DNA of 64,000 bases from Heterodontus francisci (taxonomy: Eukaryota). The stretch is from positions 66,582,862 to 66,646,861 of the forward strand of contig NC_090399.1 in the NCBI RefSeq assembly GCF_036365525.1, given 5' to 3'. Both the position numbers and the translations under genes were made by a program. Below are positions 1 to 64,000 of this stretch, piece by piece. The number at the start of each line of letters is the position of its first letter. The stretch's first letter is position 1. The notes under the pieces were generated by a model. It searched no databases. It had not been told where the DNA came from and worked only from the letters and a program-made list of their open reading frames with translations.

Positions 1-790
1 GTATTCCTGTGAGGATTGAAAGATTGTGACCAATGCCCCTGCTGTTTCTACATTTGCATCTTTCAGTAACCTCGGATGCATTCCATCCGGACGGGTGACT
101 TTCCTGACTGTGACATTAATCTTTAATAAAGATCGATGCAGAGTGCTCGTTTTGTAGCTGTGCCCTGCCCTCTGACTCCATATGATGATCTCCTTTTCAG
201 TCCCTAACTGGCTCCATCCTTCCTCAATTACCCCCTTTACTACTTGTATGTTTATAAAACTAATCCACTGGGTCAGATTCCTTTTCAACTCCCTGAAATT
301 AGCCCTCCTCCAGTTGAATAATTACAAGCTTGATTTTGCCGTGTCTATTTCTGTAAAGCCGATGATATTGTGATCACTATTGCCCAAATGCGCCCCCACT
401 GAAACATTCCCCACTTCATTCCCTCGGACTCGATCCAGCACTGCTTCCTTCCTCATTGGGCTGGAAACATACTGATCAAGAATGATCTCCTGTGCACATT
501 TCAGGAATTCCTCCCCTTCTGTCCTTCACACTGTTACTATCCCAGTCTATATTTGGATATCACCACTGTACATTTCTTGCACCTTTCTGCAATTTGCTCC
601 TGTAACACCTTCCCGCTATTTGGTGACCTGTACTGTACACCCAGCAGTGAAATCGCTCCTCTATTTGTCTTTAACTCTATCCAATTAGATTATGTCTTTG
701 AATCCTCCAGCACATCACCTCTTTCCAGTGCTGTAACAATATTTTTGATCAATACCGTCACCCCGTCTTTCCTTTCCTAGAAACCTCCTA
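1..790 (-). mobile_element. Degenerate CR1-type LINE ORF2 fragment (APE endonuclease and linker region) in the intron upstream of the TM exon
   Basis: Minus-strand translation gives CR1 ORF2-like pieces with stops and frameshifts: LLGVQYRSPNS, EEFLKCAQEIILDQYVSSPMRKEAVLD, HLGNSDHNII, NWRRANF, and PDGMHPRLLKD near the window start. Boundaries approximate. Confidence 0.8.
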
Positions 791-1140
791 CCTCCCATCA
801 CTCCACTACCAATGAGTCTATTCTGAGTCTGATGTGGGGATGAATCACTCGTGTAGGTGACTGGAAATGTCTTTGGAATGATGTGGAATTCCAATATCTG
901 CAGACAAGCAACCCCTGCATTTATTTATCTCCTTTACTGCAGATAAACATCCCAAAGTGCTTCACAGGAGTGTAATCCAATGACACTGAAGCTTTCTAAC
1001 CTATAACATGCTCTGCTCAGACTGCCCATCACATCACAGACTCGAATCTCATTCAACCTCAGGCCCCGCTTTGGTACAATTGCTTCTGAAGGAGCAGTGA
1101 CTGTGGTTATTCATTCATCTCTTCCTCATTCCCCCCACAG

Positions 1141-1266
1141 ACGGGACATTCCGAGATACTCCAGGATCTCCAGAAGGGACAAATCTGGGTTTGATTGTTG
1201 GAATTGTTGTTGCTGCCGTCGCTGTGATTGCTCTTGTCATCGGTGCTGTTGTGTGGAAGAGGAGAG
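1141..1266 (+). CDS. Connecting-peptide/transmembrane exon of a type I membrane protein, most likely MHC class I heavy chain
   Basis: Acceptor cttcctcattccccccacAG (1139-1140) and donor GTaggg (1267). The 126-nt phase 1-1 exon encodes (x)GTFRDTPGSPEGTNLGLIVGIVVAAVAVIALVIGAVVWKRR: a ~23-aa hydrophobic helix followed by a WKRR stop-transfer. If the upstream exon ends in G the first residue is D, fitting the W|DG junction after class I alpha3 domains. Too short for the ORF track. Confidence 0.8.
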
Positions 1267-1425
1267 GTAGGGAATGAGGGCAGAATCTGTCACTCTCGGG
1301 TATGAGCAGCTTAAAATATTACAGCACAAGGTCAGAACATTAGACACTTCACTACACAGGTGGGAAACTCACATACAGCCCAGTGATGGACAGGGAGTGA
1401 GGGGACTGGGAGAATGGGATAGGGA

Positions 1426-4400
1426 GTGAGCTGTTTGTAACTGATGTTCCCCCTGTGTGTGTACAGTAAGTTTGTGTGGGTGAGGGGGGGTGAGCTGTTT
1501 GTCACTGAAGTTCCCCCTGTGTGTGTACAGTAAGTTTGTGTGGGTGAGGGGGGAGGGGGGAGCTGTTTGGAACTGAAGTTCCCCCTATGTGTGTACAGTA
1601 AGTTTGTGTGGGTGAGGGGGGGTGGGGTGAGCTGTTTGTAACTGAAGTTCCCCCTGTGTGTGGACAGTAAGTTTGTGTGGGTGAGGGGGGGGGGTGTGAG
1701 CTGTTTGTAACTGACGTTCCCCCTGTGTGTGTACAGTAAGTTTGTGTGGGTGAGGGGGGGGTGAGCTGTTTGTAACTGAAGTTCCCCCTGTGTGTGTACA
1801 GTAAGTTTGTGTGGGTGAGGGGGGGGTGAGCTGTTTGTAACTGAAGTTCCCCCTGTGTGTGTACAGTAAGTTTGTGTGGGTGAGGGGGGGGGGGGTGAGC
1901 TGTTTGTAACTGACGTTCCCCCTGTGTGTGTACAGTAAGTTTGTGTGGGTGAGGGGGGGGTGAGCTGTTTGTAACTGAAGTTCCCCCTGTGTGTGTACAG
2001 TAAGTTTGTGTGGGTGAGGGGGGGGAGTGAGCTGTTTGTAACTGAAGTTACCCCTGTGTGTGTACAGTAAGTTTCTGTGGGTGAGGGGGGGGGGGAAGTG
2101 AGCTGTTTGTAACTGAAGTTCCCCCTGTGTGTGTACAGTAAGTTTGTGTGGGTGAGGGTGCGGGGGGGTGGGGTGAGCTGTTTGTAACTGAAGTTCCCCC
2201 TGTGTGTGTACAGTAAGTTTGTGTGGGTGAGGGTGCGGGGGGTGGGGTGAGCTGTTTGTAACTGAAGTTCCCCCTGTGTGTGTACAGTAAGTTTGTGTGG
2301 GTGAGGGGGGGTGAGCTGTTTGTAACTGAAGTTCCCCATGTGTGTGTACAGTAAGTTTGTGTGGGTGAGGGTGCGGGGGGTGGGGTGAGCTGTTTGTAAC
2401 TGAAGTTCCCCCTGTGTGTGCACAGTAAGTTTGTGTGGGTGAGGTGGGTGGGGGGGGGGGTGAGCTGTTTGTAACTGAAGTTCTCCCTGTGTGTGTACAG
2501 TAAGTTTGTGTGGGTGAGGGGGGGGGGGTGGTGAGCTGTTTGTAACTGAAGTTCCCCCTGTGTGTGTACAGTAAGTTTGTGTGGGTGAGGGGGGGGGTGA
2601 GCTGTTTGTAACTGAAGTTCCCCCTGTGTGTGTACAGTAAGTTTGTGTGGGTGAGGGGGGGGGGGTGAGCTGTTTGTAACTGAAGTTCCCCCTGTGTGTG
2701 TACAGTAAGTTTGTGTGGGTGAGGGTGGGGGGGGGAGGGGTGAGCTGTTTGGAACTGAAGTTCCCCCTGTGTGTGCACAGTAAGTTTGTGTGGGTGAGGT
2801 GGGGGGGGGGGGTGGGTGAGCTGTTTGTAACTGAAGTTCCCCCTGTGTGTGTACAGTGAGTTTGTGTGGGTGAGGGGGGGGGGAGGTGAGCTGTTCGTAA
2901 CTGACGTTCCCCCTGTGTGTGTACAGTGAGTTTGTGTGGGTGAGGGGGGGGGTGAGCTGTTTGTAACTGAAGTTCCCCCTGTGTGTGTACAGTAAGTTTG
3001 TGTTGGTGAGGGGGGTGAGCTGTTTGTAACTGAAGATCCCCTGTGTGTGTACAGTAAGTTTGTGTGGGTGAGGGGGGGTGACCTGTTTGTAACTGAAGTT
3101 CCCCCTGTGTGTGTACAGTACGTTTGTGTGGGTGAGGGGGGGTGAGCTGTTTGTAACTGAAGTTCCCCCTGTGTGTGTACAGTAAGTTTGAGTGGGTGAG
3201 GGGGGGGGGGGGTGAGCTGTTTGAAACTGAAGTTCCCCCCGTGTGTGTACAGTAAGTTTGTGTGGGTGAGGGGGGGGGGGGTGAGCTGTTTGTAACTGAA
3301 GTTCCGCCTGTGTGTGTACAGTACGTTTGTGTGGGTGAGGGGGGGTGAGCTGTTTGTAACTGAAGTTCCCCATGTGTGTGTACAGTAAGTTTGTGTGGGT
3401 GAGGGTGTGGGGGGTGGGGGGTGAGCTGTTTGTAACTGAAGTTCCCCCTGTGTGTGTACAGTAAGTTTGTGTGGGTGAGGGGGGGGGGTGAGCTGTTTGT
3501 AACTGAAGTTCCCCCTGTGTGTGTACAGTAAGTTTGTGTGGGTGTGGGGGGGGGTGAGCTGTTTGTAACTGAAGTTCCCCCTGTGTGTGTACAGTAAGTT
3601 TGTGTGGGTGAGGGGGGGGGTGAGTTGTTTGTAACTGAAGTTCCCCCTGTGTATGCACAGTATGTTTGTGTGGGTGAGGGGGGGTGAGCTGTTTGTAACT
3701 GAAGTTCTTTCTGTGTGTGTACAGTAAGTTTGTGTGGGTGAGGGGGGGGGGGGGGGTGAGCTGTATGTGACTGAAGTTCCCCCTGTGTGTGAACAGTAAG
3801 TTTGTGTGGGTGAGGGGGGGGGGGGGGTGAGCTGTTTGTAACTGAAGTTCCCCCTGTGTGTGTACAGTAAGTTTGTGTGGGTGAGGGTGTGGGGGGGGGG
3901 GTGAGCTGTTTGTAACTAAAGTTCCCCTTGTGTGTGTACAGTAAGTTTGTGTGGGTGAGGGGGGGCGGTGAGCTGTTTGTAACTGAAGTTCCCCCTGTGT
4001 GTGTCCAGTACGTTTGTGTGGGTGAGGGGGGGTGAGCTGTTTGTAACTGAAGTTCCCCCTGTGTGTGAACAGTAAGTTTGTGTGGGTGAGGGGGGGGGAG
4101 GTGAGCTGTTTGTAACTGAAGTTCCCCCTGTGTGTGAACAGTAAGTTTGTGTGGGTGAGGGGGGGGGGGGGGTGAGCTGTTTGTCACTGAAGTTCCCCCT
4201 GTGTGTGTACAGTAAGTTTGTGTGGGTGAGGGGGGGTGAGCTGTTTGTAACTGAAGTTCCCCCTGTGTGTGTACAGTAAGTTTGTGTGGGTGAGGGGGGG
4301 GGGGGGTGAGCTGTTTGTAACTGAAGTTCCCCCTGTGTGTGAACAGTAAGTTTGTGTGGGTGAGGGGGGGGGGGTGAGCTGTTTGTCACTGAAGTTCCCC

Positions 4401-7400
4401 CTGTGTGTGTACAGTAAGTTTGTGTGGGTGAGGGGGGGTGAGCTGTTTGTAACTGAAGTTCCCCCTGTGTGTGTACAGTAAGTTTGTGTGGGCGAGGGGG
4501 GGTGAGCTGTTTGTAACTGAAGTTCCCCCTGTGTGTGCACAGTAAGTTTGTGTTGGTGAGGGGGGGGGGGGGTGAGGGAGCTGTTTGTGACTGAAGTTCC
4601 CCCTGTGTGTGTACAGTGAGTTTGTGTGGGTGAGGGGGGTGAGCTGTTTGTAACTGAAGTTCCCCCTGTGTGTGTACAGTAAGTTTGTGTGGGTGAGCGG
4701 GGGGTGAGCTGTTTGTAACTGAAGTTCCCCCTGTGTGTGTACAGTAAGTTTGTGTGGGTGAGGGGGGGTGAGCTGTTTGTAACTGAAGTTCACCCTGTGT
4801 GTGTACAGTAGGTTTGTGTGGGTGAGGGGGGTTGAGCTGTTTGTAACTGAATTTCCCCCTGTGTGTGTACAGTAAGTTTGTGTGGGTGAGGGGGGGGAGT
4901 GAGCTGTTTGTAACTGAAGTTCCCCCTGTGTGTGTACAGTAAGTTTCTGTGGGTGAGGGGAGGGGGGGAGTGAGCTGTTTGTAACTGAAGTTCCCCCTGT
5001 GTGTGTACAGTAAGTTTGTGTGGGTGAGGGTGCGGGGGGTGGGGTGAGCTGTTTGTAACTGAAGTTCCCCCTGTGTGTGTACAGTAAGTTTGTGTGGGTG
5101 AGGGTGCGGGGGGTGGGGTGAGCTGTTTGTAACTGAAGTTCCCCCTGTGTGTGTACAGTAAGTTTGTGTGGGTGAGGGGGGGGTGAGCTGTTTGTAACTG
5201 AAGTTCCCCCTGTGTGTGTACAGTAAGTTTGTGTGGGTGAGGGTGCGGGGGGTGGGGTGAGCTGTTTGTAACTGAAGTTCCCCCTGTGTGTGCACAGTAA
5301 GTTTGTGTGGGTGAGGTGGGGGTGGGGGGGGGGTGGTGAGCTGTTTGTAACTGAAGTTCCCCCTGTGTGTGTACAGTAAGTTTGTGTGGGTGAGGGGGGG
5401 TGAGCTGTTTGTAACTGAAGTTCCCCCTGTGTGTGTACAGTAAGTTTGTGTGGGTGAGGGGGGGGTGAGCTGTTTGTAACTGAAGTTCCCCCTGTGTGTG
5501 TACAGTAAGTTTGTGTGGGTGAGGGGTGGTGAGCTGTTTGTAACTGAAGTTCCCCCTGTGTGTGTACAGTAAGTTTGTGTGGGTGAGGGGGGGGGTGAGC
5601 TGTTTGTAACTGAAGTTCTCCCTGTGTGTGTACAGTAAGTTTGTGTGGGTGAGGGGGGGGGGGTGGTGAGCTGTTAGTAACTGAAGTTCCCCCTGTGTGT
5701 GTACAGTAAGTTTGTGTGGGTGAGGGGGGGTGAGCTGTTTGTAACTGATGTTCCCCCTGTGTGTGTACAGTAAGTTTGTGTGGGTGAGGGGGGTGGGGTG
5801 AGCTGTTTGGAACTGAAGTTCACCCTGTGTGTGCACAGTAAGTTTGTGTGGGTGAGGTGGGGGGGGGGTGAGCTGTTTGTAACTGAAGTTCCCCCTGTGT
5901 GTGTACAGTGAGTTTGTGTGGGTGAGGGGGGGGGGGGGGGGGTGAGCTGTTTGTAACAGAAGTTCCCCCTGTGTGTGCACAGTAAATTTGTGTTGGTGAG
6001 GGGGGTGAGCTGTTTGTAACTGAAGTTCCCCCTGTGTGTGTACAGTAAGTTTGTGTGGGTGAGGGGGGGTGAGCTGTTTGTAACTGAAGTTCCCCCTGTG
6101 TGTGTACAGTAAGTTTGTGTGGGTGAGTGGGGGGGGGGGTGGGGGTGAGCTGTTTGTAACTGAAGTTCCCCCTGTGTGTGTACAGTAAGTTTGTGTGGGT
6201 GAGGGGGGGGGGGGGGTGAGCTGTTTGAAACTGAAGTTCCCCCCGTGTGTGTACAGTAAGTTTGTGTGGGTGAGGGGGGGGGGGTGAGCTGTTTGTAACT
6301 GAAGTTCCGCCTGTGTGTGTACAGTACGTTTGTGTGGGTGAGGGGGGGTGAGCTGTTTGTAACTGAAGTTCCCCCTGTGTGTGTACAGTAAGTTTGTGTG
6401 GGTGAGGGGGGGGGTGAGCTGTTTGTAACTGAAGTTCCCCCTGTGTGTGTCCAGTACGTTTGTGTGGGTGAGGGGGGGTGAGCTGTTTGTAACTGAAGTT
6501 CCCCCTGTGTGTGTACAGAAAGTTTGTGTGGGTGAGGGGGGGGGGTGAGCTGTTTGTAACTGAGGTTCCCCCTGTGTGTGTACAGTAGGTTTGTGTGGGT
6601 GAGGGGGGGGGGGTAGGCTGTTTGTAACTGAAGTTCCCCCTGTGTGTGAACAGTAAGTTTGTGTGGGTGAGCGGGGGGGGGGGGTGGTGAGCTGTTTGTA
6701 ACTGAAGTTCCCCCTGTGTGTGTACAGTAGGTTTGTGTGGGTGAGGGGGGGGGTGAGCTGTTTGTAACTGAAGTTCCCCCTGTGTGTGAACAGTAAGTTT
6801 GTGTGGGTGAGGGGGGGGGGTGAGTTGTTTGTAACTGAAGTTCCCCCTGTGTGTGCACAGTAAGTTTGTGTGGGTGAGCGGGGGAAGGGGTGAGCTGTTT
6901 GTAACTGAAGTTCTTTCTGTGTGTGTACAGTAAGTTTGTGTGGGTGAGGGGGGGTGAGCTGTTTGTAACTGAAGTACCCCCTGTATGTGTACAGTAAGTT
7001 TGTGTGGGTGAGGGGGGGGGTGAGCTGTTTGTAACTGAAGTTCCCCCTGTGTGTGTACAGTACGTTTGTGTGGTTGAGGGGGGGTGAGCTGTTTGTAACT
7101 GAAGTTCCCCCTGTGTGTGTACAGTAAGTTTGTGTGGGTGAGGGGGGGTGAGCTGTTTGTAACTGAAGTTCCCCCTGTGTGTGTACAGTACGTTTGTGTG
7201 GGTGAGGGGGGGTGAGCTGTTTGTGACTGAAGTTCCCCCTGTGTGTGTACAGTAAGTTTGTGTGGGTGAGGGGGGGTGAGCTGTTTGTAACTGAAGTTCC
7301 CCCTGTGTGTGTACAGTACGTTTGTGTGGGTGAGGGGGGGTGAGCTGTTTGTGACTGAAGTTCCCCCTGTGTGTGTACAGTACGTTTGTGTGGGTGAGGG

Positions 7401-10400
7401 GGGGTGAGCTGCTTGTAACTGAAGTTCCTCCTGTGTGTGTACAGTAAGTTTGTGTGGGTGAGGGGGGGTGAGCTGTTTGTAACTGAAGTTCCCCCTGTGT
7501 GTGTACAGTAAGTTTGTGTGGGTGAGGGTGTGGGGGGGGGGGTGAGCTGTTTGTAACTGACGTTCCCCCTGTGTGTGTACAGTAAGTTTGTGTGGGTGAG
7601 GGGGGGTGAGCTGTTTGTAACTGAAGTTCCCCCTGTGTGTGTACAGTAATTTTGTGTTGGTGAGGGGGGGGGGGGGGGGGTGAGGGAGCTGTTTGTGACT
7701 GAAGTTCCCCCTGTGTGTGTACAGTAAGTTTGTGTGGGTGAGGGGGGGGGGGGGGTGAGCTGTTTGTAACTGAAGTTCCCCCTATGTGTGTACAGTAAGT
7801 TTGTGTGGGTGAGGGGGGGGTGAGCTGTTTGTAACTGAAGTTCCCCCTATGTGTGTACAGTAAGTTTGTGTGGGTGAGGGGGGGTGAGCTGTTTGTAACT
7901 GAAGTTCCTCCTGTGTGTGTACAGTAAGTTTGTGTGGGTGAGGGGGGGTGAGCTGTTTGTAACTGAAGTTCCCCCTGTGTGTGTACAGTGAGTTTGTGTG
8001 GGTGAGGGGGGGGGGGAGGTGAGCTGTTCGTAACTGACTTTCCCCCTGTGTGTGTACAGTGAGTTTGTGTGGGTGAGGGGGGGGGGGGGTGAGCTGTTTG
8101 TAACTGAAGTTCCCCCTGTGTGTGCACAGTAAGTTTGTGTTGGTGAGGGGGGTGAGCTGTTTGTAACTGAAGTTCCCCCTGTGTGTGTACAGTAAGTTTG
8201 TGTGGGTGAGGGGGGGTGAGCTGTTTGTAACTGAAGTTCCCCCTGTGTGTGTACAGTAAGTTTGTGTGGGTGAGTGGGGGGGGGGGGGGTGAGCTGTTTG
8301 TAACTGAAGTTCCGCCTGTGTGTGTACAGTACGTTTGTGTGGGTGAGGGGGGGTGAGCTGTTTGTAACTGAAGTTCCCCCTGTGTGTGTACAGTAAGTTT
8401 GTGTGGGTGAGGGGGGGGGGGGGTGAGCTGTTTGTAACTGAAGTTCCCCCTGTGTGTGTACAGTAAGTTTGTGTGGGTGAGGGGGGGGGGGGGTGAGCTG
8501 TTTGTAACTGAAGTTCCCCCTGTGTGTGTCCAGTACGTTTGTGTGGGTGAGGGGGGGTGAGCTGTTTGTAACTGAAGTTCCCCCTGTGTGTGTACAGAAA
8601 GTTTGTGTGGGTGAGGGGGGGGGGTGAGCTGTTTGTAACTGAGGTTCCCCCTGTGTGTGTACAGTAGGTTTGTGTGGGTGAGGGGGGGGGGGGTAGGCTG
8701 TTTGTAACTGAAGTTCCCCCTGTGTGTGAACAGTAAGTTTGTGTGGGTGAGCGGGGGGGGGGGTGGTGAGCTGTTTGTAACTGAAGTTCCCCCTGTGTGT
8801 GTACAGTAGGTTTGTGTGGGTGAGGGGGGGGGTGAGCTGTTTGTAACTGAAGTTCCCCCTGTGTGTGTACAGTAAGTTTGTGTGGGTGAGGGGGGGGGGT
8901 GAGTTGTTTGTAACTGAAGTTCCCCCTGTGTGTGCACAGTAAGTTTGTGTGGGTGAGCGGGGGAAGGGGTGAGCTGTTTGTAACTGAAGTTCTTTCTGTG
9001 TGTGTACAGTAAGTTTGTGTGGGTGAGGGGGGGTGAGCTGTTTGTAACTGATGTTCCCCCTGTATGTGTACAGTAAGTTTGTGTGGGTGAGGGGGGGGGG
9101 TGAGCTGTTTGTAACTGAAGTTCCCCCTGTGTGTGTACAGTACGTTTGTGTGGTTGAGGGGGGGTGAGCTGTTTGTAACTGAAGTTCCCCCTGTGTGTGT
9201 ACAGTACGTTTGTGTGGGTGAGGGGGGGTGAGCTGTTTGTGACTGAAGTTCCCCCTGTGTGTGTACAGTGCGTTTGTGTGGGTGAGGGGGGGTGAGCTGT
9301 TTGTAACTGAAGTTCCTCCTGTGTGTGTACAGTAAGTTTGTGTGGGTGAGGGGGGGTGAGCTGTTTGTAACTGAAGTTCCCCCTGTGTGTGTACAGTAAG
9401 TTTGTGTGGGTGAGGGTGTGGGGGGGGGGTGAGCTGTTTGTAACTGACGTTCCCCCTGTGTGTGTACAGTAAGTTTGTGTGGGTGAGGGGGGGTGAGCTG
9501 TTTGTAACTGAAGTTCCCCCTGTGTGTGTACAGTAAGTTTGTGTTGGTGAGGGGGGGGGGGGGTGAGGGAGCTGTTTGTGACTGAAGTTCCCCCTGTGTG
9601 TGTACAGTAAGTTTGTGTGGGTGAGGGGGGGGGGTGAGCTGTTTGTAACTGAAGTTCCCCCTATGTGTGTACAGTAAGTTTGTGTGGGTGAGGGGGGGGG
9701 GGGGTGAGCTGTTTGTAACTGAAGTTCCCCCTATGTGTGTACAGTAAGTTTGTGTGGGTGAGGGTGTGGGGGGGGGGGGGGTGAGCTGTTTGTAACTGAC
9801 GTTCCCCCTGTGTGTGTACAGTAAGTTTGTGTGGGTGAGGGGGGGGGGGGTGAGCTGTTTGTAACTGAAGTTCCCCCTGTGTGTGTACAGTAAGTTTGTG
9901 TGGGTGAGGGGGGGGGTTGAGCTGTTTGTAACTGAAGTTCCCCCTATGTGTGTACAGTAAGTTTGTGTGGGTGAGGGTGTGGGGGGGGGGGGGGTGAGCT
10001 GTTTGTAACTGACGTTCCCCCTGTGTGTGTACAGTAAGTTTGTGTGGGTGAGGGGTGGGGGGTGAGCTGTTTGTAACTGAAGTTCCCCCTGTTTGTGTAC
10101 AGTAAGTTTGTGTGGGTGAGGGGGGGTGAGCTGTTTGTAACTGAAGTTCCCCCTGTGTGTGTACAGTAAGTTTGTGTGGGTGAGGGGGGGTGAGCTGTTT
10201 GTAACTGAAGTTCCCCCTGTGTGTGTACAGTAAGTTTGTGTGGGTGAGGGGGGTTGAGCTTTTTATAACTGAATTTCCCCCTGTGTGTGTACAGTAAGTT
10301 TGTGTGGGTGAGGGGGGGGGAGTGAGCTGTTTGTAACTGAAGTTCCCCCTGTGTGTGTACAGTAAGTTTGTGTGGGTGAGGGGGGGTGAGCTGTTTGTAA

Positions 10401-13400
10401 CTGAAGTTCCCCCTGTGTGTGTACAGTAAGTTTGTGTGGGTGAGGGGGGTGGGGTGAGCTGTTTGGAACTGAGGTTCCCCCTGTGTGTGCACAGTAAGTT
10501 TGTGTGGGTGAGGTGGGGGGGGGGGGTGAGCTGTTTGTAACTGAAGTTCCCCCTGTGTGTGTACAGTGAGTTTGTGTGGGTGAGGGTGGGGGGGAGGTGA
10601 GCTGTTCGTAACTGACTTTCCCCCTGTGTGTGTACAGTGAGTTTGTGTGGGTGAGGGGGGGGGGTGGTGAGCTGTTTGTAACTGAAGTTCCCCCTGTGTG
10701 TGCACAGTAAGTTTGTGTTGGTGAGGGGGGTGAGCTGTTTGTAACTGAAGTTCCCCCTGTGTGTGTACAGTAAGTTTGTGTGGGTGAGGGGGGGTGAGCT
10801 GTTTGTAACTGAAGTTCCCCCTGTGTGTGTACAGTAAGTTTGTGTGGGTGAGGGGGGGGGGTGAGCTGTTTGTAACTGAAGTTCCCCCTGTGTGTGTACA
10901 GTAAGTTTGTGTGGGTGAGGGGGGGGGGGTGAGCTGTTTGTAACTGAAGTTCCCCCTGTGTGTGTCCAGTACGTTTGTGTGGGTGAGGGAGCTGTTTGTG
11001 ACTGAAGTTCCCCCTGTGTGTGTACAGTAAGTTTGTGTGGGTGAGGGGGGGGGTGAGCTGTTTGTAACTGAAGTTCCCCCTATGTGTGTACAGTAAGTTT
11101 GTGTGGGTGAGGGTGTGGGGGGGGGGGGGTGAGCTGTTTGTAACTGACGTTCCCCCTGTGTGTGTACAGTAAGTTTGTGTGGGTGAGGGGGGGGGGGGTG
11201 AGCTGTTTGTAACTGAAGTTCCCCCTGTGTGTGCACAGTAAGTTTGTGTTGGTGAGGGGGGTGAGCTGTTTGTAACTGAAGTTCCCCCTGTGTGTGTACA
11301 GTAAGTTTGTGTGGGTGAGGGGGGGTGAGCTGTTTGTAACTGAAGTTCCCCCTGTGTGTGTACAGTAAGTTTGTGTGGGTGAGGGGGGGGGGGTGAGCTG
11401 TTTGTAACTGAAGTTCCCCCTGTGTGTGTCCAGTACGTTTGTGTGGGTGAGGGGGGGGGGGGGGTGAGGGAGCTGTTTGTGACTGAAGTTCCCCCTGTGT
11501 GTGTACAGTAAGTTTGTGTGGGTGAGGGGGGGGGGTGAGCTGTTTGTAACTGAAGTTCCCCCTATGTGTGTACAGTAAGTTTGTGTGGGTGAGGGGGGGG
11601 GTGAGCTGTTTGTAACTGAAGTTCCCCCTATGTGTGTACAGTAAGTTTGTGTGGGTGAGGGTGTGGGGGGGGGGGGGGTGAGCTGTTTGTAACTGACGTT
11701 CCCCCTGTGTGTGTACAGTAAGTTTGTGTGGGTGAGGGGGGGGGGGTGAGCTGTTTGTAACTGAAGTTCCCCCTGTGTGTGTACAGTAAGTTTGTGTGGG
11801 TGAGGGGGGGGGTTGAGCTGTTTGTAACTGAAGTTTCCCCTATGTGTGTACAGTAAGTTTGTGTGGGTGAGGGTGTGGGGGGGGGGGGGGTGAGCTGTTT
11901 GTAACTGACGTTCCCCCTGTGTGTGTACAGTAAGTTTGTGTGGGTGAGGGGGGGGGGTGAGCTGTTTGTAACTGAAGTTTTCCCTGTGTGTGTCCAGTAC
12001 GTTTGTGTGGGTGAGGGGGGGTGAGCTGTTTGTAACTGAAGTTCCCCCTGTGTGTGTACAGTAAGTTTGTGTTGGTGAGGGGGGGGGGTGTGAGGGAGCT
12101 GTTTGTGACTGAAGTTCCCCCTGTGTGTGTACAGTAAGTTTGTGTGGGTGAGGGGGTGGGGGGGGTGAGCTGTTTGTAACTGAAGTTCCCCCTGTGTGTG
12201 TACAGTAAGTTTGTGTGGGTGAGGGGGGGTGAGCTGTTTGTAACTGAAGTTCCCCCTGTGTGTGTACAGTAAGTTTGTGTGGGTGAGGGGGGGTGAGCTG
12301 TTTGTAACTGAAGTTCCCCCTGTTTGTGTACAGTAAGTTTGTGTGGGTGAGGGGGGGTGAGCTGTTTGTAACTGAAGTTCCCCCTGTGTGTGTACAGTAA
12401 GTTTGTGTGGGTGAGGGGGGGTGAGCTGTTTGTAACTGAAGTTCCCCCTGTGTGTGTACAGTAAGTTTGTGTGGGTGAGGGGGGTTGAGCTTTTTATAAC
12501 TGAATTTCCCCCTGTGTGTGTACAGTAAGTTTGTGTGGGTGAGGGGGGGGGAGTGAGCTGTTTGTAACTGAAGTTCCCCCTGTGTGTGTACAGTAAGTTT
12601 GTGTGGGTGAGGGGGGGTGAGCTGTTTGTAACTGAAGTTCCCCCTGTGTGTGTACAGTAAGTTTGTGTGGGTGAGGGGGGTGGGGTGAGCTGTTTGGAAC
12701 TGAAGTTCCCCCTGTGTGTGCACAGTAAGTTTGTGTGGGTGAGGTGGGGGGGGGGGGTGAGCTGTTTGTTACTGAAGTTCCCCCTGTGTGTGTACAGTGA
12801 GTTTGTGTGGGTGAGGGGGGGGGGGAGGTGAGCTGTTCGTAACTGACTTTCCCCCTGTGTGTGTACAGTGAGTTTGTGTGGGTGAGGGGGGGGGGGTGAG
12901 CTGTTTGTAACTGAAGTTCCCCCTGTGTGTGCACAGTAAGTTTGTGTTGGTGAGGGGGGTGAGCTGTTTGTAACTGAAGTTCCCCCTGTGTGTGTACAGT
13001 AAGTTTGTGTGGGTGAGGGGGGGTGAGCTGTTTGTAACTGAAGTTCCCCCTGTGTGTGTACAGTAAGTTTGTGTGGGTAAGTGGGGGGGGGGGGGTGAGC
13101 TGTTTGTAACTGAAGTTCCCCCTGTGTGTGTACAGTAAGTTTGTGTGGGTGAGGGGGGGGGGGGGGGGTGAGCTGTTGGAAACTGAAGTTCCCCCCGTGT
13201 GTGTACAGTAAGTTTGTGTGGGTGAGGGGGGGGGGGGGGGGTGAGCTGTTTGTAACTGAAGTTCCGCCTGTGTGTGAACAGTAAGTTTGTGTGGGTGAGG
13301 GGGGTGGGGTGAGCTGTTTGGAACTGAAGTTCCCCCTGTGTGTGCACAGTAAGTTTGTGTGGGTGAGGTGGGGGGGGGGGGGGTGAGCTGTTTGTAACTG

Positions 13401-16400
13401 AAGTGCCCCCTGTGTGTGTACAGTAAGTTTGTGTTGGTGAACGGGGTGAGCTGTTTGTAACTGAAGTTCCCCCTGTGTGTGTACAGTAAGTTTGTGTGGG
13501 TGAGGGGGGGTGAGCTGTTTGTAACTGAAGTTCCCCCTGTGTGTGTACAGTACGTTTGTGTGGGTGAGGGGGGGTGAGCTGTTTGTAACTGAAGTTCCCC
13601 CTGTGTGTGTACAGTAAGTTTGTGTGGGTGAGTGGGGGGGGGGGGTGAGCTGTTTGTAACTGAAGTTCCCCCCGTGTGTGTACAGTAAGTTTGTGTGGGT
13701 GAGGGGGGGGGGGCGGTGAGCTGTTTGAAACTGAAGTTCCCCCCGTGTGTGTACAGTAAGTTTGTGTGGGTGAGGGGGGGGGGTGAGCTGTTTGTAACTG
13801 AAGTTCCGCCTGTGTGTCAACAGTACGTTTGTGTGGGTGAGGGGGTGTGAGCTGTTTGTAACTGAAGTTCCCCCTGTGTGTGTACAGTAAGTTTGTGTGG
13901 GTGAGGGTGTGGGGGGGGGGGTGAGCTTTTTGTAAGTGAAGTTCCCCCTGTGTGTGTACAGTAAGTTTGTGTGGGTGAGGGGGGGGTGAGCTGTTTGTAA
14001 CTGAAGTTCCCCCTGTGTGTGTCCAGTACGTTTGTGTGGGTGAGGGGGGGTGAGCTGTTTGTAACTGAAGTTCCCCCTGTGTGTGTACAGAAAGTTTGTG
14101 TGGGTGAGGGGGGGGGGTGAGCTGTTTGTAACTGAAGTTCCCCCTGTGTGTGTACAGTAAGTTTGTGTGGGTGAGGGGGGGGGGTGAGCTGTTTGTAACT
14201 GAAGTTCCCCCTGTGTGTGAACAGTAAGTTTGTGTGGGTGAGAGGGGGTGAGCTGTTTGTAACTGAAGTTCCCCCTGTGTGTGAACAGTAAGTTTGTGTG
14301 GGAGGGGGCGAGCTGTTTGTAACTGAAGTTCCCCCTGTGTGTGTACAGTAAGTTTGTGTGGGTGAGGGGGGGTGAGCTGTTTGTATCTGAAGTTCCCCCT
14401 GTGTGTGAACAGTAAGTTTGTGTGGGTGAGAGGGGGTGAGCTGTTTGTAACTGAAGTTCCCCCTGTGTGTGAACAGTAAGTTTGTGTGGGTGAGAGGGGG
14501 TGCGCTGTTTGTAACTGAAGTTCCCCCTGTGTGTGTACAGTAAGTTTGTGTGGGTGAGCGGGGGGGGGGGGGGGTGGTGAGCTGTTTGTAACTGAAGTTC
14601 CCCCTGTGTGTGTACAGTAAGTTTGTGTGGGTGAGGGTGTGGGGGGGGGGGGGTGAGCTTTTTGTAAGTGAAGTTCCCCCTGTGTGTGTACAGTAAGTTT
14701 GTGTGGGTGAGGGGGGGGTGGTGAGCTGTTTGTAACTGAAGTTCCCCCTGTGTGTGTACAGTAAGTTTGTGTGGGTGAGGGGGGGGGGTGAGCTGTTTGT
14801 AACTGAAGTTCCCCCTATGTGTGTACAGTAAGTTTGTGTGGGTGAGGGGGGGGGTGAGCTGTTTGTAACTGAAGTTCCCCCTATGTGTGTACAGTAAGTT
14901 TGTGTGGGTGAGGGTGTGGGGGGGGGGGGTGAGCTGTTTGTAACTGACGTTCCCCCTGTGTGTGTACAGTAAGTTTGTGTGGGTGAGGGGGGGGGGGTGA
15001 GCTGTTTGTAACTGAAGTTCCCCCTGTGTGTGTACAGTAAGTTTGTGTGGGTGAGGGGGGGGGTTGAGCTGTTTGTAACTGAAGTTCCCCCTATGTGTGT
15101 ACAGTAAGTTTGTGTGGGTGAGGGTGTGGGGGGGGGGGGGTGAGCTGTTTGTAACTGACGTTCCCCCTGTGTGTGTACAGTAAGTTTGTGTGGGTGAGGG
15201 GGGGGGGGTGAGCTGTTTGTAACTGAAGTTCCCCCTGTGTGTGTACAGTAAGTTTGTGTGGGTGAGGGGGGGTGAGCTGTTTGTAACTGAAGTTCCCCCT
15301 GTGTGTGTACAGTAAGTTTGTGTGGGTGAGGGGGGGGGGGTGAGCTGTTTGTAACTGAAGTTCCCCCTGTGTGTGTCCAGTACGTTTGTGTGGGTGAGGG
15401 GGGGGGGGGGGAGTGAGGGAGCTGTTTGTGACTGAAGTTCCCCCTGTGTGTGTACAGTAAGTTTGTGTGGGTGAGGGGGGGGGGTGAGCTGTTTGTAACT
15501 GAAGTTCCCCCTATGTGTGTACAGTAAGTTTGTGTGGGTGAGGGGGGGGGTGAGCTGTTTGTAACTGAAGTTCCCCCTATGTGTGTACAGTAAGTTTGTG
15601 TGGGTGAGGGTGTGGGGGGGGGGGGTGAGCTGTTTGTAACTGACGTTCCCCCTGTGTGTGTACAGTAAGTTTGTGTGGGTGAGGGGGGGGGGTGAGCTGT
15701 TTGTAACTGAAGTTCCCCCTGTGTGTGTACAGTAAGTTTGTGTGGGTGAGGGGGGGGGTTGAGCTGTTTGTAACTGAAGTTTCCCCTATGTGTGTACAGT
15801 AAGTTTGTGTGGGTGAGGGTGTGGGGGGGGGGGTGAGCTGTTTGTAACTGACGTTCCCCCTGTGTGTGTACAGTAAGTTTGTGTGGGTGAGGGGGGGGGG
15901 TGAGCTGTTTGTAACTGAAGTTTTCCCTGTGTGTGTCCAGTACGTTTGTGTGGGTGAGGGGGGGTGAGCTGTTTGTAACTGAAGTTCCCCCTGTGTGTGT
16001 ACAGTAAGTTTGTGTTGGTGAGGGGGGGGGGTGTGAGGGAGCTGTTTGTGACTGAAGTTCCCCCTGTGTGTGTACAGTAAGTTTGTGTGGGTGAGGGGGT
16101 GGGGGGGGGTGAGCTGTTTGTAACTGAAGTTCCCCCTGTGTGTGTACAGTAAGTTTGTGTGGGTGAGGGGGGGTGAGCTGTTTGTAACTGAAGTTCCCCC
16201 TGTGTGTGTACAGTAAGTTTGTGTGGGTGAGGGGGGGTGAGCTGTTTGTAACTGAAGTTCCCCCTGTGTGTGTACAGTAAGTTTGTGTGGGTGAGGGGGG
16301 TTGAGCTTTTTATAACTGAATTTCCCCCTGTGTGTGTACAGTAAGTTTGTGTGGGTGAGGGGGGGGGAGTGAGCTGTTTGTAACTGAAGTTCCCCCTGTG

Positions 16401-19400
16401 TGTGTACAGTAAGTTTGTGTGGGTGAGGGGGGGTGAGCTGTTTGTAACTGAAGTTCCCGCTGTGTGTGTACAGTAAGTTTGTGTGGGTGAGGGGGGTGGG
16501 GTGAGCTGTTTGGAACTGAAGTTCCCCCTGTGTGTGCACAGTAAGTTTGTGTGGGTGAGGTGGGGGGGGGGGGGGGTGAGCTGTTTGTTACTGAAGTTCC
16601 CCCTGTGTGTGTACAGTGAGTTTGTGTGGGTGAGGGGGGGGGGGAGGTGAGCTGTTCGTAACTGACTTTCCCCCTGTGTGTGTACAGTGAGTTTGTGTGG
16701 GTGAGGGGGGGGGGGTGAGCTGTTTGTAACTGAAGTTCCCCCTGTGTGTGCACAGTAAGTTTGTGTTGGTGAGGGGGGTGAGCTGTTTGTAACTGAAGTT
16801 CCCCCTGTGTGTGTACAGTAAGTTTGTGTGGGTGAGGGGGGGTGAGCTGTTTGTAACTGAAGTTCCCCCTGTGTGTGTACAGTAAGTTTGTGTGGGTAAG
16901 TGGGGGGGGGGGGGGGTGAGCTGTTTGTAACTGAAGTTCCCCCTGTGTGTGTACAGTAAGTTTGTGTGGGTGAGGGGGGGGGGGGTGAGCTGTTGGAAAC
17001 TGAAGTTCCCCCCGTGTGTGTACAGTAAGTTTGTGTGGGTGAGGGGGGGGGGGGGTGAGCTGTTTGTAACTGAAGTTCCGCCTGTGTGTGAACAGTAAGT
17101 TTGTGTGGGTGAGGGGGGTGGGGTGAGCTGTTTGGAACTGAAGTTCCCCCTGTGTGTGCACAGTAAGTTTGTGTGGGTGAGGTGGGGGGGGGGGGGGTGA
17201 GCTGTTTGTAACTGAAGTGCCCCCTGTGTGTGTACAGTAAGTTTGTGTTGGTGAACGGGGTGAGCTGTTTGTAACTGAAGTACCCCCTGTGTGTGTACAG
17301 TAAGTTTGTGTGGGTGAGGGGGGGTGAGCTGTTTGTAACTGAAGTTCCCCCTGTGTGTGTACAGTACGTTTGTGTGGGTGAGGGGGGGTGAGCTGTTTGT
17401 AACTGAAGTTCCCCCTGTGTGTGTACAGTAAGTTTGTGTGGGTGAGTGGGGGGGGGGGGTGAGCTGTTTGTAACTGAAGTTCCCCCCGTGTGTGTACAGT
17501 AAGTTTGTGTGGGTGAGGGGGGGGGGGGGCGGTGAGCTGTTTGAAACTGAAGTTCCCCCCGTGTGTGTACAGTAAGTTTGTGTGGGTGAGGGGGGGGGGT
17601 GAGCTGTTTGTAACTGAAGTTCCGCCTGTGTGTCAACAGTACGTTTGTGTGGGTGAGGGGGTGTGAGCTGTTTGTAACTGAAGTTCCCCCTGTGTGTGTA
17701 CAGTAAGTTTGTGTGGGTGAGGGTGTGGGGGGGGGGGTGAGCTTTTTGTAAGTGAAGTTCCCCCTGTGTGTGTACAGTAAGTTTGTGTGGGTGAGGGGGG
17801 GGTGAGCTGTTTGTAACTGAAGTTCCCCCTGTGTGTGTCCAGTACGTTTGTGTGGGTGAGGGGGGGTGAGCTGTTTGTAACTGAAGTTCCCCCTGTGTGT
17901 GTACAGAAAGTTTGTGTGGGTGAGGGGGGGGGGTGAGCTGTTTGTAACTGAAGTTCCCCCTGTGTGTGTACAGTAAGTTTGTGTGGGTGAGGGGGGGGGT
18001 GAGCTGTTTGTAACTGAAGTTCCCCCTGTGTGTGAACAGTAAGTTTGTGTGGGTGAGAGGGGGTGAGCTGTTTGTAACTGAAGTTCCCCCTGTGTGTGAA
18101 CAGTAAGTTTGTGTGGGAGGGGGTGAGCTGTTTGTAACTGAAGTTCCCCCTGTGTGTGTACAGTAAGTTTGTGTGGGTGAGGGGGGGTGAGCTGTTTCTA
18201 TCTGAAGTTCCCCCTGTGTGTGAACAGTAAGTTTGTGTGGGTGAGAGGGGGTGAGCTGTTTGTAACTGAAGTTCCCCCTGTGTGTGAACAGTAAGTTTGT
18301 GTGGGTGAGAGGGGGTGAGCTGTTTGTAACTGAAGTTCCCCCTGTGTGTGTACAGTAAGTTTGTGTGGGTGAGCGGGGGGGGGGGGGGGGGTGGTGAGCT
18401 GTTTGTAACTGAAGTTCCCCCTGTGTGTGTACAGTAAGTTTGTGTGGGTGAGGGTGTGGGGGGGGGGGGGGTGAGCTTTTTGTAAGTGAAGTTCCCCCTG
18501 TGTGTGTACAGTAAGTTTGTGTGGGTGAGGGGGGGGGTGGTGAGCTGTTTGTAACTGAAGTTCCCCCTGTGTGTGTCCAGTACGTTTGTGTGGGTGAGGG
18601 GGGGTGAGCTGTTTGTAACTGAAGTTCCCCCTGTGTGTGTACAGAAAGTTTGTGTCGGTGAGGGGGGGGGGGGGTGAGCTGTTTGTAACTGAAGTTCCCC
18701 CTGTGTGTGTACAGTAAGTTTGTGTGGGTGAGGGGGGGTGAGCTGTTTGTAACTGAAGTTCCCCCTGTGTGTGTACAGAAAGTTTGTGTGGGTGAGGGGG
18801 GGGGGGGTGAGCTGTTTGTAACTGAAGTTCCCCCTGTGTGTGTACAGAAAGTTTGTGTGGGTGAGGGGGGGGGGGTGAGCTGTTTGTAACTGAAGTTCCC
18901 CCTGTGTGTGAACAGTAAGTTTGTGTGGGTGAGAGGGGGTGAGCTGTTTGTAACTGAAGTTCCCCCTGTGTGTGTACAGTAAGTTTGTGTGGGTGAGGGG
19001 GGGGGTGAGCTGTTTGTAACTGAAGTTCCCCCTGTGTGTGTACAGTAAGTTTGTGTGGGTGAGGGTGTGGGGGGGGGGGGGGTGAGCTGTTTGTAACTGA
19101 CGTTCCCCCTGTGTGTGTACAGTAAGTTTGTGTGGGTGAGGGGGGGGGGGTGAGCTGTTTGTAACTGAAGTTCCCCCTGTGTGTGTACAGTAAGTTTGTG
19201 TGGGTGAGGGGGGGGGTTGAGCTGTTTGTAACTGAAGTTTCCCCTATGTGTGTACAGTAAGTTTGTGTGGGTGAGGGTGTGGGGGGGGGGTGAGCTGTTT
19301 GTAACTGACGTTCCCCCTGTGTGTGTACAGTAAGTTTGTGTGGGTGAGGGGGGGGGGTGAGCTGTTTGTAACTGAAGTTTTCCCTGTGTGTGTCCAGTAC

Positions 19401-22400
19401 GTTTGTGTGGGTGAGGGGGGGTGAGCTGTTTGTAACTGAAGTTCCCCCTGTGTGTGTACAGTAAGTTTGTGTTGGTGAGGGGGGGGGGGTGTGAGGGAGC
19501 TGTTTGTGACTGAAGTTCCCCCTGTGTGTGTACAGTAAGTTTGTGTGGGTGAGGGGGGGTGAGCTGTTTGTAACTGAAGTTCCCCCTGTGTGTGTACAGT
19601 AAGTTTGTGTGGGTGAGGGGGGGTGAGCTGTTTGTAACTGAAGTTCCCCCTGTTTGTGTACAGTAAGTTTGTGTGGGTGAGGGGGGGTGAGCTGTTTGTA
19701 ACTGAAGTTCCCCCTGTGTGTGTACAGTAAGTTTGTGTGGGTGAGGGGGGGTGAGCTGTTTGTAACTGAAGTTCCCCCTGTGTGTGTACAGTAAGTTTGT
19801 GTGGGTGAGGGGGGGGTGAGCTGTTTGTAACTGAAGTTCCCCCTGTGTGTGAACAGTAAGTTTGTGTGGGTGAGAGGGGGTGAGCTGTTTGTAACTGAAG
19901 TTCCCCCTGTGTGTGTACAGTAAGTTTGTGTGGGTGAGGGGGGGGTGAGCTGTTTGTAACTGAAGTTCCCCCTGTGTGTGTACAGTAAGTTTGTGTGGGT
20001 GAGGGGGGGTGAGCTGTTTGTAACTGAAGTTCCCCCTGTGTGTTAACAGTAAGTTTGTGTGGGTGAGAGGGGGTGAGCTGTTTGTAACTGAAGTTCCCCC
20101 TGTGTGTGAACAGTAAGTTTGTGTGGGTGAGAGGGGGTGAGCTGTTTGTAACTGAAGTTCCCCCTGTGTGTGTACAGTAAGTTTGTGTGGGTGAGCGGGG
20201 GGGGGGTGGTGAGCTGTTTGTAAATGAAGTTCCCCCTGTGTGTGTACAGTAAGTTTGTGTGGGTGAGGTGAGGGGGGGTGAGCTGTTTGAAACTGAAGTT
20301 CCCCCTGTGTGTGTACAGTAAGTTTGTGTGGGTGAGGGCGGGGGGTGAGCTGTTTGTAACTGAAGTTCCCCCTGTGTGTGTACAGTACGTTTGTGTGGGT
20401 GAGGGGGGGTGAGCTGTTTGTAACTGAAGTTCCCCCTGTGTGTGTACAGTACGTTTGTGTGGGTGAGGGGGGGTGAGCTGTTTGTGACTGAAGTTCCCCC
20501 TGTGTGTGAACAGTAAGTTTGTGTGGGTGAGGGGGGGGGGGGTGAGCTGTTTGTAACTGAAGTTCCCCCTGTGTGTATACAGTAAGTTTGTGTGGGTGAG
20601 GGTGTGGGGGGGGGGGGTGGTGAGCTGTTTGTAACTAAAGTTCCCCTTGTGTGTGTACAGTAAGTTTGTGTGGGTGAGGGTGTGGGGGGGGGGGTGAGCT
20701 GTTTGTAACTGACGTTCGCCCTGTGTGTGTCCAGTACGTTTGTGTGGGTGAGGGGGGGTGAGCTGTTTGTAACTGAAGTTCCCCCTGTGTGTGTACAGTA
20801 AGTTTGTGTGGGTGAGGGGGGGTGAGCTGTTTGTAACTGAAGTTCCCCCTGTGTGTGAACAGTAAGTTTGTGTGGGTGAGGGGGGGTGAGCTGTTTGTAA
20901 CTGAAGTTCCCCCTGTGTGTGTACAGTAAGTTTGTGTGGGTGAGGGGGGGTGAGCTGTTTGTAACTGAAGTTCCCCCTGTGTGTGAACAGTAAGTTTGTG
21001 TGGGTGAGGGGGGGTGAGCTGTTTGTAACTGAAGTTCCCCCTGTGTGTGAACAGTAAGTTTGTGTGGGTGAGGGGGGGGGGTGAGCTGTTTGTCACTGAA
21101 GTTCCCCCTGTGTGTGTACAGTAAGTTTGTGTGGGTGAGGGGGGGTGAGCTGTTTGTAACTGAAGTTCCCCCTGTGTGTGTACAGTAAGTTTGTGTGGGT
21201 GAGGGGGGGGTGAGCTGTTTGTAACTGAAGTTCCCCCTGTGTGTGTACAGTAAGTTTGTGTGGGTGAGGGGGGGTGAGCTGTTTGTAACTGAAGTTCCCC
21301 CTGTGTGTGTACAGTAAGTTTGTGTGGGTGAGGGGGGGTGAGCTGTTTGTAACTGAAGTTCCCCCTGTTTCTGTACAGTAAGTTTGTGTGGGTGAGGGGG
21401 GGTGAGCTGTTTGTAACTGAAGTTCCCCCTGTGTGTGTACAGTAAGTTTGTGTGGGTGAGGGGGGTGAGCTGTTTGTAACTGAAGTTCCCCCTGTGTGTG
21501 TACAGTAAGTTTGTGTGGGTGAGGGGGGGGGATGAGCTGTTTGTCACTGAAGTTCTCCCTGTGTGTGTACAGTAAGTTTGTGTGGGTGAGGGGGGGGGGG
21601 GGTGAGCTGTTTGTAACTGAAGTTCCCCCTGTGTGTGTACAGTAAGTTTGTGTGGGTGAGGGGGGGTGAGCTGTTTGTAACTGAAGTTCCCCCTGTGTGT
21701 GTACAGTAAGTTTGTGTGGGTGAGGGGGGGGGGTGAGCTGTTTGTAACTGAAGTTCCCCCTGTGTGTGTACAGTAAGTTTGTGTGGGTGAGGGTCGGGGG
21801 GTGCGGGGGTTGTGAGCTGTTTGTAACTGAAGTTTCCCCTTGTGTGTGTCCAGTAAGTTTGTGTGGGTGAGGGGGGGTGAGCTGTTTGTAACTGAAGTTC
21901 CCCCTGTGTGTGTACAGTAAGTTTGTGTGGGTGAGGGGGGGGGGGTGAGGGAGCTGTTTGTAACTGAAGTTTCCCCTTGTGTGTGTACAGTAAGTTTGTG
22001 TGGGTGAGGGGGGGTGAGCTGTTTGTAACTGAAGTTCCCCCTGTGTGTGTACAGTAAGTTTGTGTGGGTGAGGGGGGGGGGGGGTGAGCTGTTTGTAACT
22101 GAAGGACCCCCTGTGTGTGTACAGTAAGTTTGTGTGGGTGAGGGGGGTGGGGGGTGAGCTGTTTGTAACTGAAGGTCCCCGTGTGTGTGTGCAGTAAGTT
22201 TGTGTGGGTGAGGGGGGGGGGGGTGGTGAGCTGTTTGTAACTGAAGTTCCCCCTGTGTGTACAGTAAGTTTGTGTGGGTGAGGGGGGGGGGTGAGCTGTT
22301 TGTAACTGAAGTTCCCCCTGTGTGTGTACAGTAAGTTTGTGTGGGTGGGGGGGGGGGTGAGCTGTTTGTAACTGAAGTTCCCCCTGTGTGTGTACAGTAA

Positions 22401-25400
22401 GTTTGTGTGGGTGAGGGGGGGGGGGGTGAGCTGTTTGTAACTGAAGTTCCCCCTGTGTGTGTACAGTAAGTTTGTGTGGGTGAGGGGGGGGGGTGAGCTG
22501 TTTGTAACTGAAGTTCCCCCTGTGTGTGTACAGTAAGTTTGTGTGGGTGAGGGGGGGGGGGGGGTGAGCTGTTTGTAACTGAAGTTCCCCCTGTGTGTGT
22601 ACAGGAAGTTTGTGTGGGTGAGGGGGGGGTGAGCTGTTTGTAACTGAAGTTCCCCCTGTGTGTGTACAGTACGTTTGTGTGGGTGAGGGGGGGTGAGCTG
22701 TTTGTAACTGAAGTTCCCCCTGTGTGTGTACTGTAAGTTTGTGTGGGTGAGGGGGGGTGAGCTGTTTGTAACTGAAGTTCCCCCTGTGTGTGTACAGTAG
22801 GTTTGTGTGGGTGAGGGGGGGGTGAGGGAGCTGTTTGTGACTGAGGTTCCCCCTGTGTGTGTACAGTAAGATTGTGTGGGTGAGGGGGGGGTGAGGGAGC
22901 TGTTTGTGACTGAAGTTGCCCCTGTGTGTGTACAGTAAATTTGTGTGGGTGAGGGGGGGGGTGAGCTGTTTGTAACTGAAGTTCCCCCTGTGTGTGCACA
23001 GTAAGTTTGTGTGGGTGAGGGGGGGGTGAGCTGTTTGTAACTGAAGTTCCCCCTGTGTGTGAACAGTAAGTTTGTGTGGGTGAGGGGGGGGGGTGAGCTG
23101 TTTGTAACTGAAGATCCCCCTGTGTGTGTACAGTAAGTTTGTGTGGGTGAGGGGGGGGGGGTGAGCTGTTTGTAACTGAAGTTCCCCCTGTGTGTGTACA
23201 GTAAGTTTGTGTGGGTGGGGGGGGGGTGAGCTGTTTGTAACTGAAGTACCCCCTGTGTGTGTACAGTAAGTTTGTGTGGGTGAGGGGGGGTGAGCTGTTT
23301 GTAACTGAAGTTCCCCCTGTGTGTGTACAGTAAGTTTGTGTGGGTGAGCAGGGGGGGGGGTGAGCTGTTTGTAACTGAAGTTCCCCGTGTGTGTACAGTA
23401 AGTTTGTGTGGGTGAGGGTCGGGGGGTGGGGGGGTTGTGAGCTGTTTGTAACTGAAGTTTCCCCTTGTGTGTGTCCAGTAAGTTTGTGTGGGTGAGGGGG
23501 GGTGAGCTGTTTGTAACTGAAGTTCCCCCTGTGTGTGTACAGTAAGTTTGTGTGGGTGAGGGGGGGGGGGGGGTGAGGGAGCTGTTTGTAACTGAAGTTT
23601 CCCCTTGTGTGTGTACAGTAAGTTTGTGTGGGTGAGGGGGGGTGAGCTGTTTGTAACTGAAGTTCCCCCTGTGTGTGTACAGTAAGTTTGTGTGGGTGAT
23701 GGGGGGGGGGTGAGCTGTTTGTAACTGAAGGTCCCCCTGTGTGTGTACAGTAAGTTTGTGTGGGTGAGGGGGGGGGATTTTGGTGAGCTGTTTGTAACTG
23801 AAGTTCCCCCTGTGTGTGTACAGTAAGTTTGTGTGGGTGAGGGGGGTGGGGGGTGAGCTGTTTGTAACTGAAGGTCCCCCTGTGTGTGTGCAGTAAGTTT
23901 GTGTGTGTGAGGGGGGGGGGGTGAGCTGTTTGTAACTGAAGTTCCCCCTGTGTGTACAGTAAGTTTGTGTGGGTGAGGGCGGGGGGGGGGGGGGTGAGCT
24001 GTTTGTAACTGAAGTTCCCCCTGTGTGTGTACAGTAAGTTTGTGTGGGTGGGGGGGGGGGGGGGTGAGCTGTTTGTAACTGAAGTTCCCCCTGTGTGTGT
24101 ACAGTAAGTTTGTGTGGGTGAGGGGGGGGGGGGTGAGCTGTTTGTAACTGAAGTTCCCCCTGTGTGTGTACAGTAAGTTTGTGTGGGTGAGGGGGGGGGG
24201 GTGAGCTGTTTGTAACTGAAGTTCCCCCTGTGTGTGTACAGTAAGTTTGTGTGGGTGAGGGGGGGGGGTGAGCTGTTTGTAACTGAAGTTCCCCCTGTGT
24301 GTGTACAGGAAGTTTGTGTGGGTGAGGGGGGGGTGAGGGAGCTGTTTGTGACTGAGGTTCCCCCTGTGTGTGTACAGTAAGTTTGTGTGGGTGAGGGGGG
24401 GTGAGCTGTTTGTAACTGAAGTTCCCCCTGTGTGTGTACTGTAAGTTTGTGTGGGTGAGGGGGGGTGAGCTGTTTGTAACTGAAGTTCCCCCTGTGTGTG
24501 TACAGTAAGTTTGTGTGGGTGAGGGGGGGGTGAGGGAGCTGTTTGTGACTGAGGTTCCCCCTGTGTGTGTACAGTAAGTTTGTGTGGGTGAGGGGGGGGT
24601 GAGGGAGCTGTTTGTGACTGAAGTTGCCCCTGTGTGTGTACAGTAAATTTGTGTGGGTGAGGGGGGGGGTGAGCTGTTTGTAACTGAAGTTCCCCCTGTG
24701 TGTGTACAGTAAGTTTGTGTGGGTGAGGGGGGGGTGAGCTGTTTGTAACTGAAGTTCCCCCCGTGTGTGTACAGTAAGTTTGTGTGGGTGAGGGGGGGGG
24801 GGGGGTGAGCTGTTTGTAACTGAAGTTCCCCCTGTGTGTGTACAGTAAGTTTGTGTGGGTGAGGGGGGGGGGGGGTGAGCTGTTTGTAACTGAAGTTCCC
24901 CCTGTGTGTGTCCAGTACGTTTGTGTGGGTGAGGGGGGGTGAGCTGTTCGTAACTGAAGTTCCCCCTGTGTGTGTACAGTACGTTTGTGTGGGTGAGGGG
25001 GGGTGAGCTGTTTGTGACTGAAGTTCCCCCTGTGAGTGAACAGTAAGTTTGTGTGGGTGAGGGGGGAGGGGTGAGCTGTTTGTAACTGAAGATCCCCCTG
25101 TGTGTGTACAGTAAGTTTGTGTGGGTGAGGGGGGGGGGGTGAGCTGTTTGTAACTGAAGTTCCCCCTGTGTGTGTACAGTAAGTTTGTGTGGGTGGGGGG
25201 GGGGTGAGCTGTTTGTAACTGAAGTTCCCCCTGTGTGTGTACAGTAAGTTTGTGTGGGTGAGGGGGGTGGGGGGTGAGCTGTCTGTAACTGAAGTTCCCC
25301 CTGTGTGTGCACAGTAAGTTTGTGTGGGTGAGGGGGGGGTGAGCTGTCTGTAACTGAAGTTCCCCCTGTGTGTGTACAGTAAGTTTGTGTGGGTGAGGGG

Positions 25401-28400
25401 GGGGTGGTGAGCTGTTTGTAACTGAAGTTCCCCCTGTGTGTGTACAGTAAGTTTGTGTGGGTGGGGGGGGGGGGGTGAGCTGTTTGTAACTGAAGTTCCC
25501 CCTGTGTGTGTACAGTAAGTTTGTGTGGGTGAGGGGGGGTGAGCTGTTTGTAACTGAAGTTCCCCCTGTGTGTGTACAGTAAGTTTGTGTGGGTGAGGGT
25601 GTGGGTGAGGGGGGGTGAGCTGTTTGTAACTGAAGTTCCCCCTGTGTGTGTACAGTAAGTTTGTGTGGGTGAGGGTGTGGGTGAGGGGGGGGGTGAGCTG
25701 TTTGTAACTGAAGTTCCCCCTGTGTGTGTACAGTAAGTTTGTGTGGGTGGGGGGGGGGTGAGCTGTTTGTAACTGAAGTTCCCCCTGTGTGTGTACAGTA
25801 AGTTTGTGTGGGTGAGGGGGGTGGGGTGTGAGCTGTCTGTAACTGAAGTTCCCCCTGTGTGTGCACAGTAAGTTTGTGTGGGTGAGGGGGGGTGAGCTGT
25901 CTGTAACTGAAGTTCCCCCTGTGTGTGTACAGTACGTTTGTGTGGGTGAGGGGGGGTGAGCTGTTTGTAACTGAAGTTCCCCCTGTGTGTGTACAGTAAG
26001 TTTGTGTGGGTGAGGGGGGGTGAGCTGTTTGTAACTGAAGTTCCCCCTGTGTGTGTACAGTAAGTTTGTGTGGGTGGGGTGGGGTGAGCTGTTTGTAACT
26101 GAAGTTCCCCCTGTGTGTGTACAGTAAGTTTGTGTGGGTGAGGGGGGGTGAGCTGTTTGTAACTTAAGTTCCCCCTGTGTGTGTACAGTAAGTTTGTGTG
26201 GGTGAGGGGGGTGGGGGGTGAGCTGTTTGTAACTGAAGTTCCCCCTGTGTGTGTACAGTAAGTTTGTGTGGGTGAGGGGGGGGGGGGTGAGCTGTTTGTA
26301 ACTGAAGTTCCCCCTGTGTGTGTACAGTAAGTTTGTGTGGGTGGGGGGTTGGTGAGCTGTTTGTAACTGAAGTTCCCCCTGTGTGTGTACAGTAAGTTTG
26401 TGTGGGTGAGGGGGGGTGAGCTGTTCGTAACTGAAGTTCCCCCTGTGTGTGTACAGTAAGTTTGTGTGGGTGAGGGGGGGGGGGGGGTGAGCTGTCTGTA
26501 ACTGAAGTTCCCCCTGTGTGTGTACAGTAAGTTTGTGTGGGTGAGGGGGGTGAGCTGTTTGTAACTGAAGTTCCCCCTGTATGTGTACACTTCGTTTGTG
26601 TGGGTGTGGGGGGGGGTGAGCTGTTTGTGACTGAAGTTCCCCCTGTGTGTGGACAGTAAGTTTGTGTGGGTGAGGTGGGGGGGGGGGGGTGAGCTGTTTG
26701 TAACTGAAGTTCCCCCTGTGTGTGTACAGTAAGTTTGTGTGGGTGAGGTGGGGGGGGAGGTGAGCTGTTTGTAACTGAAGTTCCCCCTGTGTGTGTACAG
26801 TAAGTTTGTGTGGGTGAGGGGGAGGGGGTGAGCTGTTTGTAACTGAAGTTCCCCCTGTGTGTGTACAGTAAGTTTGTGTGGGTGAGGGGGAGGGGGTGAG
26901 CTGTTTGTAACTGAAGTTCCCCCTGTGTGTGTACAGTAAGTTTGTGTGGGTGAGGGGGGGTGAGCTGTTTGTAACTGAAGTTCCCCCTGTGTGTGTACAG
27001 TAAGTTTGTGTGGGTGAGGGGAGGGGGTGAGCTGTTTGTAACTGAAGTTCCCCCTGTGTGTGTACAGTAAGTTTGTGTGGATGAGGGTGTGGGGGGGGGG
27101 GGGGGGGGGTGAGCTGTTTGTAACTGAAGTGCCCCCTGTGTGTGTCCAGTAAGTTTGTGTGGGTGAGGGGGGGTGAGCTGTTTGTAACTGAAGTTCCCCC
27201 TGTGTGTGTACAGTAAGTTTGTGTGTGTGAGGGGGTGGTGAGCTGTTTGTAACTGAAGTTCCCCCTGTGTGTGTACAGTAAGTTTGTGTGGATGAGGGGG
27301 GGAGGGGTGAGCTGTTTGTAACTGAAGTTCCCCCTGTGTGTGTACAGTAAGTTTGTGTGGATGAGGGGGTGGGGTGAGCTGTTTGTAACTGAAGTGCCCC
27401 CTGTGTGTGTACAGTAAGTTTGTGTGGGTGAGGGGGGGGGGGGGTGAGCTGTTTGTAACTGAAGTGCCCCCTGTGTGTGTACAGTAAGTTTGTGTGGGTG
27501 AGGGGGGGGGGTGAGCTGTTTGTAACTGAAGTTCCCCCTGTGTGTGTACAGTAAGTTTGTGTGGGTGAGGGGGGGTGAGCTGTTTGTAACTGAAGTGCCC
27601 CCTGTGTGTGTACAGTAAGTTTGTGTGGGTGAGGGGGGGTGAGCTGTTTGTAACTGAAGTGCCCCCTGTGTGTGTACAGTAAGTTCGTGTGGGTGAGGGG
27701 GTGGGGTGAGCTGTTTGTAACTGAAGTGCCCCCTGTGTGTGTACAGTAGGTTTGTGTGGGTGTGGGGGGGGGGGGGGGGTGAGCTGTTTGTAACTGAAGT
27801 GCCCCCTGTGTGTGTACAGTAAGTTTGTGTGGGTGAGGGGGGGGGTGTGCTGTTTGTAACTGAAGTGCCCCCTGTGTGTGTACAGTAAGTTTGTGTGGGT
27901 GAGGGGGGGTGAGTTGTTTGTAACTGAAGTTCCCCCTGTGTGTGTACATTAAGTTTGTGTGGGTGAGGGAGGTGAGCTGTTTGTAACTGAAGTGCCCCCT
28001 GTGTGTGTACAGTAAGTTTGTGTGGGTGAGGGGGGGTGAGTTGTTTGTATCTGAAGTTCCCCCTTTGTGTGTACATTAAGTTTGTGTGGGTGAGGGGGGG
28101 TGAGCTGTTTGTAACTGAAGTGCCCCCTGTGTGTGTACAGTAAGTTTGTGTGGGTGAGGGGGGGTGAGCTGTTTGTAACTGGAGTTCCCCCTGTGTGTGT
28201 ACAGTAAGTTTGTGTGGGTGAGGGGGGGTGGTGAGCTGTTTGTAACTGAAGTTCCCCCTGTGTGTGTACAGTAAGTTTGTGTGGGTGAGGGGGGGTGAGC
28301 TGTTTGTAACTGAAGTTCCCCCTGTGTGTGTACAGTAAGTTTGTGTGGGTGAGGGGGGGTGAGCTGTTTGTAACTGAAGTGCCCCCTGTGTGTGTCCAGT

Positions 28401-31400
28401 AAGTTTGTGTGGGTGAGGGGGGGTGGTGAGCTGTTTGTAACTGAAGTTCCCCCTGTGTGTGTACAGTAAGTTTGTGTGGGTGAGGGGGGGTGAGCTGTTT
28501 GTAACTGAAGTTCCCCCTGTGTGTGTACAGTAAGTTTGTGTGGGTGAGGGGGGGTGAGCTGTTTGTAACTGAAGTGCCCCCTGTGTGTGTCCAGTAAGTT
28601 TGTGTGGGTGAGGGGGGGGGGGTGAGCTGTTTGTAACTGAAGTTCCCCCCGTGTGTGTACAGTAAGTTTGTGTGGGTGAGGGGGGGTGAGCTGTTTGTAA
28701 CTGAAGTTCCCCCTGTGTGTGTACAGTAAGTTTGTGTGGGTGAGGGGGGGTGTGCTGTTTGTAACTGAAGTTCCCCCTGTGTGTGTACAGTACGTTTGTG
28801 TGGGTGAGGGGGGGTGAGCTGTTTGTAACTGAAGTGCCCCCTGTGTGTGTACAGTAAGTTTGTGTGGGTGAGGGGGGGTGAGCTGTTTGTAACTGAAGTT
28901 CACCCTGTGTGTGTACAGTAAGTTTGTGTGGGTGAGGGGGGGTGAGCTGTTTGTAACTGAAGTTCCCCCTGTGTGTGTACAGTAAGTTTGTGTGGGTGAG
29001 GGGGGGGTGAGCTGTTTGTAACTGAAGTTCCCCCTGTGTGTGTACAGTAAGTTTGTGTGGGTGAGGGGGGGTGAGCTGTTTGTAACTGAAGTGCCCCCTG
29101 TGTGTGTCCAGTAAGTTTGTGTGGGTGAGGGGGTGGGGTGAGCTGTTTGTAACTGAAGTTCCCCCCGTGTGTGTACAGTAAGTTTGTGTGGGTGAGGGGG
29201 GGTGAGCTGTTTGTAACTGAAGTGCCCCCTGTGTGTGTCCAGTAAGTTTGTGTGGGTGAGGGGGGGTGAGCTGTTTGTAACTGAAGTTCCCCCTGTGTGT
29301 GTACAGTAAGTTTGTGTGGGTGAGGGGGGGTGTGCTGTTTGTAACTGAAGTTCCCCCTGTGTGTGTACAGTAAGTTTGTGTGGGTGAGGGGGGGTGAGCT
29401 GTTTGTAACTGAAGTGCCCCCTGTGTGTGTACAGTAAGTTTGTGTGGGTGAGGGGGGGGTGAGCTGTTTGTAACTGAAGTGCCCCCTGTGTGTGTACAGT
29501 AAGTTTGTGTGGGTGAGGGGGGGTGAGCTGTTTGTAACTGAAGTGCCCCCTGTGTGTGTACAGTAAGTTTGTGTGGGTGAGGGGGAGTGAGCTGTTTGTA
29601 ACTGAAGTGCCCCCTGTGTGTGTACAGTAAGTTTGTGTGGGTGAGGGGGGGTGAGCTGTTTGTAACTGAAGTGCCCCCTGTGTGTGTACAGTAAGTTTGT
29701 GTGGGTGAGGGGGGGGTGAGCTGTTTGTAACTGAAGTTCCCCCTGTGTGTGTACAGTAAGTTTGTGTGGGTGAGGGGGTGGGGTGAGCTGTTTGTAACTG
29801 AAGTGCCCCCTGTGTGTGTACAGTAAGTTTGTGTGGGTGTGGGGGGGGGGTGAGCTGTTTGTAACTGAAGTGCCCCCTGTGTGTGTACAGTAAGTTTGTG
29901 TGGGTGAGGGGGGGTGAGTTGTTTGTAACTGAAGTTCCCCCTGTGTGTGTACATTAAGTTTGTGTGGGTGAGGGGGGGTGAGCTGTTTGTAACTGAAGTG
30001 CCCCCTGTGTGTGTACAGTAAGTTTGTGTGGGTGAGGGGGGGTGAGTTGTTTGTAACTGAAGTTCCCCCTGTGTGTGTACATTAAGTTTGTGTGGGTGAG
30101 GGGGGGTGAGCTGTTTGTAACTGAAGTGCCCCCTGTGTTTGTACAGTAAGTTTGTGTGGGTGAGGGGGGGTGAGCTGTTTGTAACTGAAGTTCACCCTGT
30201 GTGTGTACAGTAAGTTTGTGTGGGTGAGGGGGGGTGAGCTGTTTGTAACTGAAGTTCCCCCTGTGTGTGTACAGTAAGTTTGTGTGGGTGAGGGGGGGGT
30301 GAGCTGTTTGTAACTGAAGTTCCCCCTGTGTGTGTACAGTAAGTTTGTGTGGGTGAGGGGGGGTGAGCTGTTTGTAACTGAAGTGCCCCCTGTGTGTGTC
30401 CAGTAAGTTTGTGTGGGTGAGGGGGTGGGGTGAGCTGTTTGTAACTGAAGTTCCCCCCGTGTGTGTACAGTAAGTTTGTGTGGGTGAGGGGGGGTGAGCT
30501 GTTTGTAACTGAAGTGCCCCCTGTGTGTGTCCAGTAAGTTTGTGTGGGTGAGGGGGGGTGAGCTGTTTGTAACTGAAGTTCCCCCTGTGTGTGTACAGTA
30601 AGTTTGTGTGGGTGAGGGGGGGTGTGCTGTTTGTAACTGAAGTTCCCCCTGTGTGTGTACAGTAAGTTTGTGTGGGTGAGGGGGGGTGAGCTGTTTGTAA
30701 CTGAAGTGCCCCCTGTGTGTGTACAGTAAGTTTGTGTGGGTGAGGGGGGGTGAGCTGTTTGTAACTGAAGTTCCCCCTGTGTGTGTACAGTAAGTTTGTG
30801 TGGGTGAGGGGGGGTGAGCTGTTTGTAACTGAAGTGCCCCCTGTGTGTGTACAGTAAGTTTGTGTGGGTGAGGGGGGGTGAGCTGTTTGTAACTGAAGTG
30901 CCCCCTGTGTGTGTACAGTAAGTTTGTGTGGGTGAGGGGGGGTGAGCTGTTTGTAACTGAAGTGCCCCCTGTGTGTGTACAGTAAGTTTGTGTGGGTGAG
31001 GGGGGGTGAGCTGTTTGTAACTGAAGTGCCCCCTGTGTGTGTACAGTAAGTTTGTGTGGGTGAGGGGGGGTGAGCTGTTTGTAACTGAAGTGCCCCCTGT
31101 GTGTGTACAGTAAGTTTGTGTGGGTGAGGGGGGGTGAGCTGTTTGTAACTGAAGTTCCCCCTGTGTGTGTACAGTAAGTTTGTGTGGGTGAGGGGGTGGG
31201 GTGAGCTGTTTGTAACTGAAGTGCCCCCTGTGTGTGTACAGTAAGTTTGTGTGGGTGTGGGGGGGGGGTGAGCTGTTTGTAACTGAAGTGCCCCCTGTGT
31301 GTGTACAGTAAGTTTGTGTGGGTGAGGGGGGGTGAGTTGTTTGTAACTGAAGTTCCCCCTGTGTGTGTACATTAAGTTTGTGTGGGTGAGGGGGGGTGAG

Positions 31401-34068
31401 CTGTTTGTAACTGAAGTGCCCCCTGTGTGTGTACAGTAAGTTTGTGTGGGTGAGGGGGGGGTGAGTTGTTTGTAACTGAAGTTCCCCCTGTGTGTGTACA
31501 TTAAGTTTGTGTGGGTGAGGGGGGGTGAGCTGTTTGTAACTGAAGTGCCCCCTGTGTGTGTACAGTAAGTTTGTGTGGGTGAGGGGGGGTGAGCTGTTTG
31601 TAACTGAAGTTCCCCCTGTGTGTGTACAGTAAGTTTGTGTGGGTGAGGGGGGGTGAGCTGTTTGTAACTGAAGTTCACCCTGTGTATGTACAGTAAGTTT
31701 GTGTGGGTGAGGGGGGGTGAGCTGTTTGTAACTGAAGTTCACCCTGTGTGTGTACAGTAAGTTTGTGTGGGTGAGGGGGGGTTGAGCTGTTTGTAACTGG
31801 AGTTCCCCCTGTGTGTGTACAGTAAGTTTGTGTGGGTGAGGGGGGGTGGTGAGCTGTTTGTAACTGAAGTTCCCCCTGTGTGTGTACAGTAAGTTTGTGT
31901 GGGTGAGGGGGGGTGAGCTGTTTGTAACTGAAGTTCCCCCTGTGTGTGTACAGTAAGTTTGTGTGGGTGAGGGGGGGTGAGCTGTTTGTAACTGAAGTGC
32001 CCCCTGTGTGTGTCCAGTAAGTTTGTGTGGGTGAGGGGGGGGTGAGCTGTTTGTAACTGATGTTCCCCCCGTGTGTGTACAGTAAGTTTGTGTGGGTGAG
32101 GGGGGGTGAGCTGTTTGTAACTGAAGTGCCCCCTGTGTGTTTCCAGTAAGTTTGTGTGGGTGAGGGGGGGTGAGCTGTTTGTAACTGAAGTTCCCCCTGT
32201 GTGTGTACAGTAAGTTTGTGTGGGTGAGGGGGGGTGTGCTGTTTGTAACTGAAGTTCCCCCTGTGTGTGTACAGTAAGTTTGTGTGGGTGAGGGGGGGTG
32301 AGCTGTTTGTAACTGAAGTGCCCCCTGTGTGTGTACAGTAAGTTTGTGTGGGTGAGGGGGGGTGAGCTGTTTGTAACTGAAGTTCACCCTGTGTGTGTAC
32401 AGTAAGTTTGTGTGGGTGAGGGGGGGTGAGCTGTTTGTAACTGAAGTTCCCCCTGTGTGTGTACAGTAAGTTTGTGTGGGTGAGGGGGGGTGAGCTGTTT
32501 GTAACTGAAGTTCCCCCTGTGTGTGTACAGTAAGTTTGTGTGGGTGAGGGGGGGTGAGCTGTTTGTAACTGAAGTGCCCCCTGTGTGTGTCCAGTAAGTT
32601 TGTGTGGGTGAGGGGGTGGGGTGAGCTGTTTGTAACTGAAGTTCCCCCCGTGTGTGTACAGTAAGTTTGTGTGGGTGAGGGGGGGTGAGCTGTTTGTAAC
32701 TGAAGTGCCCCCTGTGTGTGTCCAGTAAGTTTGTGTGGGTGAGGGGGGGTGAGCTGTTTGTAACTGAAGTTCCCCCTGTGTGTGTACAGTAAGTTTGTGT
32801 GGGTGAGGGGGGGTGTGCTGTTTGTAACTGAAGTTCCCCCTGTGTGTGTACAGTAAGTTTGTGTGGGTGAGGGGGGGTGAGCTGTTTGTAACTGAAGTGC
32901 CCCCTGTGTGTGTACAGTAAGTTTGTGTGGGTGAGGGGGGGTGAGCTGTTTGTAACTGAAGTTCCCCCTGTGTGTGTACAGTAAGTTTGTGTGGGTGAGG
33001 GGGGGTGAGCTGTTTGTAACTGAAGTTCCCCCTGTGTGTGTACAGTAAGTTTGTGTGGGTGAGGGGGGGTGAGCTGTTTGTAACTGAAGTGCCCCCTGTG
33101 TGTGTCCAGTAAGTTTGTGTGGGTGAGGGGGGTGGTGAGCTGTTTGTAACTGAAGTTCCCCCTGTGTGTGTACAGTAAGTTTGTGTGGGTGAGGGGGGGT
33201 GAGCTGTTTGTAACTGATGTGCCCCCTGTGTGTGTCCAGTAAGTTTGTGTGGGTGAGGGGGGGTGAGCTGTTTGTAACTGAAGTTCCCCCTGTGTGTGTA
33301 CAGTAAGTTTGTGTGGGTGAGGGGGGGGGGGTGAGCTGTTTGTAACTGAAGTTCCCCCTGTGTGTGTACAGTAAGTTTGTGTGGGTGAGGGGGTGGGGTG
33401 AGCTGTTTGTAACTGAAGTGCCCCCTGTGTGTGTACAGTAAGTTTGTGTGGGTGAGGGGGGGGGGGGGGGGTGAGCTGTTTGTAACTGAAGTGCCCCCTG
33501 TGTGTGTACAGTAATTTTGTGTGGGTGAGGGGGGTGAGTTGTTTGTAACTGAAGTTCCCCCTGTGTGTGTACATTAAGTTTGTGTGGGTGAGGGGGGGTG
33601 AGCTGTTTGTAACTGAAGTGCCCCCTGTGTGTGTACAGTAAGTTTGTGTGGGTGAGGTGGGGTGAGCTGTTTGTAACTGAAGTGCCCCCTGTGTGTGTAC
33701 AGTAAGTTTGTGTGGGTGAGGTGGGGTGAGCTGTTTGTAACTGAAGTGCCCCCTGTGTGTGTACAGTAAGTTTGTGTGGGTGAGGGGGGGTGAGCTGTTT
33801 GTAACTGAAGTTCCCCCTGTGTGTGTACAGTAAGTTTGTGTGGGTGAGGGGGGGTGAGCTGTTTGTAACTGAAGTGCCCACTGTGTGTGTCCAGTAAGTT
33901 TGTGTGGGTGAGGGGGTGTGAGCTGTTTGTAACTGAAGTTCCCCCTGTGTGTGTACAGTAAGTTTGTGTGGGTGAGGGGGGTGAGCTGTTTGTAACTGAA
34001 GTTCCCCCTGTGTGTGTACAGTAAGTTTGTGTGGGTGAGGGGGGGTGAGCTGTTTGTAACTGAAGTTC
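1426..34068 (+). repeat. Giant intronic G-rich minisatellite, unit TGAGCTGTTTGTAACTGAAGTTCCCCCTGTGTGTGTACAGTAAGTTTGTGTGGGTGA(G)n; 64 bp when n=7; ~490-500 copies
   Basis: Period 64 read directly (AGTAAG at 30661, 30725, 30789). The G-run varies from ~6 to >15. Copy number estimated as ~32.6 kb / ~66 bp. Consensus composition on the + strand is 25 G, 21 T, 10 A, 8 C. Confidence 0.99.
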
Positions 34069-34086
34069 TCTCTGTTTCTTGTGTAG

Positions 34087-34122
34087 GAGGAAAGATGAAA
34101 TCTGGTTACAGCCCAGCAAATC
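34087..34122 (+). CDS. First cytoplasmic-tail exon (MHC class I exon 6-like, Tyr motif)
   Basis: Acceptor ttctctctgtttcttgtgtAG (34085-34086), a 36-nt phase 1-1 exon, then donor GTa at 34123 just before the N gap. Spliced to the TM exon it reads ...WKRR-GGKMKSGYSPAN. GYxxA matches the conserved YXXA motif of MHC class I cytoplasmic tails. Confidence 0.8.
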
Positions 34123-34125
34123 GTA

Positions 34126-34359
34126 NNNNNNNNNNNNNNNNNNNNNNNNNNNNNNNNNNNNNNNNNNNNNNNNNNNNNNNNNNNNNNNNNNNNNNNNNNN
34201 NNNNNNNNNNNNNNNNNNNNNNNNNNNNNNNNNNNNNNNNNNNNNNNNNNNNNNNNNNNNNNNNNNNNNNNNNNNNNNNNNNNNNNNNNNNNNNNNNNNN
34301 NNNNNNNNNNNNNNNNNNNNNNNNNNNNNNNNNNNNNNNNNNNNNNNNNNNNNNNNNNN
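34126..34359. other. Assembly gap (234 N)
   Basis: Run of N characters. Confidence 1.
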
Positions 34360-34457
34360 CTTTGTCTTTGTCTGTGTTTCTCTCTCACCCTCTCTGTTAC
34401 TCTTTCTCTCACTTTCCCTCTGTCTCCCTCTCTCTCTCTCTCTCTGCCTCTCTACAG
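34360..34457 (+). repeat. CT-rich low-complexity/polypyrimidine tract ending in a candidate acceptor (ctctacAG)
   Basis: Imperfect (CT)n run immediately after the gap, ending in CAG at 34455-34457. Confidence 0.8.
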
Positions 34458-34508
34458 AACATTCACCATGTTGTAAAATATCTGAGGGACATAAATCTTT
34501 CCTTTTAG

Positions 34509-34543
34509 CACCTGCAGAAAGAGGAGAATCGAACTTGGCCTGA
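34509..34543 (+). CDS. Terminal coding exon of the MHC class I-like gene
   Basis: Acceptor aatctttccttttAG (34507-34508). Phase 1 continuation gives (P)PAERGESNLA then TGA at 34541-34543, resembling the xDRGES-type tail ends I recall for shark class I. It lies beyond the gap, so linkage to the upstream exons is inferred. Confidence 0.65.
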
Positions 34544-35061
34544 GATATGAAGTCCCTCACTGGAGTGACAGGGTGTGAGACTGAAGAACAGAATACTGAT
34601 TCAGATTACCTTGGACACGGAATACTCTGCCCTGTTCTGTAAACGTGTTGAAGCAAAGAACTGACTTAAACATGGTCCAGTGTAGAAACGGAAGATTGAG
34701 AGTATGAGACGCCCCCTCCCATTCCCTCGCTGCCTGAGGCCGTATCAGCAGTGAGAAGTGAACACATCCCCGAGGAGACGCTGGGTTTGTGCATTCTCAC
34801 AACAGTGCAGCGATGACACGGCTGGCGGCCATTTTACATAATGGAGACGTCCGTCGCCCCAATCACGTGGTGGGAGCGGCAGTCGAAACTATATTCACGA
34901 CATCATCTGGTGTTGGAGCTGGAGTCTAATGTAATATCGGCTTGTTACTGGGCAGAATATGTAAATAGTCTGGGAACACCAGCACAGGAAGTGATGTAAT
35001 CAAATCTGTATATAAACTCGTGTCATGTGTAAGTGGAAGCCGTAGATGCAGTACACGTGTA

Positions 35062-35109
35062 AATAAACTCCTGTTATCCTAACCGAAACCTTCGATATTC
35101 TGGAATAAA
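35062..35109 (+). terminator. Candidate polyadenylation signals AATAAA (35062-35067 and 35104-35109)
   Basis: Two canonical hexamers ~520 and ~560 nt after the stop codon. Confidence 0.55.
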
Positions 35110-35280
35110 CCTCACAATGTCAGAATATTACAGGAGCAGGTGCTGGTACCATATTTAAAAGACTGTCAGCCCTGCATATCGTCTCTTTGAGCATTGAATA
35201 GCAGTGCATTAAAGTAATACCTCTGTGTTTAGAATTAAAATCCTCAATCCACAAGCAAGTCACCAGGAAACCTTGTCAGG

Positions 35281-36750
35281 TGTCAGAGTAAGGGTGGTCC
35301 CTCAGTTCAGTGATGTCTCCCCGCTGATTCTCCCCCAGGCTGTAAGGAGATGTCAGAGTAAGGGTGGTCCCACGGTTCAGTGATGTCTGTCTGCTGATTC
35401 TCCCCCAGGCTGTAAGGAGATGTCAGAGTAAGGGTGGTCCCACGGTTCAGTGATGTCTCCCTGCTGATTCTCCCCCAGGCTGTAAGGAGATGTCAGAGTA
35501 AGGGTGGTCCCACGGTTCAATGATGTCTCTCTGCTGATTCTCCCCCAGGCTGCAAGGAGATGTCAGAGTAAGGGTGGTCCCACGGTTCAGTGATGTCTCT
35601 CTGCTGATTCTCCCCCAGGCTGTAAGGAGATGTCAGAGTAAGGGTGGTCTCTCGGTTCAGTGATGTCTCTCTGCTGATTCTCCCCCAGGCTGCAAGGAGA
35701 TGTCAGAGTAAGGGTGGTCCCACGGTTCAGTGATGTCTCTCTGCTGATTCTCCTCCAGGCTGTAAGGAGATGTCAGAGTAAGGGTGGTCTCTCGGTTCAG
35801 TGATGTCTCCCTGCTGATTCTCCCCCAGGCTGTAAGGAGATGTCAGAGTAAGGGTGGTCCCACGGTTCAGTGATGTCTCTCTGCTGATTCTCCCCCAGGC
35901 TGTAAGGAGATGTCAGAGTAAGGGTGGTCCCTCAGTTCAATGATGTCTCTCTGCTGATTCTCCCCCAGGCTGTAAGGAGATGTCAGAGTAAGGGTGGTCC
36001 CACGGTTCAGTGATGTCTCTCTGCTGATTCTCCCCCAGGCTGTAAGGAGATGTCAGAGTAAGGGTGGTCCCTCAGTTCAATGATGTCTCTCTGCTGATTC
36101 TCCCCCAGGCTGTAAGGAGATGTCAGAGTAAGGGTGGTCTCTCGGTTCAGTGATGTCTCCCTGCTGATTCTCCCCCAGGCTGTAAGGAGATGTCAGAGTA
36201 AGGGTGGTCCCTCAGTTCAGTGATGTCTCTCTGCTGATTCTCCCCCAGGCTGTAAGGAGATGTCAGAGTAAGGGTGGTCCCTCAGTTCAGTGATGTCTCT
36301 CTGCTGATTCTCCCCCAGGCTGTAAGGAGATGTCAGAGTAAGGGTGGTCCCTCAGTTCAATGATGTCTCTCTGCTGATTCTCCCCCAGGCTGTAAGGAGA
36401 TGTCAGAGTAAGGGTGGTCTCTCGGTTCAGTGATGTCTCCCTGCTGATTCTCCCCCAGGCTGTAAGGAGATGTCAGAGTAAGGGTGGTCCCTCAGTTCAG
36501 TGATGTCTCTCTGCTGATTCTCCCCCAGGCTGTAAGGAGATGTCAGAGTAAGGGTGGTCCCTCAGTTCAATGATGTCTCCCTGCTGATTCTCCCCCAGGC
36601 TGTAAGGAGATGTCAGAGTAAGGGTGGTCCCACGGTTCAGTGATGTCTCCCTGCTGATTCTCCTCCAGGCTGTAAGGAGATGTCAGAGTAAGGGTGGTCC
36701 CTCGGTTCAGTGATGTCTCCCTGCTGATTCTCCTCCAGGCTGTAAGGAGA
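35281..36750 (+). repeat. 70-bp tandem repeat, 21 copies (TGTCAGAGTAAGGGTGGTCCCACGGTTCAGTGATGTCTCTCTGCTGATTCTCCCCCAGGCTGTAAGGAGA)
   Basis: Units start at 35281, 35351, ... 36681 with exact period 70 and no indels. Confidence 0.98.
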
Positions 36751-37784
36751 TGGCGGGAGGTCCTCTTCCCCAGCGATGGAAAGAAGAGGTCCTCCTGCCT
36801 GACCAAGCCTGGACGGAGATCACAGAGGAGGTTAGTAACTGTTGGGTCACCTGTTGTATCTGGGTCCAGTTCAGGAAGAGGCTCAATGACCTCCTACACT
36901 CAACCAAGGTAAGTGGCACCTTTCGAAATTGATGGTGTGATCTGGTTGTCCATAAACATTCTGCCACCCGGGTGTCAGAGCTATTCCAAGAACAGGAAGG
37001 TCATAGCAGATTGATGGAAGATGACTGACTGCATATGTGAGACACGTCTCCCTCGTTTCTGACTTAGCCCTGGTGGGGCCCATGGCAGATTGAGTCAGTG
37101 TGATAGACGAGACATCCTCCCGGTGTTGATGAGGGGCCCAAGTGGAGACATTTGGAAATGTACAATATCTGCATCCTTGTCCTTTCAGAAAAGGGCCACA
37201 AGAGGAGGGAGGCGGCCAGGACTGGTGGGAGGGTGCCCGACCTGAGGCCTTTAACTCAGGCCATGGGGGTGTCCACCCAGACTATGACTGTTGTCATGTC
37301 ACAGTCATACGAGCGCATGGCTTCATCCATCGAGAGGTTGGCGACTCTCTTGGAGAGTCACATTCCACAGACAGGCCGTGACCTTTAAATCCTCGCCTTG
37401 GCCATGAGTTCAGATTCAGTGGTAGGATGCTCGAAGGACCAGGAGCATGGAGAGTTTTCCTGCTCCAATCCATTTCTGGTGAGCAGGGAGGTCCCAACAA
37501 GCCTCGAGAGGGAGGAGGAGAGGATGCCCTCCACATCTGGGGTCTCCCCTCAGGGTGCTCCAAGTGTGGACACCGGCTCCTCAGCCCCTCTGCCAGTGAG
37601 TCCAGCTCCAGCAGTCGCGATGCCAGAGGACAGCCCTGCACTGGGGCAGGAGACCCGCAGACAGCCGGGACTATCCAGGCCTCAGACGCACAGAGGACAC
37701 CCACCGAAGACATCCCAGGCCAAGGGGCATCCTGATCAGCAGCCTGCCTCCAGTCCAGCTGCTCGGGCAGGGGTAACACAGTGA
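36681..37784 (+). pseudogene. Harbinger Myb/SANT-like DNA-binding protein pseudogene (two exons, frameshifted)
   Basis: Exon 1 reads RVVPRFSDVSLLILLQAVRRWREVLFPSDGKKR, then after a frameshift AWTEITEEVSNCWVTCCIWVQFRKRLNDLL (trihelix W...W..RKR.NDL). Donor GTAAGT at 36909, acceptor cctttcAG at 37188. Exon 2 begins KGHKRREAARTGGRVPDLRPLT (TGGG-like motif) and has a Pro/Ser-rich tail. Confidence 0.8.
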
Positions 37785-38149
37785 AAGATCACCCACAAAC
37801 GTATGTAAAAAAAAAACACCGAGACACAAATGAATATTCATGGGTGAGACAGATAGGTCAATATTAACTTGAATTCAATGTTATTTAGTGCCAATCATCA
37901 ACCTTCATTGTTTGAAAAACACATTACACCATGGTGTAATTGTCACTCTTGAAATCATCAGTCTGATAGCATTATCAATGTGACCACTAATATCATTCTC
38001 ATGGTAATGAGTGTGATGTTTCATTGCATGAATGATGTCACATGGGCCTTGGATCACATTGTTGCTGCCCTTCATTCTGGAGAGACAGTACAGAGGCGGG
38101 AGATGTGAGATTACATGCATGACCGTGAGGATTTTGCACATTCATACTT

Positions 38150-39120
38150 ATTGATTTTGAAAAGGTGAGATTTTCAGGTTGTCCCTTGCCCATTGCTCCC
38201 CATGTCTGGTCTCCATCACTGTGCTCTGATCGTTCCATTGCTCCTTGGCCATGTCTGTCCTCAGTGTCCTCTTCATCAGAGGATGTCTGATGCTCTCTCA
38301 TGTCTTCCTCATGCAAGGTCTCCCCCCCCCCCTCTCTAATGCAATATTATGTAGAAGGTAACAGACCACCATAATAGGCACAACCCTCTCTGGGGCAGAC
38401 TGAAGGGCTCCACCAGATCTATTGAGCCATGGGAACCTCATCTTCAGCAGACCAATGGCCTGCTCGATAGTCACACGGGTGGAGCCGTCACAAGCGTTGT
38501 AATGTTTCTGTTCATCGTTGCGAGGGTTTCTAACTAGCATCAGAAGCTGTGTCTTCAAGGGGTAGCCCTTATCCCGGAGAATCCACCCTGAAGGTGAGCG
38601 GGAAACTGAAAAGATCTCTGGAACGGTATGTATGAGTCGTGACAGCTTCCCGGGATGCAGACACACTTGCAGGAATTGCTGTTGGTGGTTGCAATTCAGT
38701 TCCATGTTGATCAAATGGAACTTCTTCCTGTTGATAAAGGCGGCTGGTTGGTCCATGGGAGACTTGATGGTCACATGTGTGCAGTCAATTACACCTTGGA
38801 CCTGTGGGAATCCCACAATGGCTCTAAATCCCATAGCCCTCTCGGCCTAGCTCTCAGGGTCTGTCCTGTAGTGGATAGAAGGTGAACACTAAAACCCATG
38901 GGTCACAGTTCTTCAGTAAGGAGTCTGCAGATGCTCTCTCTGGACAGCGGCAGCTTTCTCTGACAGTTTTACACCAACATCTGCAGGTATGTTGACTGAG
39001 TCCTGAACACTCACTGGTGTATTTTCACTCTAGTTTGCCTTGGCAGCTGCAGCTGTTCACATCCAGGAATGTCTTCCAGAAGAACAGCAGCCCCTTGGGC
39101 CCACATCCAGTGGAGGCAGC
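38150..39120 (-). pseudogene. Harbinger (HARBI1-like, DDE_Tnp_4) transposase pseudogene
   Basis: ORF 38298-38834 contains GFPQVQGVIDCTHV, FINRKKFH, WILRDKGYPL, RVTIEQAIGLLKMRF, SGGALQ and LHNIAL. Upstream, a stop-riddled N-terminal part (VFRTQSTYLQM...LSRE..CRLLTEEL*PMGF) is joined after an internal deletion. An acidic tail (SSDEED) lies in a shifted frame. Confidence 0.9.
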
Positions 39121-39127
39121 TCAACAC

Positions 39128-42100
39128 AGCAGAGTTCCCCCCAGCGGGTCAAACACAATACCCTGGCAGAGTTCACCCCTCTTCATACACAATCCCCTTG
39201 CAGATTTCACCCCCTTCAAACACAATCTCCTTGCAGATTTCCCCCCCCCCCCGTCAAACACAATCCCCTTGCAGATTTCAACCCCTTCAAACACAATCTC
39301 CTTGCAGAGTTCACCCCACTTCAAACACAATCCCCTTGCAGAGATCCCCCCCCCCCGTCAAACACAATCTCCTTGCAGATTTCACCCCTCTTCAAACACA
39401 ATCTCCTTGCAGATTTCACCCACTTCAAACAGAATCTCCTTGCAGAGTTCACCCCTCTTCAAACACAATCTCCTTGCAGATTTCACCCCTCTTCAAACAC
39501 AATCTCCTTGCAGATTTCACCCACTTCAAACACAATCTCCTTGCAGAGTTCACCCCTCTTCAAACACAATCTCCTTGCAGAGTTCACCCCTCTTCATACA
39601 CAATCTCCTTGCAGATTTCACCCCTCTTCAAACACAATCTCCTTGCAGAGTTCACCCCTCTTCAAACACAATCTCCTTGCAGATTTCACCCACATCAAAC
39701 ACAATCTCCTTGCAGAGTTCACCCCTCTTCAAACACAATCTCCTTGCAGATTTCACCCCTCTTCAAACACAATCTCCTTGCAGATTTCACCCCTCTTCAA
39801 ACACAATCTCCTTGCAGATTTCACCCCTCTTCAAACACAATCTCCTTGCAGATTTCACCCACTTCAAACACAATCTCCTTGCAGAGTTCACCCCTCTTCA
39901 AACACAATCTCCTTGCAGATTTCACCCCCTTCAAACACAATCTCCTTGCAGATTTCACCCACTTCAAACACAATCTCCTTGCAGAGTTCACCCCTCTTCA
40001 AACACAATCTCCTTGCAGATTTCACCCCCTTCAAACACAATCTCCTTGCAGATTTCACCCTCTTCAAACACAATCCCCTTGCAGATTTCCCCCCCGTCAA
40101 ACACAATCTCCTTGCAGATTTCACCCACTTCAAACACAATCTCCTTGCAGAGTTCACCCCTCTTCAAACACAATCTCCTTGCAGATTTCACCCCTCTTCA
40201 AACACAATCTCCTTGCAGATTTCACCCCCTTCAAACACAATCTCCTTGCAGATTTCACCCGCTTCAAACACAATCTCCTTGCAGAGTTCACCCCTCTTCA
40301 AACACAATCCCCTTGCAGATTTCCCCCCCGTCAAACACAATCTCCTTGCAGATTTCACCCACTTCAAACACAATCTACTTGCAGATTTCACCCACTTCAA
40401 ACACAATCTACTTGCAGATTTCACCCACTTCAAACACAATCTCCTTGCAGAGTTCACCCCTCTTCAAACACAATCTCCTTGCAGAGTTCACCCCTCTTCA
40501 AACACAATCTCCTTACAGAGATCCCCCCCGTCAAACACAATCTTCTTGCTGATTTCCCCCCCGTCAAACACAATCCCCTTGCAGATTTCACCCCCTTCAA
40601 ACACCATCCCTTGCAGATTTCCCCCCCCTTCAAACACCATCCCTTGCAGAGTTCACCCCACTTCAAACACAATCTCCTTGCAGAGTTCACCCCTCTTCAA
40701 ACACAATCTCCTTGCAGATTTCACCCCCTTCAAACACAATCCCCTTGCAGATTTCACCCCCTTCAAACACAATCTCCTTACAGAGTTCACCCCCTTCAAA
40801 CACAATCTCCTTACAGAGTTCACCCCCTTCAAACACAATCTCCTTGCAGAGTTCAAGCCCTTCAAACACAATCTCCTTGCAGAGTTCATCCCCGTCAAAC
40901 ACAATCTCCTTGCAGATTTCACCCCCTTCAAACACAATCCCCTTCCAGAGTTCCCCCCCCGTCAAACACAATCTCCTTGCAGATTTCACCCCGTCAAACA
41001 CAATCTCCTTGCAGAGTTCACCCCGTCAAACACAATCCCCTTCCAGAGTTCCCCCCCGTCAAACACAATCTCCTTGCAGATTTCACCCCGTCAAACACAA
41101 TCCCCTTCCAGAGTTCCCCCCCGTCAAACACAATCTCCTTGCAGAGTTCACCCCTTTCAAACACAATCTCCTTGCAGAGTTCACCCCCTTCAAACACAAT
41201 CTCCTTGCAGTGTTCCCCCACTTCAAAGACAATCCCCTTGCACAGTTCACCCCCTTCAAACACAATCTCCTTGCAGAGTTCCTCACCCCTTCAAACACAA
41301 TCCCCTTGCAGTGTTCCCCCACTTCAAACACAATCCCCTTGCACAGTTCACCCCCTTCAAACACAATCTCCTTGTAGATTTCACCCCGTCAAACACAATC
41401 TCCTTGCAGACTTCACCCCGTCAAACACAATCCCCTTCCAGAGTTCTCCCCCGTCAAACACAATCTCCTTGCAGATTTCACCCCGTCAAACACAATCCCC
41501 TTCCAGAGTTCCCCCCCGTCAAACACAATCTCCTTGCAGAGTTCACCCCTTTCAAACACAATCTCCTTGCAGAGTTCACCCCCTTCAAACACAATCTCCT
41601 TGCAGAGTTCACCCCCTTCAAACACAATCTCCTTGCAGATTTCACCCCTCTTCAAACACCATCTCCTTGCAGAGTTCACCCCCTTCAAACACAATCTCCT
41701 TGCAGAGTTCACCCCCTTCAAACACAATCTCCTTGCAGAGTTCACCCCTCTTCAAACACAATCTCCTTGCAGAGTTCACCCCGTCAAACACAATCTCCTT
41801 GCAGATTTCACCCCTCTTCAAACACAATCTCCTTGCAGAGTTCACCCCTCTTCAAACACAAACTCCTTGCAGATTTCACCCACTTCAAACACAATCTCCT
41901 TGCAGAGTTCACCCCTCTTCAAACACAATCTCCTTGCCGATTTCACCCACTTCAAACACAATCTCCTTGCAGAGTTCACCCCGTCAAACACAATCCCCTT
42001 GCACATTTCACCCCTCTTCAAACACAATCTCCTTGCAGATTTCACCCACTTCAAACACAATCTCCTTGCAGAGTTCACCCCCTTCAAACACAATCTCCTT

Positions 42101-42378
42101 GCAGAGTTCACCCCACTTCAAACACCATCCCTTACAGAGTTCACCCCACTTCAAACACAATCCCCTTGCAGATTTCCCCCCCTTCAAACACCATCCCTTG
42201 CAGATTTCCCCCCCATTCAACCACAATCCCCTTGCAGAGTTCACCCTCTTCAAACACAATCCCCTTGCAGAGTTCACCCTCTTCAAACACAATCCCCTTG
42301 CAGAGTTCCCCCCATTCAAACACAATCCCCTTGCAGAGTTCACCCTCTTCAAACACAATCCTCTTGCAGATTTCTCCT
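39128..42378 (+). repeat. 33-bp C-rich satellite, array 1 (TTCAAACACAATC(T/C)CCTTGCAGA(G/T)TTCACCCCC), ~97 units
   Basis: 11-aa periodicity (FKHNLLAEFTP) in the ORF track; units of 32-34 bp. Lies between the transposase start and the Harbinger right end. Confidence 0.97.
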
Positions 42379-42553
42379 CATGATGATGCCATCATGTCGG
42401 ATTATCAGTTTTGTCATGGTGCTTCCCACCTCTAACAAAATTGGAAATGAGCGTGACAGCGGCGGGTTCCGTGGGAGGGGCTCTGCCGGAATTCTCCAGC
42501 TTCCCCCAAGCCAACATTCCCACTTTCTACTGGAGCATAAAATTCATCCTTAA
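42379..42553 (+). mobile_element. Harbinger right subterminal/terminal segment plus TAA (copy 1)
   Basis: Ends AAAATTCATCCT|TAA; repeated at 56090-56264 and 63172-63346. Confidence 0.65.
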
Positions 42554-43948
42554 GTTTTGTTAACCTGTGTCATTAACATTGGGATGGTGTAGGGAGTATT
42601 CACTTCTGTTTTAATAAAAAGGGAACTGCACTTTGTGTCTGAGTTTCTCTCTCTCCACTCAGTCACTTGTTTAAGTTGAGTCTGACAGGGTCAATGAGTA
42701 AAGCCTACACTGGGGATTGTCTCTGATTCCCTGCCTGGTGTGGGGCTCTGCGATATCACCCAGTCAGTAGCTGAGCCCAGTGACAATCCCCCGTCTGCAA
42801 TATCCCAACAGTGAACTCCTCTCTTCCCCTTTCTCTGTTAGAAAGAGGCTAACACAAACTAAAGCTGGGGTTTAATCTCAGTGATGGGAACCAGAAGTTG
42901 CTGCCAATGGTTCCCCTGGGAACTGAAGCTAGAAAGATCTGAGATTTAACAGAGTCCTGGAGTGTTCCTCACCCTGAACTACACGGAGACAGTAATGATC
43001 CAGGGACAATTCCCTTCACTTGGCAGCCTATATGATTGGATCTGTTGAACAAGGAGAGGCAGATTAAACTCTCGCTCCGTTCTATCCATTTATATTGTGT
43101 TCTCAATGTCACACCTGATACTTTCTGCCTCTACTGCAAAATGTCCACAATAGAACATCAGGATTAACAGTCACAGGGTGATGGAAATCTCTTCACACAA
43201 CTGTTGAAAATCTCCTGAATATAAAGCAAAGCAGAACAAGAGCCTCAAATCCCAGTGGCCCCTGTGAATTAATATTAAATATGATGTGATATTTAGGACA
43301 GCTCCATATAAAGAAAGGGAACATGTTGAAGGAGTGTAAAGCAAGAATTTAAACTCCACACATCCTTGTAGGAACTGTGACAATTAAAGACACTACTGGA
43401 GTCATTGAGAGCCAGACACTGCAGTGTAGGAGCAGAATGGGAAAGGGGAAAGGGAGAGATCAATGGTTCATATAAATCAGGGATAAGAAACACACACAGG
43501 ATCCAGATATAGATTGTGAACTCTATCCCTGACAGTCAGACTCTAGTGACCTGATTGGAGAGAGTTTAGGTACATGTTGACAGAACACGGGCTTACAGAT
43601 CCCTAAATGTGTCCAAATGTCCGTCCCACTGGAGTTTACCCTGCGTCCAGGGACCATTTCCCAGTACAGGGAACTGGGATGGTTCCCACTGATTCAGTCT
43701 CCAGGTAATGATGTCTCCAGTGACTGTCCTCCCAAGACACAGAGCTTCCCCCTTTAGCAATAAGATGGATAAACTACCTTCAGTGTGGTGGGTGAGGTTA
43801 CACAGGGCCAGTGACAGGGTTTCAGCCCATTCGATGTTCTCAATGTTTAAATCCAGTGTCAGTAACCAGGCTGACTCAACCACCAACTACAACATGGGAA
43901 ATACATTGTTCCATATCAGGGGCTTTAACAGAGGGATCCTCACCCTGG

Positions 43949-45171
43949 TATAAAAGCAAAATACTGCGGATGCTGGAAATCTGAAACAAAAACAAGAAAT
44001 GCTGGAATCACTCAGCAGGTCTGGCAGCATCTGTGGAAAGAGAAGCAGAGTTAACGTTTCGGGTCAGTGACCCTTCTTCGGAACTGACAAATATTAGAAA
44101 AGTCACAGATTATAAACAAGTGAGGTGGGGGTTGGGCAAGAGATAACAAAGGAGAAGGTGCAGATTGGACCAGGCCACATAGCTGACCAAAAGGTCATGG
44201 AGCAAAGGCAAACAATATGTTAATGGTGTGTTGAAAGACAAAGCATTAGTACAGATTAGGTGTGAATATACTGAATATTGAACAGCAGCAAGTGCAAACC
44301 TGAAGAAAAACAACCTGAAAAAAACAGTGGGTAAGCAAACTGAACAAACTAAGATGAAATGAAATAAATGCAAAAAAAGATTGTAAAAAATGTAAAAAGG
44401 AATGTACAAAAAAAGGAAGAAAAAAAAAAAAACTAAAAATGACTAAAACTGAAAGTAAAATGGGGGGCTGTCATGCTCTGAAATTATTGAACTCAATGTT
44501 CAGTCCGGCAGGCTGTAGTGTGCCTAATCGGTAGATGAGATGCTGTTCCTCGAGCTTGTGTTGATGTTCACTGGAACACTGCAGCAATCCCAGGACGAGA
44601 TGTGAGCATGAGAGCAGGGGGGAGTGTTGAAATGGCAAGCAACCGGAAGCTCAGGGTCCTGCTTGCGGACTGAGCGGAGATGTTCCGCAAAGCGGTCACC
44701 CAGTCTGCGCTTGGTCTCCCCAATGTAGAGGAGACCACACTGTGAGCAGCGAATACAGTATACTACATTGAAAGAAGTACAAGTAAATCGCTGCTTCACC
44801 TGAAAGGAGTGTTTGGGGCCTGGGATAGTGAGGAGAGAGGAGGGAAATGGGCAGGTATTACACCTCCTGCGATTGCAAGGGAAGGTGCCCTGGGACGGGG
44901 ACGAGGTGGTGGGGGTAATGGAGGAGTGGACCAGGGTGTCGCGGAGGGAACGATCCCTTTGGAATGCTGACAGGGGAAGGGAGGGGAAGATGCGACTGGT
45001 AGTGGCATCACGCTGGAGGTGGCGAAAATGGCGGAGGATGATCCTTTGGATATGGAGGCTGGTGGGATGAAAAGTGAGGACAAGGGGAACCCTGTCACGG
45101 TTCTGGGAGGGAGGGGAAGGGGTGAGGGTAGAGGTGCGGGGAATGGGTCGGACACGGTTGAGGACCCTGTC
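43949..45171 (-). mobile_element. 5'-truncated Penelope-like retroelement (GIY-YIG endonuclease C-terminus plus 3' pLTR), copy 1, frameshifted
   Basis: Peptide NVVYCIRCSQCGLLYIGETKRRLGDRFAEH...PVACHF. 11-bp target-site duplication CCTCACCCTGG at 43938-43948 and 45172-45182. A 1-nt deletion near 44596 relative to the other copy shifts the frame. Confidence 0.92.
44049..44085 (-). ncRNA. Minimal type I hammerhead ribozyme-like motif in the Penelope 3' end (U4C core variant)
   Basis: Minus strand AGTT-CCGAAGA-A-GGGTC(ACT)GACCC-GAAA-CG-TT-AACT. Helix I is AGTT/AACT, helix II GGGTC/GACCC, and helix III is the loopless palindrome ACGT, with predicted cleavage after GUU. Confidence 0.65.
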
Positions 45172-45967
45172 CCTCACCCTGGGATTGATTCTCCCTCCTG
45201 GTTACTGGATCACAGTCTGTTTTTACCCAGAGTCTTCCCTCTGTCAAACAATTTCCCTTTTTGTCTGAAATCTCCTTCAGAACTTGCTGGTGAATCTGGT
45301 AAATGGAGCAGAGGGACTCCTTCTACTGAGATCTCAGAGTTCACATCTACACATCTTCACTCAATTGTTTCTCAGCACCAGTAACAAGTTTCAAATGAAG
45401 TAAAGAAAACAACAATATGTTTAATTGTGGAACCAATTTTCCACAGAAAAATTACTTGTGTTACGGGGGTGTGTGGAATTTTTATAACACGGGACAGGGG
45501 CCTCAGAAAGCAGTAAGACTCCAGCTAAATGGACACTACTGGAAAATCTCTCACATTGTGAAATCCAGTTTAGATATCTTAGTTCTTTATCTTTGGTCCT
45601 TACCTTATCTTACACTATATTTATTCATTGGTCATTACTATTTCATCTGTTTTAAGTTATTTAAATTATACACACTAACTTGCATCGAGCACTAAAGGAC
45701 TAAACAAAATTTTAAACATTTACTGTCTCACGCTTACACAACCCAGTACAAGTGTTAAAGACAAAAAGCATCTCTTTTCCCCTCGACACTGAATTCCCAC
45801 TCTCACTAAATTCTAACCTTCCCTCTCAGTTTCCGTTGCAATCTGTGGTTACACTGTGTGTTCCAGCAGAAATCTTTTACTTTTATATCTCACTGAATCA
45901 CATCCAAGTTACAACTGTTCAGTCAGTTTCAGCACATTTACCCCCTATTCAGGCAATTACTTCCATC

Positions 45968-46160
45968 TGATTGACTGTTAACTGTTCATCTGACTTACAC
46001 TGTTTCCTGTTCACTGTTAACTTGAATAAACTGTTCACTGTTAACCTGAATAAACTGTTCACTGTACACCTGATTTATACTGTTCACCCGTCACCTGATT
46101 TATACTGTTCACCTGACTTATACTGTTCACCTGACTTATACTGTTCACCGGTCACCTGAC
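45968..46160 (+). repeat. AT-rich degenerate ~18-24-bp repeat (CTGTTCACTGTTAACCTGAATAAA / CTGTTCACCTGATTTATA)
   Basis: Short repeated units with different copy numbers in the paralogues at 51096-51328 and 59676-59875. Confidence 0.85.
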
Positions 46161-46389
46161 TTGCAGTTGTAAAAGTCTGATGTGAAATTCTAAATGTTCA
46201 GAGCAAATTTCAGTCTGACCTCCTCACCCACCACTTATTAAACATGAAACTTCCCACTCGGTTAATGTTCAGATCTGTGATTACACTGTGCTGTATCTGG
46301 GAGCTGATCCCATTCTTTAAATTTACAGGGATCTGATCCCATTCCTTTAATTCGCTGAGATCAGATCGCGTTCCTTTAACTTTCTGGGA

Positions 46390-48007
46390 TCTGAGCCCAT
46401 CTGGAGAACATAGAGAACGGACCTGAATGAGAAGGGCAGCTGCAGAGAGATTCAAACCGGTGAAAGAAAGGGAGGCCCGGCACACGGAGAGCGGACCTGT
46501 GTGAGAAAGGCAGCGGCGGCAGAGAGGGAGGCCCGGCACACGGAGAGCGGACCTGTGTGAGAAAGGCAGCGGCGGCAGAGAGGGAGGCCCGGCACACGGA
46601 GAGCGGACCTGTGTGAGAAAGGCAGCGGCGGCAGAGAGCCCTTTCTACCTGTTTCCCCCTGTCATAGCCGAGTTGGACGTCACAGGAAAACAGGTAGGTG
46701 ATTGGTGGGTATCTCTTCCGTGTCTCTTTTTCGCCAAGGGGTTTAAAACAAGAGACGTTATTACAGCTGAAGAGTACAGTTAAGAAATTCACCTTTAAAA
46801 TGTTTAACATCCAAATTAAATAATTAAATGGAATAAAGATGGCTGGGCAGGAGATGTGTTGCAACTGCAGTCTGTGAGAGCTGGTGGACGCCGGTGTGAT
46901 TCACGGTGACCACATCTGCAGCAAGTGTTGGCTGCTCGAGGACCTTCGGCTCAGTGTTGATGAGCTGGAGTCCGAGCTGCAGACACTGCGACACATCAGG
47001 GACTGGGAGAGTTAGCTGGACACTGTGTTTCAGGAGACAGTCACACCCTTTATCTTAATTACATCCAATCTGGACCGTGGTCAGGGACAGGAGGGTGTGA
47101 CTACGAGTGAGGCAGGTATCGGGATCAAGAATTTAGCTTTGGAGGAGCCTCAGCCAGTGCCCTTATCCCATAGGTACGAGGTTCTTGCTCCCAGTGTGGA
47201 CGAGAGCACAGACTACAGGGAGGATGAGCAAACTGACCACAGCACCGTGGTTCAGAGTACCATTCAAGTGGTGGGGGTGGGGAGGGAGGGAGAGAAGAGA
47301 AATGTGGTAGTCATAGAGGATAGTATAGTGAGGGGAATAGATACTGTTCTCTGCAGCAAAGACAGGGAATCCCGAAGGCAGTGTTGCCTACCTGGTGCCA
47401 AGATTAAGGACATCTCTTCTGGGCTGGAGAGGAACTTGGAGTGGGAGGGAAAGGATCCAGTTGTCGTGGTCCACATAGGCACCAACGACATAGGTAGAAT
47501 TAGGAAAGAGGTTCTGCTGAGGGACTATGAGCACCTCAGGGCTAAATTAAAAAGCAGAACCACAATGATAATAATCTCCGGATTACTACTTGAGCCACGT
47601 GCAAATTGGTGTCGGGTAAATAAGATTAGAGAGGTAAACAGGTGGCTCAAAGATTGGTGTGGGAGAAATGGGTTCCGATTCATGGGGCACTGGCACCAGT
47701 ACTGGGGAAAGAGAGCTGTTCCATTGGGATGGGCTTCATTTGAACCATGCTGGGACCAGTGTCCTGGCGAATCGTATAACTAGGGTTGCAGATAGGACTT
47801 TAAAGTAATTAGTGGGGGGCAGAGTTCAATTGAACGGAAGTTTAAAAAATCAAGAAGAAACGTGAGAGCAAAGGTGCAGGGTAGTGAAGAGGTGAACGGG
47901 AATCGAAGTGTGACAGGATGGGGCAGAAAATATAAGCAGAAGAGTGCAGCAGATATTTAAAACCAGAATGAGTAATAATGGTAAAAAGGTCAAAGCTTAA
48001 GGCTCTT
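46390..48007 (+). mobile_element. CR1-type LINE 5'UTR + ORF1 (Zn-finger/leucine zipper + SGNH esterase), truncated at the ORF2 start, copy 1
   Basis: ATG at 46839. CxxC...HICSKC-LLEDLRLSVDELESEL, then EDSIVRG, CLPGAKIKD, VVVHIGTNDIG and DGLHLN. In-frame stops present. Ends at SKLKAL, where ORF2 would begin. 5' boundary approximate. Confidence 0.88.
46470..46637 (+). repeat. CpG-rich 56-bp VNTR in the CR1 5'UTR (3 copies)
   Basis: Unit GGGAGGCCCGGCACACGGAGAGCGGACCTGTGTGAGAAAGGCAGCGGCGGCAGAGA. There are 5 copies at 60549-60828 and a 77-bp version x3 at 51609-51820. Confidence 0.9.
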
Positions 48008-48009
48008 GA

Positions 48010-49952
48010 TCAATCACAATCCCCTTACAGAGTTCACCCCCTTCAAACACAATCCCCTTGCAGAGTTCCTCACCCCTTCGAACACAATCCCCTTGCAGTG
48101 TTCCCCCACTTCAAACACAATCCCCTTGCACAGTTCACCCCCTTCAAACACAATCTCCTTGCAGAGTTCCTCACCCCTTCAAACACAATCCCCTTGCAGA
48201 GTTCACCCCATTTAAACACAATCCCCTTGCAGTGTTTCCCCACTTCAAACACAATCCCCTTGCACAGTTCACCCCCTTCAAACACAATCTCCTTGCAGAG
48301 TTCCTCACCCTTTCAAACACAATCCCCTTGCACAGTTCACCCAATTTAAACACAATCCCCTTGCAGTGTTTCCCCACTTCAAACACAATCCCCTTGCACA
48401 GTTCACCCCCTTCAAACACAATCTCCTTGCAGAGTTCCTCACCCCTTCAAACACAATCCCCTTGCAGAGTTCACCCCCTTCAAACACAATCCCCTTGCAG
48501 TGTTCCCCCACCTCAAACACAATCCCCTTGCAGAGTTCACCCCCTTCAAACACAATCCCTTTGCAGAGTTCCCCCACTTCAAACACAATCTCCTTGCAGA
48601 GTTCACCCCCTTCAAACACAATCCCTTTGCAGAGTTCCCCCACTTCAAACACAATCCCCTTGCAGAGTTCCCCCACTTCAAACACAATCCCTTTGCAGAG
48701 TTCCCCACTTCAAACACAATCTCCTTGCAGAGTTCCCCCACTTCAAACACAATCCCCTTGCACAGTTCACCCCCTTCAAACACAATCTCCTTGCAGAGTT
48801 CCTCACCCCTTTAAACACAATCCCCTTGCAGAGTTCACCCCCTTCAATCACAATCCCCTTGCACAGTTCACCCCCTTCAAACACAATCTCCTTGCAGAGT
48901 ACCTCACCCCTTCAAACACAATCCCCTTGCAGTGTTCCCCCACTTCAAACACAATCCCCTTGCACAGTTCACCCCCTTCAAACACAATCTCCTTGCAGAG
49001 TTCACCCCCTTCAAACACAATCCCTTTGCAGAGTTCCCCCACTTCAAACACAATCTTCTTGCAGAGTTCACCCCCTTCAAACACAATCCCTTTGCAGAGT
49101 TCCCCCACTTCAAACACAATCCCCTTGCAGAGTTCACCCCCTTCAAACACAATCCCCTTGCAGAGTTCCCCCACTTCAAACACAATCCCCTTGCAGAGTT
49201 CACCCCCTTCAAACACAATCCCCTTGAAGAGTTCCCCCACTTCAAACACAATCCCCTTGCAGAGTTCACCGACTTCAAACACAATCCCCTTGCAGTGTTC
49301 CCCCACCTCAAACACAATCCCCTTGCAGAGTTCACCCCCTTCAAACACAATCCCTTTGCAGAGTTCCCCCACTTCAAACACAATCTCCTTGCAGAGTTCA
49401 CCCCCTTCAAACACAATACCTTTGCAGAGTTCCCCCACTTCAAACACAATCCCCTTGCACAGTTCACCCCCTTCAAACACAATCTCCTTGCAGAGTTCCT
49501 CACCCCTTTAAACACAATCCCCTTGCAGAGTTCACCCCCTTCAATCACAATCCCCTTGCACAGTTCACCCCCTTCAAACACAATCTCCTTGCAGAGTACC
49601 TCACCCCTTCAAACACAATCCCCTTGCAGTGTTCCCCCACTTCAAACACAATCCCCTTGCACAGTTCACCCCCTTCAAACACAATCTCCTTGCAGAGTTC
49701 ACCCCCTTCAAACACAATCCCTTTGCAGAGTTCCCCCACTTCAAACACAATCTTCTTGCAGAGTTCACCCCCTTCAAACACAATCCCTTTGCAGAGTTCC
49801 CCCACTTCAAACACAATCCCCTTGCAGAGTTCACCCCCTTCAAACACAATCCCCTTGCAGAGTTCCCCCACTTCAAACACAATCCCCTTGCAGAGTTCAC
49901 CCCCTTCAAACACAATCCCCTTGCAGAGTTCCCCCACTTCAAACACAATCCC
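48010..49952 (+). repeat. 33-bp satellite array 2 (~58 units) with an internal 697-bp higher-order duplication
   Basis: Same unit as array 1. Identical ORF starts at 48932 and 49629 give the 697-bp period. Confidence 0.95.
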
Positions 49953-50220
49953 TCCCTCCTGGTTACTGGATCACAGTCTGTTTTTACCCAGCTTCTTCCC
50001 TCTGTCAAACAAGTTCCCTTTTTGCCTGAAATTTCCCTCAGAACTTGCTGGTGGATCTGGTAAATGGAGCAGAGGGTCTGCGTCTACTGAGATCTCGGAG
50101 TTCACATCTACATGTCTTCACTCAATTGTTTCTCAGCACCAGTAACAAGTTTCAAATGAAGTAAAGAAAACAACAATATGTTTAATTGTGGAACCAATTT
50201 TCTGCAGAAAAATTACTTGT

Positions 50221-50578
50221 TAGATGAGATTAGATTAGAGATACAGCACTGAAACAGGCCCTTCGGCCCACCGAGTCTGTGCCGAACATCAACCACCCAT
50301 TTATACTAATCCTACACTAATCCCATATTCCTACCAAACATCCCCACCTGTCCCTATATTTCCCTACCACCTACCTATACTAGTGACAATTCATAATGGC
50401 CAACTTACCTATCAACCTGCAAGTCTTTTGGCTTGTGGGAGGAAACCGGAGCACCCGGAGAAAACCCACGCAGACACAGGGAGAACTTGCAAACTCCACA
50501 CAGGCAGTACCCGGAATCGAACCCGGGTCCCTGGAGCTGTGAGGCTGCGGTGCTAACCACTGCGCCACTGTGCCGCCC
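50221..50578 (-). mobile_element. Full-length tRNA-derived V-SINE (shark HE1-type)
   Basis: Minus-strand head GGGCGGCACAGTGGCGCAGTGGTTAGC with box A TGGCGCAGTGG and box B GGTTCGATTCC. V-domain TGTGTGGAGTTTGCAAGTTCTCCCTGTGTCTGCGTGGG. CR1-like tail GGGCCGAAGGGCCTGTTTCAGTGCTGTATCTC(TAATC)n. Empty site at ~45455 and ~59165. Confidence 0.92.
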
Positions 50579-51891
50579 AACCCCTGTGTTACGGGGGTGT
50601 GTGGAATTTTTATAACACGGGACAGGGGCCTCAGAAAGCAGTAAGACTCCAGCTAAATGGACACTACTGGAAAATCTCTCACATTGTGAAACCCGGTTTA
50701 GATATCTTCGTTCTTTATCTTTGGTCCTTACCTTATCTTACACTATATTTATTCATTGGTCATTACTATTTCTTCTGTTTTAAGTTATTTAAATTATACA
50801 CACTAACTTGCATCGAGCACTAAAGGACTAAACAAAATTTTAAACATTTACTGTCTCACGCTTACACAACCCAGTACAAGTGTTAAAGACAAAAAGCATC
50901 TCTTTTCCCCTCGACACTGAATTCCCACTCTCACTAAATTCTAACCTTCCCTCTCAGTTTCCGTTGCAATCTGTGGTTACACTGTATGTTCCAGCAGAAA
51001 TCTTTTACTTTTATATCTCACTGAATCACATCCAAGTTACAACTGTTCAGTCAGTTTCAGCACATTTACCCCCTATTCAGGCAATTACTTCCATCTGATT
51101 GACTGTTAACTGTTCATCTGACTTACACTGTTTCCTGTTCACTGTTAACCTGAATAAACTGTTCACTGTTAACCTGAATAAACTGTTCACTGTTAACCTG
51201 AATAAACTGTTCATTGTTAACCTGAATAAACTGTACACTGTACACCTGATTTATACTGTTCACCTGATTTATATTGTTCACCTGATTTATACTGTTCACC
51301 TGAATAAACTGTTCACCGGTCACCTGACTTGCAGTTTTTAAAGTCTGATGTGAAATTCTAAATGTTCAGAGCAAATTTCAGTCTGACCTCCTCACCCACT
51401 GCTTATTAAACATGAAACTTCCCACTCGGTTAATGTTCAGATCTGTGATTACACTGTGCTGTATCTGGGAGCTGATTCGATTCCTTTAATTCGCTGAGAT
51501 CAGATCGCGTTCCTTTAATTTTCTGGGATCTGAGCCCATCTGGAGAACATAGAGAACGGACCTGAATGAGAAGGGCAGCTGCAGAGAGATTCAAACCGGT
51601 GACAGAGAGGGAGGCTCGGCACACGGAGAGCGGACCTGTGTGAGAAGGGCAGCGGCGGCAGAGAGATACAAACCGGTGACAGAGAGGGAGGCTCGGCACA
51701 CGGAGAGCGGACCTGTGTGAGAAGGGCAGCGGCGGCAGAGAGATACAAACCGGTGACAGAGAGGGAGGCCCGGCGCACGGAGAGCGGACCTGTGTGAGAA
51801 AGGCAGCGGCGGCAGAGAGCCCTTTCCACCTGTTTCTACCTGTCAGAGCCGAAGTGTGACGTCACAGGAAAACAGGTAGGTGATTGGTGGG

Positions 51892-52133
51892 ACAAAAACA
51901 AGAAATGCTGGATTCACTCAGCAGGTCTGGCAGCATCTGTGGAAAGAGAAGCAGAGTTAACGTTTCGGGTCAGTGACCCTTCTTCGGAACTCCGGAGTTC
52001 CGAAGAAGGGTCACTGACCCGAAACGTTAACTCTGCTTCTCTTTCCACAGATGCTGCCAGACCTGCTGAGTGAATCCAGCATTTCTTGTTTTTGTTTCAG
52101 ATTTCCAGCATCCGCAGTATTTTGCTTTTATTT
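51892..52133. mobile_element. 242-bp Penelope-derived fold-back insertion: perfect 204-bp palindrome (51892-52095) plus tail, with 15-bp TSD
   Basis: Arms 51892-51993 and 51994-52095 are exact reverse complements (centre TCC|GGA). TAGGTGATTGGTGGG is duplicated at 51877-51891 and 52134-52148. A single-copy empty site is present at ~46695 and ~60887. Confidence 0.95.
51996..52032 (+). ncRNA. Minimal hammerhead-like motif in the right arm of the palindrome (mirror copy on the - strand at 51955-51991)
   Basis: AGTT-CCGAAGA-AGGGTCACTGACCC-GAAA-CGTT-AACT, identical to the motif in the Penelope copies. Confidence 0.62.
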
Positions 52134-53452
52134 TAGGTGATTGGTGGGTATCTCTTCCGTGTCTCTTTTTCGCCAAGTGGTTTAAAACAAGAGACGTTAT
52201 TACAGCTGAAGAGTACAGTTAATAAATTCACTTTTAAAATGTTTAACATCCAAATTAATTAATTAAATAGAATAGAGATGGTTGGACAGGCGATATGTTG
52301 CAGCTGTAATATGTGGGAGCTGGTGGACGCCGGTGTGATTCACGGTGACCACATCTGCAGCAAGTGTTGGCTGCTCGAGGACCTTCGGCTCAGAGTTGAT
52401 GAGCTGGAGTCCGAGCTGCAGACACTGCGACACATCAGGGAGGGGGAGAGTTACCTGGACACTGTGTTTCAGGAGACAGTCACACCCCTTAGATTATTTA
52501 CATCCAATTTGGACCGTGGTCAGGGACAGCAGGGTGTGACTGCGAGTGAGGCAGGTATCGGGATCCAGAATTTAGCTTTGGAGGAGCCTCGGTCAGTGCC
52601 CTTATCCAATAGGTACGAGGTTCTTACTCCCAGTGTGGATGAGGGCACAGACTGCAGGGAGGATGAGCAAACTGACCACAGCACCGTGGTTCAGAGTGTC
52701 ATTCAAGTGGTGGTGGTGGGGGGGGGGGGGGGTAGAAAAGAGAAATGTGGTAGTCACAGAGGATAGTATAGTGAGGGGAATAGATACTGTTCTATGCAGC
52801 AAAGACAGGGAATCCCGAAGGCTGTGTTGCCTACCTGGTGCCAAGATTAAGGACATCTCTTCTGGGCTGGAGAGGAACTTGGAGTGGGAGGGAAAGGATG
52901 CAGTTGACGTGGTCTACGTAGATACCGACGACATAGGTAGAATTAGGAAAGAGGTTCTGCTGAGGGACTATGGGCAGCTTGAGGCTAAATTAAAAAGCAG
53001 AACCAGAAAGGTAATAATCTCCGGATTACGACCTGAGCCACGTGCAAATTGGTGGAGGGTAAATAAGATTTGAGAGGTAAACTGGTGGCTCAAAGATTGG
53101 TGTGGGAGAAATGGGTTTCGATTCATGGGGCACTGGCACCAGTCCTGGGGAAAGAGAACTGTTCCGTTTGGATGGGCTTCACTTGAACCAGACTGGGACC
53201 AGTGTCCTGGCAAATCATATAACTAGGGTTGTAGATAGGACTTTAAAGTAATTAGTGGGGGTCAGGGTTCAATAGAAGGGAAGTTTAAAAAATCAAAAAG
53301 AAACGTGAGAGCAAAGGTGCAGGGTAGTGAAGAGGTGAACGGGAATCAAAGTGTGACAGGATGGGGCAGAAAATATAAGCAGAAGAGTGCAGCAGATATT
53401 TAAAACCAGAATGAGTAATAATGGTAAAAAGGTCAAAGCTTAAGGCTCTTGA

Positions 53453-56089
53453 TCAATCACAATCCCCTTACAGATCTCCCCCACTTCAAACACAATCTCC
53501 TTGCAGAATTCCACGCCCCCTTCAAACACAATCTCCTTGCAGACTTCACCGCCCCCCTTAAACACAATCTCCAAGCAGAGTTTCCTCCCTTCAAACACAA
53601 TCCCCTTGCAGAGTTCTCCCCTTAAACACAATCCCCTTGCAGGGTTCACCATCTTCAAACACAATCCCCTTACAGAGTTCACCCTTTCAAACACAATCTC
53701 CTTGCAGAGTTCACCCCCTTCAAACACAATCTCCTTGCAGAGTTCACCCCCTTCAAACACAATCTCCTTGCAGAGTTCACCCCCTTCAAACACAATCTCT
53801 TTGCAGAGTTCACCCCCTTCAAACACAATCTCTTTGCAGAGTTCACCCCCTTCAAATACAATCCCTTTGGAGAGTTCACCACCTTTCAAACACAATCCAA
53901 CTGCCGAGTTCACCCCCTTCAAACACAATCCTCTTGCAGAGTTCCCCCCCTTCAAACACAATCCCTTTGCAGAGTTCCCCCCTTAAACAAAATCCTCTTG
54001 CAGAGTTACACCCCTTAAACACAATCCCCTTGCAGTGTTCACCCCCTTCAAACACAATCCCCTTACAGAGTTCCCCCCTTCAAACACAATCCCCTTGCAG
54101 AGTTCACCCCCTCTTCAAACACAATCCCCTTGCAGAGTTTCCCCCCTTCAAACACAATCCCCTTGCAGAGTTCCCCCCTTCAAACACAATCCACTCGCAG
54201 AGTTCCCCCCTTCAAACACAATCTCCTTGCAGAGTTCCCCCCTTCAAACACAATCGCCTTGCAGAGTTCCCCCCTTAAACACAATCCTCTTGCAGAATTC
54301 ACCCCCTTCAAACACAATCCCCTTGCAGAGTTCCCCCCTTAAACACATTCCCCTTGCAGAGTTTTCCCCCTTAAACACAATCCCCTTGCAGAGTTCACCC
54401 TCTTCAAACACAATCCCCTTGCAGAGTTCGCCCCCATTCAAACACAATCTCCTTGCAGAGTTCCCCCCTTCAAACACAATCACCTTGCAGAGTTCCCCCC
54501 CTCTTCAAACACAATCGCCTTGCAGAGTTCCCCCCTTCAATCACAATCCCCTTCCAGAGCTCCCCTCCTTCAAACACAATCACCTTGCAGAGTTCCCCCC
54601 ATTGAAACACAATCCCCTTGCAGAGTTCCCACCCACTTCAAACACAATCCCCTTGCAGAGTTCCCCCCTTCAAACATAATCCCCTTGCAGAGTTCCCCCC
54701 TTCAATCACAATCCCCTTGCAGAGCTCCCCTCCTTCAAACACAATCCCCTTGCAAAGTTCCCCCCTTCAAACACAATCCCCTTGCAGAGTTCACCCCCAC
54801 TTCAAACACAATCCCCTTGCAGAGTTCCCCCCTTCAAACACAATCCCCTTGCAGAGTTCCCCCCTTCAAACATAATCCCCTTGCAGAGTTCCCCCCTTTA
54901 AACACAATCCCCCTGCAAAGTTCCCCCCTTCAAACACAATCCCCTTGCAGAGTTCCCCCCTTCAAACATAATCCCCTTGCAGAGTTCCCCCCTTCAATCA
55001 CAATCCCCCTGCAAAGTTCCCCCACTTCAAACACAATCTCCTTGCAGTGTTCCCCCACTTCAAACACAATCGCCTTGCAGAGTTCCCCTCCTTCAAACAC
55101 AATCACCTTGCAGAGTTCCCCCCCTTCAAACACAATCCCCTTGCAGAGTTCCCCCCCCCCACTTCAAACACAATCCCCTTGCAGAGCTCCCCTCCTTCAA
55201 ACACAATCCCCTTGCAAAGTTCCCCCCTTCAAACACAATCGCCTTGCAGAGTTCCCCCCCTCTTCAAACACAATCCCCTTGCAGAGTTCCCCCCCTTCAA
55301 ACACAATCGCCTTGCAGAGTTCCGCCCCTCTTCAAACACAATCCCCTTGCAGAGTTCCCCCCTTCAAACACAATCCCCTTGCAGAGTTCCCCCACTTCAA
55401 ACACAATCCCCTTGCAGAGCTCCCCTCCTTCAAACACAATCACCTTGCAGAGCTCCCCCCCTTCAAACACAATCCCCTTGCAGAGTTCCCCCCCCCACCC
55501 AAACACAATCCCCTTGCAGAGCTCCCCTCCTTCAAACACAATCCCCTTGCAAAGTTCCCCCCTTCAAATACAATCGCCTTGCAGAGTTCCCCCCTCTTCA
55601 AACACAATCCCCTTGCAAAGTTCACCCTCTTCAAACACAATCCCCTTGCAGAGTTCCCCCACTTCAAACACAATCCCCTTGCAGAGTTCCCCCCCTCTTC
55701 AAACACAATCCCCTTGCAGAGTTCACCCTCTTCAAACACAATCCCCTTGCAGAGTTCCCCCACTTCAAACACAATCGCCTTGCAGAGTTCCCCCCCTCTT
55801 CAAACACAATCCCCTTGCAGAGTTCCCCCCTTCAAACATAATCCCCTTGCAGAGTTCCCCCCTTCAATTACAGTCCCCTTGCAGAGCTCCCCTCCTTCAA
55901 ACACAATCACCTTGCAGAGCTCCCCCACCGTCAAACACAATCCCCTTGCAGAGTTCCCCCCCTTCAAACACAATCCTCTTGCAGAGTTCTCCACCAAACA
56001 CAATCCCCTTGCAGAGTTTCCTCTCTTCAAACACAATCCCCTTGCAGAGTTTCCCCCCTTCAAACACAATCCCCTTGCAGGTTTCTCCT
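53453..56089 (+). repeat. 33-bp satellite array 3 (~80 units, more divergent variants)
   Basis: Same unit, enriched for GAGTTCCCCCC, AATCGCC and AATCACC variants. Confidence 0.95.
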
Positions 56090-56264
56090 CATGATGATGC
56101 CGTGGTGTCGGATTGTCAGTGTTGTCATGGTGCTTCCCTCCTCTTACAAAATTGGAAATGAGCGTTACACTGGCGGGTTACATGGCAGAGGCTCTGCCAG
56201 AATTCTCCAGCTTCCCCCAAGCTGGCATTCCCACTTTCCACTGGAGCACAAAATTCATCCCTAA
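56090..56264 (+). mobile_element. Harbinger right end plus TAA (diverged copy)
   Basis: Ends AAAATTCATCCC|TAA, with many substitutions relative to 42379-42553. Confidence 0.65.
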
Positions 56265-57657
56265 ATTTTGTTACCCTGTGTCATGAACATTGGGATGGTG
56301 TTGGGAGTATTCACTTCTGTTTTAATAAAAAGGGAACTGCACTTTGTGTCTGAGTTTCTCTCTCTCCACTCAGTCACTTGTTTAAGTTGAGTCTGACAGG
56401 GTCAATGAGTAAAGCCGACACTGGGGATTGTCTCTGATTCCCTGCCTGGTGTGGGGCTCTGCGATATCACCAAGTCAGTAGCTGAGCCCAGTGACAATCC
56501 CCAGTCTGCAATATCCCAACAGTGAACTCCTCTCTTCCCCTTTCTCTGTTAGAAAGAGGCTAACACAAACTAAAGCTGGGGTTTAATCTCAGTGATGGGA
56601 ACCAGAAGTTGCTGCCAATGGTTCCCCTGGGAACTGAAGCTAGAAAGATCTGAGATTTAACAGAGTCCTGGAGTGTTCCTCACCCTGAACTACACGGAGA
56701 GAGAAATGATCCAGGGACAATTCCCCTTCACTTGGCAGCCTATATGATTGGATCTGTTGAACAAGGAGAAGCAGATTAAACTCTCGCTCCGTTCCATCCA
56801 TTTATATTGTGTTCTCAATGTCACACCTGATACTTTCTGCCTCTACTGCAAAATGTCCACAATAGAACATCAGGATTAACAGTCACAGGGTGATGGAAAT
56901 CTCTTTACACAACTGTTAATAATCTCCTTAATATAAAGCAAAGCAGAACAAGAGCCTCAAATCCCAGTGGCCCCTGTGAATTAATATTAAATATGATGTG
57001 ATATTTAGGACAGCTCCATATAAAGAAAGGGAACATGTTGAAGGAGTGTAAAGCAAGAATTTAAACTCCACACATCCTTGTAGGAACTGTGACAATTAAA
57101 GACACTACTGGAGTCATTGAGAGCCAGACACTGCAGTGTTGGAGCAGAATGGGAGAGGGGAAAGGGAGAGATCAATGGTTCATATAAATTAGGGATAAGA
57201 AACACACACAGGATCCAGATATAGATTGTGAACTCTATCCCTGACAGACAGACTCTAGTGACCTGATTGGAGAGAGTTTAGGTACATGTTGACAGAACAC
57301 GGGCTTACAGATCCCTAAATGTGTCCAAATGTCCGTCCCACTGGAGTTTACCCTGCGTCCAGGGACCATTTCCCAGTACAGGGAACTGGGATGGTTCCCA
57401 CTGATTCAGTCTCCAGGTAATGTCTCCAGTGACTGTCCTCCCAAGACACAGAGCTTCCCCCTTTAGCAATAAGATGGATAATCTACCTTCAGTGCGGTGG
57501 GTGAGGTTACACAGGGCCAGTGACAGGGTTTCAGCCCATTCGATGTTCTCAATGTTTAAATCCAGTGTCAGTAACCAGGCTGACTCAACCACCAACTACA
57601 ACATGGGAAATACATTGTTCCATATCAGGGGCTTTAACAGAGGGATCCTCACCCTGG

Positions 57658-58879
57658 TATAAAAGCAAAATACTGCGGATGCTGGAAATCTGAAACAAAA
57701 ACAAGAAATGCTGGAATCACTCAGCAGGTCTGGCAGCATCTGTGGAAAGAGAAGCAGAGTTAACGTTTCGGGTCAGTGACCCTTCTTCGGAACTGACAAA
57801 TATTAGAAAAGTCACAGATTATAAACAAGTGAGGTGGGGGTTGGGCAAGAGATAACAAAGGAGAAGGTGCAGATTGGACCAGGCCACATAGCTGACCAAA
57901 AGGTCATGGAGCAAAGGCAAACAATATGTTAATGGTGTGTTGAAAGACAAAGCATTAGTACAGATTAGGTGTGAATATACTGAATATTGAACAGCAGCAA
58001 GTGCAAACCTGAAGAAAAACAACCTGAAAAAAACAGTGGGTAAGCAAACTGAACAAACTAAGATGAAATGAAATAAATGCAAAAAAAGATTGTAAAAAAT
58101 GTAAAAAGGAATGTAAAAAAAAGGAAGAAAAAAAAATAACTAAAAATGACTAAAACTGAAAGTAAAATGGGGGGCTGTCATGCTCTGAAATTATTGAACT
58201 CAATGTTCAGTCCGGCAGGCTGTAGTGTGCCTAATCGGTAGATGAGATGCTGTTCCTCGAGCTTGTGTTGATGTTCACTGGAACACTGCAGCAATCCCAG
58301 GACAGAGATGTGAGCATGAGAGCAGGGGGGAGTGTTGAAATGGCAAGCAACCGGAAGCTCAGGGTCCTGCTTGCGGACTGAGCGGAGATGTTCCGCAAAG
58401 CGGTCACCCAGTCTGCGCTTGGTCTCCCCAATGTAGAGGAGACCACACTGTGAGCAGCGAATACAGTATACTACATTGAAAGAAGTACAAGTAAATCGCT
58501 GCTTCACCTGAAAGGAGTGTTTGGGGCCTGGGATAGTGAGGAGAGAGGAGGTAAATGGGCAGGTATTACACCTCCTGCGATTGCAAGGGAAGGTGCCCTG
58601 GGACGGGGACGAGGTGGTGGGGGTAATGGAGGAGTGGACCAGGGTGTCGCGGAGGGAACGATCCCTTTGGAATGCTGACAGGGGAAGGGAGGGGAAGATG
58701 CGACTGGTAGTGGCATCACGCTGGAGGTGGCGAAAATGGCGGAGGATGATCCTTTGGATATGGAGGCTGGTGGGATGAAAAGTGAGGACAAGGGGAACCC
58801 TGTCACGGTTCTGGGAGGGAGGGGAAGGGGTGAGGGTAGAGGTGCGGGGAATGGGTCGGACACGGTTGAGGGCCCTGTC
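57658..58879 (-). mobile_element. 5'-truncated Penelope-like retroelement, duplicated copy with open GIY-YIG C-terminal frame (58178-58879)
   Basis: Peptide ...VVYCIRCSQCGLLYIGETKRRLGDRFAEH...LEEQHLIYRLGTLQPAGLNIEFNNFRA*. TSD at 57647-57657 and 58880-58890 (1 mismatch). Confidence 0.92.
57758..57794 (-). ncRNA. Minimal hammerhead-like motif in the Penelope 3' end (duplicated copy)
   Basis: Identical to 44049-44085. Confidence 0.65.
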
Positions 58880-60105
58880 CCTCACTCTGGGATTGATTCT
58901 CCCTCCTGGTTACTGGATCACAGTCTGTTTTTACCCAGAGTCTTCCCTCTGTCAAACAATTTCCCTTTTTGTCTGAAATCTCCTTCAGAACCTGCTGGTG
59001 AATCTGGTAAATGGAGCAGAGGGACTCCTTCTACTGAGATCTCAGAGTTCACATCTACACATCTTCACTCAATTGTTTCTCAGCACCAGTAACAAGTTTC
59101 AAATGAAGTAAAGAAAACAACAATATGTTTAATTGTGGAACCAATTTTCCACAGAAAAATTACTTGTGTTACGGGGGTGTGTGGAATTTTTATAACACGG
59201 GACAGGGGCCTCAGAAAGCAGTAAGACTCCAGCTAAATGGACACTACTGGAAAATCTCTCACATTGTGAAATCCAGTTTAGATATCTTAGTTCTTTATCT
59301 TTGGTCCTTACCTTATCTTACACTATATTTATTCATTGGTCATTACTATTTCATCTGTTTTAAGTTATTTAAATTATACACACTAACTTGCATCGAGCAC
59401 TAAAGGACTAAACAAAATTTTAAACATTTACTGTCTCACGCTTACACAACCCAGTACAAGTGTTAAAGACAAAAAGCATTTCTTCTCCCCTCTGCACTGA
59501 ATTCCCACTCTCACTAAATTCTCACCTTCCCTCTCAGTTTCCGTTGCAATCTGTGGTTACACTGTGTGTTCCAGCAGAAATCTTTTACTTTTATATCCCA
59601 CTGAATCACATCCAAGTTACAACTGTTCAGTCAGTTTCAGCACATTTACCCCCTGTTCAGGCAATTACTTCCATCTGATTGACTGTTAACTGTTCATCTG
59701 ACTTACACTGTTTCCTGTTCACTGTTCACCTGAATAAACTGTTCACTGTTATCCTGATTTATACTGTTCACTGTACACCTGATTTATACTGTTCATTGTT
59801 AGCCTGAATAAACTGTTCACCCGTCACCTGATTTATACTGTTCACCTGACTTATACTGTTCACCGGTCACCTGACTTGCAGTTGTAAAAGTCTGATGTGA
59901 AATTCTAAATGTTCAGAGCAAATTTCAGTCTGACCTCCTCACCCACCACTTATTAAACATGAAACTTCCCACTCGGTTAATGTTCAGATCTGTGATTACA
60001 CTGTGCTGTATCTGGGAGCTGATCCCATTCTTTAAATTTACAGGGATCTGATCCCATTCCTTTAATTCGCTGAGATCAGATCGCGTTCCTTTAATTTTCT
60101 GGGAT

Positions 60106-60463
60106 TAGATTAGATTAGATTAGAGATACAGCACTGAAACAGGCCCTTCGGCCCACCGAGTCTGTGCCGACCATCAACCACACATTTATACTAATCCTAC
60201 ACTAATCCCATATTCCTACCAAACATCCCCACCTGTCCCTATATTTCCCTACCACCTACCTATACTAGTGACAATTTATAATGGCCAATTTACCTATCAA
60301 CCTGCAAGTCTTTTGGCTTGTGGGAGGAAACCGGAGCACCCGGAGAAAACCCACGCAGACACAGGGAGAACTTGCAAACTCCACACAGGCAGTACCCGGA
60401 ATCGAACCCGGGTCCCTGGAGCTGTGAGGCTGCGGTGCTAACCACTGCGCCACTGTGCCGCCC
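60106..60463 (-). mobile_element. Full-length V-SINE (HE1-type), independent insertion
   Basis: Nearly identical to 50221-50578 but at a different site. GGAT flanks it at 60102-60105 and 60466-60469. Empty site ttctgggatctgagccc at ~46385 and ~51525. Confidence 0.92.
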
Positions 60464-60465
60464 AT

Positions 60466-62202
60466 GGATCTGAGCCCATCTGGAGAACATAGAGAACGGA
60501 CCTGAATGAGAAGGGCAGCTGCAGAGAGATTCAAACCGGTGACAGAAAGGGAGGCCCGGCACACGGAGAGCGGACCTGTGTGAGAAAGGCAGCGGCGGCA
60601 GAGAGGGAGGCCCGGCACACGGAGAGCGGACCTGTGTGAGAAAGGCAGCGGCGGCAGAGAGGGAGGCCCGGCACACGGAGAGCGGACCTGTGTGAGAAAG
60701 GCAGCGGCGGCAGAGAGGGAGGCCCGGCACACGGAGAGCGGACCTGTGTGAGAAAGGCAGCGGCGGCAGAGAGGGAGGCCCGGCACACGGAGAGCGGACC
60801 TGTGTGAGAAAGGCACCGGCGGCAGAGAGCCCTTTCTACCTGTTTCTACCTGTCATAGCCGAAGTGTGACGTCACAGGAAAACAGGTAGGTGATTGGTGG
60901 GTATCTCTTCCGTGTCTCTTTTTCGCCAAGCGGTTTAAAACAAGAGACGTTATTACAGCTGAAGAGTACAGTTAAGAAATTCAAATTAAAAATGTTTAAC
61001 ATCCAAATTAAATAATTAAATGGAATACAGATGGCTGGGCAGGAGATGTGTTGCAACTGCAGTCTGTGAGAGCTGGTGGACGCCGGTGTGATTCACGGTG
61101 ACCACATCTGCAGCAAGTGTTGGCTGCTCGAGGACCTTCGGCTCAGTGTTGATGAGCTGGAGTCCGAGCTGCAGACACTGTGACACATCAGGGACGGGGA
61201 GAGTTAGCTGGACACTGTGTTTCAGGAGACAGTCACACCCTTTATCTTAATTACATCCAATCTGGACCGTGGTCAGGGACAGGAGAGTGTGACTACGAGT
61301 GAGGCAGGTATCGGGATCAAGAATTTAGCTTTGGAGGAGCCTCAGCCAGTGCCCTTATCCAATAGGTACGAGGTTCTTGCTCCCAGTGTGGACGAGAGCA
61401 CGGACTACAGGGAGGATGAGCAAACTGACCACAGCACCGTGGTTCAGAGTACCATTCAAGTGGTGGGGGGGGGGGTGGGGGAGGGAGAGAAGAGAAATGT
61501 GGTAGTCATAGAGGATAGTATAGTGAGGGGAATAGATACTGTTCTCTGCAGCAAAGACAGGGAATCCCGAAGGCAGTGTTGCCTACCTGGTGCCAAGATT
61601 AAGGACATCTCTTCTGGGCTGGAGAGGAACTTGGAGTGGGAGGGAAAGGATCCAGTTGTCATGGTCCACGTTGGCACCAACGACATAGGTAGAATTAGGA
61701 AAGAGGTTCTGCTGAGGGACTATGAGCACCTCAGGGCTAAATTAAAAAGCAGAACCACAATGATAATAATCTCCGGATTACTACTTGAGCCACGTGCAAA
61801 TTGGTGTCGGGTAAATAAGATTTGAGAGGTAAACAGGTGGCTCAAAGATTGGTGTGGGAGAAATGGGTTCCGATTCATGGGGCACTGGCACCAGTACTGG
61901 GGAAAGAGAGCTGTTCCATTGGGATGGGCTTCATTTGAACCATGCTCGGACCAGTGTCCTGGCGAATCGTATAACTAGGGTTGCAGATAGGACTTTAAAG
62001 TCATTAGTGGGGGGCAGAGTTCAATTGAACGGAAGTTTAAAAAATCAAGAAGAAACGTGAGAGCAAAGGTGCAGGGTAGTGAAGAGGTGAACAGGAATCC
62101 AAGTGCGACAGGATGGGGCAGAAAATATAAGCAGAAGAGTGCAGCAGATATTTAAAACCAGAATGAGTAATAATGGTAAAAAGGTCAAAGCTTAAGGCTC
62201 TT
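60466..62202 (+). mobile_element. CR1-type LINE 5'UTR + ORF1, copy 3
   Basis: ATG at 61031. Shares the early TGA and TAG lesions with copy 1. Esterase motifs in ORFs 61217-61825 and 61854-62060 (WDGLHLN). Confidence 0.88.
60865..60876. promoter_or_regulatory. CRE/ATF palindrome TGTGACGTCACA in the CR1 5'UTR (also 51855-51866; mutated in copy 1)
   Basis: 12-bp palindrome containing the canonical TGACGTCA, just downstream of the CpG-rich VNTR. Function not shown. Confidence 0.4.
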
Positions 62203-62204
62203 GA

Positions 62205-63171
62205 TCAATCACAATCCCCTTACAGAGTTCACCCCCTTCAAACACAATCCCCTTGCAGAGTTCCTCACCCCTTCGAACACAATCCCCTTGCAGTGTTCCC
62301 CCACTTCAAACACAATCCCCTTGCACAGTTCACCCCCTTCAAACACAATCCCCTTGCAGAGTTCCCCCCTATCAAACACAATCTGCTTCCAGAGTTCCCC
62401 CCCCCCGTCAAACACAATCCCCTTGCAGAGTTCACCCCCCTGTCAAACACAATCCCCTTCCAGATTTCCCCCCCCTTCAAACACAATCCCCTTGCAGAGT
62501 TCACAACACTTCAAACACAATCCCCTTGCAGAGTTCACCCCGTCAAACACAATCTCCTTGCAGATATCACCCCCGTCAAACACAATCCCCTTGCAGAGTT
62601 CCCCCCCATCAAACACAATCCCCTTCCAGAGTTCCCCCCCGTCAAACACAATCCCCTTGCAGAGTTCACCCCACTTCAAACACCATCCCCTGACAGAGTT
62701 CCCCCCCTTCAAACAGAATCCACTTGCAGAGCTCCCCCCCGTCAAACACAATCCCCTTGTAGAGTTCCCCCCCTTCAAACACAATCCCCTTGCAGAGTTC
62801 CCCCCCTTCAAACACAATCCCCTTACAGAGTTCCCCCCCTTCAAACACAATCCCCTTGCAGAGTTCCCCCCTTCAAACACAATCCCCTTGCAGAGTTCCC
62901 CCCCTTCAAACACAATCCCCTTACAGAGTTCCCCCCCTTCAAACACAATCCACTTGCAGAGTTCCCCCCCTTCAAACACAATCCACTTGCAGAGTTCCCC
63001 CCATTCAAACACAATCGCCTTGCAGAGTTCACCCTCTTCAAACACAATCCCGTTGCAGATTCCCCCCCCCCCACTTCAAACACAATCCCCTTGCAGGGTT
63101 CCCCCCATTCAAATACAATCCCCTTGCAGAGTTCACCCTCTTCAAACACAATCCTCTTGCAGGTTTCTCCT
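62205..63171 (+). repeat. 33-bp satellite array 4 (~29 units)
   Basis: Same unit as the other three arrays. Confidence 0.95.
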
Positions 63172-63346
63172 CATGATGATGCCATCATGTCGGATTGTCA
63201 GTGTTGTCATGGTGCTTCCCACCTCTGACAAAATTGGAAATGAGCGTGACAGCGGCGGGTTCCGTGGGAGGGGCTCTGCCGGAATTCTCCAGCTTCCCCC
63301 AAGCCAACATTCCCACTTTCTACTGGAGCATAAAATTCATCCTTAA
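63172..63346 (+). mobile_element. Harbinger right end plus TAA (copy nearly identical to 42379-42553)
   Basis: Ends AAAATTCATCCT|TAA and is followed by the same unique flank as copy 1. Confidence 0.65.
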
Positions 63347-64000
63347 GTTTTGTGAACCTGTGTCATTAACATTGGGATGGTGTAGGGAGTATTCACTTCT
63401 GTTTTAATAAAAAGGGAACTGCACTTTGTGTCTGAGTTTCTCTCTCTCCACTCAGTCACTTGTTTAAGTTGAGTCTGACAGGGTCAATGAGTAAAGCCGA
63501 CACTGGGGATTGTCTCTGATTCCCTGCCTGGTGTGGGGCTCTGCGATATCACCCAGTCAGTAGCTGAGCCCAGTGACAATCCCCCGTCTGCAATATCCCA
63601 ACAGTGAACTCCTCTCTTCCCCTTTCTCTGTTAGAAAGAGGCTAACACAAACTAAAGCTGGGGTTTAATCTCAGTGATGGGAACCAGAAGTTGCTGCCAA
63701 TGGTTCCCCTGGGAACTGAAGCTAGAAAGATCTGAGATTTAACAGAGTCCTGGAGTGTTCCTCACCCTGAACTACACGGAGACAGTAATGATCCAGGGAC
63801 AATTCCCCTTCACTTGGCAGCCTATATGATTGGATCTGTTGAACAAGGAGAGGCAGATTAAACTCTCGCTCCGTTCCATCCATTTATATTGTGTTCTCAA
63901 TGTCACACCTGATACTTTCTGCCTCTACTGCAAAATGTCCACAATAGAACATCAGGATTAACAGTCACAGGGTGATGGAAATCTCTTTACACAACTGTTG

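What the first reader, a model, noticed from the sequence alone, without database searches (positions are those of the whole stretch)
1141..34543. Hidden MHC class I-like gene whose TM and cytoplasmic exons are separated by a 32.8-kb single-minisatellite intron
Seen: three short phase-compatible exons splice to ...GTNLGLIVGIVVAAVAVIALVIGAVVWKRR|GGKMKSGYSPAN|PPAERGESNLA*, and >99% of the intron between the first two is one tandem repeat. Established: MHC class I heavy-chain genes have a TM exon followed by small phase-1 cytoplasmic exons, and the YXXA tyrosine motif controls endocytosis and cross-presentation. This intron is normally hundreds of bp to a few kb. Inference: a shark class I gene (lineage unknown) in which array length may affect transcription time, inclusion of the tail exon and haplotype stability.
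Basis: partly seen in the sequence, partly recalled or inferred. Interest (0 to 1): 0.8.

Follow-up and report, generated by a model that had tools for sequence, protein, structure and literature searches.

The report
Shark MHC gene, giant minisatellite intron
The membrane-anchor and tail exons of a horn shark non-classical MHC class I gene really are separated by a 32.8-kb intron made almost entirely of one 64-bp repeat, and RNA shows it is spliced out cleanly. The gene and this exact protein end are already in the public annotation, so it is a curiosity rather than a hidden gene.

Summary
There are three phase-1 exons: 1141-1266, 34087-34122 and 34509-34543 plus the 3'UTR. A 64-bp x 487 array at 1422-34075 fills 99.5% of the first intron.

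RNA contigs from four runs of one sample show both junctions, 1266^34087 and 34122^34509. The N gap therefore lies inside an intron and does not touch the reading frame.

The three exons match, at 100%, the C-terminus of RefSeq XP_067865033.1. This is Heterodontus francisci "MHC class I-related gene protein-like" isoform X4, 369 aa, with MHC_I and C1-set domains whose exons lie upstream of the window. The gene is therefore not hidden.

On a tree it falls in a shark-only class I clade separate from classical UAA, which fits the UBA type. It has replaced four of eight peptide-end-binding residues and lost the conserved serine-rich C-terminus, but keeps the tail tyrosine.

Nearly every repeat unit carries acceptor-like and donor-like motifs and is G-rich on the sense strand, yet the contigs show only the canonical junction.

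Array length could not be checked with spanning reads.

This scan had already noted satellite-filled introns in neighbouring class I genes of this genome.

The parts
1141..1266 (+). Connecting-peptide/transmembrane exon (126 nt, phase 1 to phase 1) of the class I gene
   Evidence: Read and translated. 100% tblastn match to residues 305-346 of RefSeq isoforms X1-X4. 68-75% identical to the TM regions of catshark and horn shark class I proteins.
1267..34086 (+). Intron between the TM and first cytoplasmic exon, 32,820 nt, GT..AG
   Evidence: In all four runs the contigs carry 28 loose nt identical to window 1237-1264, followed by the shared AG and then 34087 onward. That is junction 1266^34087.
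1422..34075 (+). 64-bp minisatellite of 487 units, G-rich on the sense strand. Domain A runs from 1428 to about 26,800, with variable poly-G and units of about 67-68 bp. Domain B runs from about 26,900 to 34,075, with uniform 64-bp units and a T/G variant mix.
   Evidence: TRF. Unit split. Variant map and motif counts. GC skew +0.52 to +0.57 throughout. The longest exact internal duplicate is only 611 bp.
34087..34122 (+). Cytoplasmic exon 1 (36 nt, phase 1), holding the conserved tail tyrosine (GYSPAN)
   Evidence: Read. 100% match to P0055 residues 347-358. Covered by RNA contigs with no differences. The tyrosine column is conserved across shark class I.
34126..34359 (.). Run of 234 N inside the cyt1-cyt2 intron
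   Evidence: Bridged by the RNA junction 34122^34509 in four runs. Not filled.
34509..35073 (+). Last exon: 35 coding nt (34509-34543, stop TGA 34541-34543) plus the 3'UTR. AATAAA lies at 35062-35067.
   Evidence: Read. 100% match to P0055 residues 360-369. RNA contigs cover 34509-35073 with no differences, and depth is zero beyond 35080.
58989..59092 (+). Alternative last coding exon of annotated isoform X2 (a 34-aa tail that replaces the conserved class I tail). Near-copies lie at 45286-45381 and 50047-50142.
   Evidence: 100% tblastn match to P0019 residues 347-380. Acceptor ttcag|AA read. This rests on annotation only; I have no RNA check of it.

Best explanation
This is the 3' end of an already annotated, expressed horn shark (Heterodontus francisci) non-classical MHC class I gene of the shark-only lineage that fits UBA. 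Its leader and alpha1-alpha3 exons lie upstream of the window. The intron between the TM exon and the first tail exon has been inflated to 32.8 kb by in-place amplification of one 64-bp unit, probably by replication slippage and unequal exchange. The array runs in register into the real acceptor. Its last 22 unit bases sit at -40 to -19 of the true 3' splice site, where a branch site is expected.

Shown: the intron is transcribed and removed precisely, giving a membrane-anchored protein whose short tail keeps the tyrosine motif.

Inferred: the array is a tolerated passenger rather than a working part. The true acceptor probably wins over roughly 460 look-alikes for two reasons. It has a longer T-rich tract followed by AG|G, and a real exon with its own donor lies behind it. 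The look-alikes have a C-rich tract plus (GT)n and AG|T, and could only define 13-30-nt pseudo-exons.

The cost is about 33 kb of extra transcription, roughly 8-16 min at commonly quoted Pol II speeds (inference).
For: The exons, phases and array were read and measured directly. RNA contigs from four runs show 34122^34509 and carry the end of the TM exon directly before 34087. Depth is zero in the flanking intron and past the poly(A) site, so the runs hold RNA rather than DNA.

The TM peptide finds shark class I proteins in a scan of 1.84 billion representatives. The cluster of P0019 holds four RefSeq isoforms, and X4 (P0055) matches the three exons at 100%.

P0055 scores 146.9 bits on Pfam MHC_I and 52.3 bits on C1-set. 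Its best solved relative is the shark class I chain 6lup_A, E = 1.8e-79.

The tree places it in a 96/97-supported shark-only clade apart from the UAA clade. The alignment shows Y7F, Y59F, K146E and Y171F equivalents and a shortened C-terminus.

The array has 253 distinct units, two domains, diverged multi-kb internal duplications and no exact repeat longer than 611 bp. That is what a real, old array looks like.
Against: Array length was not checked with spanning reads. All RNA comes from one sample and one study, and from assembled contigs, which cannot show rare isoforms or levels. The contigs stop 30 nt into the TM exon, so the alpha3-TM junction and the upstream exons rest on the RefSeq model alone. 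No reference sequence explicitly named UBA was in my hits, so the lineage name is inferred. Homology of the unit's acceptor-like part to the real polypyrimidine tract is not significant (p about 0.38 against shuffles).
Confidence: 0.85

Rival explanations
1. The array is a working regulatory element. It is a 32.6-kb transcribed repeat, G-rich on the sense strand and prone to G-quadruplexes and R-loops. It would slow or pause RNA polymerase and, through its hundreds of splice-site look-alikes, set the balance between the canonical tail (isoform X4) and the far-downstream tails (X1-X3).
For: GC skew is +0.52 to +0.57 across the whole array. There are 137 canonical G4 motifs on the sense strand and none on the other. 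There are 414 GTAAGT, 431 GGTGAGC and 448 GGTGAGG motifs, and 460 units carry an acceptor-like tract. The annotation lists three isoforms that skip both tail exons.
Against: I have no evidence of pausing, of R-loops, or of any link between the array and isoform choice. The RNA contigs show only the canonical junction. Units vary freely in length and sequence (253 variants), which looks like drift. According to this scan's own unchecked notes, arrays of other sequence fill neighbouring introns.
Confidence: 0.07
2. The array length, or part of it, is an assembly artefact. The real intron is much shorter, or differs between haplotypes collapsed into this sequence.
For: Long tandem arrays are hard to assemble. 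An N run lies only 51 bp downstream. No spanning reads were examined.
Against: The array is not built of identical blocks. The longest exact internal repeat is 611 bp, units average about 95% identity, and there are two distinct domains with diverged higher-order duplications. Accurate long reads can resolve that. RNA proves that the TM and tail exons lie in one transcription unit, so a false join of two paralogues is very unlikely: the 30 nt seen encode this gene's VVWKRR end, not the paralogue's VALKRR end.
Confidence: 0.1
3. The gene is a decaying class I copy whose canonical tail is on its way out. The transcripts seen are leftover expression of a gene without a function.
For: Four of eight peptide-end-binding residues are replaced. 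The C-terminal ESSSNSSAxA motif, present in the other eight shark sequences of the alignment, is cut down to ESNLA. The gene's terminal branch is rather long at 0.45. The alternative tails lie in a tandemly duplicated block beside transposon ORFs.
Against: The 369-aa reading frame is intact, with all domains scoring far above Pfam cut-offs. The cysteines, the N-glycosylation site, and the tryptophan and tyrosine of the T143/W147/Y159 positions are kept. It is transcribed and correctly spliced. Loss of these anchor residues is the usual mark of working non-classical class I molecules.
Confidence: 0.08

Closest known systems
RefSeq XP_067865033.1, Heterodontus francisci 'major histocompatibility complex class I-related gene protein-like isoform X4' (P0055)
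   Same: Residues 305-369 are encoded at 100% by the three window exons.
   Different: Nothing differs in the protein. The annotation record does not describe what fills the intron.
Shark non-classical class I lineage UBA (multicopy, MHC-linked, derived from UAA; PMC10751288, PMC12562908)
   Same: The clade is shark-only and spans squalomorph and galeomorph sharks. It is separate from but close to UAA and has several copies in horn shark. Its members share an alpha3 insertion, the WDGTFR connecting peptide and the GYSPAN tail.
   Different: No sequence named UBA was in my comparison, and the defining papers (J Immunol 1997 and 2021) are not held. This copy is more derived than its dogfish, sixgill-type and sawshark relatives, with four anchor residues and the serine-rich end lost.
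Satellite-filled gigantic introns of Drosophila Y-linked genes kl-3 and kl-5 (PMC6508621, PMC11207136)
   Same: An intron of an expressed protein-coding gene made almost entirely of tandem repeat, which must be transcribed through and spliced out.
   Different: Those introns are megabase-sized, made of simple satellites, in germline genes with a dedicated expression programme. This one is 33 kb, has a 64-bp unit that itself carries splice-site look-alikes, and sits in an immune gene.
Conserved cytoplasmic tyrosine (Y320) of mammalian MHC class I (PMC12518231, PMC2532750)
   Same: A single tyrosine in the small exon after the TM exon, in a G/S-Y-x-x-A context. It is kept in this gene and in every shark sequence aligned.
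   Different: Its role in trafficking and cross-presentation is shown only in mammals. This tail also lacks the serine cluster that normally follows.

Membership tests
MHC class I heavy chain | Alpha1-alpha2 peptide-binding superdomain (Pfam PF00129) | tested here: met
   P0055 scores 146.9 bits against a cut-off of 28.3. The exons lie upstream of the window, so this rests on the RefSeq model whose last 65 residues match the window at 100%.
MHC class I heavy chain | Membrane-proximal C1-set Ig domain (alpha3) | tested here: met
   PF07654 scores 52.3 bits against a cut-off of 21 in P0055. I did not see this domain in genomic DNA myself.
MHC class I heavy chain | Separate TM exon followed by short phase-1 cytoplasmic exons | tested here: met
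   Exons of 126, 36 and 35 (coding) nt, all phase 1. Both junctions appear in RNA contigs.
MHC class I heavy chain | Conserved tail tyrosine | tested here: met
   The GYSPAN tyrosine column is shared by all nine shark sequences aligned.
Classical (class Ia) MHC class I | Eight conserved residues that hold the peptide ends (equivalents of Y7, Y59, Y/R84, T143, K146, W147, Y159, Y171; the numbering comes from my own knowledge) | tested here: not met
   This gene has F, F, R, T, E, W, Y, F, so four of the eight are changed. Horn shark and banded houndshark UAA keep all eight.
Shark UBA lineage (class Ib) | Groups with named UBA reference sequences to the exclusion of UAA, UDA and UEA | tested here: inconclusive
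   It groups in a 96/97-supported shark-only clade apart from UAA. None of the rows carries a UBA name, and UDA and UEA references were not included.
Shark UBA lineage (class Ib) | Lies in the multicopy cluster flanked by c4 and rxrb (PMC10751288) | not testable with these tools
Satellite-filled giant intron | Intron made mostly of one tandem repeat, transcribed and spliced | tested here: met
   99.5% of the intron is one array. The junction appears in RNA, and repeat-unit contigs are present in the RNA runs.

The most novel reading that the evidence does not exclude
The array is not a passenger. It would be a long, transcribed tandem repeat, G-rich on the sense strand, with one AGCT per unit, forming R-loops or G-quadruplexes. 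In this it would resemble an antibody switch region (a resemblance from memory, not tested). It would either time transcription and steer the choice between the conserved tail and the far-downstream tails, or act as a recombination hotspot that reshuffles class I haplotypes. If so, the satellite-filled introns seen in several horn shark class I genes would be a shared regulatory or diversifying device.
Probability: 0.07. Interest if true: 0.65.

Novelty: new member of a known kind. Interest (0 to 1): 0.35.

Why it matters
The gene itself is ordinary and already annotated.

What is unusual is a natural experiment in splice-site choice. The spliceosome must pair a modest donor (GAG|GTAGGG) with an acceptor 32.8 kb away. 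On the way it passes about 460 acceptor-like tracts and more than 1,200 donor-like motifs, including 414 perfect GTAAGT cores. The contigs show that it does so.

Together with the scan's notes on neighbouring genes, this suggests that horn shark class I genes are unusually prone to satellite growth inside their introns. That matters for three reasons:
- assembling and annotating shark MHC regions;
- typing these genes from genomic DNA;
- asking whether array length varies between haplotypes.

I found no paper in the held library that describes this. The two key shark class Ib papers are not held.

Tried and rejected
1. Pfam on the 41-aa TM peptide gave no family, as expected for a TM segment.

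2. Two word-index searches with the C-terminal 68 residues of relatives returned only the queries themselves. The target was a non-representative member of a 90% cluster. It was found through a whole-protein search and the cluster listing.

3. I tested the idea that the 64-bp unit is a shrunken copy of the TM exon end plus its donor. The best local alignment (16/20 nt) is no better than shuffles (27 of 300 reach it), so I rejected it.

4. I tested the idea that the unit's acceptor-like tract is a recognisable copy of the real polypyrimidine tract, and that the 5' flank is homologous to the unit tail. Neither is significant (p about 0.38 and 0.14). I kept only the shared 22-mer and the matching AG position.

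I therefore could not fetch the upstream exons, the paralogous loci on the 114-kb and 275-kb scaffolds, or the catshark orthologue's intron.

I resent it with a longer piece.

7. Almeida et al. 2020 and 2021 are not held.

8. The look-up of earlier findings by sequence was blank.

9. The exons were translated and compared separately. Identity with isoform X4 was shown by laying the database protein on the window.

Full report
**What is in the sequence**

Direct reading and translation confirm three exons on the + strand.
- Exon 1141-1266 follows the acceptor ...ccccccacag and ends GAG|gtaggg. Its first two bases complete a codon and its last base opens one (phase 1 in, phase 1 out). Between them it encodes GTFRDTPGSPEGTNLGLIVGIVVAAVAVIALVIGAVVWKRR, a connecting peptide, a hydrophobic span and a basic stop-transfer end.
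- Exon 34087-34122 (36 nt) is also phase 1 on both sides and holds GKMKSGYSPAN.
- Exon 34509 onward gives PAERGESNLA and a TGA at 34541-34543.

TRF finds a single array at 1422-34075 with period 64, 486.5 copies and 90% matches. That is 32,654 of the 32,820 bases of the intron 1267-34086, or 99.5%. Splitting on a conserved 17-mer gives 487 units of 58-82 bp (mode 64), of which 253 are distinct.

**The N run**

The only N run is 34126-34359. It begins three bases after the GT of the cyt1 donor and ends 150 bases before the cyt2 acceptor. I tested continuity across it with RNA, not by looking for its letters (next section). It lies inside an intron, so the reading frame does not depend on it. 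Only that intron's length (386 nt as written) is an estimate.

**Expression and splicing**

A run search with the last exon and 3'UTR found four runs of one sample and one study that hold 77-96% of its words.

In each run one contig of 529-631 nt covers 34085-34122 and then 34509 onward with no differing letters. That is a GT..AG skip of 386 nt.

Each of these contigs also carries 28 further letters before 34085. These letters are identical to window 1237-1264. The next two letters (AG) fit both the end of the TM exon (1265-1266) and the acceptor (34085-34086). So the contigs read TM-exon end directly joined to 34087, which is junction 1266^34087.

The 30 nt encode the VVWKRR end of this gene, not the VALKRR end of the horn shark paralogues.

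Depth is zero over 34156-34491 and beyond 35080. The runs therefore hold spliced RNA, not genomic DNA or a retrocopy with flanks. The longest contig ends at 35073, just after the AATAAA at 35062-35067.

Short contigs of repeat-unit sequence are also present in two runs, which is consistent with the array being transcribed. Contigs cannot give levels or exclude rare isoforms.

**What gene it is**

The 41-aa TM peptide was scored against 1.84 billion representative proteins. It found four hits. Three are shark MHC class I proteins at 70-75% identity: a small-spotted catshark protein and two horn shark proteins. The fourth is a repetitive, unrelated protein.

A whole-protein search with the catshark relative returned P0019, a horn shark protein on a 74.5-Mb contig that contains the window's TM exon exactly. 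Its 90% cluster holds four RefSeq isoforms, XP_067865030 to XP_067865033, named [quoted passage not shown].

Isoform X4 (P0055, 369 aa) ends with the TM exon followed by exactly the two tail exons. tblastn places residues 305-346, 347-358 and 360-369 at 100% on 1140-1265, 34086-34121 and 34511-34540. Residues 1-304 have no match in the window, so the leader and the alpha1-alpha3 exons lie upstream.

P0055 scores 146.9 bits on Pfam MHC_I and 52.3 bits on C1-set. Its best solved relative is the shark class I chain 6lup_A (E = 1.8e-79).

I did not search a joined model of my own.

**Lineage and class**

I built a maximum-likelihood tree of 27 class I proteins. It puts the gene in a clade with support 96/97. 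The other members come from Heptranchias, Squalus, Pristiophorus, two Scyliorhinus species and another horn shark copy. No ray or chimaera sequence is in this clade.

The other cartilaginous-fish clade holds the classical UAA sequences of Triakis and horn shark and the ray sequences.

Published overviews describe a multicopy, shark-wide, UAA-derived non-classical family, UBA (PMC12562908, PMC10751288). This fits, but no row in my tree carries that name and the defining papers are not held. The name is therefore inferred.

In the alignment the gene keeps the domain cysteines, the N-glycosylation site and the clade's WDGTFR connecting peptide. At the eight positions that hold the peptide ends in classical molecules it reads F, F, R, T, E, W, Y, F. 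The horn shark and houndshark UAA rows, and the Squalus, Heptranchias and Pristiophorus rows, keep Y, Y, R, T, K, W, Y, Y. The position numbering is from my own knowledge.

The tail tyrosine is kept. The ESSSNSSAxA end, shared by the other eight shark sequences in that alignment, is cut to ESNLA. This is a derived class Ib molecule, not a pseudogene: the frame is open and the RNA is spliced.

**The array**

GC content is 0.52-0.545 and GC skew is +0.52 to +0.57 along the whole array. The sense (non-template) strand is therefore strongly G-rich.

There are two domains. From 1428 to about 26,800, units average 67-68 bp, poly-G runs are 4-17 long, and only the T variant occurs at one marker site. 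From about 26,900 to 34,075, units are almost all 64 bp with a G7 run, and T and G variants are mixed.

Internal duplications at offsets of 1.3, 2.2, 3.8 and 7.3 kb have diverged. The longest exact internal repeat is 611 bp, and core identity between units is about 95%. This is the texture of a real, evolving array rather than an assembler loop. It does not prove the length.

Motif counts in the array:

| Motif | Count |
|---|---|
| GTAAGT | 414 |
| ACAGTAAGT | 388 |
| GGTGAGC | 431 |
| GGTGAGG | 448 |
| exact CCCCCTGTGTGTGTACAG | 320 |
| units with an acceptor-like tract | 460 |
| canonical G-quadruplex motifs, sense strand | 137 |
| canonical G-quadruplex motifs, other strand | 0 |

The array ends in register with the real acceptor. 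The last 22 unit bases (GAGCTGTTTGTAACTGAAGTTC) sit at -40 to -19. The true AG lies where each unit has its CAG, give or take one base. The tracts themselves are no more alike than shuffled controls (p about 0.38). The resemblance of the unit to the TM exon end is also not significant. That the unit grew from the intron's own 3' end is therefore plausible but not shown.

**How it most likely works**

Shown: the intron is transcribed and removed at the canonical sites.

Inferred: the array is a tolerated expansion. The real acceptor probably wins for two reasons. Its tract is longer and T-rich and is followed by AG|G, and a true exon with a donor lies behind it. The look-alikes have C5 plus (GT)n and AG|T, and could only define pseudo-exons of 13 nt or about 23-35 nt.

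By a simple count against the nine-base donor consensus, the decoy ACA|GTAAGT (7 of 9) is no weaker than the real GAG|GTAGGG (6 of 9). Context rather than donor strength must therefore decide.

The extra 33 kb should add roughly 8-16 minutes of transcription at commonly quoted polymerase speeds.

**Other isoforms**

Isoforms X1-X3 join the same TM exon to a 34-aa tail instead. The exon for X2 is at 58989-59092, behind a good acceptor, 57.7 kb from the donor. Near-copies lie at 45286-45381 and 50047-50142. The X1 and X3 tails have no exact copy in the window.

These exons lie in a tandemly duplicated block with GIY-YIG (Penelope-type) and other transposon ORFs. They show that skipping the conserved tail is at least predicted. 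Nothing ties this to the array.

**Comparison with earlier notes and the literature**

This scan's own unchecked notes report several related things in this genome:
- satellite-filled introns in a class I gene 60 kb downstream;
- another such gene 122 kb downstream;
- arrays at exon borders of one class I gene in the preceding window;
- a class I first exon 113.5 kb upstream with a satellite-filled first intron, which may be this gene's start.

I treated these as leads and tested none of them except the CAGTAAGT motif count.

In the held literature I found no description of satellite-filled introns in shark MHC genes. The nearest described case is the satellite-containing gigantic introns of Drosophila Y-linked genes (PMC6508621, PMC11207136).

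**Limits**

Upstream exons, paralogous loci and orthologous introns could not be fetched.
- The RNA comes from one sample.
- Array length is unverified.

**Verdict**

The functional ideas are untested. It is a striking example of a known kind of thing in an already annotated gene.

Noticed in passing
window 44000-64000 (exon copies at 45286-45381, 50047-50142, 58988-59089): A tandemly duplicated block carries three near-copies of a 34-aa coding exon that RefSeq uses as the alternative last exon of isoforms X1-X3 of the class I gene. Only the 58989-59092 copy matches an isoform (X2) exactly. The X1 and X3 tails have no exact copy in the window.
   Followed up: partly
window 44524-45177 (-) and 58178-58885 (-): ORFs with a weak GIY-YIG match (21.4 bits, just under the 22.6-bit cut-off) lie beside the alternative exons. 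They look like Penelope-type retroelement ends.
   Followed up: partly
window 39149-42374, 48010-49952, 53453-56080, 62205-63162: Four arrays of one 33-bp repeat (29-97 copies each), C-rich on the + strand (GC skew about -0.65). That is the opposite skew to the 64-bp array.
   Followed up: no
window 35281-36752: A 70-bp x 21 tandem array (95% matches) starts about 200 bp after the gene's poly(A) site.
   Followed up: no
window 38298-38834 (-): An ORF with a clear DDE_Tnp_4 (Harbinger-type transposase) domain, 67.9 bits.
   Followed up: partly
window 47025-47783, 52633-53073, 61217-61825 (+): Repeated ORFs with weak GDSL-lipase/OSK-like matches (31.3 and 22.6 bits, both under their cut-offs). 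They may be the esterase-type ORF1 of a LINE.
   Followed up: partly
window 34927-34972 (inside the 3'UTR): Several other RNA contigs share only this stretch of about 45 nt and run on into unrelated sequence on both sides. The 3'UTR therefore contains a short element that is also present in other transcripts, and several contigs break there.
   Followed up: no
P0026 (XP_067865029.1), same 74.5-Mb contig, not in the window: The RefSeq protein numbered just before this gene's isoforms is a UAA-type class I protein that keeps all eight classical anchor residues and is sister to the published horn shark UAA. It may be the neighbouring gene.
   Followed up: no
P0004/P0005 (horn shark paralogue on a 275-kb scaffold): These RefSeq models begin with a translated tandem repeat (a repeated TAHRPRTRGRGITQSELD motif) in place of a normal leader and alpha1. 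This suggests satellites disturb gene models of other class I copies as well.
   Followed up: no

What the first reader, a model, noticed from the sequence alone, without database searches (positions are those of the whole stretch)
1426..34125. The minisatellite unit is an amplified 'empty exon cassette': ~500 copies of the tail exon's acceptor fused to a perfect donor
Seen: the real acceptor reads GTGAGCTGTTTGTAACTGAAGTTC-tctctgtttcttgtgtAG and every repeat unit reads GTGAGCTGTTTGTAACTGAAGTTC-cccctgtgtgtgtacAG, so the true exon is entered from within a repeat unit. In the repeat this AG overlaps a perfect GTAAGT donor by one shared G (CAGTAAGT). Two further GTGAG donor-like sites flank the G-run, and the real exon's donor also begins GTA before the gap. 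Inference: the unit arose from the branch point/acceptor/donor context of the tail exon, giving hundreds of decoy splice sites. Splicing the TM exon (ending ...AGAG) to a decoy AG would regenerate GA|GTAAGT, a recursive-like donor shifted by -1 nt. The decoys may be silenced because their CCCCCT tract can pair with the downstream AGGGGG and they contain UG repeats (TDP-43-type sites), whereas the true acceptor has a U-rich tract without C5. This could be a repeat-encoded splicing ratchet or a rheostat for tail isoforms.
Basis: partly seen in the sequence, partly recalled or inferred. Interest (0 to 1): 0.82.

Follow-up and report, generated by a model that had tools for sequence, protein, structure and literature searches.

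The report
Giant minisatellite intron, spliced normally
A shark MHC class I-like gene has a 32.8-kb intron made almost wholly of 487 copies of a 64-base G-rich repeat whose last copy runs into the real splice acceptor, yet RNA contigs show the two flanking exons joined exactly as expected, so the hundreds of splice-like motifs look like silent by-products, not a splicing device.

Summary
A head-to-tail array of 487 units (59-82 bp, mode 64) fills 1426-34069. It starts 160 nt after the donor of a transmembrane exon (1141-1266). Its last, partial unit is identical to the unit consensus for 27 nt, then becomes the real pyrimidine tract and AG (34086) of a short cytoplasmic exon. CAGTAAGT is intact in 83.5% of units, not in every unit.

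- The branch-point part of the real acceptor is repeat sequence. The similarity of the two pyrimidine tracts is weak (p about 0.02).
- Nothing ties the "donor" half to a real donor. The exon shows no likeness to the unit.
- The splice-like octamer is no better conserved than the rest of the unit.
- The proposed C5/G-run hairpin forms about equally at decoys (-14.6 kcal/mol) and at the true site (-13.6).
- Spliced contigs from two runs of one sample show the canonical junction with the last G of the exon kept. This argues against the -1 ratchet as the main route.
- No junction into the repeat was seen, but contigs cannot exclude rare ones.

Best reading: an ordinary G-rich intronic minisatellite that grew next to the acceptor. 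The closest known case is the human F7 intron 7 VNTR. This scan has already noted similar satellite-filled MHC class I introns on other DNA of this genome.

The parts
1141..1266 (+). Transmembrane exon (phase 1 in, phase 1 out). Frame 3 reads GTFRDTPGSPEGTNLGLIVGIVVAAVAVIALVIGAVVWKRR. The donor is GAG|GTAGGG at 1267.
   Evidence: Sequence. Contigs in four runs match 1140-1266 without a difference and break at both borders. The loose end before 1140 is an upstream exon ending ...IRDW.
1267..1425 (+). Unique 5' part of the intron. Its last 40 nt are G-rich and loosely GGGAGTGAGG-like.
   Evidence: No significant likeness to the unit.
1426..34069 (+). Minisatellite of 487 units, consensus GTGAGCTGTTTGTAACTGAAGTTCCCCCTGTGTGTGTACAGTAAGTTTGTGTGGGTGAG + G(3-17). 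Composition is 41% G and 12% C on the sense strand. The last 27 nt form a partial unit.
34043..34086 (+). True 3' splice region. The terminal partial unit (27 nt identical to the consensus, holding the TGTAACTGA branch-point candidate) is followed by a U-rich tract, TCTCTGTTTCTTGTGTAG.
   Evidence: 14 of 17 pyrimidines, 10 U, +1 G. Its use is shown by the spliced contigs.
34087..34125 (+). First cytoplasmic-tail exon, purine-rich at its start (GAGGAAAGATGAAA). Joined to the TM exon it reads ..WKRR GGKMKSGYSPAN. Its 3' end is hidden by the N gap (34126-34359).
   Evidence: The loose end behind 1267 in X1 and X3 equals 34088-34117. Translation.

Best explanation
This is an ordinary G-rich intronic minisatellite. 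It expanded in place, by unequal exchange or slippage in blocks of several units, from sequence lying just upstream of the acceptor of the first cytoplasmic exon of an expressed MHC class I-like gene. It grew until it filled the intron.

Growth and homogenisation stop where selection on splicing begins. The terminal unit therefore keeps the repeat's branch-point region but has its own U-rich tract and AG.

Each unit carries one acceptor-like AG, one GTAAGT and two GTGAG. These are by-products of the unit's sequence. They stay silent, at least as the main route.

Inferred reasons for the silence, from the established exon-definition model:
- The AG and the GT share a G, so no exon lies between them.
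- The decoy tract is G-interrupted and followed by U.
- No purine-rich exon follows a decoy, and G-runs and UG runs surround it.
- The true AG has a better tract, a +1 G and a GAR-rich exon behind it.

Shown: the anatomy, the lack of extra conservation, and the canonical mRNA junction. Inferred: the mode of expansion and the reasons for silence.
For: - Array anatomy and borders.
- Growth in place: variants sit in domains and recur in multi-unit patterns. For example, T23G occurs only twice outside the last 110 or so units, and six other variants do not occur in those units.
- No constraint on the splice-like motif.
- Canonical TM-to-tail junction in spliced contigs of two runs. No join into the repeat. 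The repeat itself appears only as a collapsed contig of depth 20-31, against 80-148 for the exon, so it is far rarer per copy than the exon.
- The decoy donor is weaker than the true donor.
- The decoy tract is poorer than the true one.
- No poly(A) signal in 32.6 kb, so the intron can be transcribed through.
- Precedent for a silent splice-site-bearing VNTR at an exon border: human F7 intron 7 (PMC1557585).
- The rest of the window is also full of minisatellites.
Against: - The RNA evidence is from assembled contigs of one sample. Contigs drop rare forms, so low-level use of decoys is not excluded.
- Three GTRAG motifs in one 64-nt unit is more than base composition predicts. My estimate of about 0.3 expected is a hand calculation, not a tool result.
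- Other first-stage notes report several more satellites that abut splice junctions of MHC class I genes in this genome. Such recurrence may call for a specific cause.
- The direction of derivation cannot be settled without an outgroup: the acceptor context may have seeded the array, or the array may have overwritten the acceptor context.
Confidence: 0.78

Rival explanations
1. One reading: the array is a repeat-encoded splicing ratchet, or a rheostat that sets the ratio of tail isoforms through its hundreds of AG/GTAAGT sites.
For: - About 406 intact CAGTAAGT sites stand in the sense orientation.
- Joining the TM exon to a decoy does regenerate GA|GTAAGT, with a U1 duplex of -6.4 kcal/mol.
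- The -1 product would give a four-residue tail, WKRREER*, which would be a real isoform change.
- The first decoy lies only 200 nt from the donor.
Against: - The defining juxtaposition AG|GT of recursive sites is not met; the sites overlap by one base.
- The mRNA contigs keep the G.
- The motif is not specially conserved.
- The hairpin does not separate decoys from the true site.
- No junction into the repeat was reported.
Confidence: 0.05
2. The array matters as DNA or nascent RNA, not through its splice motifs. A 32-kb stretch that is G-rich on the non-template strand would be prone to R-loops and G-quadruplexes. It could slow or pause transcription, or act as a recombination hot spot between the extracellular exons and the tail exons. 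The same property could drive its own expansion in a transcribed gene.
For: - GC skew is +0.52 to +0.57 over the whole array.
- There are 137 canonical G4 motifs on the sense strand and none on the other.
- Each unit carries a G-run followed by TGAGCT. By my own recollection this resembles mammalian switch-region pentamers; it was not tested.
- Another first-stage note says the G-rich strand is the sense strand in three further MHC-intron satellites (unchecked).
Against: - No experiment or population data bear on it.
- G-rich strand asymmetry is common in minisatellites generally.
- The orientation could be chance (one in two for each array).
Confidence: 0.12
3. Assembly artefact: the array is real, but its length or internal order is wrong because of long-read collapse or expansion. 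The gap right after the tail exon may mark a misjoin, in which case the tail exon may not lie where it is shown.
For: - A 234-N gap begins 39 nt after the acceptor.
- G-run lengths (4-19) are of the kind long reads miscount.
Against: - 272 distinct unit sequences arranged in ordered variant domains are not what a collapsed or invented array gives.
- The partial unit and the tail exon are contiguous sequence before the gap.
- RNA joins the TM exon to exactly this exon.
- Independent contigs show unit-to-unit joins ('goes back 64').
Confidence: 0.05

Closest known systems
Human F7 intron 7 37-bp VNTR, whose first unit spans the exon 7 donor (Borensztajn et al. 2006, PMC1557585)
   Same: An intronic minisatellite whose end unit overlaps a real splice signal. 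The intron therefore holds repeated pseudo splice sites in the sense orientation. These normally stay silent, and the authentic site next to the exon is chosen (abstract).
   Different: - F7 is at the donor side; here the array is at the acceptor side.
- By my recollection, F7 has a handful of units; here there are 487 units filling 32.6 kb.
- In F7 the pseudo-sites are identical to the true site. Here the decoy tract differs from the true one, and the chosen site is the last of the series, not the first.
- Each unit here also carries donor-like sites.
Recursive splice sites (ratchet points) of long introns (Drosophila and human; e.g. PMC8605326, PMC6110456)
   Same: An acceptor-like tract plus AG stands next to a strong GTAAGT inside a long intron.
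   Different: - Ratchet points juxtapose AG|GT, so the regenerated donor uses none of the exon. Here AG and GT share the G (CAGTAAGT), so re-splicing would remove one exon base.
- The mRNA contigs keep that base.
- Ratchet points are single conserved sites, not a homogenised array.
G-rich hypervariable minisatellites (Jeffreys-type), from my own knowledge
   Same: Unit of tens of bases, strong purine/G strand asymmetry, variant units interspersed in blocks, and length change by unequal exchange.
   Different: The size (32.6 kb), the position filling a whole intron of an immune gene, and the border at a splice acceptor. Polymorphism was not tested.
Other satellite-filled MHC class I introns noted by this scan in the same genome (s1-872915, s1-873570 and others)
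   Same: Giant tandem arrays in introns of expressed shark class I genes. Some were built from intron-exon border sequence, and splicing was still correct according to the follow-up notes.
   Different: Those are other loci and other units, and I did not check them. In one of them a scrap of the exon lies inside the unit; no exon sequence is in the unit here.

Membership tests
Minisatellite (VNTR) | Head-to-tail units of about 10-100 bp in a long array | tested here: met
   487 units of 59-82 bp with no interruption.
Minisatellite (VNTR) | Interspersed variant units and block structure, showing growth in place | tested here: met
   272 distinct units; variants lie in domains and in recurring multi-unit patterns.
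Minisatellite (VNTR) | Copy number varies among individuals | not testable with these tools
Recursive splice site (ratchet point) | Acceptor AG directly followed by donor GT (YnNCAG|GTAAGT), so that the exon is restored intact | tested here: not met
   The units read CAGTAAGT. AG and GT share one G, and the regenerated donor would be GA|GTAAGT, one base inside the exon.
Recursive splice site (ratchet point) | Splicing intermediates, lariats or saw-tooth coverage at the site | tested here: inconclusive
   Only contigs were served. No join from 1266 into the unit was reported, and the canonical join is present. Rare intermediates cannot be seen in contigs.
Recursive splice site (ratchet point) | The site is conserved above its surroundings | tested here: not met
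   CAGTAAGT is intact in 83.5% of units, below the median octamer of the unit. This compares copies within one array, not species.
Exon-border VNTR with pseudo splice sites (F7 intron 7 type) | An end unit of the array overlaps the authentic splice signal | tested here: met
   The terminal partial unit is 27 of 27 identical to the consensus and ends 17 nt before the AG. It holds the branch-point candidate. Likeness beyond it is weak (p = 0.018).
Exon-border VNTR with pseudo splice sites (F7 intron 7 type) | Pseudo-sites identical in sequence to the authentic site | tested here: not met
   The decoy tract is CCCCTGTGTGTGTACAG|T; the true tract is CTCTGTTTCTTGTGTAG|G.
Exon-border VNTR with pseudo splice sites (F7 intron 7 type) | Pseudo-sites silent in normal mRNA | tested here: met
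   At contig level, in one sample: only the canonical junction was found for this gene.
MHC class I gene (host gene) | Alpha1-alpha3 domains ahead of a TM exon and short cytoplasmic exons | tested here: inconclusive
   - The domain exons lie outside the window.
- The TM exon, its phase-1 borders, an upstream exon ending ..RDW and a tail GGKMKSGYSPAN fit class I by my own knowledge.
- Pfam, the Atlas and the word search on the 41-residue exon gave nothing.
- The class I assignment also appears in other notes of the scan, which are unchecked.

The most novel reading that the evidence does not exclude
In this shark, introns of expressed MHC class I genes are recurrently taken over by giant minisatellites. 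These are seeded at splice junctions and have the G-rich strand as the sense strand. That would point to a transcription-linked (R-loop or G4) expansion process specific to these genes. Alternatively, the arrays may serve as recombination or timing modules between the peptide-binding exons and the tail exons. The array studied here would be one instance of that.
Probability: 0.12. Interest if true: 0.75.

Novelty: new variant of a known kind. Interest (0 to 1): 0.4.

Why it matters
If the ordinary reading holds, the value is as a natural experiment. The spliceosome removes a 32.8-kb intron that offers about 400 acceptor-like and about 1300 donor-like sites of strength similar to the real donor. 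It still picks the one true acceptor at the far end.

This is a far larger version, on the acceptor side, of the F7 intron 7 model used to study splice-site choice. Minigenes with graded unit numbers could test exon definition against scanning models.

The pattern seems to recur in class I genes of the same genome. That raises a testable question about why these genes attract junction-seeded, G-rich-sense satellites.

There is no evidence at present that the array regulates the cytoplasmic tail.

Tried and rejected
- Gene identity from the TM exon alone gave nothing. Pfam returned only weak TM-type chance hits, the Atlas had no usable hit, and the word search found no candidate in the allowed length band.
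- Rfam found no family anywhere in the window.
- My first attempt at a per-position profile, using a best-match regex, returned only perfect units and was discarded. It was redone by pairwise alignment.
- I tested whether the 'donor half' of the unit comes from the tail exon and its visible GTA, or from the TM exon's own donor region. No likeness rose above shuffles.
- I tested whether the C5:G-run hairpin could explain the choice of the true site. It is nearly equal at both.
- MaxEntScan and SpliceAI are not on hand. I used U1 duplex energies instead, plus a position table recalled from memory that is only approximate.
- Two contigs in X2 and X4 run on behind 1266 with other letters (mixed consensus, agreement 0.63). 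At least one belongs to a paralogue that differs at 7 of 75 bases. These letters have no reference, so I did not search with them and left that step out.
- The exons were never joined for a database search. They were joined only in a small script, for the three short translations.
- Whether the satellite occurs at non-genic loci could not be tested.

Full report
**What is there**

Tandem Repeats Finder reports one array at 1422-34075 with period 64, 486.5 copies and 90% matches. Anchoring on the most constant 20-mer gives 487 units of 59-82 bp (mode 64) with no interruption. Length varies through a G-run of 3 to 17.

The consensus unit is GTGAGCTGTTTGTAACTGAAGTTCCCCCTGTGTGTGTACAGTAAGTTTGTGTGGGTGAG followed by the G-run. 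The sense strand is 41% G and 12% C, with GC skew +0.52 to +0.57 along the whole array.

The array begins 160 nt after GAG|GTAGGG, the donor of an exon at 1141-1266. In frame 3 that exon encodes a transmembrane segment.

The array ends with a partial unit that matches the consensus at 27 of 27 positions. The sequence then turns into TCTCTGTTTCTTGTGTAG|GAGGAAAGATG.... An N gap starts 39 nt later, at 34126-34359. I did not fill it.

**Check of the observation**

So are the overlap of AG with GTAAGT and the two GTGAG sites around the G-run. Two wordings are too strong:
- 'Every unit': the exact 24-mer is in 296 units, the exact decoy tract in 320, and CAGTAAGT in 406.
- 'Perfect donor': only the intron hexamer is perfect. 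With ACA on the exon side the predicted U1 duplex is -5.6 kcal/mol. The real TM donor gives -9.8, the two GTGAG sites give -9.3 and -9.8, and an ideal site gives -14.0.

The unit occurs nowhere else in the 64 kb.

**Is the array real, and did it grow here?**

There are 272 distinct unit sequences. Variants sit in domains. T23G occurs only twice outside the last 110 or so units, while six other variants do not occur in those units. Variants also recur in multi-unit patterns, the mark of block duplications inside the array. Contigs from public runs also show unit-to-unit joins. A wholly artefactual array is unlikely, though G-run lengths and the exact copy number may carry long-read error.

**Where did the unit come from?**

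- The 27 nt before the true tract are repeat sequence. They hold the best branch-point candidate, TGTAACTGA, about 27 nt before the AG.
- Beyond them, the true tract plus AG aligns to the unit's tract plus AG only weakly: z = 2.45, with 1.8% of shuffles scoring as well.
- The tail exon with its visible GTA shows no likeness to what follows the unit's AG (z = -0.4).
- The 5' part of the intron, donor included, shows no likeness to the unit (z = 0.6).

So the acceptor-proximal intron and the unit are related. The 'cassette with the exon's donor' is not supported. The GTAAGT is simply the G of the AG followed by TAAGT. Which came first, the acceptor context or the array, cannot be settled without another species.

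**Is the splice-like motif kept by selection?**

I aligned 486 units to the consensus. Mean identity per site is 0.981. CAGTAAGT is intact in 83.5% of units. That is below the median of the 52 octamers of the unit, which range from 0.71 to 0.98. Donor position +4 is one of the most variable sites, with 36 units reading GTACGT. Variants that destroy the AG or the GT have spread to several units each. There is no sign of constraint on the motif within the array.

**What does RNA show?**

One search found four runs of one sample that hold the exon. Laid on 1-1495, their contigs match 1140-1266 without a difference and break at both exon borders.
- Before 1140 they continue into an upstream exon ending ...IRDW.
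- In X1 and X3 a contig runs through 1267 and then reads AGGAAAGATGAAATCTGGTTACAGCCCAGC.
- Together with the matched G, this is the tail exon from 34087 on.

The gene is therefore expressed, and the 32.8-kb intron is removed to give the canonical join, encoding ..WKRR GGKMKSGYSPAN. A -1 ratchet product would have ended its match at 1266, not 1267. It would encode WKRREER*.

The laid stretch included the first unit, yet no join from 1266 into it was reported. The repeat appears only as a collapsed contig of depth 20-31 in two runs, against 80-148 for the exon. Per copy it is therefore far rarer than the exon, and no stable repeat RNA piles up.

Limits: these are contigs, from one sample and one study. 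Rare forms and lariats cannot be seen, and 75 loose ends and 97 pieces were not listed.

Two contigs in X2 and X4 continue behind 1266 with other letters. At least one belongs to a paralogue that differs at 7 of 75 positions and has much higher depth. I did not search with these unreferenced letters.

**Why would the decoys be silent?**

The favoured structure pairs the upstream G-run plus GAGCU with AGUUC plus C5, leaving the branch-point region in the loop. It is worth -14.6 kcal/mol at a decoy and -13.6 at the true site, where UCUCU replaces C5. The tract's unpaired probability is 0.35-0.37 at three of the four decoys tested, against 0.45 at the true site. This does not discriminate.

What does differ:

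| Feature | True site | Decoy |
|---|---|---|
| Pyrimidines at -20..-4 | 14 of 17 | 12 of 17 |
| U at -20..-4 | 10 | 7 |
| Base at +1 | G | U |
| What follows | purine-rich exon | UG runs and G-runs |

At a decoy, AG and GT share a base, so no exon can be defined between them. From the established exon-definition model I infer that this is enough to explain the silence. That step is inference, not shown.

If a unit-long pseudo-exon (63 nt) were used, it would stop the frame after five codons, VSLCG*.

The array holds no AATAAA or ATTAAA.

**Comparison with what is known**

- The nearest described case is the 37-bp VNTR of human F7 intron 7. Its first unit spans the exon 7 donor, so identical pseudo-donors follow the real one and stay silent (PMC1557585). 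The shark array is the acceptor-side counterpart and far larger. Its decoys differ from the true site, and donor-like sites come as a bonus.
- It is not a recursive splice site, because the defining AG|GT juxtaposition is not met.
- It fits G-rich minisatellites in every feature I could test.

**Context from the scan**

Other notes on this genome are AI notes and mostly unchecked. They report the same stretch as an MHC class I-like gene with a single-minisatellite intron. They also report several other class I introns filled by satellites that abut or derive from splice junctions. Two follow-ups found splicing still correct, and one note says the G-rich strand is the sense strand in three more arrays.

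So the scan has found this kind of thing before on other DNA. I did not verify those loci. If the recurrence is real, it is the more interesting question, and it motivates the novel case. The 137 sense-strand G4 motifs against none on the other strand fit a transcription-linked process but do not show it.

**Verdict**

The origin claim is supported in part. The ratchet or rheostat claim is not supported, and for the main mRNA it is contradicted. This is a new variant of a known kind and a useful natural splicing test case. Interest is moderate.

Noticed in passing
window 1192-1266 (contigs): A paralogous transcript differs at 7 of 75 bases in the TM exon. It has a different 5' half and a different continuation behind 1266. 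Its contig depth in the same sample is about 4 to 13 times higher in three of the four runs (equal in X4), so a sister gene is the more strongly expressed one.
   Followed up: no
window 35281-36752: A 70-bp tandem array, 21 copies, 95% alike, lies about 1 kb downstream of the gap and after AATAAA signals at about 35063 and 35107.
   Followed up: no
window 39149-42374, 48010-49952, 53453-56080, 62205-63162: Four arrays of a 33-bp C-rich unit (TCAAACACAATCCCCTTGCAGAGTTCACCCCCT) lie inside a segmental duplication. 39729-46390 matches 53453-60105 at 93%, and 46695-49952 matches 52134-55377 at 90%.
   Followed up: partly
By my recollection the last are of the kind found in LINE ORF1. The gene's downstream flank is a transposon and duplication zone.
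   Followed up: partly
window 430-560 and 900-1000: Many contigs 90-95% alike, with unlike flanks, pile up here. These are interspersed repeats in the intron upstream of the TM exon.
   Followed up: no
window 34360-34460: Right after the gap a long CT-rich tract with (TC)n ends in CTACAG at 34457. This is a candidate acceptor of a further tail or 3' exon. It was not verified, because the loose-end letters shown stop inside the first tail exon.
   Followed up: no
window 1426-34069: Each unit joins a G-run to TGAGCT. By my own recollection this resembles the GGGGT/GAGCT pentamers of mammalian immunoglobulin switch regions, which are also G-rich on the non-template strand. It is a resemblance only and was not tested.
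   Followed up: no
window 46465-46638, 51552-51819, 60543-60829: 56/77-bp tandem repeats with the motif CGGCACACGGAGAGCGGACCTGTGTGAGAA recur in each copy of the duplicated block.
   Followed up: no

Follow-up and report, generated by a model that had tools for sequence, protein, structure and literature searches.

A palindromic 242-bp insertion in the genome of Heterodontus francisci: a minimal head-to-head copy of a Penelope-like element, probably formed by twin priming

The window we have analyzed is a stretch of 64,000 nucleotides from contig NC_090399.1 of Heterodontus francisci. A 33-kb G-rich satellite lies at 1422-34075, with 486 copies of a unit of about 64 bp; it ends just before a stretch of N (34126-34359), and a 70-bp array follows at 35281-36752. 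From 42400 to 64000 the window contains a tandem array of 5–14-kb units, which continues in the same contig to about 66,676,000 and has at least eight units. Each unit includes a 5' fragment of a CR1/L2 LINE and a 33-bp satellite, and several have the same truncated copy of a Penelope-like element (PLE). One unit also carries a tRNA-headed SINE-like insertion (about 60110-60465, minus strand), with an (ATCTA)n tail and an apparent target site duplication (TSD).

The palindrome described here is formed by two arms of 102 bp, 51892-51993 and 51994-52095, which are exact reverse complements with no loop. No other perfect palindrome in the window has arms longer than 9 bp, the length reached by the next-longest one. 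A 38-bp tail is present on the right arm alone (52096..52133, plus strand); it corresponds to the 30–40-bp extension of PLEs, a kind described in PMC3846280 and PMC11167929. The total insert, 51892-52133, measures 242 bp. It is flanked by 15-bp TSD copies on the plus strand, at 51877-51891 and 52134-52148, which match each other in sequence; the empty paralogues have a single copy. As its first three bases also match what follows in the element, the TSD proper measures 12–15 bp (locus L008). The target site is empty in both paralogous units of the window, at 46695..46709 and 60887..60901 (plus strand), when these are compared with the insertion locus. In fact, it is empty in all seven other units of the same contig (7/7, including these two), and also in the three dispersed relatives, out of four, in which the site was located. 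The closest array units are about 96–99% alike in the flanks of the target site. Since the arms are identical and paralogues with such similar flanks are empty, the insertion is recent. The palindrome, the TSD and the empty paralogues had been claimed by a sequence-only reading of this DNA, and all of them are borne out.

We number the element from the A of AGTTCCGAAG (+1, window 51996), in the 5' strand of hammerhead helix I. The long arm (51994..52133, plus strand) runs from +1 to about +138, tail included. The short, tail-less arm (51892..51993, minus strand) runs from +100 back to +1, plus two untemplated central bases; in sister insertions its end lies between about +97 and +102. The central CCGG (51992..51995) is absent from the element, whose native upstream sequence is TGTC, and is a member of a graded series of junction fillers. 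A predicted minimal type I hammerhead motif is found at 51994..52034 on the plus strand, on the basis of its sequence, the fold of the isolated arm and the architecture given in PMC4209133. Its exact reverse complement forms a mirror motif at 51953..51993 on the minus strand.

The arms are 99.3% identical over 136 bp to two truncated PLE copies in the window, which supports the Penelope origin already suggested for them. Both arms have GAATCC where the two local copies have GATTCC, as had been noticed. This difference had been taken as proof of one template, which it is not: An A at +79 is found in 53 of 153 arm positions, GAATCC is a common variant of the subfamily, and therefore, taken alone, it shows that the arms belong to the same subfamily, not that they come from one molecule.

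An assembly or sequencing artefact, in the form of a chimeric fold-back read, has next to no chance of being the explanation. No read or contig among those listed spans the whole locus, and the raw reads of another individual which cover the central bases (about 25–33 per strand) are not assignable to this locus. Nevertheless, an artefact does not account for the exact TSD, the empty paralogues and arm ends typical of the family. The same centre is found at eight other loci, and other head-to-head joints are present in the raw reads of the other individual. The palindrome is real, and represents a Neptune-type PLE inserted head to head in minimal form.

The copy we have used as a reference for the parent element is truncated at its 5' end (57659..58900, minus strand) and includes finger, GIY-YIG, 3' UTR, hammerhead and tail; its CX4CX2C finger and GIY-YIG lie at 58181-58900. 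A duplicate, 99.4% alike, is found at 43950..45192 (minus strand). In a longer copy, L199, the parent ORF matches RVT_1 (E=3e-7) and GIY-YIG (E=0.0014, below the gathering score), and DKG and YIDD motifs are visible in L200/L199. Both the window copy and L199 have CNRRRCNTC, as expected from the CX2-5CxxC finger between RT and EN which PMC8557442 gives as a criterion for EN+ PLEs of Neptune/Nematis type. Classified in this way from its sequence features, the parent is an EN+ PLE of that type. Another copy, L224, is a partial tandem which forms pLTRs: A 654-bp truncated copy is followed by a full unit of about 3.28 kb, 96% alike. In its leader, hammerhead and tail precede a CAG which resembles a splice acceptor and, near +168, an ATG. 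The narrower label "Neptune-type" comes from the finger and, in part, from what we take to be the distribution of these elements in vertebrates. An inverted 5' copy, a 30–40-bp tail on one arm and a TSD are found together both at the locus and at sister loci.

The insertion lies in the 5' part of a CR1/L2-type LINE (51500..53450, plus strand, the 5' limit being provisional), with ORF1 from 52278. This ORF1 is frameshifted at a G run. The LINE fragment ends in the 33-bp satellite, into which it runs with ORF2 absent. A PDB search matched the esterase part of ORF1 to the ORF1 protein 4c1b (E=4.2e-7), while a Pfam search gave no name to this ORF. As for the 242-bp copy, it is dead on arrival: It has neither the upstream promoter-like region nor any ORF.

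Head-to-head loci are very abundant in this genome: With an anchor placed away from the junction, at least 14,450 were found. The anchor matches overall are at least 80,913, under a terminal non-G filter. The samples described below were drawn mostly from the start of one contig; we have left out L071, a duplicate of L070, and six loci from the loose junction search which lack the anchor. This loose search gave at least 670 loci, whose centres vary and fall close to the edge of the hammerhead; the exact CCGG centre is found at nine loci genome-wide, each with its own TSD. The sequence-only reading had considered both a family and a mechanism, and such a distribution of centres points to a mechanism.

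If a CCGG-centred master were the source of a non-autonomous palindromic mini-element, multiplied as a whole, this would explain why nine loci with their own TSDs have exactly the same centre, and why the short arm measures 101–103 bp in eight of them. We consider it very unlikely, and already largely refuted. The nine loci correspond to three haplotypes (6 + 2 + 1), each of them present in both arms. Among the 50 centres listed (hand counts), CCGG appears once, less often than a single G/C (7/50), and self-complementary spacers appear in another 7/50; the same arm ends are found with every other centre. The RNA of such a unit would be a 102-bp hairpin, burying the region to be copied. Transduced flanks or private mutations common to the CCGG loci were not found, beyond one variant in two loci (L002, L006), and no fixed internal junction with linked variants was seen across copies.

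The fillers found at the junctions form a graded series: G/C, CC, CGA, CCG, CCGG, CCGGA, CCGAAGA. They fit a series which re-copies nearby sequence, and we infer that CCGG represents two CCGAA-type ends annealed through CG; of 100 listed ends at +1, 6 continue as CCGAA (hand count). Since centres are variable and the CCGG loci have three haplotypes, the centre is re-made at each insertion. The palindromic family which had been suggested is not supported. The structure is a recurrent by-product of PLE insertion, not a family.

The ends of the arms are not distributed at random. In 100 unselected arms among the matches listed, 3' ends are bimodal, with 46 at +132 to +136, 45 at +95 to +109 and 9 elsewhere. 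The 5' ends cluster at the 5' edge of the hammerhead: Among the 95 arms which end within -30..+52, 37 do so at -3..+4 (p=6e-16 against a uniform distribution). This hotspot is alike in non-inverted (22/61) and inverted (15/39) arms (Fisher p=0.83), while few ends (3/95, with 8.1 expected) are near the cleavage site, at +31..+37. It is therefore a property of all insertions and not the result of a ribozyme cut. The cluster likely marks the 5' end of the RNA.

The native sequence at the hotspot is TCAGTT, 29 nt below TATAAT; we take the former to be initiator-like and the latter to be a promoter motif. This arrangement suggests a transcription start at the hotspot. The same bases can also be read as a 3' splice site. 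In D. virilis, according to PMC4209133, the 5' end of helix I coincides with the end of an intron. We also looked at joints in assembled contigs, using runs guessed to be from RNA: None of the 15 joints listed, out of 92, has GT..AG ends, and contigs of this kind cannot show starts.

In hand counts of 100 listed cases each, the next cDNA base after ends at +2 is C in 54, A in 36 and G in 10, while after ends at +1 it is C in 36, T in 26 and A in 6, the other 32 continuing as a second subfamily. The C excess after +2 fits cap copying or C-tailing, and is partly due to local re-copying, many of these ends reading CCCT or CCGAAG. A cap-derived G at +1 was considered and rejected: The excess is weak and confounded by re-copying, and a cap G on one arm mimics the templated -1 of the other arm. 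In many cDNAs the end at +1/+2 is followed by short stretches copied again, in direct orientation, from nearby parts of the element (TCTTCGG, CCCTT), as if the RT had realigned at the template end; they are reminiscent of telomerase-like realignment or of end-joining insertions. The second young subfamily (32/100 listed) has a different sequence upstream of +1 and the same U4C hammerhead.

The hammerhead of the locus has all three helices, with an extra A before helix II and a palindromic AACGTT helix III, and its predicted cleavage site is after 52028. Its core (52000-52006) is CCGAAGA, a U4C change with respect to the canonical CUGANGA, which the sequence-only reading does not mention; the U4C core is present in 94 of the 100 young copies listed (hand count). 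According to PMC3088659, U4C is a known variant with reduced activity in vitro, which nevertheless sufficed in a viroid. Rfam detects nothing in the window at gathering scores and no hammerhead match at E<=10; at the locus it gave only sub-threshold matches to miRNA hairpins. In predicted folds the isolated arm forms helices I and II, including a 6-bp GGAGUU/AACUCU helix. In a read-through RNA, on the other hand, the predicted probability is 0.999 for the arm-arm duplex and about 1e-39 for helix I, and according to this model the hammerheads cannot fold in such a transcript. In the minimum-energy fold of the native context (57753-57800, minus strand), GUCAGU around +1 is paired with ACUGAC in helix II and the hammerhead is thereby blocked. 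If the RNA started at +1, this block would be absent, a possible start-dependent switch, although the fold is weak (z -0.3).

The ribozyme might define the junction, through cleavage or as an RT stop, and the back-to-back hammerheads or the hairpin RNA might be functional, for example as a source of endo-siRNA. We find this quite improbable. It is true that 2 nt separate the centre from the AGTT edge of helix I, as first described, that the fold of the isolated arm is better than that of the native context with its GUCAGU/ACUGAC block, that U4C can suffice in vivo, as in the viroid of PMC3088659, and that read-through transcription would give a perfect hairpin of 100 bp. The claim that the central G residues extend helix I holds in part: The 6-bp helix does form in the isolated arm, but the G residues are likely incidental. 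A role of the ribozyme in making the centre is not supported, given the equal clustering of ends in non-inverted copies, their avoidance of the cleavage site and a helix I which is practically absent from the read-through fold. Cleavage would place ends at +34, where they are scarce, and an RT should meet the 3' side of the structure first, not its 5' edge. In vitro insertion is unchanged by hammerhead mutants in PMC11167929. In addition, the LINE around the insertion is itself broken, and the genome has more than 14,000 equivalent loci. A hairpin RNA from the locus is possible in principle, with a putative siRNA role, as far as the predicted fold goes. Nevertheless, nothing sets this locus apart from thousands of equivalents.

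How, then, are two inverted arms made? Twin priming is the explanation we favor, with some confidence: A separate short cDNA is primed at each nick, and the ends of these cDNAs are joined. An endonuclease, probably a dimer, would nick both strands about 14 nt apart. One nick would prime at the tail site (about +136) and the other at the tail-less site (about +100), on the same RNA or on two RNAs from the same source. Each cDNA would run toward the RNA 5' end, likely near +1/+2, and the two 3' ends would gain a few untemplated or locally re-copied bases. Short microhomology would then unite them; at this locus it is probably a pairing of CG with CG, giving a loop-free centre. Both hammerheads would be passengers.

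In 44 classifiable loci (5/49 were excluded for lack of one tail arm plus one tail-less arm), the arm which reaches further 5' is the tail-less one in 21 and the tail arm in 10, while 13 are symmetric. In another 380 loci a short antisense tail piece is joined to a sense arm which starts at the hammerhead edge, with arms which overlap partly or not at all. We fetched 30 of these: In 22, the sense arm ends at +97 to +104 and an 11–17-bp TSD surrounds the whole unit. TSDs have a mode of 14 bp (31 of 60 resolved cases), with 56/60 at 13–16 bp; 28 of the 88 loci were left out of this count, as they have no resolvable exact TSD or lack the expected arm ends. Tail-less single arms with an adjacent TSD of at least 11 bp are also found (6/26). 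The priming-start regions are U-rich, and their microhomology with the target averages 1.35 and 1.5 nt, against 0.57 and 0.66 nt in the null. Asymmetric loci, fixed ends at +97 to +104 and TSDs of about 14 bp fit two primings, one per nick.

The alternative is a fold-back: A tail-primed cDNA reaches about +1, primes itself, copies back to about +100 and joins the other target end, and asymmetry comes from later deletion of the centre. Self-priming is what PMC3846280 proposes for such palindromes, and we give it an appreciable, though clearly smaller, share of probability. The loop-free centre of this locus and the self-complementary spacers mentioned above agree with it, as do several centres which fall on native hairpins (helix II, TTCCGAA, AATATT). 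The arms are also strongly concordant, with private changes common to both: At +78, only 4/76 loci are discordant, against 46 expected. Such near-constant concordance means that both arms come from one RNA or one source, which supports this part of the earlier claim. However, a fold-back leaves the fixed stop of the second arm, at +97 to +102, unexplained, as well as the intact TSDs around non-overlapping inversions and tail-less singles. Under this model the other arm should never extend further 5' than the tail arm; since the tail-less arm does so in 21/44, the model is a poor fit to the population. As a general mechanism, the fold-back second-strand synthesis of the sequence-only reading is not supported here, as many sister tail-less arms hold sequence which the tail-primed cDNA never reached. 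Strongly asymmetric centres are also found without arm divergence, in L047, L058, L061 and L069. In two loci, L036 and L052, the arms are of different subfamilies and differ at two diagnostic sites, which a fold-back cannot give.

Several points should be weighed against twin priming. This single symmetric locus agrees equally well with hairpin self-priming, and it is the population as a whole that carries the argument. If one RNA gave two overlapping cDNAs, strand displacement would have to occur; otherwise two RNAs from the same source would be required. Asymmetric centres could arise later, by deletion in unstable palindromes, and a further-reaching arm at -3..+4, as seen in 30/49 loci, is also predicted by this later-deletion model. 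Arm concordance could be kept by arm-to-arm conversion. Many single arms have no TSD in an exact-match test (36/58), or one under 11 bp in others. Two loci deserve mention on their own. In L014 (1400-1650) the long arm has two changes at +101 to +108 which match the target beside the short arm, which suggests arm-to-arm conversion after insertion. In L024 the inverted duplication reaches, on both arms, about 50 bp into flanking sequence which they share, with private changes in both, possibly through transduction or DNA-level inversion.

Twin priming may be given a more specific form, in which PLEs integrate through two mirrored reactions. A dimer would cut the two strands with a 14-nt stagger and, on one leader RNA capped at the first base of helix I, would prime a cDNA at each of two fixed sites. 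We put this forward tentatively, as somewhat less than an even prospect. If true, a single step would account for the inverted pLTR, the tail on one arm only, the palindrome at the junction and the abundance of stubs of about 140 bp, and an RNA start at +1 would also switch the ribozyme fold on.

By itself, the locus has little weight: It is a dead stub of an already described shape. The population, on the other hand, bears on how PLEs make inverted repeats and tails. For the in vitro system, it gives the exact predictions that nicks are staggered by about 14 nt, that copying starts at two fixed points, that the 5' end of the RNA is at helix I and that both arms have a single source. This genome is also shown to tolerate long inverted repeats by the thousands. 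The architecture itself is published, and the twin-priming reading is drawn from genomic copies.

In LINE-1 twin priming, a cDNA starts from each of two nicks, and the pair is joined in head-to-head orientation with microhomology. Most L1 inversions have no overlap and their second site is variable, whereas in this element the second start stays near +100 and the arms overlap in most cases, so that palindromes result. In titles and abstracts, with few subscription papers covered, we found no published twin-priming model for PLE inversions.

The minimal PLE hammerheads of PMC4209133 share the type I motif, the extra nucleotide before helix II, the short helix I and the palindromic helix III; the U4C core of the young subfamily is a difference. 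Opposite-strand motifs 100–700 bp apart were already noted in PMC4209133 and bioRxiv 10.64898/2026.07.22.740005. The latter, a retrozyme preprint, concerns tandem units. A non-LTR retrozyme, which needs head-to-tail tandem hammerhead units, was rejected, as the units here are inverted and single. An internal promoter has been mapped in the Penelope of D. virilis (PMC2377424).

Head-to-head inverted pLTRs, a junction palindrome, a one-sided 30–40-bp tail and a TSD have already been described in PMC3846280 and PMC8557442. The EN+ PLE insertions of these sources share with ours the inverted pLTR pieces, the junction palindrome, the tail on one arm, the TSD and the partial-tandem parent. The unit found here differs in measuring only 242 bp and having no ORF, and more than 14,000 loci allow mapping of both ends and of the junction. 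These sources invoke self-priming or endonuclease resolution, not twin priming.

According to PMC11167929, a PLE protein nicks and extends both strands in vitro, with two start sites separated by the tail; the text consulted does not connect two-strand extension with the inverted repeat. That element, Anolis Poseidon PAc, is from a different clade, while the one described here has a Neptune-type Zn finger. Shared features are two starts separated by the tail, nicking and extension of both strands, as proposed here, and a hammerhead in the leader, which is dispensable for insertion in PAc. The bimodal 3' ends of the arms match the two start sites and the two-strand nicking and extension reported for PAc.
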